Notes under the pieces: generated by a model
The model's input: the letters and a program-made list of their open reading frames with translations, nothing else
Database searches by the model: none
Told to the model about the DNA's origin: nothing
Program-made: the position numbers and the translations under genes
Shown here: one piece after another, positions 1 to 64,000 of the stretch
How the letters are laid out: the number at the start of each line of letters is the position of its first letter
How positions within the stretch are numbered: position 1 is the first letter of the stretch
Assembly (NCBI RefSeq): GCF_037042905.1
Contig: NC_087257.1
Span: 23,064,001 to 23,128,000, forward strand
Reading direction: 5' to 3'
Length of the DNA stretch: 64,000 nucleotides
DNA from: Lytechinus pictus
Lineage: Eukaryota

Positions 1-1989
1 CGAAAAATTTACATAGTGACATTAATTTTTATATTATTTTCCAAGTCTTCCCCTCACCTTATTTTATTCACTTGTCTTCCTCTTCTTTTTCCTCTTCTTT
101 TTTGTCCTCTCTTTTCCCCTTTTTCTTTTTTTCATTCTCCCCCCCTTTTTTTTGGGGGGGGGGGGGGTCGCGGACCCTCGGCCCCCTCGATCCGCCTATG
201 CATTTGGTAAAGATTCAATTGAAGTATTATATCAAAATATTCCATTGTTACAAAAGTGCATGTTGTGACCATTAAATCACCTTTTTATTCTTTATGAAAA
301 TTGTTACATTTGAGGATATTAGCACCGTTTGTCTTCACGCAACACTTTATTTTTCGCATTTGAACAGTACATACTTCGGGGTCAGTGGTACGGTCCATGT
401 TTAGAGGGAGTGTGGTATAAAAATGGTGACTTTGATGNNNNNNNNNNNNNNNNNNNNNNNNNNNNNNNNNNNNNNNNNNNNNNNNNNNNNNNNNNNNNNN
501 NNNNNNNNNNNNNNNNNNNNNNNNNNNNNNNNNNNNNNNNNNNNNNNNNNNNNNNNNNNNNNNNNNNNNNNNNNNNNNNNNNNNNNNNNNNNNNNNNNNN
601 NNNNNNNNNNNNNNNNNNNNNNNNNNNNNNNNNTGATGAATGATGATGATAATGAGGCGACGAAGAGGATTGATTGGTATATATCTGGTGAAGAGTAGGC
701 CTAATGATTCGCATCTTTTTAGTAGGCGTACCAACTCCCTCCCTAGAGAAAAAATATTTTAAAACTTCATTATTTTTAAACTTCTAATAGCTATACAGCC
801 TCCAACCTCAGCTTTGACAACCTCAGCAAATTGCTGCTGCCCTCAACGTTATAGCGATTATAAATTTGTTTACATTAAGTTGTACCAAACCCCACAATGA
901 TAAAAAGGCACGATCTATGAAAGAAACAAAATCAACTCAGTATCAAACACGATTATATAATATGCCATAGCTAGTCCTTAAAGTCGATCGGCACTATATA
1001 GGCCAATATGGGGGGGGGGGGGGGGTGGGCATCGGGTAGTTTGGTGTGGTTGAATTTTCAGGGGACATTATAGTCCTTTTTTCATCTTTGTCGCTATGAT
1101 TTTACTAAAAATGTTATTTCCCGCATGTTCCTCCATTTCAATATTGCATGCACTGTGAAAGGGAACAACTAAAAGATCACCCTTCTGCGCGAAGCGCGTA
1201 AACTTGAGTTTGGGTTATTGGGCAAATGCTCAGTTGTTCGGTCGCCCTTCTCCCTTTCATCGGGCCCCCATCACTGATATCAACAGCGTCATCATCACCT
1301 CGAACCACTGTCATAATCATCACCATTCCAATTTTAAATTCACTTTCACCCATAAAGATGTATTATATTGACAATATATAGACCCCATCTGTATGCTTTC
1401 TGCATCCTCTTGATTTCATCATAATATCAATACCGGTAATCGGTATTATTATTATTATCATTATTATCAATGTAGCAGGGATAATAATAGTAACCGGTAA
1501 TGTAAGTTTGTTCTCGTTGTGTATATTTCTATATATTATCTTATAGTTTGTGCTCTGATTCTCTGAGAGTACAACTCGGCCGGCCTATCGACCTTATCTT
1601 GACCATTGCAAAAAAAACAACCGGGCCGATCGAAGGCAAGAAAATTTTGTCAATAAAACGACATGTGCATGTGTGTGCATAATAGAAGTAGAGCGAGGTC
1701 AAAATGAAGTGGTGTGAGAGACCTCATGAATTATGCATAAAAACGTAAGTGGGTGTGTTTGTCTTATTAGTGTATGAATACCTGACAGATTTTAAATTCA
1801 TATAAATGTTCAACCAATATTTGCATGTTTGGATTCCTAAGAACACAATTTCGACATTGATTGCGGATAGTTTTTTCATGAAAAATTTAGTTTATATTCC
1901 AATTCAGTTCTTGCTTTAGCTTTCAAGGCGTCCGATTTTCTGTATTTTTGCTCACTTTCAAAATACACTCTGAATTTTAGACTATCTCT

Positions 1990-2239
1990 TCTCGGTCAGT
2001 CGACTGATACTGGCTTTTTATTGGTTCACCTTTTTGCATACATTACCATAATAATAATAATGATCGCGCGATCGGACCACAACAGCTGAGATCTGAGCCG
2101 ACAAACGTAAACGGAGTGTGCATGAGTGAACCAACCTCACCGGTATTTCATACTTTATCACCAGATTTCGAAGCGAAACGACAAAATATTCAACTATTGA
2201 CCGTCTCTTTCATGTTCTTGAGGAACAGGCTAATATAAG
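1990..2239 (+). promoter_or_regulatory. Putative INSIG promoter and non-coding first exon
   Basis: Locally CpG-rich stretch upstream of the CpG-poor gene body. Reverse CCAAT (ATTGG) at 2020, SRE-like TCACC motifs at 2136 and 2157, strong donor AAG|GTGAGT at 2239/2240. Confidence 0.4.
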
Positions 2240-2923
2240 GTGAGTGTATTTACCGATTCAGTGGAATAGAATATAAGTTTTATTTAGATGTAAAAGTTAC
2301 AGTTTTCAGGCAAAATGAACAACGTAAGAGTTAAAACAAATGCAGCAACATCATGAATCATTGAATGTGATGTGTGTCAATTGATAGACCAAAAGCTTCA
2401 GAATCAGACATTCTCTCACATGTTATGTATTTTGGTTGTTCCGCTGAACTACGTCTACGATGGTGAATGGGGGTGATAGTAAAATGTCAGAAATTGTTAA
2501 ATAAATCCCCAGAAACGACAGTTATTCCTGTCAGGCCTTGCCTTGCCCTTGGTTAACGTTGGGACTTGGTTTTTCTTTTGTTGCATGTGGCATGTTTTTG
2601 TGTTTAATTTTGTTTTGAACTGAGTCAGTGAGTGAAGCCTGAGGCTGAGTCGAGACTGAGTGAAGGAGTAACGTTGGACATGATTATGTCCAGTTTTTGT
2701 AGCGGAAGAAATATTGATCTGAAGACTTTGAGTTGTGACTTAACGTTAGGCCTAAAATTAACGTTACGCCTAAAAATAACGTTACGGTACATGTAGGCTA
2801 TACCTCATCCTCAACTTGATATTCGTGCAGGCTTCACTCCACTTCAATACCGCTACACTACGTAGCCTACGCTCCACAGCCTCCACTTACCCGAACATCA
2901 AGGTACAGAACTCGCTCGGATAC

Positions 2924-3412
2924 TCTGAGTGGCAAAGGTGGGAAAAAATGCATATTGTAAAAATTGTAGGCCTAGGCCTATGTCGAAATGGCATAAAAAA
3001 AGAATTAAGGCTTAATTTCTTAATTTATACCCTACTTTCACTCCATATCCATCCTCCGGTTAGCCTCAAAATTGGTGATTTAGATCTAGTCTTTTTAGAG
3101 CCAACATGGAGTTCCTCACACGTATAGATAATTTGCTGCCGATTTCAAAACATCGCATGCTCGAGGTCTGAGCTCAGACCCTCACGCATGCAATGTTTTG
3201 AAATCGGCAGCGAATTATTTATACGTGTGAGGAACTCCATGTTGGCTCTAAATCACCAATTTTGAGGCTAATCGGGGGATGGATATGTACTTAGTGAAAT
3301 TAGGGTGTAAAGTAAGAAATTAAGCTTTTATTCTTTTTTTTTATGCTGCTTCGACTTTCGACATGTATTTTTTACAATAGATATGCATTTTTACCCACCT
3401 TTGCCACTCAGA
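2924..3412. mobile_element. About 490-bp spacerless palindrome (foldback MITE)
   Basis: Arms TCTGAGTGGCAAAGGTGGG... and ...CCCACCTTTGCCACTCAGA are imperfectly complementary over their whole length, centred on GGTCTGAG|CTCAGACC (3165-3180). Confidence 0.85.
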
Positions 3413-6400
3413 CTTTATTGATACAGTTTTCTGCATTATCCTGATTATAAATAGATCTAGGTCTAGGCCTAGATCTAAACTAGTCCTATCCTAGACTCAC
3501 ACCTAATGCGTATAAAGGTATGATAGTTCCCCCCCCAAAAAAAAAAACGTAGCTTCGATGATCTGTATTATGAAGTGCCGTTTTGAAGAAAAATTCATAG
3601 AATATAGATTGAAAATGTTTTTTATTGAATAATAAAATTTAGATATTGATTGATACTAATTATTACAATGATAATTATTAACAATCAATATTCAAATTTT
3701 AAGAAATTCCAGAGCAAGAGTTTTAAGAGGGTGTACCTGGCTAAGTGACCGGATGTCAGACCCCCTTATGAATATGCAATTATGTTCTACATTATTCAAT
3801 TAAGCCAGAGTCGCTACATGTAGGAAGCGTTTGGGGAGTAAAAATCATTCACTAGCTCAAGTTTACTTTGGAGAGTAACCTTGCGTATCCTAAATGAATT
3901 ATTTTTAGTCCCCATGCGTCTCCAGATAAAGTGAAAGTGAGTCTCCATTGATCAACAGTTATTTCTAGATCAAATGTAGAGCAGCCTCGAGGTGTTTGGA
4001 GAGTAAAATCAATTTGCTAATCCAAGATAGACAGTATCTAGGGATTAGCCCACATGAGCAAATAATTGTTACTCTCCAAATGTATTGCCAGTTGTGATAC
4101 ATGTTATGTCTAGACAAGACAGCTATCCAGGAATTTTTCAGTACAAATTTCATAAATGATTGCAAGTAATGTCAGACAGTTCCACAAATTATTTTTGAAA
4201 TTTATACTCATGCATGAATTTAGGAGAATATCAAGAACTGCAAAAAATGATGTTTATTGGCTTAAGTGTTAGGACATTTGACCCATCCATCCTACAGAGA
4301 AACACAAGCCCTATAGTATCAGTGTAATTGTATTTTGGGAATCAAATCCAACTAAAATTGTTTAAAAAGAAACAGAAACCAAAGTGAGAAAGTTCAGCTT
4401 TGTAAAAAAAAAATGTAAAAAAATTGTGATCACAATACCCCCCCCCCCACCTCCCCCTTCCATTTCCTCTAAGGCACAAAGTAGCTTAAATATGTTTTTA
4501 CAAAAATTTTAATCAGAATATTTAATCTCCTCTACAGATATGAATTATAGTCACTTAGTGGGGTGAAAGAGGATAATGGAAAAGTATCACAGATTTTGAA
4601 GGGCTATATTTACATGTATGTTAACTGAAAAGTACATGTAGATAATAAATATACATGTAGGATATTAGTCTTCACCACTTGTCACTATCTACTCGCTGAA
4701 TTGCCATTAGCGATCTCCTTTTTCAAACAGCTATAGTTTTCTGAAACCTTGTTGAGTTTTAATGATAATAATTAATTAATACTCAATTTTTATATCTATG
4801 GTGCAAATTACAGTTAAGTCTCTTATTGCTCTAAAAGGTAGTATGCGAAAGAGATAGATAGAAATTGAAAAACAAAAATATTGAACCTGATACAGCATTA
4901 AACATAACCTAAAAACATCACTTTACTGTTACATATTAAGACTTGAAGAATTTTGACTATTTGGAACTACATGTATATAATACATCATTAGGAAATTTGA
5001 GCTTATCTTTGGAAAAGGTAACACTTTGGAAAAGTTTTAAGCTTTTGTTTGTTCTAAACTAATTTTGTCTTTTATACTAAAATTGCATTTCACTATTTAA
5101 ACTTAACATTCATGTATTTCTAGATGACTTCACACAATTCTTTCTTACTTCTATAAACATTGGTTGTAATAAAAAGAGTAACAGTTTTGGGGGAAACAGA
5201 TTCAGCTTTTGGATTTTTAGTGAAAATTAAGTGTGCAGACATGGGACTTTCAAACATAAGATTTCCTGTAATGGATTCAGCAAGATTCTTTGTTAAATTC
5301 ACAAAGCATGTTGTCAATGTATCCAGCATGTACACGTTTGAGTGGTTTGCAAGCAATCAATCTCAAGCAATTTTTTGTATCAAATAGCAATCTTTCATTT
5401 TATAATCAATAAGGCCTACAATACATGTACATACTATTGATTTGATCATTAGTATTTGCACTCAATCGCAAATTTCATCATTTCCATGAAAGGTTCTTGA
5501 CCCTCACTCCCTCAATTTGTGATGGTGATGATGATACTTGAACATTGGATATGTGCTGCATAAAACAATACTTTTTAGAAATGAATAAAAAAGGAGATTT
5601 CAGTTCACACCGTGTCTCATTTTTATACATTAAAAAAAAAATTGCAGTGTTTGTTATTACTTCAAAAATGCAGAGGACTTTGCTCAATTCATACAGTGCA
5701 AACGTGCAAACATGTCGACATATTAAGCTTTTGTTTAGTATATTTGGCAAATTCCTCATTCTGTACTTGCTCTCCCCAATATGTGAACATTACCATGAAA
5801 ATAATGTACTAATGTGATTTCCATTTATACTGTACTTGTTTGAGTTGTTTCATAAAAATATCCTTGAACTCGGGGCAGCACAGCAGAGCAGCACAGCATT
5901 GATGTGTAAATTGTAGGACTTTACATTTTGTTGTACACATAGGCTACAGTGGCACGTATACAAGGGCATGTTCATTATCAAGTCTCACTGAACACTAAGT
6001 ACTGTACACACTAAAGCAGAGAGTGGAGGCTACATGTAATCTCTGTACAAGAAGGATGCAGGCTTTTATGTGTGATGTAGGTCACTGGTCAATTTCTATT
6101 GCCCTGACCTCATTAGGACTTAGGAGTTGGAAAGATGCTTAGTCAAGTGGACAAAGCTGGACAATCGCACTGGTCACGTTTTCGTGCTCCAAAGGGTGAA
6201 GGTTATGTAGAGTGAGCTCAAGATGCAGGTCACTTGTTAACCCTTTATTACTGCACTATAGCAAGCTTGATGGGGGGGGGGGGGGCATTGCCGCATAGGG
6301 ACAGTGCCTAAAAAAATTAAAGAGGGGGAAAGAAAGGAAGAAAGATTATTGAATAAAGATAGATAATTGTGCATTTTGCATGTACAATGTACATGTGTAT

Positions 6401-6691
6401 GGAGTATTCATTACACAATGAAGGTTACAATGATCTACTACATGTACGTGGATTCTGATATTTACTTCCGGTACTTAATGTACCATTACTTTCAATCACC
6501 AATTTACATGCACATGAAATTGTGTCCGTGTAGGTCTACTAGTGATGTTGATTTGAAAGTGCATTTTAAACCTCTCTCAATAACAACAACAGCAGCAAAA
6601 ATTAATCTGAATCTTTTAATAGATCACAGTTTCTGACTCATTTTCAGGAGTGCTATGAGTTTGGAAAGGTAACAGAAAGTCTGTAATTTAA

Positions 6692-7281
6692 AGGGGAATT
6701 CAACCCAAACAAAAACTTGTTTTTATAAGAAAAAGAAAAATCAGACAAGTTGATAGGTGAAAGTTTGAACAATATTGGACAAACAAGAAAGTTATGAATT
6801 TTTCAAAGTTGTAAATATTGGTAATCACTATACTCATGGAGACTTCATATTGGCCGCGTATGGGATGTCATAGTGATGTAAGGCAAGGACTACTCTTCCA
6901 TGTACTTTATACATATTATGGCTAAAATGTCATTTTTCCCAAAAGTTTTATTTCAAATTATATTTTTCTTTCATGAGGACATTAAGCAATATACTACCTG
7001 GGTTATATTTAGATTACTGCCCCAGGGGAATGGGTACTTAGGAGAAAACCACAAATCCCTGATAATAAAGTACATGGCCTATGGGAAAGTTGTCCTTGCC
7101 CCTTCTCATAATTTACTTACCCAGTTGCCAATTTGAAATCTACATATAATAGTGATCTCAATTTTAAAGCAGCTATAACTTTCTTATTGCTTGTCCGATT
7201 TCTTTCAAACTTTCGCCATTCTGTTTAATTTATTTTTCTCCTTCCCAACAAAACATTTTATGGCCAAGGCTGGATTCCCCT
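6692..7281. mobile_element. Non-autonomous Kolobok-type MITE (TTAA TSD)
   Basis: TTAA|AGGGGAATTCAACC ... GGCTGGATTCCCCT|TTAA. A second, decayed AGGGGAA-start element begins immediately after, at 7286. Confidence 0.8.
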
Positions 7282-8883
7282 TTAAAGGGGAAATTCTCTC
7301 TGATGTCAAGTTCTTATACTAAAAGCAGAAAATTTTGAAAAAAGTTTGACTAAAAAATGGTTGGTTGAAAATTTGTAGAAAGTGTTGAGGACTTTTCCAA
7401 GATTCGAACTGTCTGACTTGCATGATTTTCTGATGAAATATAACGATACAGAAGATTGCTGCTAGCTTGTCATGTCAAAAAAGATAAAAATTCATCCACA
7501 GTTAGTATACAAATATACCAGGCTTTGAGTAATTATCGCGGAAATTATTTGTCTGAGGTTGGACTGGCAAATAGTAAATTACATGTATGCCATTACAACT
7601 GAGGATGAATAATCCTCTTTTTACTTTTGAAATAAAGGCCTGGTATATTTGTTTTATATCCTACATTTTATAAGTTAGAACAACAGATCTTGATAATCTA
7701 GTTTTTATACACATAGTTCATCTTTTTTTAATCTGAACCAAAATATAGATATTGTGCTGCGCTGACTGACCTACTTTTCCTGAAGCTCTGCGCATTTGTG
7801 CCTGCGCCCGAGAGATTGCGCGATCCGTGTCAATGATCTGTGAGGTTAATGATGGAATACATGTAGTGCATTATTCCATCATTGACGTCACAGAATAGCA
7901 ATTTTTCTTCAGTGGGTGTTTCATTTCTAACATTATTGCAAAATGTTGGGTCACATGATGCTATTTAAACCAATCAGCATACATTATTTAATTTATGTAA
8001 GATATAATAGTTATTAATTATTATTGTATTGAGGGAGAGTGAAAATACTCTCATTCATTTCATTCAATAATATATACATGTAAAATCATACAAATATCAT
8101 ACATTATTTTGAACATAAATATATAAATATAATCATGAAACATTTTTTTAAATTTCTCTTCTATTATAAACAACTTGACATTATAAAGTAGTAGATTCCC
8201 AGGGAAACACATAGCAGTATACCGTATTGATGATGATATTCATATTGATCCAATGTGTATTGTTGATAATAATCGGCATGAGGAATTTTGCATTGTGTGC
8301 AATGTGACATTTAATCAAGCTCTACAAATAAATGGGCATGACAAAGATAATTTTTGGCTCAATTTCAAAAGATTAATATGTTGATACTGTACATCTCACA
8401 TTAGTCTATACACACACTTGCAATGTACAGGTACTGTATATACATGTACATGTAGCCTACATAAAACATTCATTTTACAGAAGGAGACTCGAGTCCGATC
8501 ATATTGAAACCAAGTACATGTATATCATGTGGTGCATGCAATAACCGATGCATAATGATGACATCTGTTACATTAATAACATTTAAATTCTCTCTGCTTT
8601 GTTTTCCATGTAGACCTACAGAACCCAAGTTGAACCTCTTAATCTGAACCTTCATATTTTCCTGCTGAAATGTCACATGATCCATCTTCCTGCCTTTAGT
8701 AGCCAGCTACGTATTCAAGGACCTGTACCTAGGCTACACATATGCTGCAATAGTGAGCTCCATTCACTACTACACATCCTGCTTGCCCAACTTGCTGAAA
8801 CTGTTACATTCCATCATAGAATAGAATAGGTGGTCTGCAGAATAAGCCAAAATCAGACAATAAACCAAAATCAGACAATAAAC

Positions 8884-11800
8884 ATGGCTTCTCAGGGGCC
8901 AGTGTCCTCTCCGCAGAATCCCAGCGGTCAGTCGTCCATACTAAGTGGTCAACAACCCAAGGAGAGCTTGAGCACCCATTCCTTTGGCCATACCATGGCC
9001 ATTCTTCTGGACAGACAGAAAGTAAAGGTAGGTTATCCAATAAATCCCATAAAGACAATTACAATACAATATGATTTTAGTACAATACATATTTTCAATA
9101 TAATTAGTCTATAACAAGTTATCTGTGTAGCCTGTAGGGCTCAATTAGTTTATTCTTAGTTAAGCTGATTTAAAAAAAAGAAAAGAAAAGCTATCCAGTT
9201 AGGTTTTCACATTCTCCCAGAATTTTAAGCTAGATTTGCGGAGGTGTCATGGTGTAGTGGTTCAGTCACTTGACTCTCAAAACTAAGGGTTGAGGGTTCG
9301 AATCCCACCTGGCACTAATGTCCTTTGGCAAGGCACTTATCCACGTTTGTCACTCTCCACCCAGGTATTAAATGGGTACCCGGTAGGATGTAAAAGTCAA
9401 TGTGCTTAGATTGGCATGTGTGCAATGATAATTGGTTGCCTGGCCAAGATACTCCCCAGGGAGTAGAGATGGTTTACTTTTATGTGTGGGACAGTGATGG
9501 ATCCTATGACCAGGGTAATAATAATCACAATGTAAAGCACTTAGAAACCAACGTATAAAGTGCTATATATTATTATTACTGTATTTAGTTCAGAAAATCA
9601 GCACTGATTTTTTTTTTTTTGGTCAAAGTGATTAATTATTGTCCAATAGTTTAAATACTTCTGGTATGTTTGTACCTTTCATACAGTATGTACTGAATCA
9701 ACGATTCCCCTTGCCAGGCTTGCCCATTGCACACAATTCTGTACAACCATTTCGTTTAGTTTGTTTTGTTTGATTATTTACAGCTATGTCGATCCTTGTG
9801 CAGACGCGGTGTTGTTCTCTTCCTTATTGGCATTGTGATGGCTCTTGTACTTAATCTTCTTCAAGTCCAGAATAATGTCACCTTGTTCCCCCCTGAGACT
9901 CTGGACAGTATTTCCTCCTCGGCCTGGTGGGTTGCACCTTTCTGTGGCTCTGCTGCTGGTGAGTTAAAGCTAAGCTTATGTAATCTCAGAAAGCAATATT
10001 TCATGAGAATGTCTTTAAAATACATGTAAAGGTTAATTTTTACCTTATGTTAATTTTGTAGATCTAGCAGGTGTATTGGTCTGTAAGCAATGTGACCCTA
10101 AGAAATGGTCTAGTCTATTCTGAGAAGCTTAGATACACCAAAGATCACAAACATAGATAAGCACATGTGGGACAGTGTATTATTGCTAGGAAAAAGACCC
10201 ATCACTAACTGGCAGGGATGACATATTTATTTGGCTAATTTTTTCAGCAATTTTGCATTTTATTATTCATCATATAATTTAGGGAACATTTCTCCATATA
10301 AAAACTTGAGATCCACATCTTTGAGTTGGTGATTTAACAAATTATACGATTCTCATCCATTTTTTCTTTGAACAGTTCTTGTTGGCCTCCTCTACCCATG
10401 CATAGATGATAAGCTTGGAGAGACGCCATATTACAAGAGAGAGTGGTCCCATGTCATGCGATGTCTTGCCGTCTTCGTAGGAATTAACCATGCTTGTGCT
10501 GTATCCTTGACAAACGTAGTATAAAATGATTTTTTTTTAATGGATGACACAGTAATATTCAGCAGATAATCAATCTTGAAGGAAAGAATGTTTGAATTCC
10601 ATCAGTACTTGCCAGAAATTGAGCATGGGGCAATTGCACCACATTCACCAATTGCTTTGGGATATTTTTCAAAGAGGAGGCTGAAGTCTTTGATATACTA
10701 GCAGGGTTGAGTATGAATGCTTACCAGGGTCCCGTATCACAAATTTTAGCGATTAATCGTATGCTTAATTTTCATGATTGATCGTACATTGTAGTCAATG
10801 GAATCAATCGTAGAAAAATGTTCCACGATCATTGCTAAGCTTTGTGTTATTGGCCCTTGAAAGCTTGCAAAATGTGTGCATTTTTACGTCAAGTAACTGT
10901 ACATTTTTATTACTAACTAGTTAGAAATACCTCGTTTCCCAACAAAGAAACCTTGATTACTTGGTATAAATTGGTCCCTTTCTCTGTATGGGGCAGGAAA
11001 GGAAATCATGTGGATATCATAAATGTTTTAAATTTCTTTTTAATATCTTCAAATCTGGGAGTGTTTCATGAAAGGACTTGTCTGACGTGGCGACGTTGTA
11101 TTCGACAAGTTCTGCTTTATCCAACAATAATCATAGGGAGTTCTTCTCAGCACATTAACATCAAGGAAAGTTGTAAGATCTGATAACTTGTCAGATTTAA
11201 TATGTTGATGCTGTAAGTATAGTCCTTGACTCTATGCCAACACAGAAAATTGAATTTGGCAATAATCTCCAATTTTCTCTGACATTGGCTGCAATGTCCC
11301 TCGGTCTATGGTGGCTCTTTGACCGATCGAGGAGTGGGTTTGGTCTTGCCCTCACCATTGCCTTCTTAGCCACTCTCATCACACAACTCCTTGTCTATAA
11401 GGGAGTTTACAGGTAAGGAGTGTTCACACTGAGTTTCGTTCTCATGTCTATATTCATGTAGATAATACAGTTCAACTCCAGATTTAAGAAAAAGTTTAGT
11501 TCACACTTCTATGGAATGCTAGGTTTAATCTTCCTCTTTGAATATGAAACATTTATGTCAGCAAAAAAAAAATAATTGAGATTAATTCACACATTCCATA
11601 TCTAATAGTATTGCAAGTTTATATTTAGGACACTTTGTAACTCATTGCAGAATTGAAATAATCTGTACTTTTGGAATGAGTTGACAACAGGCAGTGGCAC
11701 TTCATAAAAGTGTGATCTACATGTAAATGATCTAGGATTGACTTGATTGATGCTTTGATATATTTTCATAATTTGCTGAGCAATATTCCTGGATTCATTA

Positions 11801-12761
11801 TGTTTTAAGGATAATTTTTTTAAGATGAGTGGATTAAAGTAATCATGCTTCTTACATGTAGTTATCCTACTATTATAAAGGATTATGTATAACAGGGCTT
11901 TTCCTCACAATGACAAATCACATTAAAACAAAGTTTTAAGATAATTTGCACAAGCTGAAGTACAGTTGGATTACTACAAGTACAATTCAATTCCAAAGTT
12001 CTTTTTTTTTCGCTTTAAAAAATATACATTAATAACGAAAAAGGCCCATTTACAGTATGATCTAATTATGAAAACAAAAAATAACCCAATTTATTTTATC
12101 TGGATAAAAGCTTGTTGCTTACATCTCTTCAACTTAATCTTTCTGTTCCAGGTACACTGAACCCGACTTCCTTTACGTGCGTTCTTGGCTTCCATGTGTG
12201 TTCTTCTCAGGAGGTGTAACAATAGGCAATATAGGCAGACAGCTTGCATTGGTGAGTGCAGTCTGATGGTGTATCATGGGGTTCCAGGAGTGGGGGGGGG
12301 GCATGGGGTAGGTTCCCACTGATGTTATTGGCTTATCTCGTAAAGCTCTTCATAAAATCACACATGACTGGTGACATGTTCTTGTGCTAAATGACATACC
12401 CCATGTAGCTGAATGAGTACAGAATTACATGTTCCATTTGTGGTAAAGTCGTAACTTACAAATGGTCATATGCAGTGCCACTTCAGTCTCAGCATCTAAT
12501 CATAATCAAGTGTGTCATGGAATATAGCATAATGATAATTTCTTATGCAACAGGTCCCTTGGTTGATTGGGCAAATGGAAATTAATATCTTCTTGCCTTG
12601 GAGCTCAGTGCCATGACAGAGTTTAAACAATGCACCTTGTCAACAACAGTATGACAAGATCATGTGTTGCAGAAATACCAGTATTTGAATATTAATTATG
12701 AACATGTCCATGTCTATTCTTTCAGGTTGACCGTCAGTTTGCAAAGGAACACATGAGTTGA
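8884..12761 (+). CDS. INSIG: Insulin-induced gene protein (INSIG1/2 orthologue), about 248 aa, 6 coding exons: 8884-9027, 9784-9958, 10376-10500, 11246-11412, 12152-12251, 12726-12761
   Basis: Spliced translation gives INSIG-family motifs: [134 protein letters not shown]. All introns are GT-AG with consistent phases (0,1,0,2,0). The first exon (ATG in aaacATGG context) and last exon ([11 protein letters not shown]) are less certain than the four core exons. Confidence 0.93.
9239..9580 (+). mobile_element. tRNA-derived SINE with LINE2-like tail
   Basis: Pol III A box TGGTGTAGTGG and B box GGTTCGAATCCC. Central GTCCTTTGGCAAGGCACTT..CTCTCCACCCAGGT..AAATGGGTACC domain. 3' end TGTAAAGCAC..AAAGTGCTATATA followed by (TTA)n. 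Confidence 0.8.
10501..11245 (+). other. U12-type (minor spliceosome) GT-AG intron of INSIG
   Basis: 5' splice site GTATCCTT at 10501. Branch site TCCTTGAC at 11223-11230, about 15 nt before the CAG acceptor, with no polypyrimidine tract. Vertebrate INSIG1/2 are known U12-intron genes. Confidence 0.9.
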
Positions 12762-13917
12762 ATTCATTAGAATGGAAGAAATAGACTTCTATTATGAGAT
12801 TATTCTTGAGACAAAGAACTGACAACTGCAGCTGAATGTAGAAATGCAAGCGAAGAGGCTAGATGTCGCCGAAAGCATAGCAAGATGGCTTCAGAAGCTG
12901 ATGGCATATACAGACTGGAACAACTGCATGTCGGCTTGTATGTAGCATGATAAAATTTGCTCTCTTGAGGACATAATTTATATGCTGCATGTTGCATTGA
13001 TGTTGGAACACTGCAGATGAGCCTTGGCAAGTAAATGACATCTGAATAGTTCTGCGACATCTGTAACAGCTGCGTGAATACTGCCGAAAGATATCCATAG
13101 AGCTGCATTGGTGCCTTCTGCTTAGTCATTTCTTATGGAGCAATTGTTGCAGGACAGCAGGGTTGAGATGCGACCTATTAATGCAGTATTTAAGAGCTTT
13201 TGATGCAGACGTATGTTGTAACGTCTATCATGGCATGATTATTCAAGGGAACTGATTGCCCATTGGCTACTTAGCTGCTTCCTGCATCCAGATCGGACAA
13301 TGTATTTCCTGAGAATTGACTCTTCGCTTAGGAGGACAGGGAGTAGAGACTTATTTGTTAAGTGTTATGCGCTATACAGAAACTGACCATTATTATTTTT
13401 TTATTATTAGATATGAGCATGCATCTTGATTGCTAAAGCTCTCGGTTCTCTTCACCGTGTAGGAGAACATTGACGTTTGGTACTTAGCTGTACTTTTACC
13501 CAAGATGTGCCATGATTGAGATTTACAGAGTGTTAAGAAAACAGTACCTGTAAGCTTTTCCTGCCAAACCTGTGGACATCTGCGCTAAGCCACATGTAAT
13601 ATTTTGACCTGTAACAGGACACAAATGTGACTCCAAACTTAATAACTTGAAGCTGCAGCCAGTGTTGCGCAGATGGTTACTTACTCTAGGGTCTTCCAAA
13701 TTTAGATCCACCCATACTTTGAATTTGTCCATAAGGATGTTCACTCGCACCATTTCAAGTTTATAGTAACTTGGTCTAAAAACTGTTCGCCTACATCTTA
13801 GATAGTTTAATACCCCTTTCGTCCAACTCTCAGTCTAATTCCGAGATGGTCCGATTTCCACTTTGTCTTTTCAATATGTTCTACTTTGTCAAATTGAAGA
13901 TTTGATTCCATAACCAG

Positions 13918-14074
13918 GGCCCCATGGCATACAAGTTACTATGATGGTAACTTTGCCATCCAATGGTAACTTCCCTGAAATCCTTGATTCTGATTGGCTG
14001 CTTAGCATTGTTACCATGGTAGTTGCCATTGGATGGCAAAGTTCCTATAATGGTAACTATTATGCAACAGAGCC
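13918..14074. mobile_element. Harbinger-like MITE (CAG TSD)
   Basis: CAG|GGCCC...GAGCC|CAG with internal inverted repeat AACTTTGCCATCCAATGG. Same family as 28851-29011 in the opposite orientation. Confidence 0.6.
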
Positions 14075-14898
14075 CAGGTCAACTAATAAAAATTGGGTAT
14101 AGCCTGACTGGGACTAAGACAAAATGGTAAATGGGTCGAATGGCATGTGGACCAAATGGTTAGTACATGAACTGGTTGTAGGTGAACTGGGATTAGACCA
14201 AATGGAAAGTGGAACCAATTGGATGTAGACTGAGTGACAATTTACCTTTCATTAATGCGCTATGGGGGTTAAATGTATTTATAAAGGTACTCATGAGTCA
14301 AGTTTGTGAACAATTGAGATCTTGAGTACCTAAAAGTGATTTTTTTCCTTCAAAGGTATTTAAAAAGTTAGTTTTGGACAAAGTATCTTAACAGACTACT
14401 TTTACGTATCTTGAAAGGTGTTTTCATTGTATGGATATTTACTTACATATACTCTTACGGTTTTGAAGGCCTAACATAGTAAGAAATTACAGGAAATTAT
14501 TTTGTCATACCATCGTGAAATGACCTCACACATCTATGATTGTGTGTGTTATGCTTAAAGTGTGCTTTGATGTTGTATAAATATATATATTATATATTCA
14601 AGACTTCCATTGTAAAAATGAAAAATTTCGGAAAATTTAACACACATCAAAACAGTGTTACATTTTTTGAACTGTTGAACAGTTGTAGTTAATGAGATGA
14701 GGAAGAAGTCTTCTTTTTGCCATTTCTGAGCCTTTACTTCATCTGTACACAGCATGTTAAACTTTTCAGCCACAAGCTAAATACTTGATATCACGAGAAA
14801 TGAAATACTACGACGAGAAATCGTCCCCAAATCCGATTAATGTCAGCAAGTGCTGTCTCCGCATATTCAGACGTAGTTCGTAAACATGCAAAATAATA

Positions 14899-15330
14899 GT
14901 GTTTTAAACGGAGACAAAGTTCATTGATGATTACTATTATCTCATTGACAAAAGAGTTTAGAAAGATAACAAACTCCGTCCCAATATTTTGATCTCTCTT
15001 CTCCATGTACATCAAGTAACTACTGAAAGAAATGCTAGTACTTGGGCCAATAAAGAATGTTTCTGAAACAAAGACAAAGTTCATTGATGATCGCAGTACA
15101 ATTATCTTATTGACAAGTATAGATAACAAACTCCACCGTAATATTTTGATCTCTCATCAGGCAACTACTGAAAAAAAATCTAGCACTTAAGAATGTTTCT
15201 AACCAGAGACAAAGGTCATTGATGATTACGATTATCTCATTAACAAAGAGTTTAGAAAGATAACAAACTCCGTCCCAATATTTTGATCTCTCATCAGTTA
15301 ACGACTGGAAGAAATGCTAGCATTTGGGCT
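14899..15330. repeat. Three diverged tandem copies of a roughly 130-165-bp unit
   Basis: Recurrent AGACAAAG(T/G)TCATTGATGA..AGATAACAAACTCC..AATATTTTGATCTCTC. Confidence 0.8.
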
Positions 15331-15366
15331 GATAAACTTTTGTATACAAAGTGCAGTACCCTCTAA

Positions 15367-15595
15367 CAGACCTGCCAACCAGTACGTTTTGTTAAAACCA
15401 GGGTGAAGATATTCACATTTTTAATGTTTTTTTTTTTCATCTGCAAGAGCAGTGCGCATTTTAGCTTGCATGCAGCTTGAGCGCCGCGATGAGCGAGTGC
15501 GCCAAGCATTTTATTATGAAATACACTTTTTTGGGGAAATTTTTTTTTTAAAATCACAGAATACAGTTTTTCATTCCCAGAGGTTGGCAGGTCTG
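15367..15595. mobile_element. Small TIR element (CAGACCTGCCAACC TIR)
   Basis: 14-bp TIR CAGACCTGCCAACC / GGTTGGCAGGTCTG. A related element CATACCTGCCA..TGGCAGGTATG lies at 16482-16678. No TSD seen. Confidence 0.55.
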
Positions 15596-18122
15596 CATAT
15601 TTATCTCACACGGTAAAAATACTGATTTTTTTGTCAAAATACTGATTTTTGGGGATAAGAATACTGAAAATGCAAAATACAACTTGGCAGCTCTGCTCTA
15701 ATCAAATATTTATGATAATGACTTGCTGTTTTGTTGTCTTCACCGATGCTGGGGGATGTTTCACAAAGAGTCAAGTGTGACGTAGAGTCGCACTTGAATT
15801 CCCAGTTGCATGTGGTATAAAAGGCATCACCGTATTGGTCATTCATGAGAAGAGGACGAGCGTTGCTTGTGATCAATGAGATTGTGCATTTCATAATATG
15901 CCCTTGCGGCACTAAGCACAACTTTAAATCGGACACTTAAAACCTTTGTGAAACACCCCCAGAAATGCAGTGCTGCTTTGATAGTGTATGTGTATCTCAA
16001 AGTCTGAAAACATAGATAATGGTTTTAAGCATTTATTGCTGAATTCATGTCTTTTCTCATGGCTGTGTACTTGTGACGCAGTGCTGAAAGTTTTACAAAA
16101 TGAAAGATGTTCAGGGTTTCGGAAAACCTGCCGTCATCTAATTACATTCTTTCTTTGCTTTAGGCTATTTATTGGTCATCTAGCAATACATGTAGGTTAT
16201 CCTATTTGAAACCAACTGGGTTCATTTTGCAGATACAGTACCTTGCAGGTTATATTAAGTTTAATGAATTTAATGATTATGTCTTGCTGTCCAACATATT
16301 TATTATTTTTCCTTCCAAGCTTTTCATGTTAATTTATCTATTTACAGTTATCTTCCGTTTCTGTTAGCTGCTTTGTCAATTTGCCTCAATTTTTGTTTGC
16401 TGCTTCATTTAATTTCTTTGGAAGGAAAGGAATTTCTTGTCTGGATTACAATGTGCCATTAATCCAGTGTCTAATATAACTCATACCTGCCAAGTATTCC
16501 TAATAGGTAGGAACATTCTTATTTTGGGGAATGAAAATTGCCATCTTAACGTGTGTTCTGTCAGAAAAACAAACTATGTAGTAATGAATGGGGAATTTAT
16601 GAATGTTCCTACTTCTGGGAATTGTGTAATCTGTTCCTATGTGTTCCTATGTGTTGGCTGTCTCGGGTGGCAGGTATGAAATTAAATCAGATTTAGAGGT
16701 GTTTGTACCATAATACAGCTACATGTAGATAAAAGTATGTGTACAATCGACCTTTGATAAAGCAAACAATCACCAAAGTTGAATTGAATTCTAGGGCATA
16801 CTGCAAATCATGTTTTATTTACCTCTTCTATGTCAGATTTTGCCCAGGTTCAACAGATATTTGTGTTTCCAGTACATGCAGGTTTGAATTTGATTGCCTC
16901 ACTTGTAGTTATTTATTAAAAAGTGGTTCATCAGAACTTGCCATGTTTAGAGTAAGGGTGATGCTTCATCAACAATATTCAGGGAGTGAAAAAACATGGC
17001 TGCCCCCAAACTGAGAAATTGGATCATCTTGCCTTTGACATCTCTTAGTGCGTCATCAAGGGTATCCCTGTGAACATTTGGAGGGAACTAGCATCTGTCA
17101 CCTGATAAAATTTATTCTTATCATGATTTTTAGATAACTGTGTACATGGGTATGAAAATCCATAGATGTGTCCATGGTATTATAGGGCTGACAAGAAGCA
17201 TTTCACAATTCTTGGGTCTGCTTTGTAAAGACTAGTGATGGATCCTATTAAAAGGTGAATCAAGATTTCTAAAGTTCCTGTCAAGTAGACAATTTGAATT
17301 ATTATTATATATTGAGTTTAATTTTAATCTACTGCAACTCTTTGTAAGATGGATCACAGTATCTTTCAATCATTTCCACCTGGTTCATCCCAATTTCACT
17401 AAGTTCTTAACATGGTTAGTATACTTAGGATGCACACAATTCATGAATTGAAGTTGTGACCTAGTTGAAATTCTGGTTTGGAAATAAAATTACTTTTTTG
17501 GAAGAATGATGAAAAGGCTTATTTAGACACAATGAAATAAGCTCGGCAACATTTTGCTGTACAAAGTCAAAGGGATGTTTTCAATAGACTCCATTAGGTT
17601 AAATCACTACACAAGTATATTTGACATCGAAAGAGAAGTAAAATGGTATAAAGATATTTTCTAATGTATTCACATTTTTCCATTTTAAACATGGGATGAG
17701 TCTGTTTGACTTCTTTATGGTCACGATATGGGAGTCCCAAGAAGCTGCCATTCATATTGGGAAGATACAACAATACACATATTTTTATGTTTGTCATGTT
17801 CATTATGTGTATGTTATATATATTTCAGAAATTACTTATGTTTCACAATGTAAGTAGTTTAGATGCCAACAGAATGCAATTATGTGAGTGATTCAACCAA
17901 ACTATGTATAAATGGCAATACATATTGTGATTTCTACTCAGATTTATGTATCTTTGCGTCACATATGAAATCTTTTATCTTAATGAATAAAATTGTATTG
18001 AAATTTATTTATTGTTTTAAGATGCTTTTTTTGTCGTAATCCAATTATTTCTTTTTCAGTCTTTAGGGGAAAACAGTACTTTATTGAATGGGCTGGATAA
18101 AGAAAAAAAAAGGAGGGAGAGA

Positions 18123-18290
18123 AGTATAAGAAAGTAGGAGTATAAGAAAGTAGGAGTATAAGAAAGTAGGAGTATGATAAAGTAGGACTATAAGAAAGTA
18201 GGTCTATAAGAAAGTAGGACTATAAGAAAGTAGGACTATAAGAAAGTAGGAGTATAAGAAAGTAGAAGTATAAGGAAGTAGGAGTATAAG
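18123..18290. repeat. 16-bp minisatellite (TATAAGAAAGTAGGAG)n
   Basis: About 10 imperfect tandem copies. Confidence 0.9.
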
Positions 18291-18557
18291 GAGGAGTATC
18301 AGAAGGGGAAGATGAGAGAGAGAAGGGGAAGATGAGAGAGAGGGATGGAAGTGTGAGGAGAGATAATGAAATGATAAACAAGAAAAGCTGCCATGTGTAC
18401 AGTACAAAAATCATTTATAGTTTATTGCATTAATATTTACACTATTCAAAAAGATCTGAAGCAAATGTAGACAATAGCATAAAACATTCATACAAGTGAA
18501 AATGGGACAATACCCTGTAAGTTGTCAGGATGTTTAAATAAAGACATTTGATTAATT

Positions 18558-18705
18558 TTCTTTTTTCTTCTTCTTTGTCTTCTTTTCTTCTTCTTTGTCT
18601 TCTTTTTCCTCTTCTTCTTCTTCTTCTTCTTCTTCTTCTTCTACTCCTTCTTCTTCTTCTTCTTTTTCTTCTCCTCCTTCCTCTTTTTCTTCTGATGTCA
18701 TCTTC
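18558..18705. repeat. (TTC)n microsatellite
   Basis: Visible triplet run. Explains the poly-R, poly-E and poly-S ORFs. Confidence 0.9.
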
Positions 18706-18862
18706 TGTTTGTTTATTTTGAAAATTTTCCTGAAACACTTATTCATTTTTGGAAGTACAAACATTCTCCATCTCAGCAGTCCTGCACATGTTGAGAATCT
18801 TTAGCAAATTTCAGTACTGCACAAAATAATATGTCACCACTAAAGTGAAAATATTGAATCCA

Positions 18863-21800
18863 TCAATGGTTCATTCGTTTCGTGTAATGTCTAAACTCCC
18901 ATTTCTGCGTGCCTGAATCCCTGCTACATTCGTTTGTGATGAGTCTTGCCTTGTAGATTCGTCCCATCGCTACGTCCAAACAATATCCACTCTCACGATG
19001 TTTTATTTGACCGGGCTGCACATAATAAAAAAAAAGTCAAAATATTTTAGTATTTTCATTTAAATACTTGATTTTTTCCAATTTAATCATAATTCATTTA
19101 CTTTATTTATCATAGCTGTGTCAGGTTAGGGTGACCCCCAAGAAACTTTCTTACAAACAATATTTTTACAGGTTCTTGGAATTCTTATTTAGGTCCATAG
19201 AATCGTTGATTTTGATTGAGCATTGTCATCATCATGGTCATTACCAAGCAAAGTTAGCATAACTTACTAACTTTCATGCTACAGGACCCGGTTCTCAAAA
19301 CCATGATCAGTATCGATGCTATTTTGTTTGATATCATGAAAAACAATAAGATGGGAGTCGTAGCGTATTTGAATTCTCGTCCTTGAACATCTCTCTGAAA
19401 AGCAATAACGTTCTCTTGTTTTTTAGATGGATTTCGCTTTTGGTTTTTTAGATTTATGAGACTTGAAGTTTTCAAATAAAGACAGTGGACTTAGCAATTA
19501 ACATGATTTATGATCGTCTAAGTTTGACAGCAGACGCCAGACGACATCGTTTACCTTCGAATGTATCCACTCTTGTGTTCCCGCCATCCCGTGACATGCT
19601 TCTAAGGTCGCTTGCTGTCCTATCCTATAGTCTGAGAGATCCAGGCACAGATCTTCAAAGCGGATCTCAAAATCTTTGGTGAGTAATAATGCCTGCACGT
19701 TAAAGAAGACATAACATATAGGCATACATAAATTACAACTTTCTAAGAGAAGACAGCATCACAATGTGAGAAATCTGTCCAATTGTGAATTCCTTTACAT
19801 TATAAACATTCTCATTTATTTTGTTCTTTTGATTTCAGGGACATTTTGATTAAATGAATAAGAAAGGTAAATTCAAAACAATATAAATTGATATTAACTG
19901 ACTTAAATTCCTATGCACTAATAGGGTATGTGATAAGTGCTATATTAATACTGTAAATTATTTCATTATTATAATTATTAAGAGCAAACTATTTTTTTTT
20001 CAATTTGTAAAAAAAAATCATTTCAGGCTGATAGAGTTTTTTTTTCATTTACTGTCAAAAACAATGCTATACAAAATGAGAATTGTTATGAAGTCAGCAT
20101 TCAGGATAACTATCTGATTTAACGCAATATCGATCGGTTATTATGGACGGTTTCGTTTAGTGTGGCTGCGCTAAAGCGTGCAGCGGGTCACGTTTTGCAC
20201 GTATCCCAACGGAATATCAAGATCGTTAGAGTAATTATTATCCTCATTATGATACTACTACATACCCACAATGGTATCTAAAGGTACTCTAAACGACCTT
20301 CCGCTTTTCCTTCCTGCCAAGTATTCTACTTTGGAAGTAATTTATGGTAATTAGGGAAGTCTACCCTGACCATGCTGACACCAAGTTGGTTTAAATATCC
20401 CAGAAAATGAGAGACTAAACACACCAAGAATTAACAGAATTATGGATTTTGTGCAGTACTCTGTACAAAGTCAATAATTATGAACTATATTATATTACAA
20501 TTGCAATTTATTGAATTTACATCATATATTACATAACAAATGTGACGTCACAAGATTAAAAATTGAAAATTCATTAACCTCAGATTCTTTTAGCGATTTG
20601 GCCAACCTTCATTCATTTTTTTATTTTATTTTTCTCCTTTTATCAAAACCAATGTCAAGTCAGGATATTAGATATAATGTAAAGTGCGATATGAAAGAAG
20701 AAAGAAAATTCTAACGTCCAATAATATCATGTCATTGTGTTTTATTACCAGTACATTTTTAATTACCTGTTTTTTACCGTCGTCGCTGCAAGTGTCTACT
20801 GATAACCTTTTACCCTCTCCACTTGGTACGAAACACAAATCATGATTTTGGTTATGAACCTGAAAAGGGAACAAAAAGAAGAAAAGAATAATAACTATCT
20901 TTTATAGACAATGGCGGATCCATTATTTCAGATGGAGGGAGGGGGCGTGCACGAAAATTTCAAAATTTTGACAGCAAAACAAATGAAATAAAAACGGCCA
21001 CGTTTTCCCCAATAAAATTTGACAAACAAAACAAGTGAGGTAAGGTCTTCAATAAAAACGCGGTTGCATTTCCTGTGTAAAAGCACAAGTTTCTGTACCT
21101 TGACTTTCCCAAATGGGGGCACATACCCCCGTGCCCCTTCGATCCTTGAGCTACAGCCGACAAACTATGTTTTATCTGCAGTTACTGTAGGAACTGTACG
21201 TGTTTCTCAGCCAATCAAAAATCATTAAGGAAAATTGTCAGTTCTGATAACTTGTCAAACGACATTATGTTGATAAAAGGCTATCATGATACCCGAGTTG
21301 CGAAATAAAACTCAAATTGAATTGATTAAAAAAAAAAGTGTCGTTCATAAAAATGATTTTTAGATCAATTGCTCTATTTTTTTTGCTACAATCCCTTGCA
21401 ATTCTTCGTAAGATGGGACCCAGTACTCTTGACAACCCCTCGGCGAGTTCAATAAGGAGGAACATCTCACCATGTTCCCCTTTTAACATCAATCTTAAAA
21501 TCACCCACTGGGCCATTTTTTTTCCACTCACAAACACCAAGGAAGGACTGTCGGAGTCAAGGACGGGGTCATGAACCTGTAGGTATACCTGGAAAACCAC
21601 CTCAGGGATCATTAGATGGTAGTGGTTAGAGGATCGGAGGAGAGGGGGGGGGGCTACCATAATTGGTATAGGTGAAAGGAACTGATTACCATCTCAGTGA
21701 AAAAATGTTGTCATATTGTGCAAATACCAGCAGGTAGTTGACTGTAGGTCTGTGCGGAATGATGCAGAGGGCGGTATAGTCGGGTCGCCAAAGTTTATCA

Positions 21801-24800
21801 ATTGAGTTGGTAAATTGAGGACTTCAAACAGTGAACCATCGAGTTGCGGAGTTCAACTATCCAGTATTTCATATAAGAGCTAATATAGGCGGTGACAACA
21901 CAAGGACTCTTCGGAAGGGGGGTGGGGGCCCGTGGTGGGGGGAGTGCATAGAATTGGACAATACATATTTAAGGGGGAGGGGGGAGGGGCCGTGGCTAAG
22001 TCTCACATGTGCTCGCTGGATCCACACCTTATTAGCACATTCGGGTAAATATCACCACTAACCAACGTGTAAACCCTATCTAGGCCGGGGAATTTAGGGA
22101 GATCTGTTGCCGGAGGGGGGTTGCCCCCCCCCCCCCCCCTCGGAGATCTCGGCCGTCGATCGCCGCACGATCGCGCCGAAAATTGGCACGCAGGTTTTCT
22201 GGGATATGATCGTTGAGGTGGGGGGGGGGGGGTTCAGAGCCCCCGGGCTAGATAGGGTTAAGCAGCACTAACTACATGTATAATCATAATAGATAACTGT
22301 CCTTGTCCTTACCCGACCCCATGCTCTTCTTGCGTTGTTGGATGTTGCTAGGAGCGACGGTGTCACGTGATTTAGATACCAGTCGAAGCTGTGACAATTT
22401 TGACGTGTCTTCATACTTTCGATCTCTGAAATATCACCAAAGTACCTGTCCTATAAATTGAAAAAGAAAGTAAGTAGTAAGAAAAACGTAATTTATGTTT
22501 CCGTTTATAATCCATCAAATCATAACACTGAAAACTGATGACCAGGCACGTCGCTTAAACTTGAGTAAATCTAAAATCAACCAAACCGTAGTATGCCTTC
22601 ATGTATCGTTAATATGATTTATGATACCAACGTTTGTCGAAATGCACATTGAAGAGAATAAAATGTCGCCTTTGTTTTCAAAATGAAAACATTATTTCGT
22701 TATAGCTTTCATGATATTATTTCAACAGAATTACGCGAGCAGGGGAATCTGGAAGAAGATGGGGGAGAATGAGTTGCGAGAGGGGGTGAATAGGAATGCA
22801 GATATTGAGGGGAAGTGGACATGATATGTATAAGTAAATTATGAGTACATGATATGCCTAACTGCTATGAAGGCAAAAATATAAAAGGGCTGACTAAAGG
22901 GGGTGGTGAGAGAAGTAGGGGAGTGGATCGAACCCAAGATGGGGGAAGGGGAGGGGGGTAATGTGGATCATGGAAGGGGTACCAGGATCTGTTCTTCGCA
23001 TACGTACTCTGGCATCTGGCACCGCGGAATAAAACTCCTCTTTGTACTCGCCCATCCATGTTTCGGCAATCCTCACCAAGTTACGCTGATACGACGTCTC
23101 GAGCGAACCCGGGGACGAGTATGGTGGGGCCTTACGGGTCACGTGACCGACCCGGCTACACGGAACGATGTAGATTGAACCACCACACATCCAGGTCTGA
23201 AAATATATCAGAAANNNNNNNNNNNNNNNNNNNNNNNNNNNNNNNNNNNNNNNNNNNNNNNNNNNNNNNNNNNNNNNNNNNNNNNNNNNNNNNNNNNNNN
23301 NNNNNNNNNNNNNNNNNNNNNNNNNNNNNNNNNNNNNNNNNNNNNNNNNNNNNNNNNNNNNNNNNNNNNNNNNNNNNNNNNNNNNNNNNNNNNNNNNNNN
23401 NNNNNNNNNNNNNNNNNNNNNNNNNNNNNNNNNNNNNNNNNNNNNNNNNNNNNNNNNNNNNNNNNNNNNNNNNNNNNNNNNNNNNNNNNNNNNNNNNNNN
23501 NNNNNNNNNNNNNNNNNNNNNNNNNNNNNNNNNNNNNNNNNNNNNNNNNNNNNNNNNNNNNNNNNNNNNNNNNNNNNNNNNNNTAGTAGTATAGACGGAA
23601 GTAAAATTACGTTGATTTATTCGCTTTTTGTGTTTTAGAGTGTATAGATGTTATAATAGTAGGAAGATTTAATGCTAATCGTTTGATAAAAATTGAAGAA
23701 AAAAAAAGCCATAGAAATATGACAACGCGGCAAGAACATTGATTACGACGACAACGACAACTATCAATCAACATGATGAAGATGGACGGGATGGACGATT
23801 ATGTGTTTGTTACTTTTGTTGTTTGTGTCGTTGTTATTGCTGCTGATGATGGTTATGACGATGACGACGATGACCACAATGATAGTGATCATTATGGAAA
23901 GATAAAAGGGGTTCCCATGTCTCTCTCTTCACACTCTCAGACTCACCTTAAACGAGAAATCGAGTGCGTCAGCTCCCCATGCGTCAAGCCCTGCGTCAAG
24001 ACCTCCAACCTTCTCAAAGAATGACTTACTGACAGCAAAGATTCCTCCGTTTGTAAGAGGAGATCTGTGATATAAGTTTGAGAACATCCAAAATATACAT
24101 GATATACTTTAGCAGATTAGGATATGTTTATATGCAGTCACACGAAAAACAAACTCATATCCAAATCAACCGATAGTAATTCTGGGAATGATATAATTGC
24201 TTTGGTCGGGCTCTGTTTCGTCGGTGTGATTATAGCGATTCATTTACACATATTTTAAAAAAATTATAATTCTTTATAATTAGGCTAAGGTTCATATTAT
24301 GTAATATTCACTTAATTTTTACTTGGTATATTTCTTCTATATAGAATTGTCAAGTGTATAGAATTATCAGTTAAACGGACGCATTAATGAAATGAAATAC
24401 ACAGGGGGTTGCACTATCATAATTATTACAATATCAAAATATATACACGTGAAAACTTAAGAACTCGTTGGTTCCAACAGGTCCTGTAAACCTCCGTTGC
24501 TACTTTGAAAAAAAAATCACTTCGTTGGCCACGATTTGTAGGGATGTCTGTCGAAAAGTATTCATAAATAATTAATCTGATTACAAGGATTCGATTCTAA
24601 TCAAAAGTGGACGTTGTACGATTTGGCATATCGGAATGCCTTGAATAAGTTTCCAAAATCTATACACTCTTTTTAAAGAGGGGTTCATAGCGTGCACATA
24701 AAAGAATACATTCCCAAAATAAAAACATCATGCTTTCTATGATGCGAACCCAAGCTAAATAGAAGAAAATATATATGAATAATAATAAACAAATCGATAA

Positions 24801-27800
24801 TAGCACACTAACATAGGCCGGAGTTGGTTAGCATCATTATATAACTAGATGGCTCATCAAAGAAATATCACATCAAGAAATCGAGAGCGGGGTGGGGTAA
24901 TGGACCTACCTGACAGGCTCCAAGGGGTTGAGTCTATCTGCTTTTTCCATCTTGCTGAGAATGATCCGTCTAGTCTCCAAGCTCCATCTAAAGGAGACCC
25001 TTGATAAGGAGCCGTCTTGGAAGCCGAATGTCTCCGGGTCGATGGTGTCAATGATCGGTGATACGACCGTCGTAGGACCTTGGTGAATGAGATCTAACAT
25101 CGGCTCTAACCTAAAAAATAAAAAAAAGTGAAGATTTTTGTTTTTATGCCATTTTTTTTTGTGTATCGCGTTGACGGAGTTCTACATAAAACCAACTTCT
25201 ATTTATGGAATCAAACCCCCGGTGGGGGGGGGGGGGGTAGGGGAGATATTCGAGAGTATATGGGTGTCCCCCCCCCCCCCCCCACACACACAAAAAATGA
25301 TTAAAAAACAACAGTTAGAGGGCGTGGGGTGCCCTAATGCATGGATATTAGTTTTCTAAAAATTTGGTTTTTTGGCCCTAAAAATTTGGCTTTTTTGCCG
25401 AACCTTTTTTAAGAGTCTATATACTGGCACGAAAGAATTATACCACCACTAGAGACCTTCAAATCTAAACTGAAGTCTTATTTTTTTTAAACAGTATTAG
25501 TTATTGGCACTTTGACCCTCATCCAAACTTTTTTATTCTTTCTTTTCTTGTGCGCCTCGGAATAGAATATTTCTAGATAGATGGCGCTATATAAATGCCT
25601 ATTATTATTATTATTAATATTTCAACATGGTATACAGGTTTTAGTTTTGAAACCTACCATTAGTGTTCATACTACTTTACCGCGAAATTGCTCAAAAGAG
25701 TGGCCAAACAACAACAAATATAGGCGCAAGTAATGGACTCGTGCCCAGGGTGCATGCCATTTTTAAAAACACAAAAAAGGGAGAAAAAATGGGGATAAAA
25801 GCATTAAAGAAAGAAAGATTTATAATATTTAATCTGACAATTAACCAAAGAGGGCACGTGCGTCAAATATATATATACTCTGGGCAATTGTTATCCAAAT
25901 GAGCAAATTTATTACCCAATTATTAGTTTTCATTACCCAATTTGTATTGATTTTAACCAATAGTTGTGTGGACAGTACGTTGCCCAGTGAACCCTTTTTT
26001 AGAGTGTATATACTGGCACAAAAGGTTGTTTTTGATTGGCGTTTTTTTAGGTGGGCATATTTGGCACGAAAATGAATCCAGCTTGGGGGCTCCCGCAGTA
26101 CATCCCTTCAGAACCAAAAGCGAGTACCCCCCTCCCCATGAATAAAATTTAAAACCCGGAGATAGCTGAAGCTGTTTTAAGAATTGACATACCTCACCTT
26201 TGAAGGGATAGGGATGGTCCATGCAGGCTGGAGATATTTATCAATAGAGTAAAATTCACATAGCAAAATGCTGAAAATTTTATCAAAATCGGGTAACAAA
26301 TAACGAAGTTATTGAATTTTAAAGATTTGCAATATTCCGGTGAAACAGTTCTAGGCATGTCTTTATATTAGGTGGGCTGATGATTTCATATCCTCACTTG
26401 TTCTTATGTATGTTATTATATAAAATAAGGTTTATTAAAAAAATTCTACCAAGAACTAAAACATTGGATTGACAACTCATTAAGTGCATTAGTTATTTAT
26501 TGCTGCAACTAATTTTATCATAAAGGAGACATATCACTTACACATGTATGAAAAATGAAACATTTATCATTTCATGTAATAACAAAGAAAACAGGAAAGT
26601 AGAGATGCGACATCATCAGCCCACCTAATGAATATTCATGACCATGTGCATATAACTGTTTTCACAAAATATTGATAAACTTTAAAATTCAATAACTTCA
26701 TTATTTGTTATCCGATTTTGATGAAATTTTCAGCATTTTGCTTGGCGAATTTTACTCTATTTATTTAGATATAAATATTTTCAGCCCCGACCATCCCTTT
26801 AACATTCTAAATTCGTAATTCATAATTTTTTTTTTATAGTGTATCGGGTTTTCATGGTAGGTTTACCTTCCGATGCATGAAACGCCGCTACTTATTAAAG
26901 GGTGATTGTTCGTCACACGTGTAACGTTATATTCAGAATGACTGTTGTTCATAATGTAAGACAGTCTCTATTCATAATCCACTCCGAGTTTATGACCAAT
27001 TAACACTTCCCTGCCCTTATATCAAAAGCGACAGTGATTAATTATCACGACTATGTAATAATTCCTGTTGCACTTATTAAAACAGGATGGTCATGATGAT
27101 ATCACCGTTAATTAATCTCATTATACAATTAGTAATGAGTAGTTGCATGGACAGACTATGGTACTTGTCAAGAGGCCAGCTCCTAGGTATGGGCACCGGA
27201 GTAATTATAAGCAGTATTATTTCAAACTGTATAACGTTTGATAAGAATGAAAAGATGATAAGGTGTGGGGTTGTGTGTGATGAACCACTATTGATGCTCG
27301 GGGTCTATGTGATCATTTTCCATTTAAAAATCTGTGACTAATTTTTGTCCATCGGTAATGGGGTTGTTTAATTATTCATTGAATTAAAAATTTAATTTTT
27401 CGTGCACTTTCTTTGCATCCTTGCCACTTCAGGAGTACTAAACACAATAACAAGACCCATGAACCCCTAAAAGTCTTATAATTGCGCTTTTGATGAGGAG
27501 GGGGACTTGAGGCGCTGCCCCCCCCAAAAAAAATCGTGACCGAGAATAAAAGGAAAGGAAAGAAAGAAGGCATATTATGATATTATTTTCTGAATATTAC
27601 GTCAAAATCTATCACAAAATTTGATATTTGTAATAAGAATGTCAATTTTTTTTTCGCTCGTTTCGCTCATAACTTTTAATAGTTTGTCCATATACGCCAT
27701 ATGTAGCCCCCTAAGTTTTATTTTGGGCTCATTACACCACTGTGAGCAGGGAATCACATGGTTATTGCCGTCATAAATTGGATTGATTGACTGATAAAGA

Positions 27801-30800
27801 TACAGTCTTGGACTTGGAGATCTAAAGTAATTTGGCAATCATCATTAAATGAAACGATTACCAACACAGTCAATACCATCCCTTACCCCTCTGAAACTTC
27901 TTCTCCACTACAAACTAAATGCAAGTATGTTATCCTGGAATCTATACCTTCTTTTCCTTTCACCGTCCGACTAATAGAGTGGACAATTCGACTGATTGAA
28001 TCGTGTACGTGATGCATTTATCGAACAGATGTTAATCCGGTTAGAACATGTGGAAAACGTTGATCAAATTTCTCCAAAAGTAAAATACAACATCGCATCA
28101 ATCGGCAATTGCAAGATGTTTTTCTCAGGTTAAGTATTTACTTTATCGGAAACTCAGGAAACCACATGGAAGTGCACACGGTAGATTACGTTAGGTTGTG
28201 AAAGGACTGATTGAGGTGTTAAAGAAGTTCTTGATAACTATGATCATGGCGGTATATTAGAACATGGACCTATAGGAGGTAAAAGGCGGTAAACCCTGCC
28301 CCCTCATATACCTTAAAGAGCACCTTGCATATCGATATTCGATATCGATAATAAAATCATGCATTCTGCTCTCGAAATAATACCAGCGAGTTTACCTTAA
28401 CGACAATAACTTATCTTGTTCATTATACAAGGTTTTCTTATATTTCATACTGATGACTATGATGATTACTCTTGAAATGATGAGAATAACTACGAGCATT
28501 TCAAATAGCTTAAAGTAAAATGAAGCGCATTATTTCCCCTTTCCATCTCCCTCCATTTTTCATCCCTTCTCTTTTGTTCCTCTCTTTCGTCCCCCCCCCT
28601 CGACGTCCCCCCTTTCTCTCCTCCTTCTCACCCCCCTCTCTCTATCCGTGCCATCCCCTCATCCTCTCTTGATCTCCCTCTACAGCTCCTCTATCCCCCC
28701 CCCTCTCTCTCTCTCTCTCTTCTGATACTGACCATGGCCTTATGGCACTAGATTTCAGTGACCTCAATGTTATACGACCATTATAAAACCCTCTCGGGCA
28801 TGAGAAGATAACTCGACCCGGATTCCTCATTCACCTTGATATGAGACCAGGAGGCCTGTTTCATAAAAGATTTGCAACTGTTGTAACTTTGCCATAATGG
28901 CAACTACCATGGTAACAGGGCTCAGCAGCCAATTAGAATCAAGGTTTCCATAGTAGTTGCCATAATAATGGCAAAGTTACAACAGTTGCAATTTCTTTAT
29001 GAAACGGGCCCCACGATAGGACCGTTGCGCAAAGAGCTTTGCGATTAAACGTAACAAAAACAAAATCAATCGCAAAAACGTGCGTTTCATTGGAAATTAA
29101 AAAGCGGTTATTTTTTGGAGGTGCCTTTGATTATACAACTCATTCTGAAACGGGGCTCAAGAAGGGGGAGGGGTGAAAAGTCCGATTGAGTATTCTTGAC
29201 ATGGAGAAAAAACATTACTCTTAATGTTATTGAGGTTAGAAGGCATGGAATCATCTAAATAAAAGGATCGACACAAACAGAAAAATGAGAAGCAAGGTAT
29301 GGGGGGGGGGGGGTGAGGTGGGAATGTGAGAACCGGGTGAGAACATGCAAACGAAGGTGTGAACTGGTCAAACTGGTCACTTGATTAGAAGAAAAAAATG
29401 AATGGAAGAATAAAGAAAAGCTGAGAATAATTTGTACTGTTTTAGGGCAATAAAGTTCTTGACAGGGACAATCGGAATTTGTAGTTTTAAATCATGCAAT
29501 TTCTTGAAGGACACATATAGACGGCCTTTCATTCAATTTCAAAATATTGTTGCTCTACGGCGGCCGTACGGGGAGTCGAAAACAGCCGTTTTATTAATTT
29601 TTATTCAAACCATCTTTGAAGCTGGTACAAATTTTTTTTAAACGGCTGTTTTCGACTAGCCGTACGGCCGCCGTAGAGCAAATGTGACCAAGGTATAACA
29701 GCTCCCTTATACGTTGAATCGTTCTTCAAGTACGATTATTTTCTCATACAACACTCAAAACATTCTCAGTTTCCTTCCAGACTATTTTCCTTATCCGCTT
29801 CGTTAAATTGAACTTCCCATGGCATTAATGTGATCAAGACATTTTAACAGAGTCCCTTGATACTAATGTAAACTCATGTTTTCAACATTTTGTTTTGGGA
29901 TACTATTTCACTGGGATAGCAATCGTTTAGTCCAGGACTGCTGCACTTTTATAACGGATATATATTTAATTAATTTCCGCAGAGGATAAACACTGATCAA
30001 GACACAAGTTATTAAGATTACTGTGTTCAGATGTTCAGGAAATTCATTTCCAGGGGGGAGGGAGTCATCATTTTCAAAGATTTATATGTTTCCCTTGGAA
30101 AAGTAATTGAGAAAAGTCACACGATCGTGCTATCAAAATTAATTCACAATATCATCACAATCGTAATCCACATCGGGTTCTCAGATAAAGTAATGCTCGT
30201 TTTCTCAAATCGGAATTAATTCAAACTCCTGTTTGAAGTTGTGGTTTAACTTGAGCTACGGCTTTTCTGTGAAACAAATTAAAGTACAGGTTCAATTCAT
30301 CAGCTCAAATCCACACTCAAACCATGGACTAGTAGGTCCATGCTCAAACCAAGAAAAAATATGTAAAATTATTGTGTTCACCATTAAAATATGAAGAAGA
30401 GTATGTTAAACAATAATTACGAAACATACAATGTAAATTTTTGAATAAAATTTTCAACTGCAGAATACGAGTACACTCCAAAGGGTTTATGAAACCCAAA
30501 ATATAATACCACATAGTATCATTGATTAAATTTCACTGATCAAAATAAAATAAAAATGAGGCAAAACGGTTTCCTATTTCTCATGATATGCCAAGTCAAA
30601 GTTATCAATATTTAGATATTTGAAAGACCCGTGGAGGTCGCCATCTTGCTCAAACTCCCCATATCTTCGTGGGGGGTTGTGACGTCAGCAACGTACAACT
30701 CGGTGTCTGATCTAGCGCGCGCTTGTGATATATTGCTAGTGGTGGATAACACATGGGACTAAGCTGATCAGGATGGTTTACTGCCAGGCGTTTGGCTGCC

Positions 30801-33800
30801 GAAATCGGTCAGGAAAGGGCGCAAAATGCAGCTTTTACCGCATTCCCGATCCGGAGAAGAGGCCAGAAATCTCTAAAAAATGGGTGGCTGCACTAAAGGT
30901 AGAGAAATACAACAAGCCTTCCTACAAAATCACGAGAATTGATGTTGTTTGTAGCGAGCACTTTACCGAGGACTGCTTTGAGAAGAACGTGATAGAGTTG
31001 CCTGGGAAAGCTACCCCAAAACGACTGAAATTGGATGCTGTCCCTTCAATTTTCCTCCATCATGCCCCCCAGCCGAAAGTCCGGGAAAGTACGGAGAAGA
31101 GATTGGCAAGGATAGAAGCTCAAAAAGTAAGTATAATGATTTTTTTCCTGTTTTGTCGCTTGTATGTATCTTTGCACTGCACTGAGGTGGCACGACGATC
31201 GTCTCAAGCAACGTCAGTCAGTCGCGTCGGTATACAATACTCGGCCTCGGCAGGTCTACCGCGCTACCATGGCCGTGCCATGGGGAGGGTGAGGGAAAGC
31301 CTCGGCATCCTCGCCGACATATTGCTGCAGCTGCACAGTGCACATGCACCCGTCCCGAGCTGAGGCTGTGCCCTGCGGGGACAAGTTGCTCACTACATCG
31401 TATCCCCGATTATTTAGTCAAGAAGTAAGACTTACATGTAAAACGGTGTTGAGAAACAGGCCTCAGTCAGTCAGTCATGCCTAGTTAGGGACAGGGTAGG
31501 CTGGCGCTTTGTAACTTAGAATCTTAGGCTTGGCTTTGTATCTTGGTCTCGTTTTGTATCTTAAATTTAAAAGCTCCAAAACAGTGGAGGGATCATTCTA
31601 AGTCTAAGTAAGAGAGAGAGAGAGCTGCCTACCGGCAGAATTAGACAAGACTCTATTCTAAAAAAGTAAATGTGAATAATTTTGACTGTTTTTGTTAATT
31701 TTCATACCGGTACCAATGCAATGGCAAGATACTGGTACAGATTTTGAAGAAATTTGCGAGGCCAGCGTAGCCTTTATAACATTTATACTATAGGCCTACA
31801 TCATACACAATTACATGTACATGTATAGTACTCGCACTAATGCAAGGTTAGTTGCACTAATGCCAACGGGCCTAGATTTATATTAGTGAAAACTAAGAAC
31901 TGAAGTTGTTTTTGTTGTATTATTTTAATAATATTATCTCCTCCATGTCCATGTTAATAAATAAGTGTGATATCTTAGCATGGTTTTATTTTTGCAGTAG
32001 TAAGGTCCTCCTAATTTTAGATTGCATTTACATGTAATTCCTGATGTTATTGGATTTCATATTAAATCAGTACAGGCATTTTAAGCATACTGTCTTGTTG
32101 AAGAATTACATTACAAATTCTTTACAGTATTCAGGTACATGTAATTTGTTTTGCTTTTTTTTTTCTATGTTGTAATTTTATATTTTTTGAGAGAGAGGGG
32201 GAGGCCACAAACTGTAAATGGGATTTTGATTACCCGGTACACACACACAAAACCCCTGGCCGTAATGTTTATGTTCACTGTACTTAATGCGAGAGCTAAT
32301 GTGTTCGGGTCTTTTAATGGTCCGCCCCGCAGTCCACGTCTGCCCCGTTTCAATTTTTTGATAACTTGTAATTCAACAATCCTTTAACAGATCAACTAAC
32401 TTCAAACTAGCCTTGAGGACTCCATGTCTGATATTTCTTAATATTTTGACATAAACTTCTTCAGACATAGAGCTTTGAACCACCGGCCATGAGACACATG
32501 TACAAAGATGGATTTCCCTAGGAAATCCATAGTTAGAGGGTTAAATCGGTTCGTAGGGGTGAATTTTATTTATGAACCTTCATGCGCCTAATGCGTATAA
32601 AGGAATAAAAAAAATTCACTATATATAAAAATAAGACGTTTCTTTATAACAGACCGATCGCCTGGAGATCCCTCAATCCATTTGTCAACAAAGCAAATAC
32701 AATACAGCGTGACCCTTGAACCGCTTCGTTATGAGGTACATCCGATTAGCGATGCTGTTTTGAAGAACAATTTATAGATAAAAATTATTATTTCACAAAT
32801 ACTAACATTTAATACATGATTATAAATAATTAGTATACAGTAATAATACTAATTTTTTATAATCACGTATTAAAAATAATAATTTGTATCTATAAATTGT
32901 CCTTCAAAAAGGCATCGGGGGGAGGTAGGCCATCAAGTTTTCTGATGTATGATACCTTACAAATTGATAACATACGATAGGGTAACTTGGATATATCATA
33001 ATACCAATAATCTATAATTTTATGTTTCAGTATATCCAAACAGTCTTGTCAGCACCAACCAGTGGAAATGATGAACAAACTTTTCCGAGTAACATCCAAT
33101 CTACACGTACATGCACCTCTGCTTTTGCATCTCCTGCACCGGTAAGAATATTACACATTTCATTGGAAAAAAATATGGGGAGTTATATGTACCTTTTGCC
33201 CCTATCTTTTAACTTCCATGTATAATGCCCATGAGTCTTGAAGTTGCCCCACATAATGGTGGTTTCGTTGCACTTTTTTTCAATGTTCATGGGGTTTTAG
33301 AATATGTCAGTTGAACATAGAGATCTTGTCATAAAATTGGTATCATTTTAAAGCTAGAAATAAAATGTATACCCTGTCATTTTTGAAAAACTAGCGCAAT
33401 AGCACATAAATTCATGACACTGTGATTGATAGAGCAAGACATGGCGAGATTGGTTAAGGGGGTGGGGTACATGCGAGTCTGTGAAAGTCACATTTCATAT
33501 TTTAAACATAACTGGTATACCGGGGGCTAGAGGCTTTATTTTGGTTTCATTTTAAAGCTTGAAGTGGGTAGTATATACATCTAACACTCTTCACAATTCA
33601 TTTCAATTATTGAATAATTTTAATTAGCAATGAATTTAAAAAAGAATTCTACAGAATTTTTTTCTCAAAAATTCTTGATTGTTTGTGCTAAATGGAGATG
33701 TATGAAATTGGTAAAATAAAACAAGGGTCGTTAGAGGTGGTGGAAGCTGTGCAAATTACATGCATGATGTTAGTCACTACATGATGTATTTCATTGTTTT

Positions 33801-36800
33801 TTCTCGTGTGAAATGAGGTTTGTTTACCCATGTACATGTAAAAGTACATGTAGATATAGGAAAAATACATTTTGCTTTAATATATTTATTATAATGCACC
33901 CAAGGATTGTGGAATCACTAAATTGTCAGAGAAATTACATGTACATGTACATTGTAATAAGTGAGTCATATGCACTGCACACAGAAACGTATGTCCAATT
34001 TATGGGACTGCAGACAAATGTTTATTTAGCTGATATATGTCATATTTTGATTTTGTCAGGACATCTGAAGATAAATCATTTGCAGTCCTGCTTTGCCGTA
34101 ATATTCTCCCTATGTAAACTTAAGTTGTTACGTTTATTTTTTTAAAATACATTTAACGCTATATATGTTATTTAAACTGGTGGGGTTCAGATAAAAACCT
34201 TCCCCCAAAATTGCTGAAATGTCGCATTTAATATCGTTAATCCAGGATACAGCCAGTAATTTTCCTATTTTCCCTGACTTTAGTTTTGTGTAGTTGGAAA
34301 CAATCTACAAAATGAAAAATATTCCCTTCTTTCTCAACTCTGAAAGAGATGAACTACATGTACATGTACACGTACCATGTGTTGCTCATTTTCTGGACTT
34401 GAAAAATAAAAATCCTATCAATATCACCTTCAAGATAGATTGGTAGTGCATTATGGGTAAAGGAAAACTTGATATTGGAGTGGTGCTTTTTTTCAAGTGG
34501 AGAAAATGAGCCCAAATGCATAAATGGATTCAATGTTAATGATTCAAGGACTTACATTTGGCTTATTCTTTGGACAGCTCCAAGGTAAATGAGTGACATT
34601 CAGAAACAAATTTTAGCTTATACATGTACAAACAATTATTTGCAAAGAAATGTTACCTGACATTAGTTGCTGAAACCCACTTTTCAAAATAATAACATTT
34701 GTTATTTTGATCCCCTGATTTAATGAGATATGAATATTCATGAACATGGTTACATTGTGATGTAAAATTGACATTGCATATTTGAAGAGAAAACATATTG
34801 GTCAAATTCTTTGAACTTTAAATGGCTATCACAATTTTGAGTTATTGATTGGATTATATGTTGTTCTAGCTTTAATATGCTGCATTACATCAACAAATTT
34901 GTGGACGGTATTTTTCATGTAAAACATAAACGCATACCCAGTTACGGAGTGACATCCGAAATATTCACACAAAGGCAACGTGAAATAAACTTATACTTTA
35001 AAATTTTTCTCTTGATATGATGTAAAATGATGATCTTCAGATTATCCAAAGGAACATTTTAGCAAACAAGCAATAGTTTTCTCGTAAATAGAAATTCATG
35101 TACAAAACAATACATGTAGTCCCATGTGTAGAATTGTTTGTATGGATTAGATTTTCTTATAAGGAGATGCATAAGAAAAAATGACTTTGATTAGAAAAAA
35201 ATTGATCCATATTTGAAATAGAGCCAATTAAATTTCTTGGGAAATGTCCACTTTTGCTTGGAATTGCCCCTTTGGAATAAAATGTAAGTGTAGGACTTAA
35301 GGTCTATTAAATAAGAATCTTATAGTTTGTACAGCCCAATTTTTTTGTGGTCCCACATGTAGACTTCCATGTTTATCTTGAGTGACCTCATCTCAAAGTA
35401 CAGAGTCAAGAAAGAAGGGAATGATAGAATGAACTATGATAATCATTTTTTGGATGTAAAAGTGTGAAATTTCATCAACTTTTGTGGGGAGCTCTTTTTG
35501 TTTCAAGGGGAAGTTAACCATGACAGAAAATTTATTGTAAAAATAGCAGAAATGTGATAAAAAATATTGCTGAAAGTGTGAGACAAATCCATCAAAGGAT
35601 AAAAAAGTTATTAAATTTTATTTGTTTGAATTGTGACGTCATGTGCAAACAGGATTCTTACCTCGCAAATGGTAAATAATCAATGAAATGTCATTTTCTC
35701 AGAATATTGAAAATGATTTTTACTGCACAATTTGTGTATCAATAGACATATCACTTCACACTGATCATGAAAGGAAACGAACATAAATCTTCAAGAGCCA
35801 GTAAAAAAATTAAATAAATGCATTTTATATTACGTAACACATAGGGCAGCTTCTTGTTTATGTCAGAAACCAAAAACTTCAATTAACGAAATCTTTGAAT
35901 AGATTTTCCTCAAACCTTCAATATTTTTTATTATTCTGCTATATGTAGAACTAACTTGTCTTCAGGGTGAACTTGCCCTTTAACTTCTGTTAAAACGGTT
36001 GTCACAATAGATGAAAGTTCATGCCTGTAATGGTTGTTTGAACAGCATTTAAAGGTCAAGTCCATCCCAGAAAATGACGATTTGAATAGAGAATAATCAA
36101 ACAAACATGATGCTGAAAATTTCATCAAAATTGGATGTGAAATAAGAAAGTTATGACATTTTTAAGTTTCGCTTATTTTTCACAACACAGTGATACATGT
36201 AAGCACAACTTACAACAACAGTGACATGCAAATGAGAGTCGATGATGCTCCTCACTATTTCGTTTGTTTTTTTATTGTTTGAATTATACAATATTTCATT
36301 TTTTAAAGATTTGACAATAAGGACCAACTTCATTGAACCATAAAGTATTAAACAATGTTAATTGCACGTGTTCAGGGATGAATTAATTGTTGTTTCACAC
36401 GACAACAGGGATGCATAAGTACATGAAGATGCTTTTTTTTCCATGTGTGATTCCAGTGAAATACAATGATTTTATTGACATTCTTTATTCTCTTTGTTGT
36501 TCTATACAGTCAACCAATTCTCATCCAACTAATGACGAGCTTCGAGAGTCTGCTGAAAAACTGCACATTCCTTCATCCCTATCAAAGGTTTGTCTTTAAA
36601 AAAAAACAATAAGCAGTGTATGTACACTAAATTCCTAGTTCAATGGAAATTTCAGTTATTTGAGAATTGTAATGAGAAAGGTAAAAATTGTGTCATGATA
36701 TCATGTTACAGTTGTCTGTATTATATTTCTTTGTTGTTGTAGCATATAAAAGATGGGTTTTTTTTGCATTGCACCATTACTATTATTAGGAGCTTTATCA

Positions 36801-39800
36801 CTTTCACAGTTCATTGTTTATTCATATTTTTGCCACATTCAATTCCTAGTTCAATGGAAATTTCAGTTATTTGAGATATGTGATGAGAAAGGTAAAAAAA
36901 TGTGTCATGATATCATGTTACAGTTGTCTGTATCATGTATCATATTTCTTTGTTGTTGTAGCATATACAAAATTGTTTTTTTTTGCATTGCACCATTACT
37001 ATTATTAGTAGCCTATCACTTTCACAGTTCATTGTTTATTCATATTTTTTTCCACATTTTAAATACTACAGCCAACACAATCTTATCCAGCCCGTAGCAA
37101 GCGTGAACTTACTAGCGATGAAGAACTCACTCCTTCATTCCCTATAAAGGTAAAACTTCTTATCAGTGTACACGCTCTTGAATTAATATAAAGTGGACTA
37201 ATTCAAAGAAGGGGGGAGGGGGTCTTCTGAGGTGAGGTTAGAACATTGAATACTTTATTACCAAATTATTATTGTCGTAAGGGAGAATCGGTTGGGTACC
37301 AGAAAGATGCTCCTGTACTAAAGCTTATCTGTTATTAACCAGCTTCATATTAGAAATGTGACACTTTGCAGTGTAGCTTGTCAAAATCAATTTTATAATT
37401 GAATGATCTAACATGTACTTTATTGTAATCCTTACAGGACCACCTTTCGCTACAATCTCGGCCTCGTAAGAAGCGCAGACGAGGATCTAAAAAGAAGATG
37501 TGCTCCGATAAGGTAATATTCCCTTAATTTTAATTATGTTGACTAATAAAATGTTTGATGGAATCACAAGGGAAAATAAACTAATTTTCTTCAGTAATTT
37601 CCATGTGGAATCATATTTCAAATTGGAATTCTTACATGAATGTGTCTTAATTGGATTCATTTTCAAAAGTTACATTCTGGGGTAATATTTTCATACAATT
37701 TGTTTTCAGAGAGCATAGAATTTAGTTATTATAGTAAGACATTCTCTGTCCAAAAGAGCACTTGGATTTCATCAATGTGCTGAAGTACACTTGGATAGTG
37801 ATTAACCACACATTTAATGAACATCCTTGGTTTTCTGTCAAAAGAGCTGAGCAAATTGTGAGTTTGTTGGGAATGCAACATCATGATTTGAATATTTATA
37901 TCAAATTTAATTATCTATGAAGACATGATTGAAATAAATTGAATAAAGAGAATTTCTGGCATTCATTATACTTGTACGTGTGCACAAGTTTCCTCCCGCA
38001 TTAAAATGATCTGAATGGTGGAACTGTGGGCAATTTTTCTAAAATTTTACCTCTAAATTTTGTTGATTCAATAAAAGAATATATCTATCTTAGTAATTGC
38101 TATATGTTTTTGTTACTTTATTTTTGTATGATAACATCAATAATTATAATTGTTAGTATAATATTAGTGATAGAAGTATTAGCATTGCTGCTGCTACTAT
38201 TACTAATATTGGCAGCTATTTTTAATAACTTTTAATTATCAACATCATTGTAAATAGTACGTTCAGAGTTTGTGCTATTGTTATCTTGATTATTAGTTTA
38301 CAAGTTTAGGGAACTAATCTATGATTCCATTTTCTTTTCAGGAAAGAACCTTCCAATCTTCAGACTCAAGCACACAGACATGCCTTGAAGACATTGATGA
38401 CAATGGACTGAGGGAGGAGAGCACACAGTGGCCTCCAGACTTTGATGCTATCAACATTGACCATAATTACCCACAAACACAGTTGCCAGTTGTGTGGCCA
38501 TGTTGTGCAAAAAGTAAACTCAACAGCAAGACTCAAGGGTCATCACCTTTGACCGAGCCATCGATGGCTATGCCTCCACCTCCACCACCAAGCCAATCAC
38601 CATCTGGCTCCCCACCCACTGCACCTGGACCACCATTACCCAGCATGACCGTAACTACCTCTCAAGAATCGGTATCAATATCACCTAGACCTTCACCAGA
38701 ATCAGAATTGCACGTTCAGCCCAGTGAAATATTGACACCTCTTTTGTCTCCCAAGAATTCTTCGATGTCAGATGAATCATCTTCTGATGAACTAACATCG
38801 TCGCAAGATAGTTCTTCTAGTTCAACTTCCCTTTACAACACCGGCACATCAAGTGACCCTTCTTACCTACCTTCTGATGAGGAATCCTCCAGCTCAGAAC
38901 CAGAAGATGAGCCACCACAGCTTCGCTATGTGAAGGAAAAGAAGTTTCTAGTGTTTGAGGAATGTCTTGACACTTTGTTATATTCACAGAAGTGTGCTAA
39001 GTGTGGTTCTGGACAGATATGCGAGATAAAGAAGTACTGTGTGGGCACAATGCTTGTAGCAGACCTCACATGCTTTTGTGGAAACGTGTTCAAATGGTCT
39101 TCACAACCGAAGATTGGGAAACAACCAGTTGGCAACCTTCTGACAGCGTCTGCAATACTTCTCAGTGGCAAGACTTATGAACAGTTGCGATTCTTTGCGG
39201 AACTTCTCAACCTCCAATTCCTATCCCACACCACCTTCAACTCCATCCAAAATGCAGCCCTCCTCCCCACCATAAATCACTTTTACGAAGAAAACATCTC
39301 TTCTGTAAAAAGGGAAGTAAAGTGTAGAAATGACCAGGTAGTCTTGTGCGGAGATGGGAGGTGTGACAGTCCCGGATACAACGCCAAATACTGTACATAT
39401 ACATTTATCGACATGAAGTCCAACAAAATCCTGGACATGTCCGTTGTCCAGGTGACTGAGGCATCAAGCTCTGTTGCCATGGAGAAGATCGGTTGTCAGC
39501 GGACATTAGAGAAGATATTACAGGACGGCATCAACGTTGCGACAGTAGCAACCGACAGGCATACGGGAATCCGTAAGATGCTCAGGGAACTTTACCCGTA
39601 CATCATCCACCAATTTGATGTCTGGCATCTCACCAAATCCATAGGAAAGCGGCTAATAACAAAGTCCAAGCAGAAAGAATGTAGTGAGCTTTGTCAGTGG
39701 ACCCAGGCCATAAACAATCATATCTGGTGGGCTGCTCAACATTGTAGAGGAGATCCGGATTTGATCATTGAAATGATCCAGTCGATCACCCATCACATAT

Positions 39801-42800
39801 GTAATATACATCAATGGAATTCTTGTGACCAGTATCATAACTGCGCACATAGAGAATTCACCGAAGAGGAGATCGAGGCAAGAAAATGGTTTGTTCCAGG
39901 ATCCAAGGCGCACACAGCTCTCCAGGAAGTCTTATTCGACACCAGGTTGGTCAAGGACATGAGACACCTAACCCAGGCTTGCCATACAGGGTCCATAGAG
40001 GCTTACCACAACCTGTATCTCAAATATGCTCCCAAGCGTCTCCACTTCAAGTATCCAGCAATGCTTGGGCGTGCCCAGCTTGCTGTTCTGGATCACAACC
40101 ACAACGTGGAAACCAAACAAGCCACTGTCAAGTGCCCAAGGAGAGGTACAGCACCAAAGGGTAGCCCGAGATATCGGTATGTGTTCTCCAAACACACTAA
40201 GGAGTGGATCCGGAAGAAGGTCCCAGAAGACAAGGACTACACTTACCTCTGGGAAGTTATGGTTGCAGTGCTTGAGGTGAAAATGGGCGAATTTCTACCA
40301 GAAGATCCCATCATTCCACATCTTCCAGAGAACATTGCGCCAGTACCTCGTCCTCCTCGTGCTGAAATTGACTCTCGTGCAACGACTAGGTTCACCTCTT
40401 AGGAAGAAGTTAACTACAGGTTGGATGAGAGGTCACCATGTAACTTCTGGTGATTGACCCCCAGCCAGTACCTCGTCCTCCTCGTGCTGAAATTGACTCT
40501 CGTGCAACGACTAGGTTCACCTCTTAGGAAGAAGTTAACTACAGGTTGGATGAGAGGTCACCATGTAACTTCTGGTGATTGACCCCCAGCCAGTACCTTG
40601 TTCTCCTCGTGCTGAAATTGACTCTCGTGCAACGACTAGGTTCACCTCTTAGGAAGATGTTAGCTACAGGTTGGATGAGAGGTCACCATGTAACTTCTGG
40701 TGATTGACCCCCAGCCAGTACCTTGTTCTCCTCGTGCTGAAATTGACTCTCGTGCAACGACTAGCTTCACCTCTTAGGAAGTTGTTAGCTTCAGGTTGGA
40801 TGAGAGGTCACCATGTAACTTCTGGTGATTGACCCCCAGCCAGTACCTTGTTCTCCTCGTGCTGAAATTGACTCTCGTGCAACGACTAGCTTCACCTCTT
40901 AGGAAGATGTTAGCTTCAGGTTGGATGAGAGGTCACCATGTAACTTCTGGTGATTGACCCCCAGCCAGTACCTTGTTCTCCTCGTGCTGAAATTGACTCT
41001 CGTGCAACGACTAGCTTCACCTCTTAGGAAGATGTTAGCTTCAGGTTGGATGAGAGGTCACCATGTAACTTCTGGTGATTGACCCCCAGCCAGTACCTTG
41101 TTCTCCTCGTGCTGAAATTGACTCTCGTGCAACGACTAGCTTCACCTCTTAGGAAGATGTTAATTAGCTTCAGGTTGGATGAGAGGTCACCATGTAACTT
41201 CTGGTGATTGACCCCCAACCACAAACATGGTCTCTTCAATGTCATTTATATGAATACTACAGTTATTGAAATTTATATGTGGACCATTTATGTTTCACTT
41301 GCAGAAAGATACTGATGAGGTACAGATTTATAATACTTGATTTTATCACATTACTTCCAGAATTGACTCTAAAAAGTATATGATTTCTATTCATTGATGT
41401 CATGTATATGAATTCAAGACGAGAACAAGCGTTACTTTACCTTGCAGAAAGGTGACGCGCTTCATATTGGATGAGAGGTCACTACGGTTACATAACTTAT
41501 GGTGAGGGACTCCTTACGAACACATGCAGTATTTTCTCTTTAAATGTTAAGCATAAAAGTTCACGAAGGAGATGCATCCAACGTAGTTGCTGGATAGTTA
41601 CCTATGCAAATTCATTTACGTAAATGGGCCTCATGTGTAAAAATTTCACTGATGTAGCCAACAGGTTGTTGTAAGTGTCAACAAGTCATACATTGTGGGA
41701 TTGAAGATCCAATACATTATTAGACATGAAAGTCATATGTGTTATGGACAAAGTATTTGAGATATTTTTGAGACAGGAAATATACATTATTGTATTTTCA
41801 GTTATTTTGTGTTCCCATTCACTCCTGGTGTTGATCTACTGTATCAGGAAGTAAATTTTTGATGTTCAGATGCCAGAATCACAGAAATAACACTGCCGAA
41901 AGATTTTATTGATGCAGTTTATACTCTGATAATTGTAGGTTGTTAATTGAATTAGTGATGTAATTTATATTCATATTTTATTAGTTTCTATGTAAAAAGG
42001 ACCTCAAAATCCCAAAGTCTTACAACTGGCTATGAATGGATACCAATTTTCAGACGAAAGTAGGAACACTCTCTTACAAAAGAAGGGCCCATTTTTTTGT
42101 AATTTGTCTTTATTTTGATCCTACATGCAAGTAGCATCCTACATGTTCTTTTACATCTGTGGGAGTTGGCAATGCAGTTATTGTATTCCATCTAATATGC
42201 GCAGGCACATTAGGGTACACTACTACAATTGTCAGAGTTCCCAGCCCATCAGGGATTTTATTTTTATTTTTTTCCATTTGGAAAAAATCAGGGAATTTGA
42301 TCAGACCCAAAAGTCGAAAGTACATGTACCTCAAATCAGGGAATATGCCTCAAACGAGGGAAAAATAGGAATTTTGATCAGCCCAAAAGTCGAAATCATG
42401 GTAGTCAGTCCGACTCTGTTATATATCAACATATCAACCTCTTGCTGTATAAGGTGAGAAAATGATGGCTGTATGGGGAGAAAGGAGGCCATAACATGCC
42501 TGTGTAATAGTACCAACTGAATCGTACATTATTGTTTTTATACAGAAATACATGTACATGTATTTCACGGCAACGACATAGAAAACATGCAAACCTGGGA
42601 ATGGGTATAATCAGGGAATTTGTTTTATCGAAAAGCTGTGAACCCTGATTGTAATGTTTGTGAGGTTGGACTCCCACATACATGTAGCTGTGCAGCATTT
42701 ACATGTAGTTACATATATCTCTTCATTGCATGTCAAAATGGTTTTTACCTAAGTTTACTTATGGAAAATAAAGTTTGTCACAAGTTACGTGTAATTTCAA

Positions 42801-45800
42801 CATGTGTTCAATCGATTACAGTGCACTTGAACTTGGTAGTGAAAAGTGTTACATGAATGTAAAGTTTGACAGAAAATAGTTTAGTGTGTTAAAAAAAAAA
42901 ATCAGTCACACCACACACTTGTGTGACTACATTTTGGTCTGAGACTGCCAAATCGAAGCGTTATCTTTCTGTGAATGATATTCTCAAAAAGTGCACCTTA
43001 GAGAATACACAACATGAGATTGGCAATTGTCACTCATGTGATTCTAACAGAATCTATTAGAATATAAACTGTTTTTAAATGTAGAATTTGATACTTTGTA
43101 TTATAATGATTCCTACGGAAATTGCTCAATAATTTGCAAAACAACTGTCTGTTTTTCTGTCAGGCCTTTCCCCATCTCTCTGTTATATTACAACACCTGG
43201 CCACACGTTCGTTTACAAACTTATTTCAGCTTGCTGTTACTCGGTTTTCACACATTTTCCTTATTGATTTGCAAATCTTTTTTCTTGAAATTGTTGCTCC
43301 ATCTGACTAGGCAACTTTGCCTCCGAGTAAGAACCGCCTGTTTAATTTGTACATACATTCAGAAGATTATTTTTTAATATATATAATGGTATTAGTATTT
43401 CTGTTGTCAGCCTCAAGGTACACAGAAGAGTGAACTCATATTACTCTTGGTTATGTATGTAATCTATGTTGACTAGAGATGATATGATGTGCCCTTTTTC
43501 CATGAGAGGACAAAATTTGTCATACTTATGTGTTTTTTATTGGAAATATTCTGTTTTTTATACATTTACTTTGTTTTGATGAAATTACATTTTTTGCTAT
43601 GGTAAAATTAGTTTGACAAGAAGTGATGAATAAATCTGTACTAAAATGTTCTTTTTAGTAGATATGTGAATTGTAAATTTTAGTTGGGACAGCTCCCCCA
43701 TTTAGTTATTGTGCCTGTAATGTTTAGTTTTACAGATTGTCACCAATGCCTTTCCTTATGGCCAGTGATTGAATGATAGAAGGCATCATGCCCAGTCCAA
43801 CTTGTGGGAAGTTGAACTTAGATCATGTGTACTTAAAAAATTCTTTGCTCCTAATTTTCCATGTAGTTGTATGCATAATTACTACAACTTTTTAGAATTT
43901 GTAACACTCTATAATGAACCTGTCAGGGTTTGCTTGAATTCTCATTTAACTGTTTCTCTGCATTTTCTTGTTTTATATGTAAATTACTGTTGAACATGTA
44001 AGGGAGTAACTAATTTTCTCAATGAATCATTTCCGGCTACTTCAACATTCCCAATCTCAAATTTTGTTTTAAAACATTGTGTTTCTCATGCAGTTTAGTT
44101 TTTCCCCCTTTACTGATGAGTGACTGCCACTTTTCCTTCTCCCTATAAAGAATGAATTGTATCTGGGAGGGGGGGGGGTAAATTTAGCTGGAACATGTAT
44201 TCTGTAAGATTAAAGGATGGTGATTGAGGAGTATGTGCATGTATATTCTGTCTTTTTGTGGTTTTGATGGGTTTCCCCCAGTTAATATAATTACTGCACT
44301 GTTTGTGAATTTTACAAAGTAAAAGTTTTTTTCATAGTATTGCTATGTGTTCTGCCTTGTTTGTCCTTTTTTCTGGTGATGGTTTACATTCATTATCACA
44401 TTTTAGTGAGGAATAGTGCATAGAAATATAACCTGAAGCATGTTAAAAAGCAATGAAAATTATAACAGTAATAAAAAAATTATAGACATTAATGATTAAT
44501 TATTGCTGCTAATAGTTATGTTGACAAAAAAATTCAAGCACCAAACTTTTTGATCAGTACTCAAGGAGAGAGGGCCAAAAATAGCTGAAGATGTAAAAGG
44601 GAGAAGAGCAGAGTGAGCGAGAGAAGGTGAGAGTGAGGGAGAGAGATGTAAACTGGCGAAGTTGAGCTCATCTTGTTATGGTAATATGGAAATGTGTACA
44701 AGTTGAAATAAAAGGTCAATTCCACCCAACATCAAGTTTATTCATTCTATTTGGAACAAAGGGGCTACATGAAGAAGGTCCTGAAAGTCTTGCAAAATAC
44801 ATGTACACAAGAAAGATATTTCCAAATTATGATGACATTGTACATGTACAGCAGTTTTGGAGAGCAGTTATAAAATGACATAGTCATAAAAAAATTGGCA
44901 TCAAGAGACTGCGAAAAAGGTTCTCAATGTCACACCCTTAATGTATATGTTTTAATTACCTTCAATTTTATATATATTTATATGCGACTTGTATATGTTG
45001 GGATCAACTTGATGTTGGGGTGGATTTACTTTCGAACTGCACCATTGGAAAAAAAAAATGCTTACAAGGGCTTACCCTGTGACCTGCTTACTCAAATGTT
45101 CGTGTTATCAGTTTACACGTGTCCATGTATGTTGAAATACATATGAAGAGCTTGATTCCAAAAGGGGCTAAATGCACTTTTGACCAAAATTGGTCTTGGG
45201 TAAAAAATTTTACCCAAAGAGTGGGAAGGTTGGTAAAATTTTTTGGTAAAATGTTTTGTTCCAAAAAGAGCTAAATCCAAAACAGTTTTGTTCCATAAGG
45301 AGCTTAATCCTTTACCAGGTCAATTACTTTTCATATAGTCATGCATTTTAATTTTTAGGTACATGATGTGGATACAAGTGCACACCATCAGTGCATATTT
45401 TGTTGAAAATTACAGAATTTTACAATTCTCATATTTTTTTATTTAGCTGCTTTTGGAATAAAAGATCAAAAGGTAGCTGTCTGTAGAAAAGGTTTTTTTT
45501 CTTTTTAAAATTATAAATGGATAAACATCCAAAATGATGTAAAATGTACTCTGATTACGTGTTGCTTGTTAAATTTCCAATGTTGAAATGGACAAAAATG
45601 GGCATTCAACCATTCCAAAAGGAGCTAAATGCATGATTTTCTTTTATTATTAATAGATATTGAATGCTATATTTTTTCAAACATGATTTAATTCATTTGA
45701 GATGACAGCACTATCGTATATATAAATACTGTATATATATGAAGAGTTTAGTTGCAAAGGGGTTAGGTCCACTTTTTCCATTCCAAGAAAAACCATATTT

Positions 45801-48800
45801 TTTATTCTCACTGCAATACTCTGAGAAACTAAATTGTCATGATGTACTACTCTATCATGTGAACATAAAATTGGGTATAAAAAAATCTACCCATCTTCAA
45901 TTTTTTCTATATATTCTTTTAAAAATTATCATTGTGGACCTAACCCCTTTTGCAACTAAACTGAAATGAATCCAATCTATTTTGATTAAATAGGTGATTT
46001 TTCTTTGCCACTTTTATTCACGTTTTTATGTGAATTTCAAATTTTTGTTGTTTTCATCAGAACGACTAAAATTTAGAGGATTTGAGACAGAAAACAATAA
46101 AAATTTATGAACAATGGACCTAACCCTTTTTGACAAATGAGCTCTTTACAGCTCATTTGTCAAAAAGCTTTAGAGCTCATCAGTTTGCAAAAGGGGATAG
46201 GTCCACGCCAAGAAAATTATTTTTTTAATTCTCCCATATTGCAATATTCTTATGCGAAACTAAATTTTCATGATACCCTACCATGAGAAAATAAAATGGG
46301 GTATAAAGAAATCCACCTGTCTTGATATTTTTGTAAACTATTCTTTTCCAAAAAAATTCTGTGTGGTCCTAACCCCTTTTGCAACTAAACTGAAATGGAC
46401 CTAACCCCTTTTGAAAAAAAAGTGATTTTTCGTTGCCATTTTATATCACTTTTTAATGGGAATTTCAACTTTTCTTTGGTATCATCTTATAGAGCTACTA
46501 AAAATCTATACATTGAGAAAAAAAAATCAAATTTGATGAAAAATGGACCTAATCCCTTTTGCAAGTGAGCTCTTCATATATCAAAATAAAATAGCAGTGG
46601 ATCAGGGAAAATGGTGAATTAAAAATCCTTGATTTACAGAATAGCTCCAAAAGTGGATTTAGCTCCTAATGGAATAAAATTCTTCATATCCATGTACACA
46701 AGACTACGTCCTCTTTCTCACACAGGTATGATTGTTACCCAACAGTCTACATAATGCACATCAATATGTTTTGAGTCAAATATGTTTTGAGTCAAGTATT
46801 TTTCAAATTTTATTAACATAAAATGACACACATATATGATAGAAATTGTAACTTTTTTCTACAATAATGATTTTAATATACATGTAAAACAAATTAAAAT
46901 GGCATTTATTTACATGTACAGAAACAACTGAAAATAAATTGGTGATTGATAATCCTAGCCCCATGAGTATGGAACAGTTCACAAGCACTTTACAAAAAAG
47001 GAAAATAAGCAGTTATCTCTGTTTTAGTGACTGTTACTAAATGTCCGATATATTCTAAAAGTGTGTTGTGCACCTTTTCATTCAAAGACTAATGATACAG
47101 TACTTAGTGTGTGCTGCATTTTCTAAACGATACTACAAAATTAAAAAAGAAATTTGATCTTCATTTTTTACCATAAGCATTGTAATAACAGGTTGCCATT
47201 ACAGCAAATCCATTTCAAAACACACATGCATGCATAATGTAGGTCGCATGTATGATGTACATTCTAACTCGAGTGTGTCAATTTAAATTAAAATTGCTTT
47301 ACAAAGTAATACAAGTTAGTGTACCAACATCTATTACAAAATGCAACATTTCATTCCTATTTTAATATATTCCAACTGTACATGTATTTGTCATAACAAT
47401 GGCAGTGCAACCATATATATTTTTTCTGCATAATCATATCTCATCTGAGAAATATGTCGAAAATAAATGTAATTACTTCAAAGAAAAAAAGGAAGGGACA
47501 GAGTGCCTGAACTGCATGTCATTTTATCTGCAAAATAGAATGACTGAGGCAAGGCTGACCACCCACCCACCCATTTCCCTAAAGATGCATTAAAATTTGG
47601 AGAAAAAAAATTATTAACATAAACATATATGAGGGGTGAGCAAGATTTGCAACAAATATGACCAGTCACCACTGAATACTGGTTTAAATGTATATGTATA
47701 TCAAGGTTTTGACAAAGGTGAACAGCCATGCAACATTTAAAACCTCCCAACTGGAGCAATTGACCTTGCATTCAACAACAACAACAAAAAGCTTTATAAA
47801 CATAATTTTTCTCACTAAAATGTGTATGCCAGGAGCCAATGTGAAACAAATAATTTTCACAATGTCTTTTTTTATATGGTTCCAGACAGTCATGTGTAAA
47901 TTGACAATTTTTTCTCTCGTAGAAACAAGACAATGCTATTCTGCACTCAAGTTATGGTAGTTTTCTTGACCTTTAAAAAAATAAAAACTTACATGTACAT
48001 GCAGCCTTCAACAATATAATGTATCCGTTGTTAAAAGTACAACATGTAGACAAATCCAGAGAGAACACCTTACAGGTACATGTAGAGTCAATAATCTTTC
48101 ATAATGCAATGTACATGTACAACCTTTTAATTTTTTTATAAACATTGAACTGCATGCAATGAATGACCTACTCCCATTGTGTTGCCAAAACCTTCTTTGT
48201 CAAATTTGTCATATAAAAACGTAATGCATAAAACAAACATAAGTAAATCTTACATGTACTGCAATACAGAAAACAAATTAAAATGAAAGATTATAAGAAA
48301 GCTAACGTGGGCATCCTCCAGCTTATAATTTGGAAATTCAAACTGTAAATTTGCCCTTCTGTCAAGTTCTGTGTACCGTAAGTTCTTACATGCAAGTACC
48401 AGGTAATTTCTTTCACACAATATGTTTTCATATTACAGAATTTAATGTTCTGTGTATTACGAATCAGACAATGGATTCAAACTTTAAAAACATGTACATG
48501 TATTCTTAAATTACAAAAACTAGACACATGCTCAAACATTATGGTACAGTAGTACATGATGTGAATTCTGCATGTACAATGTATGAACCGCCATTGTCTC
48601 TAAAGCTCTAGATATTCCTGTCTGACCCTAAAATTTTAGAATGAATGCAAGAGTTATATGTACATGTAATTTCATTTTTAATCCTGGAAAGGTGTAAAAT
48701 CACTATTTTGATGTAATTCATTATACAGTATACAAAAATATATATGAAAACTTCAATTACATGTAGACACATTTACAATAAAATGAATAGGCATTTGATA

Positions 48801-51800
48801 CAGCAAAGTAGGAAAATAATGTATGGACATACATTATGGGACATTATACTGTACATGTGTACTGCATACTGAATCTTTTCAACATGCACTCATTATCAGA
48901 GTGAAATCTCATGAGCTAAAAGAATGTTGCTACAAAATGTTTTCAGACTTATATAGCATTTGTTTTGTTCTACATACTAGCATTATGTTCAATGATGTGA
49001 TTTTATTCTTCAAAAAGCTTTAGTTTGTCAGTTTTTAATGCTATTTTCTGAATTACAAAGTGGGAAGAAAAAAATCACTTTCAAAGCTCCCATTTGATTC
49101 CCAACTTCATCCCATGACAGCTTATCACAAAATTGTCTTAATGTACACATATTAACTGAGAGCAAAAGAAGGCAGGAGTTTCATTTGGGATATAAGAAGG
49201 GTCATATAACTGTATGCTGTAGGCTAGCAAAAAGGTTCATATTGCAAAATGTTCTGGTACCATCTGCTGCTCACCATCATCGCCAATACTAAATCCTGTA
49301 TAAACACCGTCCGCTGCTGGGTAGATGGAATGAATTTTCAAGACGGCGCAAGATGGTATCACCTTCCTCACACCCCTTCCCAGAAGACCATGAATCCAAT
49401 AGGTGAAGAGACGATATGCAGAGTATCTGTAGGATCTGGTGGGGAAAGATGTCCAAAATAGAAAAAATTATTAACAAATTGTAGTATTTAAACATTTGTA
49501 AAAATAAAAAAAAATTTCTAAAGTGCATTGATTTTCTACAGCACATGATCTTAAGAGACTTCATCTTGGTGAGTCAGCCCTTGTAATATTTCTTTCATGT
49601 TGGTCATGCGTGTAATGTGATTTTGATTGTTTGATTACGCCTACGGTATTCAATTTTGACCTGGTGTGACTACAGGTGGACTGGACAAATCCCCATCCGG
49701 GCTAGCCAGGCGGCTTCTAGAGAGTAAAAATCATTTATTTCCGACATTTCTGCGCCATCGGGCAAGTCTCTTCTCTCTTGTCATATTTTTCTCATTTTTT
49801 TGATGAATTCTTGTTTAAAAATAAAATCGATGGCGCAGAAAGGTCGGAAATGAAGTTGCATCCCATGTATACCCAGTTGATGTGTGTCCGGACGATCAAT
49901 TTTAGAAAGTCATTTGGAAAAATTTACAAGGCCAAGGGAAGTTTTATCAATTTTTAGTACAAAATGTCAGGAAATATTATAGAGAACAAGAAGATGATTA
50001 CAACTATTGAATTCATATTTTTAGTGTAATCCAAAGACAAAAAAGAAGGCTTCAAAAATATAAAGTGTCCGGACACCCGACCCCCCATCCTACATGATTT
50101 AGGGCTAACGTTAACATTAGATCTTTTAGAAGTAGAAATCTCGGGGGAGAAAGTTTCAGGTTTTGGCGGCCTACATGCACGTGAATGGATAGGAATACCT
50201 GGCTTCATTGGGAGTAATCTTACGTCAGTAAATGATTTTTACTCTCTAACACTAACAGTTAGAGGCCGCCTGGCTAATCCAGACGTCCCCCAATTTCTAC
50301 TGTACTGTACATGTATATGAAAGTCACAAATGATTGAATTGATTGTTGCAATGATTTCTCTGTAGGCCTGTGCACCAAACTATTTGGATTTTGGACATAA
50401 ATGTCAATAAGAATTTTATGCTATCTTACTCATTTTCAAGGATCCTTGGCAAATTGCCTCGGTGACCTCGCTTGTCCAGGCGGGCAACAAGCGCAGTTCT
50501 CAGCACCGCACGCTCCAGGCAAACTTTTGAAAAATCTTCATTATCTATAATACAGTTCACAGACGGAGACAAAAATTGGCGGCAGTTTCCTATCTCGTGG
50601 CAACATATGCACTCTATTTGCGTTGGCATCACTCTACAATTTCCACAACTGCACCAGTTATCGTTGTCCAGTCTATCTGGTGGTGGTGGCGGTGGCTCAA
50701 CATCGGCTCCGTTATTGTCTCTCTCGCTGCTGCAACCCGTGCGCCGACGTTCCTCTGCTCGTTGAGCAATTTCTTCGGCCGAGTATTGCGGCTCGAAGTC
50801 GTAGGGTCTCGGGCCTTCCATTTCACTCAGTACAAACCGTCCGCGATTGCCGCGATAAGTTTAGTTTTATTTAAAATCAAAGGTAACAAATAATGAAAAT
50901 GTTAGATAAACAGAAATAAAGCACGATAGTCAATCAGTCAAAACTTCCAACACGATAACTCGGTTCAGCCTTCCGTACGCGGTGTTTGCAGCTAGCTAGC
51001 TAGCTAGCTAGCGGTAAGCTTTGTCAAATTGGCCAATTTGAATATCGTAAATAAATGTGTAAAAAAAACTCATCAAAGCTCATCAATTTGTGTTTTTATA
51101 CCATAAAATAATTAAAATACCTTATTTATAATATTTTTAAGAGTATTAGATCTATATTTTATTTATTTTTGGTAGAAAGGTATCTATATTATGCAAACAT
51201 CGTGGCGGTTTCAACCCGTATAGCTATGCACATTGAAAGTGCTACCGAGACAGTTGTACGTCGATGACGTCACGAATTTGAACGAACCCCGAAACAATGG
51301 CGACCTCCATTCAGAGACTTCGAACCTGAAAAAGCCCAACTTTGAAGAGGTGGTACTCGATACTGGGAAATCGGATTTGGGTATAACTGGAATCATTTTG
51401 ATTGTCATGTTCTTATCAATGATACTATGTGGTATTATATTTTGGGTTTACGTCACCTTTAGGTATATAGACTTGCCCTTCTAAAAATGGTTACACTTCG
51501 TAATTCCGAAGGTTCTTTATTCCGAAGGTTCGTAATTCCGAAACACGTAAATTGCCTATACCTCGATGTTCGTTAATCCGAAAACGTAAAAGGATTCGTT
51601 AATCCGAACATTTGTGGCGTTATTCCGAAGGTTCGCTATTCCGAAGGTTCGATAATCCGAAAACGAAATAAGGTTCGATGTTCCGAAGGTTCGTTAATCC
51701 GAAAACGAAATAAGGTTCGTTGTTCCGAAGGTTCGTTAGTCCGAAAACGAAATAAGGTTAGTTAATCATTTAGTTTTCGGACTAACGAACCTTCGGAATT

Positions 51801-54800
51801 ACGAACCTTCGGAAATACGAACCTTCGGAACAACGAACCTTCGGAACAACGAACCTTCGGAATAACGAAGCTTCGGAATTACGAATGTATGCGGTTTTGC
51901 CCTTCTAAAAATACCATGGCACCGCCCCTGACACAGATGTACAACTTCCTTTTACGATTTCTCAGGGATAAACAGAAAGGGTTAGTCACTTTCATTAATG
52001 GTCAGATACTAATGACTAATTAAAGCAGATCACAGATGTATAGGCCTACGAATGCCAAGACGATGCACTTTTTATTAGATATCACTCGGAAGATATTATA
52101 TACAAGATGTGAGATACTGTTTAGGTATTAATCATAGCGTTTCACGTTATAGGCCTACATCGAATAAGTTTATTTCGGAAATACAACTAAGGCATAGGTT
52201 TCGATAATTATGCAAAAAATAATATCTCGGATAAAGGTGTCAACGAATAGCGAAACATCCAGGCAAATGTAATAACTTAAAAAAGAGATAAGCCTATATA
52301 ATGCAAGTTTTCTCAAATTCACGAATTTCACCGTCCTTTCAGAACTCACTTACGACTGTACGACCAAAAGGGTGAGTGTGGGAGGGGCTGTGCCCCTATC
52401 GATTTTCGTGGTCGACACTTATTATTTCATGTATTCTTATTTTTTACATATATTTTTTGAATGTATTATGGGTCCGGCATAGCCAATTTTTTTATTATTA
52501 AAATTACTAAAATTTTAGTGTCAACTTCTCGCAATATAAAGACAATCATTTTTAAAAAGATCCTTTTTTTAATACAGAAATTATAGTCGTATAGAAAAAA
52601 AAAAGAGGTGGGAAGTGGGATAGGTTTTTTTTACGTGACTAAATGGAAACTGGCATTCTTATTCACTGGAGACAGTGGCGTACCGTGGGTCACGGCATTG
52701 GGGGGGCACCAGCAAAAATTTTGAGTCACTTAAAGAGCGCGCGAAGTGCGCTCAGTTGCCAGGTATACTGACATAATAGAGACATTTTTAGGATAGTGTC
52801 ATTAAACGGATATGTATCTCACTGATCACATCATGCGAGCGCGAAGCGCGAGCTGAATTTTTTTGAAATTCAGACCTAAAAAGGACATTATAACCAAATT
52901 CTTGTAATCATAATACATACCTGTCTCGCTAAACAAACCATGCGAGCGCGAAGCGCGAGCTGAAATTTTTGTATATATTGACCCCAAACAGGGACATTTT
53001 AAGGACTATATTTTAGGAATCCATTAAGAGTATACATATCTCACCATAGTCATCTATTGTGAGTGCCAATCTCTTGCTGATTTTGTTAGACTAATATACA
53101 TCTAAACACATGAAGCACTTTTTTAAATCATTGTAATCATGGTTAACATACGCATCTCACTAATCAAATATTGCGAGCGCGAAGCGCGAGCTGAAAATTT
53201 AGGAAATTCAGACCTGAAGAGGGACATTTTAAGGCTTGTTTGTAGGAATTCACGAAGATCATACGTATTTCACTAACAAAAATATGTGAGCGCGAAGCGC
53301 AAGCTGAAATTTTTGCATATCATTGACCCAAAACAGGGATATAAGGACTATTTTTTTAAGGAATCCATTAAGAGTACATATCTCACCATAGTCATCTAAT
53401 GCGAGTGCCAAACGCATGCTGATCTTGTTAGAATTACATGTAAATGACACATGAAGCACTTTTTGTAGTCATTATCATATACGCATCTCACTAACCAAAT
53501 GATGCGAGCGCGAAGCGCAAGCTAAAATTTTTTGATATTCAGATCAGAAAAAGGGACATTTTAACGACTGATTTTGGGAATTCATGAAGAACAGACATAT
53601 CTCACCAATCCACGAATGCGAACGTAAGCACGGACAGGAAATTGTTTATATTAAGACCTTAAAATGGGGCAATCACTTTAAGTAGTCATGAAATAGAAGC
53701 ATATGTCACTACATAAACAATAATAATTCGAAGTGCGAGGAAATATATTTGGTGTATATTGACTTGAAAACGGGAGGTTTTAGTACAACAGGATTATATA
53801 TCTTGTTAAACATACAATGCGAGCACCAGGAACAATGGAGACATAGTTCCTGCGCAAATTATGTTTCATAAAGTTATGATTTTTTTTTAAATGTAATATA
53901 ACATAACATAATTATAACATAATATAACATTATAATTAACAATAATTTCTTCTTTCCCCACTACGTTTCTTTCCCTTTCTTCCTCTTTTTCTCCTTTTCC
54001 CCGTTTTTTTTTGGGGGGCCAGCCGATTGGGGGGGGGGCACGTGCCCCCCCATGCCCCCCCGTAGTTACGCCACTGACTGGAGACAAGGGTCGTTTGCAC
54101 TTTTCTCCACATCCGAAGCTTTCATGTGGTGCAGAAAAAAGTTTGAGAATCGTCCACTTACCAATGGGTGTTAACTTCACAGTGTGAATCAAGAAACACA
54201 AGAACCTCTCCGCGTGCTTCCCTCGCCCCTCTGATTTTCGCCCTGGCCACCCCTTCCCTCTGAGTGGTACGGACCAATTTCACTTTGCCCCGTACCAATT
54301 TCGGAATGTTCTGTAGTTTTTTCTCCAGTTCATCTGAAAAAAATATATATATTATAGGGTGACTGCACTGCATGGGTCTGACAATTATATTGAAAGACAC
54401 AAAACTGTAAAATAATATAACATGAAATGGGAACGATAGGTTAGACAGACCCGGATCTCGGTTAAGGGGGCACTGGGGTAGGTGCCCCCCCTGCCCAAAA
54501 ATGACAAGGACCTCAGTTGGCACCCATTTTGATACGCTCGTTTTGACGATAGATAGATAGACAGAAAGAGAATAAGAAAACAGAACGAAGGGAGAAGAAA
54601 ATGGATAAAATATCTATAACAAAAGCTTGACTTTATAATACTCTTATAATTCATGACGTCACAGGCAAGTCGCACTGCCCTCCCCTGTCTAAGTAAACCT
54701 TAATTGGTGCCGCCCTCAAGAATGTAACAAAAGCTGGGATGCAGGTTTATGTGAAATTTATGTATGAACCTCGAATAGATTTTTCGAGGAAAAATGAAAT

Positions 54801-57800
54801 AAAATCAAAGATTTCCTGCATGACTACGGTAATAACTGTTCTTGACTGTCAGATTTTAAAATCCCCGTTTACACGACTTCCTGTATTTTTGCTGACATAA
54901 ATCAAGCAAGTACATAACAAGGTTATCGCTCCCCAAAAGGACATGTTTTTGCATATCTACTGTAGGCCGTGTAAAAACAAATTAAAACATCAAAGAAGCC
55001 AACAGAAAGAAAAAAAATCACATCACAAGCACAGGCACAAAACAGGTTTGTATAGAAAAACTCGAATATATTACACACATCTATTCAATATTATTTTAAG
55101 AAAAAAAGTGAATACCCGAATTAAGTCGCAGTTTCGACATTAAAAAAGGGACCGAATAAGTTGATTTTGTTTTGAATATAACATTGTGCAAAACTAGGTA
55201 TATTGTAAATATACGTAGGTATAAATGACGTTCTTAAATAGAGAAAAAGGTGCAATAAGAAGACGGGAAATGGAGAAGAAGGAATACAAAGAGAAATAGG
55301 AGGAGAACAGGGAGGGTAAGAATTATGATTACAAAAAATAAAAATAAAAAAGGAGGAGAGGGAGTAGGAGGAGAGGAGGAAGAAGAATAATAGTAAGAAG
55401 AAGAACAAGAAGAAGAAGGAGAAGAAGAAGAAGAAGAAGAAAGAAGAAACAGGAGGGGAGAAGAAAGAAGAAACAGAAGAAGAAGGGGAAAAAAAGAGAA
55501 TAGGAACAATAAAATATCAAACAGTACATGATGAAGAAAATAACATTTTAAAGAGGTTACATGGATGCATGTGTTCATAAAAATACCTTTTTAAAATGTC
55601 ACATTACGGAGTATTCTTACTCTTGGAACTATCAACGTTCCAGTCACACCAATGACACGACTAAAAACCGACCAATGTTATGTCATTGGTATTAATGTAA
55701 ATTATTTTGTTACTCAGGAATTTGTCGCGCCGTTGTGACTGAGGCAAACTGAGGCATCTCATACCTCACGGAAAAAAAACCCAAGGAGTTCTTGGTATAA
55801 AAGAGAGAAGGCAGATTGAGTTTCAGGTTCAAACGCCGGTCTCGGATTAACCCCACGAGAACTTTCCTACATTGGTGTACTTGGTAAAACAGCATCTTGA
55901 GATGGGAATGGGTTGGGGTTCTATTGACCCCTCTTTCTCCCCTCTCTCTTTTTTTCCCTGTCTTCTCTCTCGATCTTTCTCAATTTGTCTTGCTTTTGAT
56001 TCATGATAATACTGGGATTAACCTGTCCCTTGCCCCCCCCCCCTCCCACTACACTCTATTTGGTTTTATTTTGCCCAAATCCATGAATGTTTCTTGTTGG
56101 GTAAACTTTTTTAGAGTGTAAGTATATACACGAGTGGATTGACCAGATATAGAGTAATATACTTTTAAGTGGGCATATAACCTTAAAATGTTTATGGATT
56201 TCTATTTAATGTGTCTCACAAGGATATTGTGCATGGGCGTAATAGCTCCCTAACAAGATTTTGTTCTTTAAAACAGGAAACCAGACTGTTTTCATTTCAA
56301 ACACTAATTTAGCCTACACATTCGTCTAAAATAATTATAGTTCCGCATCATATCAATGACTTTGAACAATATACTAGTGACTTACAGATAGCCCCTATAA
56401 GCAAAACAAGTATTGAAAGAAAATAGACACTGTTGATTAGCACGCGATCAACGCATAAAGCGTTATGTGTAAAAACGCCATAAACCTAGATGCTTCTGAA
56501 GTTAGAAGATATATCATACAGTATAACCGTCGAGAAAATGAGAGTAGCTTTAAGAAATGTATTACTGGTGATTTTTTTTTTCAATCAAAAATATAAAAAT
56601 GATCCAGGCATCTTAAAGGGGAAGACTGCTCTCCAATTTCAAGACATTTTTTTTTGGTCAAGATTCTGAGAAGTTTGTTGCCAAGATTTTAGGACGTAAT
56701 AATCAAGGGGCATTTTCCAATCATGTGGTTTTTCGGTCAAGTTCTTATCTCGAATCTTCATACTAATACGTTGTGATATTTACTGGCATACGCAAGAAAA
56801 CCAAGGTACTACTTTTAATTAAACATATATATAAAAAGAAAATCCCCAAATAATGCACCATAATCTATAACCAACCTAATTAGATTGTTTCCCCATTTAT
56901 TACGCCGCTGATCACCATTGTGATCACTTAAATTTACAACATCGACAACTTCAACAACGCCGGCAACAACAACATCGCCATCTTCAACAGCATCATGAGC
57001 ATTACCAACGACAAATCTACAGCAACTTCATAAAAAAACATCATCAAGAACAACAACAACTCGGCAGCATCAACATGACCTATAAAACAGTGGCTCTCCC
57101 ATGTTATAAGGCTCCTATTTCCGTTATTATTCGTTTTAGAGCTCTTTCGCCAAGTGAATCTTCTATCATCATTAGAAAGTCCTATATATCAGTAGATGAA
57201 TCATATCATTAATCCACCACGACATTCATGTGGAGAATAATTGATGAGGAAACTCAAACTTGAGCTTGGATATAGTACAACACTCCATAGGGTATAGGGT
57301 GTGGTACTTTTCCTTTGATAAATGGCCAGTTTGACATTTTTACATAAAGAAATCAATCCTTATTAATTGTCTCACTCACTGTGCTCGCTCCCATCCCCCG
57401 AAAAGTGTACAATTTCAAAAACATCTTCCACTTTAACGTTAAGGAATCCCTTAATTGTTGCCCCTGATCACCATCACCTGATCACTTACACAATACAGCA
57501 CCGACAACATCATCGACAACAACATAATCAACGACAAGAACATCGATGATCAAATACATAATCATTAACAATAACTCAACCAACCATAACAACATCATCA
57601 GATACACTAACAACATAATCATCAACGACACAAACCAATAACATTAACAACTACAAATCGATAACATCCACATGACCTATAAACTAGGAGATCCTCCCCG
57701 TATAATAATTATTATGAGGCTCCTATTTCCGTTATTATTCTTTGTAGAGCTCTTTCGCCAAGTGAATCTTCCATCATCATTAGAAAGTCCTATTTATCAG

Positions 57801-60800
57801 TGAATGAATCATAATCATTAATCCACCACGACATTCATGTGGAAATAGTTGATCAGTGATATTAGACTTGAACTTGGATCCAGTACACTACCCCAGGGTT
57901 TTGTGGTGTGATAAGGAGGCGCATATGGGATCAGTTTGTGACGTGTTTGATGTAAGTTTTGATGACTCAGCCAAGTTCGCCTTGACAGTGTCATAATGTT
58001 ATGACCAATATCGTAGATACACCACACAGCATGGTCTATATTTTATTCTAGTTGGTGGAGGCGGAAAGGTTTCCAACGTTGAGTAGGTTGTATAGGGGCG
58101 ATTCCAGGGAACAACTTCTGTATAAGTTTCTGTGGAAAATCCTCACTTTGAACCACTGGTGTATTATGAGGAGGGGGGGGGGGGGGGGTAAGGGGCTTGC
58201 AGGCAGTGTCCCCAAACATGGGCCACCATCAAAAAAGGGAGAAAGTGGTTAGGGCCGGGGGAGAGGGAAAAAGTGAAATATGATAATATTTTCCAAATAC
58301 ATTGTCAAGATCTATCACAAACACAGTTATTCGTACTAAAAGGTAAAACGTTGGCCGCTCGGTACTATTATAAAATTGTATCCCACACAATGTATCATAT
58401 AAACTTGGCCCACTAATTTCTTTTAACTCTTTACGCAACCACTTTAAGTACTTCAGTATTCAAGCATAATACTAGGTTTATCATAACCACTTTCTGTCGA
58501 GGGTAAACTAAAATATTTTGTGACCAATTCCCCAATTCACGTCCTGGATATCATTTTTGAATGGTTTGGAAGTACGGGAAATGTCATGTAGATAATGTGT
58601 CCTAAAACTATAGTCAAATTATTGGAGAGACACCTACGAGATTATGTTCCAAACTGCATGGACTGACGAATATTTATGAGAACGTCACATTGACCATAAT
58701 TATACCCTACCTAATGTGCGGATAGGGTAATATCGTCCCTTTGATTATACGCCAATCTTTGAATATCGATTTCCTTTTCATCGGCCCATAATCAATATTG
58801 AAAGGTATAATATGAATGAAACATGGGCGGTCTTGGGTTAAATAAATCTTTTTAGGGGGGAGGATAGGAAACATGAATAAACAAGGTATAGCATGTAATC
58901 ATAGAATTAATAGAAAATAGAAGGATGTAAGTCATCCCTGCCCCCCCCCCCTCCGTGGCGCCGCCGCCCCTGCTTGGATAACAGATTCAGATCGATAGGA
59001 ATGGCGACGGTTCGAGAGGAAATATAAGTTAGAATGGGGGTGGGGAACTATGCAAACGAGAGAGGAAACCGGTCAAACTATTAACCTCTAGAATCCGTTC
59101 AGGCGCTCCAACCGAAAAGAATCTCCTTGCCATCCCACCATTCACCCGCCTTCCGTGTCGCATTCTCGATCGGGACGATGATTATGGCAAGCGAAGATTG
59201 GCAAAATGCCCCCATTATACGCGCAGTTATTTATCCATAGAGACCTCAGATAAGGGGTTTGTGGATATTCTGATGCACGTCGCCTGCCATAGACGACTAA
59301 ACAAAATTCACGGGCAGCTGTCTGTACTACACAGATGGTAAATATGTGCTGACCCTAAAATGAAAATATGTTTTATTCTCCACGAAGACATGAAAGGAAT
59401 GCTTCCTCGTGTACGACGATGAAAGTGAAAGGGCCAGCTGCCACGCTAACTTAATTTGTCGACGTTTATTGTGACGATGGAATAATCAAACAAAATGGGA
59501 AAAGCGAAACCCGCCAAATTTGATGAATATCTATCAAAACATTATTGCATCATTATGATGAAAGATAGAGAAGAAGGTATGGGCGGGGGTAACGCTCCCC
59601 TTTCCTGCGGTAAACATAATAATTTATCATACATACGGATATATACAACGATTACAACTTTCAAAAGCTCACCATTTTAGAAATCCATTTTGTCCAATTT
59701 CGTTCAGATCGAATTTCACTAATCTGCTTTTCTGACTTTGATATTTTGTTATTAATTTCCAAACGTGGAATAGTGTAATCTTTAATAATACATAAAATTA
59801 TTGAAAGTTGCATTTATAATACCATCTGTGCTGGCGTCGTCGACGAGTACGACTTCGGCAAGAATGTCGTGTGGTGTACGGTTGACCACGCTGTGAACAG
59901 TCCTCATGAGCGTCGACCACGCCTCGTTGTGGAAGACGATGATGACGCTGGCTGTAGGAAATTTCGAGAACCGATAGGTGATGTCCTGACACCTATAATT
60001 TTGGAAGGAAATGTGTTGATTTTTTTTCTTTAGCTTGTGACCACTTTTAAAGATAATTATGTATAGTAACAGCAAAGTATTAGACAATAATCATTAGGTT
60101 TGAAAACGTGTCGTGCTAGAATATATTACTATTAAATACCAACAAAATTAATATCGAAGAATATCACTAAAATATACCTGTAACACTCCTACTACTACTA
60201 CACAATCAACCAACAGCNNNNNNNNNNNNNNNNNNNNNNNNNNNNNNNNNNNNNNNNNNNNNNNNNNNNNNNNNNNNNNNNNNNNNNNNNNNNNNNNNNN
60301 NNNNNNNNNNNNNNNNNNNNNNNNNNNNNNNNNNNNNNNNNNNNNNNNNNNNNNNNNNNNNNNNNNNNNNNNNNNNNNNNNNNNNNNNNNNNNNNNNNNN
60401 NNNNNNNNNNNNNNNNNNNNNNNNNNNNNNNNNNNNNNNNNNNNNNNNNNNNNNNNNNNNNNNNNNNNNNNNNNNNNNNNNNNNNNNNNNNNNNNNNNNN
60501 NNNNNNNNNNNNNNNNNNNNNNNNNNNNNNNNNNNNNNNNNNNNNNNNNNNNNNNNNNNNNNNNNNNNNNNNNNNNNNNNNNNNNNNNNNNNNNNNNNNN
60601 NNNNNNNNNNNNNNNNNNNNNNNNNNNNNNNNNNNNNNNNNNNNNNNNNNNNNNNNNNNNNNNNNNNNNNNNNNNNNNNNNNNNNNNNNNNNNNNNNNNN
60701 NNNNNNNNNNNNNNNNNNNNNNNNNNNNNNNNNNNNNNNNNNNNNNNNNNNNNNNNNNNNNNNNNNNNNNNNNNNNNNNNTACTACTATTACTTCTTCTT

Positions 60801-61379
60801 CTTCTACTAATGATAATGATTTCGTAATATACTCTGCAATTTATATTATTGTTTCAAACAACTGCATCATGAAAAACAACAACACAGACACAACAAAAAT
60901 GGTGATAATAGGCCTTAAAATAATATAGCAACCATGAAATAATAATGGAAAAAAAATCCCGATAACTATGATAATGACCTTGAATCTCTTGTGTCTTTGA
61001 CGGTTCTCTCCAAAGAAATCTTATCACTGACCACCAGGTTAAAATTATGGATATGTTTGGTCTTCTTCGCCTTCTCCACGTCAGCCACACCAGACAACAT
61101 CAAAGGCTGACCTCCTTCCCCTGGACCAAAACGAGGAATATCCTTGTCCAACTGGCCCAGGACCGAGTCCAAATCACGGTGGTCAAGGTTACGCTGACCA
61201 ATACTATGCGCGTTGTGCGGGTGGACGACGGGCGCTCCGGCCGCCGCTATGTCGGCAACCATGGCTTGCCTGACATTGTTGAAGATGTGCTTGTTCTCGT
61301 GGTGAATGAAGAAGAGGAGAAATGCAAGCGAGAGCCAAGCTGTCCCTGAGATCACCACTGTCAAATATACGCGAGGCAT
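18863..61379 (-). CDS. GALNT: Polypeptide N-acetylgalactosaminyltransferase (GT27/GALNT family), about 590 aa, 10 coding exons: 61379-60979, 59992-59823, 54333-54162, 25110-24910, 24064-23947, 23196-23008, 22450-22313, 20859-20767, 19692-19555, 19015-18863
   Basis: N-terminal TM anchor ([25 protein letters not shown]) and stem ([19 protein letters not shown]). Catalytic domain: [41 protein letters not shown] (DxH), [49 protein letters not shown]. Ricin-B lectin repeats: [14 protein letters not shown] and YCLDV..C..GTQKW. All junctions are GT-AG with continuous phase. The paralogue number cannot be assigned. Confidence 0.93.
22074..22257. mobile_element. piggyBac-like MITE
   Basis: TAAA|CCCTATCTAGGCCGGGG ... 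CCCCGGGCTAGATAGGG|TTAA. Confidence 0.65.
26210..26798. mobile_element. Non-autonomous Kolobok-type MITE with long imperfect TIRs
   Basis: AGGGATGGTC ... GACCATCCCT|TTAA, with more than 100 bp of internal inverted similarity (ATAGAGTAAAATTC..AAAATGCTGAAAATT..AAGTTATTGAATTTTAAAG and its reverse complement). Confidence 0.75.
28851..29011. mobile_element. Harbinger-like MITE, same family as 13918-14074
   Basis: GGCCTGTTTCATAAA...TTATGAAACGGGCC TIRs. Shares the core ATGGCAACTACCATGGTAACA..GCAGCCAAT.AGAATCAAGG. Confidence 0.6.
29550..29681. repeat. Inverted repeat / MITE core
   Basis: TTGCTCTACGGCGGCCGTACGG..AGTCGAAAACAGCCGTTT pairs with AAACGGCTGTTTTCGACT..CCGTACGGCCGCCGTAGAGCAA. Confidence 0.75.
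30773..31126 (+). CDS. THAP zinc-finger exon of the transposase
   Basis: C-x4-C...C-x2-H with conserved P, W, F and an AVPSIF box. Donor AAA|GTAAGT at 31126/31127. Confidence 0.92.
30773..40402 (+). CDS. THAP-domain DDE transposase (Kolobok-type), about 918 aa, 6 exons: 30773-31126, 33031-33141, 36510-36587, 37072-37149, 37438-37512, 38342-40402
   Basis: Exon 1 is a THAP C2CH finger ([33 protein letters not shown]). The last exon has a Pro/Ser-rich linker, a C4 zinc ribbon (CAKC..CFCG) and a DDE core ([40 protein letters not shown]). The four small phase-0 exons have canonical splice sites and no stops, and one encodes a basic NLS ([13 protein letters not shown]). Inclusion of the small exons is a prediction. 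Confidence 0.82.
35506..35979. mobile_element. Kolobok-type MITE in a transposase intron
   Basis: AGGGGAAGTT ... AACTTGCCCT|TTAA. A second, truncated TTAA|AGGTCAAGTCC element follows at 36053 to about 36410. Confidence 0.65.
36630..37057. repeat. Tandem duplication (2 x about 211 bp) in a transposase intron
   Basis: AATTCCTAGTTCAATGGAAATTTCAGTTATTTGAGA... starts at 36630 and again at 36841. Confidence 0.9.
38342..40402 (+). CDS. Transposase catalytic exon ([12 protein letters not shown] type)
   Basis: Uninterrupted 686-codon exon with D (GDGR), D (TDRH), DxxH (FDVWH) and E (GSIEAYH) motifs. Acceptor TTTCAG|GAA at 38341/38342. Confidence 0.92.
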   Translation, partial: ERTFQSSDSSTQTCLEDIDDNGLREESTQWPPDFDAINIDHNYPQTQLPVVWPCCAKSKLNSKTQGSSPLTEPSMAMPPPPPPSQSPSGSPPTAPGPPLPSMTVTTSQESVSISPRPSPESELHVQPSEILTPLLSPKNSSMSDESSSDELTSSQDSSSSSTSLYNTGTSSDPSYLPSDEESSSSEPEDEPPQLRYVKEKKFLVFEECLDTLLYSQKCAKCGSGQICEIKKYCVGTMLVADLTCFCGNVFKWSSQPKIGKQPVGNLLTASAILLSGKTYEQLRFFAELLNLQFLSHTTFNSIQNAALLPTINHFYEENISSVKREVKCRNDQVVLCGDGRCDSPGYNAKYCTYTFIDMKSNKILDMSVVQVTEASSSVAMEKIGCQRTLEKILQDGINVATVATDRHTGIRKMLRELYPYIIHQFDVWHLTKSIGKRLITKSKQKECSELCQWTQAINNHIWWAAQHCRGDPDLIIEMIQSITHHICNIHQWNSCDQYHNCAHREFTEEEIEARKWFVPGSKAHTALQEVLFDTRLVKDMRHLTQACHTGSIEAYHNLYLKYAPKRLHFKYPAMLGRAQLAVLDHNHNVETKQATVKCPRRGTAPKGSPRYRYVFSKHTKEWIRKKVPEDKDYTYLWEVMVAVLEVKMGEFLPEDPIIPHLPENIAPVPRPPRAEIDSRATTRFTS
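40340..41218 (+). repeat. Tandem array of 7 x 125 bp copying the last about 20 codons, the stop codon and the proximal 3' UTR of the transposase
   Basis: Unit starts CCAGTACCT at 40340, 40465, 40590, 40715, 40840, 40965 and 41090. Copies are nearly identical. Degenerate relics continue to about 41505. Confidence 0.95.
45145..46685. mobile_element. Non-autonomous TIR element (GAAGA..TCTTC termini, ATAT TSD; Sola-like) containing a nested related element
   Basis: ATAT|GAAGAGCTTGATTCCAAAAGGGGCTAAAT ... ATTTAGCTCCTAATGGAATAAAATTCTTC|ATAT. Confidence 0.65.
45741..46575. mobile_element. Nested dimeric TIR element (GAAGAG..CTCTTC, ATAT TSD; Sola-like)
   Basis: ATAT|GAAGAGTTTAGTTGCAAAGGGGTTAGGTCCA ... 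TGGACCTAATCCCTTTTGCAAGTGAGCTCTTC|ATAT. Two roughly 420-bp related units are joined by an 18-bp-arm hairpin at about 46126-46168. Confidence 0.7.
49237..50821 (-). CDS. Stand-alone P2X7 C-terminal ballast-like (P2RX7_C / probable KolX) Cys-rich protein, 196 aa, 2 exons: 50821-50430, 49435-49237
   Basis: Exon 1: [37 protein letters not shown]. Exon 2: [45 protein letters not shown]. These match the P2X7 cytoplasmic ballast pattern (WCxCGxC, CC, C, RHCAYR, LPSC, GQYSGF). The phase-2 intron GA|GTAAGA ... CCAG|A restores the frame. Confidence 0.88.
49703..50276. mobile_element. TIR element in the intron of the P2RX7_C-like gene
   Basis: TAGCCAGGCGGC..TAGAGAGTAAAAATCATTTA ... TAAATGATTTTTACTCTCTA..GCCGCCTGGCTA. 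No clear TSD. Confidence 0.55.
51489..51896. mobile_element. Foldback element built from short tandem repeats (TTCGTAATTCCGAAGG family) in two opposed arrays
   Basis: Left arm has repeats of TTCG(N)5CCGAAGG and right arm has the reverse complement CCTTCGGAA..ACGAA. Flanked by a 16-bp direct repeat TTGCCCTTCTAAAAAT (51473-51488 and 51897-51912). Confidence 0.75.
52673..54076. mobile_element. hAT-like non-autonomous element with internal tandem repeats
   Basis: TIR CAGTGGCGTA...TACGCCACTG with a perfect 8-bp TSD ACTGGAGA (52665-52672 and 54077-54084). Interior is made of diverged repeats carrying GCGAGCGCGAAGCGCGAGCTGAAA. Confidence 0.88.
55370..55490. repeat. (GAA)n microsatellite
   Basis: Visible triplet run. 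Confidence 0.85.
57068..57895. repeat. Diverged local duplication (about 220 bp conserved, about 600-bp period)
   Basis: CATGACCTATAAA..GGCTCCTATTTCCGTTATTATTC..AGAGCTCTTTCGCCAAGTGAATCTTC..TTAATCCACCACGACATTCATGTGGA occurs at about 57075 and about 57671, each preceded by CAA-rich sequence. Confidence 0.85.
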
Positions 61380-63046
61380 CTTCCACAAGTTCTTGAAAAA
61401 CAAAAGCTAAACAAAAAAAGTTCCAAGCGAGACTCAAACTAAACTGTGAATATCGATCCTTTGGCGCAGACGATATACGACTATAAGAGCGCAGTGGATT
61501 CCAGACAATACTAGTAGTATAAATATATTTTTCATACACGCTATAAGGTTTCACCCCCCAAGCAAAGGAAAACATGCAAGTTCACGAAGGCCTCCAATAC
61601 AGGAAACGGTTATATGGCGATGGTAGGTTTTTGGCGGCATCCATGCACACTAAAATTTTTCGATATCATTACAACTGGACATTGATTGCACTCAGAGGAC
61701 ATCAACAACAAATTGAAGACCTTAATACGACAGCTACACCAACGAAACTAGGGACTCCAATCCGGATGGTAGCATAATGGCATTGGTGATATCCGAATGT
61801 TTCGTAGGTCTAGAGTTGGTATATATGCCTGAGCATTATAATCAAATGGCTAGATTAAACGCATATGAACTAACTGGTGACGATGGTGATGATAATAAAT
61901 CCATGGGATAAAATAATTCGCCCCAAATAATACATGGATTTGTTCATGAAGAAAGTTATATGCAAGGCGATCAGCTAGACCTTTAGCATAAATATTTACA
62001 TACATGTACGCACTGCGGGTCACCTTTGATTGGAAATGATGTTCGCGCTGAGAAGTTTTAATCAGGTCAGATTTTCCTTGATTAGTTTTAATAAGTTCCA
62101 GTTCGTTCAGTCAAAGCGTTTCACATGGTTTAATCCATGCAAGATGAAAAGATGTAGCGTAGCAGAGATGAAGGAAAGGTGGTGATTTTTTTAACCACTA
62201 ACATTCAATTTCCATGAAAAACATCCTCCAAACAGCGGGCTTTCGACATGAGCCTATATTCATTCTCCAATACACTTTCACTGCGGGGATATACAGTATC
62301 ACACTCTGCTCATAACCCTACGATCGAGACTAACTTGAACTTCACTAAAAATTCCCTGGTCGATCACGAACCAAGCTGTCAAAAGTCATCCATGGTCTCT
62401 TCACTTGACTTTGGTCCAAATTCGGCCCAGATGTAGATCGATAAGCCAGTTACGACCGAGGTTGAGGCTAGAGTTTGATCAACTTGGACTTGTACTGCTA
62501 CGATGTTTGTATGGTATACCAGTGAACCAAGTCGAAGGAATGACCCGCGCATGTACCCTTGGGAGATTATAATAGAACAGGTGATGAAGAAGTTGTATCA
62601 TGGTCGTGGTATAGCGTGAGACGTTTGCGATCCTTCTCCCCGGGCCTTCTCCCTCCCTCTCCGGCTCTCTCTTGATCACTCTTTCTTGAATTGATGTCTT
62701 TTTATGTGTCACATCCAAAGACGTTCACACACGCGTGCAAGTGATCTTTATCCCACGATCTCTTCTTTCTTACCCCCTCTCTTTATCTTTCTTTTCACTC
62801 TTCCCACTTTCTCTCCCTTCTCGGCTCTTGGTTCCCGCCTTTCTTCTCATCTCTCTTATTTGCCCCCCCCCCTTTGTGCATCGTTCGGAATCTTGATGTT
62901 ATGTTTCGTTGCTTTTTTGTCCTTTTGTGTTTGGTTTTGTTTTGCATTGTGTTGTCTCAAGTTATCTTGTTTTGTTATTTGCTTTCATGACATATGTTTT
63001 GGGGCGCGAATTATAGCGCAAAGTGAAGCATAGCCTCGGGGACCTA

Positions 63047-63278
63047 CACTCTAAATTACAGGGATTTAAAATAAGTCCAGATGGACTGTAGCTAGGGACC
63101 AATCGATTTCTGAATTTAGTTTTAATCCTAACGACTTAAATTTAAATCTCAAATGATTTAAATTAAAATCTTTCGAGATTTAAAAATGAATCTTAAGGAT
63201 TCAAACTAAATCCGGAATTCGATTGGTCCCTAACTACAGTCCATGTGGACTTGTTTTAAATCCCTGTAATTTAGAGTG
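63047..63278. mobile_element. Palindromic MITE with CACT termini and TA flanks (EnSpm/CMC-like)
   Basis: TA|CACTCTAAATTACAGGGATTTAAAA ... TTTTAAATCCCTGTAATTTAGAGTG|TA, nearly fully self-complementary. Confidence 0.8.
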
Positions 63279-64000
63279 TAGGTTAAAGTTTCAGAAGTGA
63301 GGAGGCGTGGCAACTTTCTAAATCGTGTAATCCATTATTGTGCACCGTTAGAAATGATCGATCCGACAAATGGAAAGTACGAGATGAATATTATTGCCAT
63401 AGACATCAAATTGTTTGGAAAATAACACTCCAACGTGCAATTTGTATTTCATGTATTTGCGCAGAATGGAAAGATGATTGGAAGAGTCAAAAGCACGGAA
63501 AAGCAAAAGGGAGAGATATACTAGTATAGAGAGATATTGACGGACACAGAGAAGGGAGGGAGAGACAGTAAGGTGATTCACTTTAGGTGATCTGGCGCCC
63601 TCAGTATACAGATTGAATATATATGTAGACCGAATTCTCCCCAATGATGGTGTAATGGGTATTTTTTTTTAACCATCACTNNNNNNNNNNNNNNNNNNNN
63701 NNNNNNNNNNNNNNNNNNNNNNNNNNNNNNNNNNNNNNNNNNNNNNNNNNNNNNNNNNNNNNNNNNNNNNNNNNNNNNNNNNNNNNNNNNNNNNNNNNNN
63801 NNNNNNNNNNNNNNNNNNNNNNNNNNNNNNNNNNNNNNNNNNNNNNNNNNNNNNNNNNNNNNNNNNNNNNNNNNNNNNNNNNNNNNNNNNNNNNNNNNNN
63901 NNNNNNNNNNNNNNNNNNNNNNNNNNNNNNNNNTTTTAAATTTGTTATTCATTTGGCAAGTCATAATACAATTTATAGATGAATTCATATTTCGTTATCA

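What the first reader, a model, noticed from the sequence alone, without database searches (positions are those of the whole stretch)
30482..51458. About 21-kb two-gene transposon (THAP-DDE transposase + P2X7-ballast-like partner) inside a GALNT intron
Seen: a perfect 35-bp inverted repeat about 21 kb apart brackets two convergent, spliced genes with no stops or frameshifts, and the element fills most of a 29-kb GALNT intron. Established: AGG..CCT termini, TTAA preference, a THAP-DDE transposase and a second accessory gene (KolX) characterise the Kolobok superfamily. Inference: this is a complete two-component system. It is unusually large and gene-like, with 6 introns in total, about 9 kb of non-coding sequence between the two stop codons, and at least five nested MITEs that all avoid exons. 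That pattern suggests purifying selection on both ORFs, either in a long-lived active lineage or during domestication. The ORF track shows it only as unconnected fragments.
Basis: partly seen in the sequence, partly recalled or inferred. Interest (0 to 1): 0.9.

Follow-up and report, generated by a model that had tools for sequence, protein, structure and literature searches.

The report
Two-gene Kolobok transposon in sea urchin
This is a complete, recently mobile 21-kb "Kolobok" jumping gene of the sea urchin Lytechinus pictus that carries a transposase gene and a second gene related to the tail of the P2X7 receptor; the kind was described in 2022, so this is a well-preserved new example and not a new kind of element.

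Summary
A perfect 35-bp inverted repeat (30492-30526 / 51415-51449) brackets two convergent, intact, spliced genes inside a 29,051-bp intron of a GALNT gene on the minus strand.

The reading as a Kolobok two-gene element also holds. It fits the published Kol0 lineage: a THAP-DDE transposase plus KolX, which has the P2X7 ballast fold (Kojima & Bao 2022).

- **Mobility.** A second 20.85-kb copy on another chromosome is about 99.9% identical at aligned bases. It has perfect 44-bp inverted repeats, a TTAA duplication and a paralogous empty site.
- **Other copies.** L. pictus also holds a dead 17.6-kb copy. L. variegatus holds a colinear copy in a different gene. At least 130 short derivatives carry TTAA duplications.
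- **Selection.** dN/dS between the species' copies is 0.16 for the transposase and 0.24 for KolX.
- **Expression.** RNA contigs from two studies splice four of the five transposase introns exactly as modelled.
- **Domestication.** Not supported, because no two copies share an insertion site.

Two details are new. The long inverted repeat is derived: the left 44 bp is an inverted copy of the right end, whereas the ancestral repeat is about 12 bp. In the window copy alone, the bases just inside AGG/CCT and both flanking TTAA sites are altered. This is either end-scarring or an assembly artefact.

Verdict: new member of a known kind, of moderate interest.

The parts
30482..51458 (.). Whole Kolobok (Kol0-type) autonomous element, 20,977 bp
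   Evidence: Colinear at about 99.9% identity of aligned bases with the second copy G000:C6:19092130-19112980. Homology to that copy ends inside the terminal repeats.
30482..30526 (+). Left terminal inverted repeat. The perfect arm is 30492-30526. Bases 30485-30488 deviate from the canonical AGGAGAATG.
   Evidence: In this subfamily the left 44 bp is an inverted copy of the right end. Older copies and the short derivatives carry AGGAAAATGAAAGGATAG... here.
51415..51458 (-). Right terminal inverted repeat. The perfect arm is 51415-51449. Bases 51450-51455 deviate from the canonical CATTCT.
   Evidence: The variant end is unique in the genome.
30773..31126 (+). Transposase exon 1, encoding the THAP zinc finger with its AVPSIF box
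   Evidence: Pfam THAP E 4e-15. GT donor at 31127.
33031..33141 (+). Transposase exon 2
   Evidence: Aligns to P0001. The junction 33141|36510 is seen in RNA contigs.
36510..36587 (+). Transposase exon 3
37072..37149 (+). Transposase exon 4
37438..37512 (+). Transposase exon 5, a basic stretch ([13 protein letters not shown]) that is probably a nuclear localisation signal
38342..40402 (+). Transposase exon 6: acidic/serine-rich linker, zinc-finger-like block and DDE core with DxxH and H2CH motifs
   Evidence: 96-99% of its sampled words are held in RNA runs of two studies.
40339..41221 (+). Tandem array of a 125-bp unit, 7 copies. It starts 64 nt before the transposase stop, and each unit repeats the last 20 codons plus the stop.
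   Evidence: There is about one unit fewer in the C6 copy and about 3 in the C22 and L. variegatus copies.
49237..49435 (-). KolX exon 2
   Evidence: 100% match to P0121 residues 132-196.
50430..50821 (-). KolX exon 1, carrying the Cys-rich blocks of the P2X7 ballast-like domain
   Evidence: Pfam P2RX7_C E 2e-17 for the full protein. PDB P2X7 residues 468-592, E 5e-9.
30679..30700 (+). Subterminal motif containing TGACGTCA, mirrored at 51252-51273 (20 of 22 bases). A second mirrored motif, GGAGGTCGCCAT, lies at 30633-30644 and 51300-51311.
   Evidence: The motifs fall inside the parts retained by the short derivatives.
34569..36411 (.). Nested high-copy repeats in transposase intron 2 (about 34569-35270 and 36047-36411). 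They lie within a 2-kb insertion (34512-36519) that the C22 copy lacks; the L. variegatus copy lacks most of it.
   Evidence: Very high RNA-contig depth here.
45735..46581 (.). Nested MITE-like repeat of about 845 bp in the spacer between the genes
   Evidence: Inverted arms. At least 1,600 candidate copies. Absent from the C22 and L. variegatus copies.
49756..50248 (.). Nested repeats in the KolX intron: a 230-bp unit at 49867-50094 inside a repeat of about 490 bp
25111..54161 (-). Host GALNT intron, 29,051 bp, that contains the element
   Evidence: Donor and acceptor read directly. Flanking exons match Glycos_transf_2.

Best explanation
This is an autonomous DNA transposon of the Kolobok superfamily, Kol0 type, in Lytechinus pictus.

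**Structure (shown).** The two genes are read inward from the two ends. One encodes a 918-aa transposase: an N-terminal THAP DNA-binding finger, a basic exon that is probably a nuclear localisation signal, and a DDE core with DxxH and H2CH motifs. The other encodes the 196-aa KolX protein, a stand-alone P2X7 ballast-type zinc domain.

**Mechanism (inferred).** The transposase binds the terminal AGGAGAATGAAA repeats and subterminal sequences. It cuts the element out and pastes it into TTAA, duplicating that site. KolX acts as a cofactor whose role is not known.

**History (shown).** The lineage grew from about 17.6 kb to 21 kb by taking up nested repeats and expanding a tandem array. The left end was replaced by an inverted copy of the right end, which lengthened the inverted repeat to 44 bp. 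The whole 21-kb unit moved at least once after that. The family also gave rise to more than 100 short derivatives of 0.8-1.35 kb that keep only the end regions.

**The window copy.** It codes for both proteins and a matching transcript exists (the C6 copy has identical exons in the stretch covered, so the source copy is not resolved), but both of its tips and both flanking TTAA sites are altered. It may therefore no longer be able to move (inferred).
For: **Family features**
- The THAP domain matches Pfam. KolX matches Pfam P2RX7_C at 2e-17 and P2X7 structures at 5e-9.
- The transposase core is colinear with Kolobok-1_XT1p and Kolobok-1_BF1p in the published alignment: [25 protein letters not shown], NHxWW and CHTGxxExxH. 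KolX carries the KolX blocks WCxCGxC, MP, ECxCCHE and YRxxTxW..LG.
- Among 12 homologues the invariant residues include D338, D342, D405, D426, H429, H485, H490, C501 and E553; H503 is nearly invariant.

**Mobility**
- The C6 copy is 20,851 bp. It differs at 20 of about 16.8 kb aligned non-coding bases and at 3 synonymous coding sites. It has perfect 44-bp inverted repeats and TTAA on both sides.
- The flanks of the C6 copy are contiguous in paralogous copies of the repeat it landed in.
- The C22 copy and the L. variegatus copy are colinear, flanked by TTAA, and sit at different loci.
- The canonical right end plus TTAA gives 132 hits with at most one mismatch, against 0 for the control pattern. 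Short derivatives with TTAA duplications were read directly.

**Selection.** Between L. pictus and L. variegatus copies, dN/dS is 0.155 for the transposase (0.089 for its core) and 0.237 for KolX.

**Expression.** Contigs in runs X3 and X5, from two studies, join exons 2 to 6 at the predicted GT..AG sites with no mismatch. Word shares are 0.96-0.99 for exon 6 and 0.36-0.50 for the KolX region.

**Literature.** The Kol0 lineage is defined as transposase plus KolX, and KolX has the ballast fold (PMC9587614). Kolobok uses TTAA targets and AGGRR termini, and its transposases carry THAP, DDE and H2CH motifs (PMC6004289).
Against: - No transposition assay or insertion polymorphism was available, so current activity is inferred only from the two near-identical copies.
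- The window copy lacks TTAA flanks (it has CCAA and TTAG) and has altered bases inside both tips.
- KolX splicing and expression rest on the NCBI model and on word shares. They were not checked with laid reads.
- In the two raw-read RNA runs, X21 and X22, this copy is barely expressed. The exon-2 reads there come from a diverged paralogue.
- No tree with labelled Kolobok lineages was built.
Confidence: 0.9

Rival explanations
1. The GALNT-intron copy is a host gene pair being domesticated from a Kolobok element. It is immobilised by its damaged ends and kept by the host for the function of its proteins.
For: The window copy has altered tips and no TTAA, while both ORFs are intact. A matching transposase transcript exists, though the source copy is not resolved. 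Kolobok transposases have been domesticated many times in Xenopus (PMC6004289), and KolX gave rise to the P2X7 tail and probably to Nanor (PMC9587614).
Against: The copy is only about 0.1% diverged from a canonical mobile copy, so there has been no time for host-level selection to show. No orthologous copy was seen: the L. variegatus copy lies in an ABC-transporter intron. The dN/dS signal comes from comparing different insertions, which fits selection for transposition competence.
Confidence: 0.06
2. The two near-identical 21-kb copies arose by segmental duplication or ectopic recombination, not by transposition.
For: The window copy has no target-site duplication.
Against: Homology between the copies stops inside the terminal repeats. 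The C6 copy has TTAA on both sides, and paralogous sequences run uninterrupted across its insertion point.
Confidence: 0.03
3. The 35-bp repeats are ends of two unrelated small elements that happen to bracket two unrelated genes.
For: Many short derivatives of the family exist.
Against: The same gene pair, spacer and ends recur colinearly in three other long copies. The short derivatives carry the ancestral left end, not the 35-bp arm.
Confidence: 0.01

Closest known systems
Kol0 lineage of the Kolobok superfamily (type element Kolobok-1_XT; Kapitonov & Jurka 2007; Kojima & Bao 2022, PMC9587614)
   Same: It uses a TTAA target and has AG... / ...CT termini. It encodes a THAP-DDE transposase with DxxH and H2CH motifs and a second protein, KolX, with the P2X7 ballast fold. 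Both proteins share the conserved blocks of the published alignments.
   Different: The host is an echinoderm, whereas the paper lists Kol0 from vertebrates, annelids, cnidarians and sponges. The element is 21 kb with six introns and an 8.8-kb spacer. Its 44-bp inverted repeat was made by copying one end onto the other.
Full-length XKol elements and T2-MITEs of Xenopus (Hikosaka et al. 2018, PMC6004289)
   Same: These also have TTAA duplications, AGGRR termini and a large family of short derivatives. The first 13 nt of the urchin's ancestral left end (AGGAAAATGAAAG) equal the right end of Xenopus subfamily A4.
   Different: The Xenopus full-length copies listed are 6.8-13.9 kb, against 21 kb here. 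The passages of that paper that were searched do not mention a second gene.
piggyBac superfamily
   Same: TTAA target-site duplication.
   Different: piggyBac termini differ from Kolobok's 5'-RR...YY-3' (PMC9587614), and the ends here are AGG...CCT. The piggyBac transposase is unrelated and has no THAP domain. This element is not a member.
C-terminal ballast domain of the vertebrate P2X7 receptor
   Same: KolX aligns to rat P2X7 residues 468-592, including the WCxCGNC block and a PSC block.
   Different: KolX is a stand-alone 196-aa protein with no channel part. It has the extra ECICCHE cysteine block typical of KolX proteins.

Membership tests
Kolobok superfamily | 4-bp TTAA target-site duplication | tested here: met
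   TTAA lies on both sides of the C6, C22 and L. variegatus copies and of most short derivatives read. The window copy itself shows CCAA and TTAG.
Kolobok superfamily | Termini 5'-RR ... YY-3' (AGGRR in the T2 type) | tested here: met
   Canonical ends are AGGAG / AGGAA ... CTCCT. The window copy keeps AGG...CCT.
Kolobok superfamily | [quoted passage not shown] | tested here: met
   D338/D342, D405, D426-V-W-H429 and E553 are invariant in 12 homologues. The core is colinear with Kolobok-1_XT1p and Kolobok-1_BF1p in Data S5 of PMC9587614.
Kolobok superfamily | N-terminal THAP domain and H2CH zinc-finger motif in the transposase | tested here: met
   Pfam THAP E 4e-15, with an AVPSIF box. H485, H490 and C501 are invariant and H503 nearly invariant. 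The criteria come from PMC6004289.
Kolobok superfamily | Groups with Kolobok transposases in a phylogeny of labelled superfamilies | not tested
   No labelled reference sequences could be loaded into the tools. Only a block-by-block comparison with the published alignment was made. Pfam has no Kolobok core model, and the MULE and ISL3 hits are below threshold.
Kol0 lineage | A second gene, KolX, with the P2X7 cytoplasmic-ballast fold | tested here: met
   P2RX7_C E 2e-17. P2X7 structures E 5e-9. KolX blocks are shared with Kolobok-1_XT2p. The pair is present in all four long copies and in six other families.
Domesticated Kolobok-derived host gene | Single orthologous locus conserved between species, with ends lost | tested here: not met
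   The four long copies lie at four different loci, and three of them have intact ends with TTAA.
piggyBac superfamily | piggyBac-type termini and a piggyBac-type transposase | tested here: not met
   The termini are AGG...CCT. The transposase carries a THAP domain and Kolobok blocks.

The most novel reading that the evidence does not exclude
The C13 and C6 copies form a live two-protein transposition system that can move 21 kb. On this reading the GALNT-intron copy is a natural "wings-clipped" helper. Its tips were scarred, for example by abortive excision and repair, so it cannot move. It would still supply transposase and KolX in trans to the C6 copy and to the family of more than 100 short derivatives. 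That would offer an active Kolobok for bench work and a direct handle on what the ballast domain does in transposition.
Probability: 0.25. Interest if true: 0.55.

Novelty: new member of a known kind. Interest (0 to 1): 0.35.

Why it matters
As far as I know, no Kolobok element has been shown to transpose experimentally, and the role of KolX, the likely ancestor of the P2X7 receptor tail, is unknown.

This locus offers useful material in a sea urchin that can be bred and injected:
- an intact, transcribed gene pair;
- a canonical sister copy;
- defined minimal ends, from the short derivatives;
- a natural end-mutant.

These are the parts needed for an excision and integration assay run with and without KolX. 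The locus also shows that a Kolobok can move as a 21-kb unit. For genome annotation, the two genes are labelled "uncharacterized protein" (the L. variegatus counterpart) and "P2X purinoceptor 7-like"; they belong to a transposon and are not host genes.

Tried and rejected
- **Empty site in the assembly.** I searched the assembly for a haplotig or empty site of the window insertion using both flanks. There is none. The left flank holds only short unrelated repeats, and the right flank runs into an abundant MITE of about 400 bp after 27 bp.
- **Independent junction sequence.** Looking up contigs that encode KolX, or the spurious ORF across the right junction, gave nothing on record.
- **Variant tips elsewhere.** The variant tips occur nowhere else in the genome, apart from one 1-mismatch match to the left-tip pattern that may be chance, so they are not a subfamily signature.
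- **RNA families.** Rfam found nothing in the element.
- **Transposase core.** It has no significant Pfam family and no solved relative by profile search.
- **Earlier notes.** A word search of earlier scan notes for Kolobok found nothing.
- **Raw RNA reads.** Runs X21 and X22 gave almost no coverage of this copy. Their exon-2 reads carry 4-5 differences, most seen in all reads, and splice elsewhere, so they come from a paralogue.
- **Nested MITEs as evidence of selection.** Rejected as weak; dN/dS was used instead.
- **Steps not run.** No complex prediction was run, because I do not claim that the two proteins bind. The L. variegatus GALNT intron could not be fetched without typing a long spliced protein, so that step was left out.
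Full report
**1. The observation.** The window is G000:C13:23064001-23128000 of an 812-Mb assembly. The species is Lytechinus pictus: the NCBI model "P2X purinoceptor 7-like [Lytechinus pictus]" (P0121, 196 aa) is 100% identical to the product of the second gene. The repeat finder returns the reported inverted repeat exactly. It is 35 nt and 100% complementary, at 30492-30526 and 51415-51449, with 20,888 nt between the arms. AGG at 30482 and CCT at 51458 are present.

**2. The host gene.** Minus-strand exons match Glycos_transf_2 (two consecutive pieces, profile positions 1-40 and 39-95), Glyco_transf_7C and Ricin_B lectin twice. This is the domain set of a polypeptide GalNAc-transferase. The donor and acceptor of the interrupted intron were read directly. 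The intron is 25111-54161, 29,051 bp, and the 20,977-bp element fills 72% of it.

**3. The transposase gene.** Aligning the L. variegatus protein P0001 (915 aa, 96% identical over the large exon) to the window and reading the splice sites gives six + strand exons. They are 30773-31126, 33031-33141, 36510-36587, 37072-37149, 37438-37512 and 38342-40402. All introns are GT-AG and phase 0, and the product is an uninterrupted 918 aa.
- Exon 1 is a THAP finger (Pfam E 4e-15).
- Exon 5 is a basic stretch, probably a nuclear localisation signal.
- Exon 6 holds the catalytic core.

**4. The KolX gene.** It has two minus-strand exons, 50821-50430 and 49435-49237, giving 196 aa.

**5. Transcription of the transposase.** In the single read-laying run allowed (33000-38999), a 2,926-nt contig of run X3 and a 2,300-nt contig of run X5 join exons in order. 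The two runs belong to different studies. The X3 contig joins exons 2-3-4-5-6 and the X5 contig exons 3-4-5-6, with the 2-3 joint carried by a separate short X5 contig. The joins fall at the predicted GT..AG sites, and the long contigs carry no mismatch. These runs are therefore RNA, and the gene model is right for four of its five introns.
- If the X3 contig is colinear with exon 1, it reaches about 30584. That is an inference.
- Exon 6 is held at 96-99% of sampled words in seven organism-A runs, and the KolX region at 36-50% in eight.
- KolX splicing itself was not checked with reads.
- In the two raw-read runs, X21 and X22, this copy is almost silent. Their exon-2 reads carry 4-5 differences, most seen in all reads, and continue into other sequence, so they come from a diverged paralogue.

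**6. Near-identical sister copy (C6).** A second copy lies at G000:C6:19092130-19112980 (20,851 bp). It is colinear over its whole length at 99.6-99.7% BLAST identity, gaps included. It differs by 20 substitutions in about 16.8 kb of aligned non-coding sequence and by 3 coding differences, all synonymous.
- It has perfect 44-bp inverted repeats starting AGGAGAATGAAACCC and TTAA on both sides.
- Its two flanks are contiguous in paralogous members of the repeat it landed in, which is a paralogous empty site.

**7. Older copies.** A third copy on C22 (17.6 kb, 84-93% identical) is dead. It has three in-frame stops and a frameshift in the transposase, and the start of KolX was not recovered. In L. 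variegatus, P0001 sits in a colinear element of about 17.5 kb that also carries a convergent P2RX7_C gene of 199 aa. That element is flanked by TTAA and lies inside an ABC-transporter gene, not in GALNT. The four long copies have four different insertion sites.

**8. Short derivatives.** The end regions (about 30523-30729 and 51180-51458) recur in elements of 0.8-1.35 kb flanked by TTAA. The canonical right end plus TTAA occurs 132 times with at most one mismatch, against 0 for the control pattern.

**9. Related families in the same genome.** Six further transposase genes, 49-55% identical, each have a KolX gene 42-55% identical lying 6.6-8.2 kb downstream on the opposite strand. The convergent two-gene layout with a long spacer is therefore conserved across families.

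**10. Selection.** Between the window copy and the L. variegatus copy, dN/dS is as follows.

| Gene | dN/dS | dS |
|---|---|---|
| Transposase, whole | 0.155 | 0.147 |
| Transposase, catalytic core | 0.089 | 0.237 |
| Transposase, linker | 0.44 | 0.064 |
| KolX | 0.237 | 0.156 |

- Alignable non-coding sequence differs by about 0.087 substitutions per site and has many gaps.
The signal comes from comparing separate insertions, so it reflects selection for copies that can still transpose, not host-level selection.
- The "MITEs avoid exons" argument adds little. Exons are 16% of the element, and all nested repeats are shared with the C6 copy, so they predate the last move.

**11. Family assignment.** Kojima & Bao 2022 (PMC9587614) define Kolobok by TTAA duplications, 5'-RR...YY-3' termini and a DDD/E transposase with a C/DxxH motif. 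They define the Kol0 lineage by a second protein, KolX, which they show has the P2X7 ballast fold. Hikosaka et al. 2018 (PMC6004289) add the AGGRR terminal motif and the THAP and H2CH motifs.
- **Ends.** The ends and duplications fit (paragraphs 6-8).
- **Catalytic residues.** Among 12 homologues, D338, D342, D405, D426, H429, H485, H490, C501 and E553 are invariant and H503 nearly so, in exon-6 numbering.
- **Published alignment.** The core shares the published blocks of Kolobok-1_XT1p and Kolobok-1_BF1p. KolX shares the blocks of Kolobok-1_XT2p.
- **KolX domain.** KolX scores 2e-17 against Pfam P2RX7_C and 5e-9 against P2X7 structures, residues 468-592.
- **Conserved terminus.** The first 13 nt of the ancestral urchin left end equal the right end of a Xenopus subfamily.
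- **Not done.** No labelled phylogeny was built.

**12. The long inverted repeat is derived.** The C22 copy, the L. variegatus copy and the short derivatives have only about 12 matching terminal bases (AGGARAATGAAA). Their left end continues GGATAGATTTATT.... In the window and C6 copies the left 44 bp is a perfect inverted copy of the right end, joined at a shared GAT. In the genome search only these two copies matched that derived left arm; every other hit starts just inside it.

**13. Size growth.** The element grew from about 17.6 kb to 21 kb and then moved as a whole. The added pieces are a 2-kb insertion in intron 2, an 845-bp MITE in the spacer, about 0.7 kb in the KolX intron, and expansion of the 125-bp array from about 3 to 7 units.

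**14. Altered tips of the window copy (unexplained).** About 11 of the 26 outermost positions differ from canonical, against about 0.1% divergence elsewhere.
- The left end reads CCAA|AGGGTTTATG where the canonical sequence is TTAA|AGGAGAATG.
- The right end reads ACGTCACCT|TTAG where the canonical sequence is CATTCTCCT|TTAA.
- Both variants are unique in the genome, apart from one 1-mismatch match to the left pattern that may be chance.
- This cannot be neutral decay. It is either repair scarring at both ends, for example after abortive excision, or a consensus error at a heterozygous insertion.

**15. Verdict.** The finding is real and its interpretation is essentially right. The kind of element is already published, so this is a new and well-preserved member. 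Interest is moderate: it is a candidate active Kolobok with all parts defined, in an experimentally tractable animal.

Noticed in passing
window 30482-30491 and 51450-51462: Only in this copy, the bases just inside AGG/CCT and both flanking TTAA sites are changed (about 11 of 26 positions), while the remaining 20.9 kb is about 0.1% diverged from the C6 copy. The variant tips are unique in the genome, apart from one 1-mismatch match to the left pattern that may be chance. This is either end-scarring or an assembly error.
   Followed up: partly
window 30482-30526 compared with L026:9714-9760 and the C22 copy: The left 44 bp of the window and C6 copies is an inverted copy of the right end, joined at a shared GAT. 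Older copies and the short derivatives keep a different left end and only a 12-bp inverted repeat.
   Followed up: yes
window 30633-30700 and 51252-51311: Mirrored subterminal motifs lie about 150-200 nt from each end: GGAGGTCGCCAT, and GTGACGTCAxCxACGTACAACT with a CRE-like TGACGTCA palindrome. They may be transposase-binding sites or twin promoter or 5'-UTR elements. The X3 RNA contig may start upstream of the left one.
   Followed up: partly
window 40339-41221: A 125-bp tandem array starts inside the last 64 nt of the transposase ORF, so each unit re-encodes the last 20 residues and the stop. The unit number varies between copies: 7 here, about 6 in the C6 copy and about 3 in the C22 and L. 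variegatus copies.
   Followed up: partly
window 51486-51899: A very abundant MITE of about 400 bp (more than 1,700 candidate copies) lies 27 bp beyond the right end. It is internally palindromic, with 16-bp and 42-bp TTCGGAA-type tandem units.
   Followed up: partly
G000:C15:21008480-21018886, C29:1011046-1021417, C19:7718469-7728837, C16:1293399-1302298, C1:8178304-8187339, C16:10808434-10817000: Six more convergent transposase + KolX pairs come from diverged Kol0-like families. Three of them (C15, C29, C19) give identical scores, so that family may also have amplified recently.
   Followed up: no
window 33031-33141 (runs X21 and X22): Stranded raw RNA reads cover exon 2 at 8-10x but carry 4-5 differences, most seen in all reads. 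At 33141 they continue into sequence not in this stretch, so a diverged paralogue is the copy expressed in those samples.
   Followed up: no
window 35600-36400: A nested repeat in transposase intron 2 has very high summed contig depth in the RNA runs, so this repeat family is abundantly transcribed genome-wide.
   Followed up: no
L036 (G000:C6:19017098-20353) compared with the C6 insertion site: A 94% identical local duplicate of the C6 flanks lies about 73 kb upstream. It lacks about 80 bp around the point where the C6 copy inserted.
   Followed up: no
window 36630-37058: A 219-bp tandem duplication (2 copies, 90% identical) lies in transposase intron 3.
   Followed up: no

Follow-up and report, generated by a model that had tools for sequence, protein, structure and literature searches.

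The Kol0 (Kolobok0) lineage of Kolobok DNA transposons and its gene KolX were reportedly described by Kapitonov and Jurka. The KolX protein of Kol0 elements has the ballast fold known from the cytoplasmic tail of P2X7, and it was proposed as the origin of this tail (Kojima & Bao 2022, PMC9587614). The free transposon-borne ballast domain, its transposase partner and the idea of a P2X7-tail donor are thus already in print. The stand-alone ZCD / nanor-like proteins (PANTHER PTHR36981) belong to the same protein family as KolX. A sea-urchin member and the conserved cysteines had already been reported by Rump 2020, where these proteins were taken as host genes with "ancestral synteny" (PMC7016195). 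The linked markers of this synteny are probably the transposase, as was later pointed out by Kojima & Bao (PMC9587614).

We analysed a window of 64,000 nucleotides of the Lytechinus pictus genome. It contains a minus-strand gene with two exons, which encodes a protein of 196 amino acids and ends with a TGA stop codon (Table 1). It is highly probable that this gene represents KolX, the accessory gene of Kolobok DNA transposons, in an element of the Kol0 lineage and, as part of the same joint reading, that its product would be needed in trans for the propagation of the element. The gene is referred to as KolX below. The two-exon protein and its motifs, which had been recognized in a sequence-only reading of the DNA, were all recovered. 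The splice donor of the first exon is GTAAGA, and the acceptor of the second exon is preceded by a pyrimidine tract. The GT..AG splice is seen precisely joined, in minus-strand orientation, in assembled transcript contigs from two runs, and a contig covers positions 47815-49435 plus 50430-50934 with 0 mismatches. The RNA depth drops to 0 at positions 51050-51199, which places the start of the KolX transcript within the element. In two rRNA-depleted RNA runs (X19 and X20), sampled to 6%, there were no reads from the KolX exons, and the reads in the KolX intron come from a dispersed repeat. This indicates that KolX expression is not universal.

An identical protein is already present in NCBI nr, P0001, which is annotated as "P2X purinoceptor 7-like [Lytechinus pictus]". 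However, KolX is not a P2X7 receptor. PF20478 (P2RX7_C) is the sole family found in its 196 residues. The absence of transmembrane segments and of a P2X ectodomain, claimed from the sequence, holds: Kyte-Doolittle hydropathy, taken over 19 residues, peaks at 0.93, and no match to the ectodomain was obtained. The ballast assignment, for which a profile search and a structural superposition had been suggested as checks, was confirmed by both. The whole protein matches PF20478 with 64.1 bits (cut-off 23.5; E 2.1e-17; profile positions 67-191), and each exon separately exceeds the gathering score of this Pfam family. The phmmer search against the PDB returned rat P2X7 residues 468-592 (E 5e-9). 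The AlphaFold model of KolX has a pLDDT of 88.2, and P2X7 entries were its only significant Foldseek matches. In the comparison (VIA) of the model with all 14 P2X7 PDB entries, Z values of 12.1-12.7 over 128 residues were obtained, with the next best at 2.1. KolX is therefore predicted to be a soluble protein with the P2X7 "ballast" fold across residues ~38-183, which would be held together by a cluster of seven cysteines; the same cluster binds two zinc ions in P2X7.

The seven cysteines, previously noticed by eye, are C57, C59, C62, C73, C74, C90 and C160, and they are conserved in 91-93 of the 93 sequences of the family alignment. This alignment was used for their assignment, since the phmmer alignment to 6u9v had the CC pair one cluster off. 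These cysteines are arranged in three clusters (WCxCxxC; CC...C; PSC), as defined in PMC7016195. With the vertebrate P2X7 ballast (PDB 6u9v, 8tr5, 9e3m; PF20478) KolX shares the fold (Z ~12.5, 128 residues, rmsd ~3.1 A, 27-30% identity), the seven-cysteine zinc cluster and the R546, Y550, P570 and C572 positions. Unlike P2X7, it is free-standing and lacks the P2X ectodomain, the transmembrane helices, the Cys-anchor and the ballast part 393-467, as well as C573; of the five GDP ligands, three to four are missing. Specific to KolX are a conserved N-terminal helix and the motif P-Y-x-F-E-P (P11 in 83 of 93 relatives), which is followed by an acidic linker.

KolX lies in an element bounded by terminal inverted repeats, and a GALNT-like glycosyltransferase gene harbours this element in one of its introns. 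The two genes of the element face inward, in a tail-to-tail arrangement: a multi-exon THAP-DDE transposase gene begins near the left end, whereas KolX is read from the right. Mirrored subterminal motifs are found over about 220 bp at the element ends; the motif islands read GGAGGTCGCCAT / GTGACGTCA. The sister copy in L. variegatus (L004) resides in an ABC-transporter intron, has AAG...CCT ends and is flanked by TTAA on either side, features that identify it as a Kolobok element. The similarity of the L. pictus element to this non-orthologous copy stops at position 51461. In Antedon, two 5.3-kb copies (L005 and L006), 99.9% identical to each other, have AGG...CCT ends directly enclosed by TTAA. 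The flanks of the L. pictus element are CCAA (30478-30481) and TTAG (51459-51462). The outermost ~10 nt are unlike between its two ends, which suggests that this copy may be immobile now or rearranged. At the sea-cucumber locus L003, the search for inverted repeats yielded no more than one weak pair of 29 nt, which carries TGACGTCA, and no clear ends.

Table 1. Features of the proposed Kol0-type element in the L. pictus window.
Feature	Position	Strand	Remarks
Whole Kolobok (Kol0-type) element	30482..51458	.	about 20,977 bp; ends 5'-AGG...CCT-3', read directly
Left terminal inverted repeat, perfect core	30492..30526	+	35 nt, 100% complementary to 51415-51449
Transposase exon 1, THAP zinc finger	30773..31126	+	Pfam THAP E 4.3e-15; 98% identity to aa 1-118 of L. 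variegatus P0156
Transposase exon, aa 118-155 of P0156	33028..33141	+	approximate limits (tblastn)
Transposase exon, aa 156-181 of P0156	36510..36587	+	approximate limits (tblastn)
Transposase exon, aa 181-210 of P0156	37069..37158	+	approximate limits (tblastn)
Transposase main exon	38333..40402	+	Ser/Pro-rich linker, Cys-rich finger, DDE RNase-H core, His/Cys finger, SIEAYH; 95% identity to P0156
Tandem array, 125-bp x7	40339..41221	+	begins in the last ~20 transposase codons and repeats them
KolX 3' UTR	47584..49236	-	at least this length; contigs of runs X1 and X2 unbroken from coding exon to 47815 and 47584
KolX exon 2, coding part	49237..49435	-	aa 131-196 plus TGA; RYSAYR, IPSC, KIH, GVYTGF
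KolX intron	49436..50429	-	994 nt, GT..AG; high-copy repeat at about 49700-50150; basis: 49435/50430 joint in transcript contigs, repeat-like partial reads
KolX exon 1	50430..50821	-	aa 1-131 (first two bases of codon 131); N-terminal PYDFEP motif, helix, Pro/acidic linker, Cys clusters WCSCGNC, CICC, NC
KolX 5' UTR	50822..50969	-	at least this length
Right terminal inverted repeat, perfect core	51415..51449	-	pairs with 30492-30526

The transposase stretch corresponding to aa 211-229 of P0156, one short exon, was not located by tblastn in the L. pictus element. No Pfam family was found for the 693-aa transposase ORF at E <= 0.01, and its classification as Kolobok thus rests on motifs, fold and target site duplications. 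At the motif level, the protein shares an identical GDGRCDSPG block and matching TD(H)RH / DVxH blocks with Repbase Kolobok-1_BF (Kolobok_1_BF1p, Data S5, PMC9587614). Across 51 homologues, the DDE triad, DxxH and the zinc finger do not vary, and D150, D213, D234 and E361 are among the invariant residues. Relatives of the transposase show faint precomputed "Mutator" matches only. The AlphaFold model (pLDDT 93.5) displays an RNase-H transposase fold, with ISCth4 (Z 13.9) and Hermes (Z 12.2) as the best folds. The Drosophila P-element transposase (PDB 6p5a; Foldseek E 4e-4) likewise combines a THAP finger at its N-terminus with an RNase-H DDE core into which a helical domain is inserted. However, the L. 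pictus transposase aligns at least equally well to IS256-type ISCth4 and to Hermes. The P element belongs to another superfamily, generates 8-bp duplications instead of the 4-bp TTAA, has a built-in GTP-binding domain and lacks a KolX partner.

The L. pictus gene does not differ in kind from the KolX of Kol0 (PMC9587614). Both are the second ORF of a two-gene Kolobok beside a DDD/E transposase, encode about 200 amino acids with seven conserved cysteines, and resemble P2X7 residues ~476-595 with the ballast fold. The TTAA duplications and RR...YY ends of Kol0 are found in the sister and related copies, whereas the L. pictus copy, with AGG...CCT, shows the RR...YY ends but is without a clean TTAA pair. 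The L. pictus family is further distinguished by its unusual length (21 kb, with long introns and internal repeats) and by a histidine at the R578 position.

A test of linkage between KolX-like genes and GDGRCDSPG transposases had also been suggested, and linkage was seen in all the relatives covered. A transposase of this type lies downstream of and convergent to KolX at all of the loci L001-L010 by tblastn, corresponding to 8/8 independent relatives, which come from five echinoderms, a sponge and one further organism. The KolX / transposase identities run in parallel, with pairs of 55/56, 54/56, 48/46, 40/34, 38/37, 38/39 and 36/34 %. These data bear on the possibility that KolX is a domesticated host gene, "P2X7-like" or nanor-like, which lies near a transposase by chance. 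Such a gene would account for the name given by NCBI and for a spliced, expressed transcript with a long 3' UTR, and domesticated relatives have been proposed, for example zebrafish nanor (PMC9587614). However, KolX is located inside the unit delimited by the inverted repeats, the same two-gene unit occurs at another locus in L. variegatus with TTAA duplications of its own, and the transposase is linked in every independent relative. A host gene is therefore extremely improbable.

A single pairwise comparison, of L. pictus with L004, gave dN/dS values of 0.22 for KolX, with about 36 substitutions, and 0.13 for the transposase (dS 0.17-0.19). Judged from these substitution patterns, both genes are under purifying selection. 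Selection of this kind equally fits a regulator or an anti-host factor. KolX could in this case be not a positive cofactor but a copy-number repressor, or a blocker of a host silencing or DNA-repair step. The promoter region of KolX is separate, lying at the other end of the element, and its expression is independent; the conserved N-terminal motif with the acidic linker is reminiscent of a docking peptide. Nevertheless, the stable one-to-one linkage to the transposase and the divergence in step with it, which extend from sponge to echinoderms, are more typical of an essential partner, and no homology to known repressors or silencing suppressors was detected with Pfam and Foldseek. A regulatory or anti-host role is thus regarded as unlikely.

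As an accessory protein required in trans, KolX would most likely be stabilised by zinc and partner either the transposase or the transposon ends, by means of the conserved basic/aromatic surface formed by R134, Y138, R139, R154 and position 166, which overlaps the nucleotide pocket of P2X7. Guanine nucleotide, nucleic acid and protein are candidate ligands. The reference residues for GDP and zinc binding were taken from Rump 2020 (PMC7016195) and Kojima & Bao 2022 (PMC9587614). The GDP ligands of rat P2X7 are R546, H547, R574, R578 and K583 (Rump 2020, PMC7016195). The corresponding residues of the L. pictus KolX are R134, Y135, V162, H166 and A171, so that one of five, at the R546 position, is kept. 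The family as a whole keeps two of five: arginine occupies the R546 position in 92 of 93 sequences and the R578 position in 88 of 93. The H547 position is variable, R574 is replaced by Val in 83/93, and Ser, Glu or Asp is found in place of K583. The Y550 position is Tyr in 92/93 relatives. The retention of only R546 and R578 in free domains was already noted by Rump 2020 (PMC7016195). The remark of the sequence-only reading that KIH replaces KIR was correct, as H166 occupies the position of rat R578. This histidine is shared by the sister copy of L. variegatus, which makes H166 a trait of the element family and rules out CpG decay of the L. pictus copy.

The sequence-only reading had proposed a free ballast domain that couples transposition to guanine-nucleotide levels. 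A free ballast domain encoded on a DNA transposon beside a transposase was indeed found. The coupling to GTP is so far unsupported, with one of five ligands kept and a transposase of the Kolobok and not of the P-element type. According to this explanation, KolX would bind GDP/GTP in the pocket homologous to that of P2X7 and would be the in-trans equivalent of the GTP-binding domain of the P-element transposase. GDP binding by free domains was raised in Rump 2020, where a sponge free domain was modelled as compatible with GDP (PMC7016195). In the KolX model, the predicted pocket-forming helices have high confidence and superpose on P2X7; the two conserved arginines and the tyrosine are consistent with a ligand site, and the transposase fold is related to those of P-element and hAT transposases. 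On the other hand, three of the five GDP ligands are missing family-wide, histidine takes the R578 position in the L. pictus / L. variegatus element family, and the P2X7 cavity also uses a helix of the neighbouring subunit, a context absent from KolX. Since the transposase is a Kolobok transposase, the GTP requirement of P elements is an analogy only; to our knowledge, such a requirement is established for P elements and not for Kolobok. Coupling of Kolobok transposition to guanine nucleotides is accordingly considered quite improbable. The same low probability is given to a broader variant, in which KolX would still bind a ligand that bears phosphate, such as a guanine nucleotide or else the backbone of the transposon ends, and gate Kolobok transposition. 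Its binding pocket, homologous to the GDP site of P2X7, would then be built from a re-arranged basic cluster of R134, R139, R154, K/R155 and R/H166 together with Y138.

Both the identity of the ancestor, KolX, and the scenario of its capture have been in print since 2022, and the L. pictus locus therefore adds no new concept. It provides a well-documented, expressed echinoderm KolX, a quantitative test of linkage and co-divergence, evidence for purifying selection on KolX, and a residue-level argument, drawn from the alignment, that speaks against conserved P2X7-style GDP binding in the free domain. The database name "P2X purinoceptor 7-like" is misleading for proteins of the KolX type. What the P2X7 ballast and its bound GDP do has yet to be settled in the field of purinergic signalling, and the transposon ancestor would offer a small, soluble and experimentally easy version of the domain. 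Should KolX gate transposition through a phosphate-bearing ligand, P2X7 would have inherited its puzzling nucleotide site from a device that controlled a transposon.

The gene under study is almost certainly the KolX gene of a Kol0-type Kolobok element, encoding a zinc-cluster ballast fold. The P2RX7_C profile of Pfam (PF20478) matches the whole protein with 64.1 bits (E 2.1e-17), and its gathering score is passed by each of the two exons alone. P2X7 is the sole phmmer match of KolX among the PDB sequences (rat residues 468-592, E 5e-9). At E <= 1e-3, 2312 related clusters were retrieved from 1.84 billion cluster representatives, and 92 of them were used to build the 93-sequence family alignment that served as AlphaFold input. 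The KolX model (pLDDT 88.2, pTM 0.77) was matched by Foldseek to 14 P2X7 entries of the PDB and to no others below E = 3. VIA-align placed model residues 38-183 on P2X7 chain residues 392-595 (Z 12.1-12.7, ~128 residues, rmsd ~3.1 A), against a next best Z of 2.1. A hydrophobic segment was not found in KolX, the maximum KD over 19 residues being 0.93. KolX carries the ballast domain, and the sequence-only reading, which had described a stand-alone ballast domain lacking transmembrane segments, is borne out by the profile, the predicted fold and the hydropathy.

The 196-aa product is identical to the NCBI nr entry P0001, 'P2X purinoceptor 7-like [Lytechinus pictus]'; the gene is thus already annotated in NCBI. 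The exact 49435/50430 splice joint (GT..AG, minus strand) is present in L. pictus transcript contigs from two runs, and these contigs extend unbroken and with 0 mismatches from 50934 or 50969 to 47815 or 47584. The host gene is on the same strand as KolX. Transcript depth is zero at 51050-51199, near the right end of the element, which indicates that KolX RNA starts within the element and does not arise by host read-through. No KolX exon reads were found in two rRNA-depleted raw-read runs (~6% of reads sampled), and KolX expression is therefore regarded as condition-dependent. The reads of these runs that match the KolX intron come from a dispersed repeat. This repeat is transcribed and high-copy, many RNA reads matching it partly and with loose ends; the L. 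variegatus element has another copy in its transposase intron (L004, 10579-10778).

Features of the KolX element and its surroundings in the window
Feature	Position	Strand	Details
Flanking CCAA	30478-30481		left
Inverted repeat, left	30492-30526		35 nt, perfect
Subterminal motif island, left	30633-30710		
Transposase THAP exon	30773-31126		element left end; Pfam E 4e-15
Transposase exon starts (P0156 mapped)	30773, 33028, 36510, 37069		
Transposase main exon (P0156 mapped)	38333-40399		
Tandem array	40339-41221		125-bp unit x7, 98% identity
KolX exon 2, coding part	49435..49237	minus	199 nt, stop TGA
Dispersed repeat in KolX intron	~49700-50150		
KolX exon 1	50821..50430	minus	392 nt, donor GTAAGA
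Subterminal motif island, right	51240-51305		
Inverted repeat, right	51415-51449		35 nt, perfect
Flanking TTAG	51459-51462		right
Tandem units	51497-51885		16-bp + 42-bp
Host gene exon	54158-54523	minus	GT2 / polypeptide GalNAc-transferase-like (GALNT-like); Pfam Glycos_transf_2, E 2e-9

The second gene of the element encodes a THAP-DDE transposase, which shares 96% identity over the core region with P0156, a 915-aa protein of L. variegatus. When P0156 was mapped onto the window, no counterpart of its residues 211-229 was located. The main exon contains a His/Cys finger and a SIEAYH motif, and the residues D150, D213, D234 and E361 are invariant in 51 homologues. Its AlphaFold model (pLDDT 93.5) is an RNase-H-fold transposase; the closest structures are the IS256-type ISCth4 (Z 13.9) and Hermes (Z 12.2), and the P element is among the Foldseek matches. 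In a motif-level comparison, Kolobok-1_BF of the published Kolobok transposase alignment (PMC9587614) holds an identical motif block. The 125-bp array has its start inside the final ~20 codons of the transposase ORF; the C-terminal peptide and the stop codon are therefore reiterated downstream.

The Kolobok superfamily is defined in the literature by TTAA duplications and RR...YY termini. The inverted repeat brackets ~21 kb, located inside an intron of the GT2/GALNT-like host gene. This copy reads CCAA / AGG...CCT / TTAG; the outermost ~10 nt of its two ends are unlike, followed by 35 nt of full identity. The mismatched flanks and ends could be the result of three transitions or of two copies having recombined. 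Although both of its genes are open, the window copy may be old or rearranged, or no longer mobile. Its similarity to L004, the L. variegatus locus encoding P0156, extends from about 30524 to 51461. The L004 element has TTAA on either flank, ends in AAG.../...CCT and lies within an intron of an ABC-transporter gene. Because the host genes differ, the two copies are not orthologous. In Antedon mediterranea, two related 5.3-kb two-gene copies (L005 and L006), 99.9% identical, both read TTAA / AGGAATGCAG...CCT / TTAA with perfect duplications, and look recently active. Their KolX gene has a single exon. The same subterminal motif island, GGAGGTCGCCAT ... GTGACGTCA ... ACGTACAACT, is found upstream of both inward-facing genes of the window element, and a sea-cucumber relative likewise has an inverted TGTGACGTCA near both of its ends (L003, 9576-9604 and 18663-18691). 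A CRE-like promoter element and a site bound by the transposase are possible explanations. Just beyond the right end of the window copy, tandem units (TTCGGAAxxACGAACC) form a large palindrome.

The linkage of the two genes was assessed by tblastn within 10 kb either side of eight independent KolX relatives, 36-91% identical to the window KolX, from L. pictus, L. variegatus (two), Apostichopus, Antedon, Amphiura, the sponge Sycon and one ENA assembly. The sample consists of loci on long contigs, drawn from the ~100 closest representatives, and does not extend to more remote or domesticated family members (nanor, for example). In all eight, the transposase core lies downstream of KolX and in the reverse orientation, giving the tail-to-tail arrangement of the window; in this sample, the linkage check proposed in the sequence-only reading comes out positive. 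KolX and transposase identities to the window proteins rise and fall together (55/56, 54/56, 48/46, 40/34, 38/37, 38/39 and 36/34%), and the two genes have evolved as a single unit. In the comparison of the window copy with L004, dN/dS is 0.22 for KolX (ballast core 0.20), 0.13 for the transposase main exon and 0.20 for the THAP exon. KolX and the main exon have a dS of 0.17-0.19, the short THAP exon one of 0.05; the KolX 3' UTR, the sole non-coding stretch compared, is ~83% identical. These values show purifying selection on both genes.

The Kol0 lineage is known to encode KolX as a second protein, similar to P2X7 residues 476-595 and folded as a ballast domain with its seven Cys (Kojima & Bao 2022, Mob DNA 13:24, PMC9587614). 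The same work recognized the 'free ballast domains' that Rump et al. had described as parts of Kolobok transposons, and traced P2X7 to a P2X4-like gene that had fused with KolX. It was the only paper returned by a full-text search for a ballast domain tied to a transposon. Since this link was already published in 2022, the present finding is a correct rediscovery.

In the P2X7 ballast, seven conserved cysteines enclose two zinc ions (PMC9587614); in the family they form three groups, WCxCxxC, CC...C and PSC (PMC7016195). All seven, noticed by eye in the sequence-only reading, are aligned in KolX (C57, C59, C62, C73, C74, C90 and C160) and conserved in 91-93 of the 93 family sequences. GDP binding by the free domains was suggested by Rump et al. 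(2020), who also described the sea-urchin free domain and found only R546 and R578 to be conserved (PMC7016195). In rat P2X7, GDP is held by R546, H547, R574, R578 and K583 (PMC7016195). Arginine occupies the R546 position in 92/93 sequences and the R578 position in 88/93; the H547 position is variable, that of R574 is Val in 83/93, and that of K583 is Ser, Glu or Asp. The KolX counterparts are R134, Y135, V162, H166 and A171, so only the first ligand is kept. H166, read earlier as KIH in place of KIR, is common to the L. variegatus sister copy and is thus a trait of this element family. Y138, R154 and an N-terminal P-Y-x-F-E-P motif (P11 in 83/93) are also near-invariant. Judged by this conservation, zinc binding by KolX is well supported and P2X7-style GDP binding is not; an anionic ligand of some kind in this region is possible. 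A function involving guanine-nucleotide binding is improbable. The analogy to GTP-dependent P-element transposition, the only unpublished part of the proposal, is weak, because the partner enzyme belongs to Kolobok and most of the GDP ligands are missing.

Ballast domains also occur as C-terminal tails of other host-type proteins: after Ig V-set and C2-set domains in P0019, after MHC class I and C1-set domains in P0105, and with KRAB in P0076 and P0132. These are either repeated exon captures like that of P2X7 or chimeric gene models. As to the function of KolX, the estimates draw on the linkage and co-divergence of the two genes, on the selection acting on them and on the conservation of residues. 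A role as a regulator or anti-host factor is rather unlikely, if less so than nucleotide binding. We favor, with some reserve, a positive role in transposition, in which KolX would partner the transposase or the element ends.
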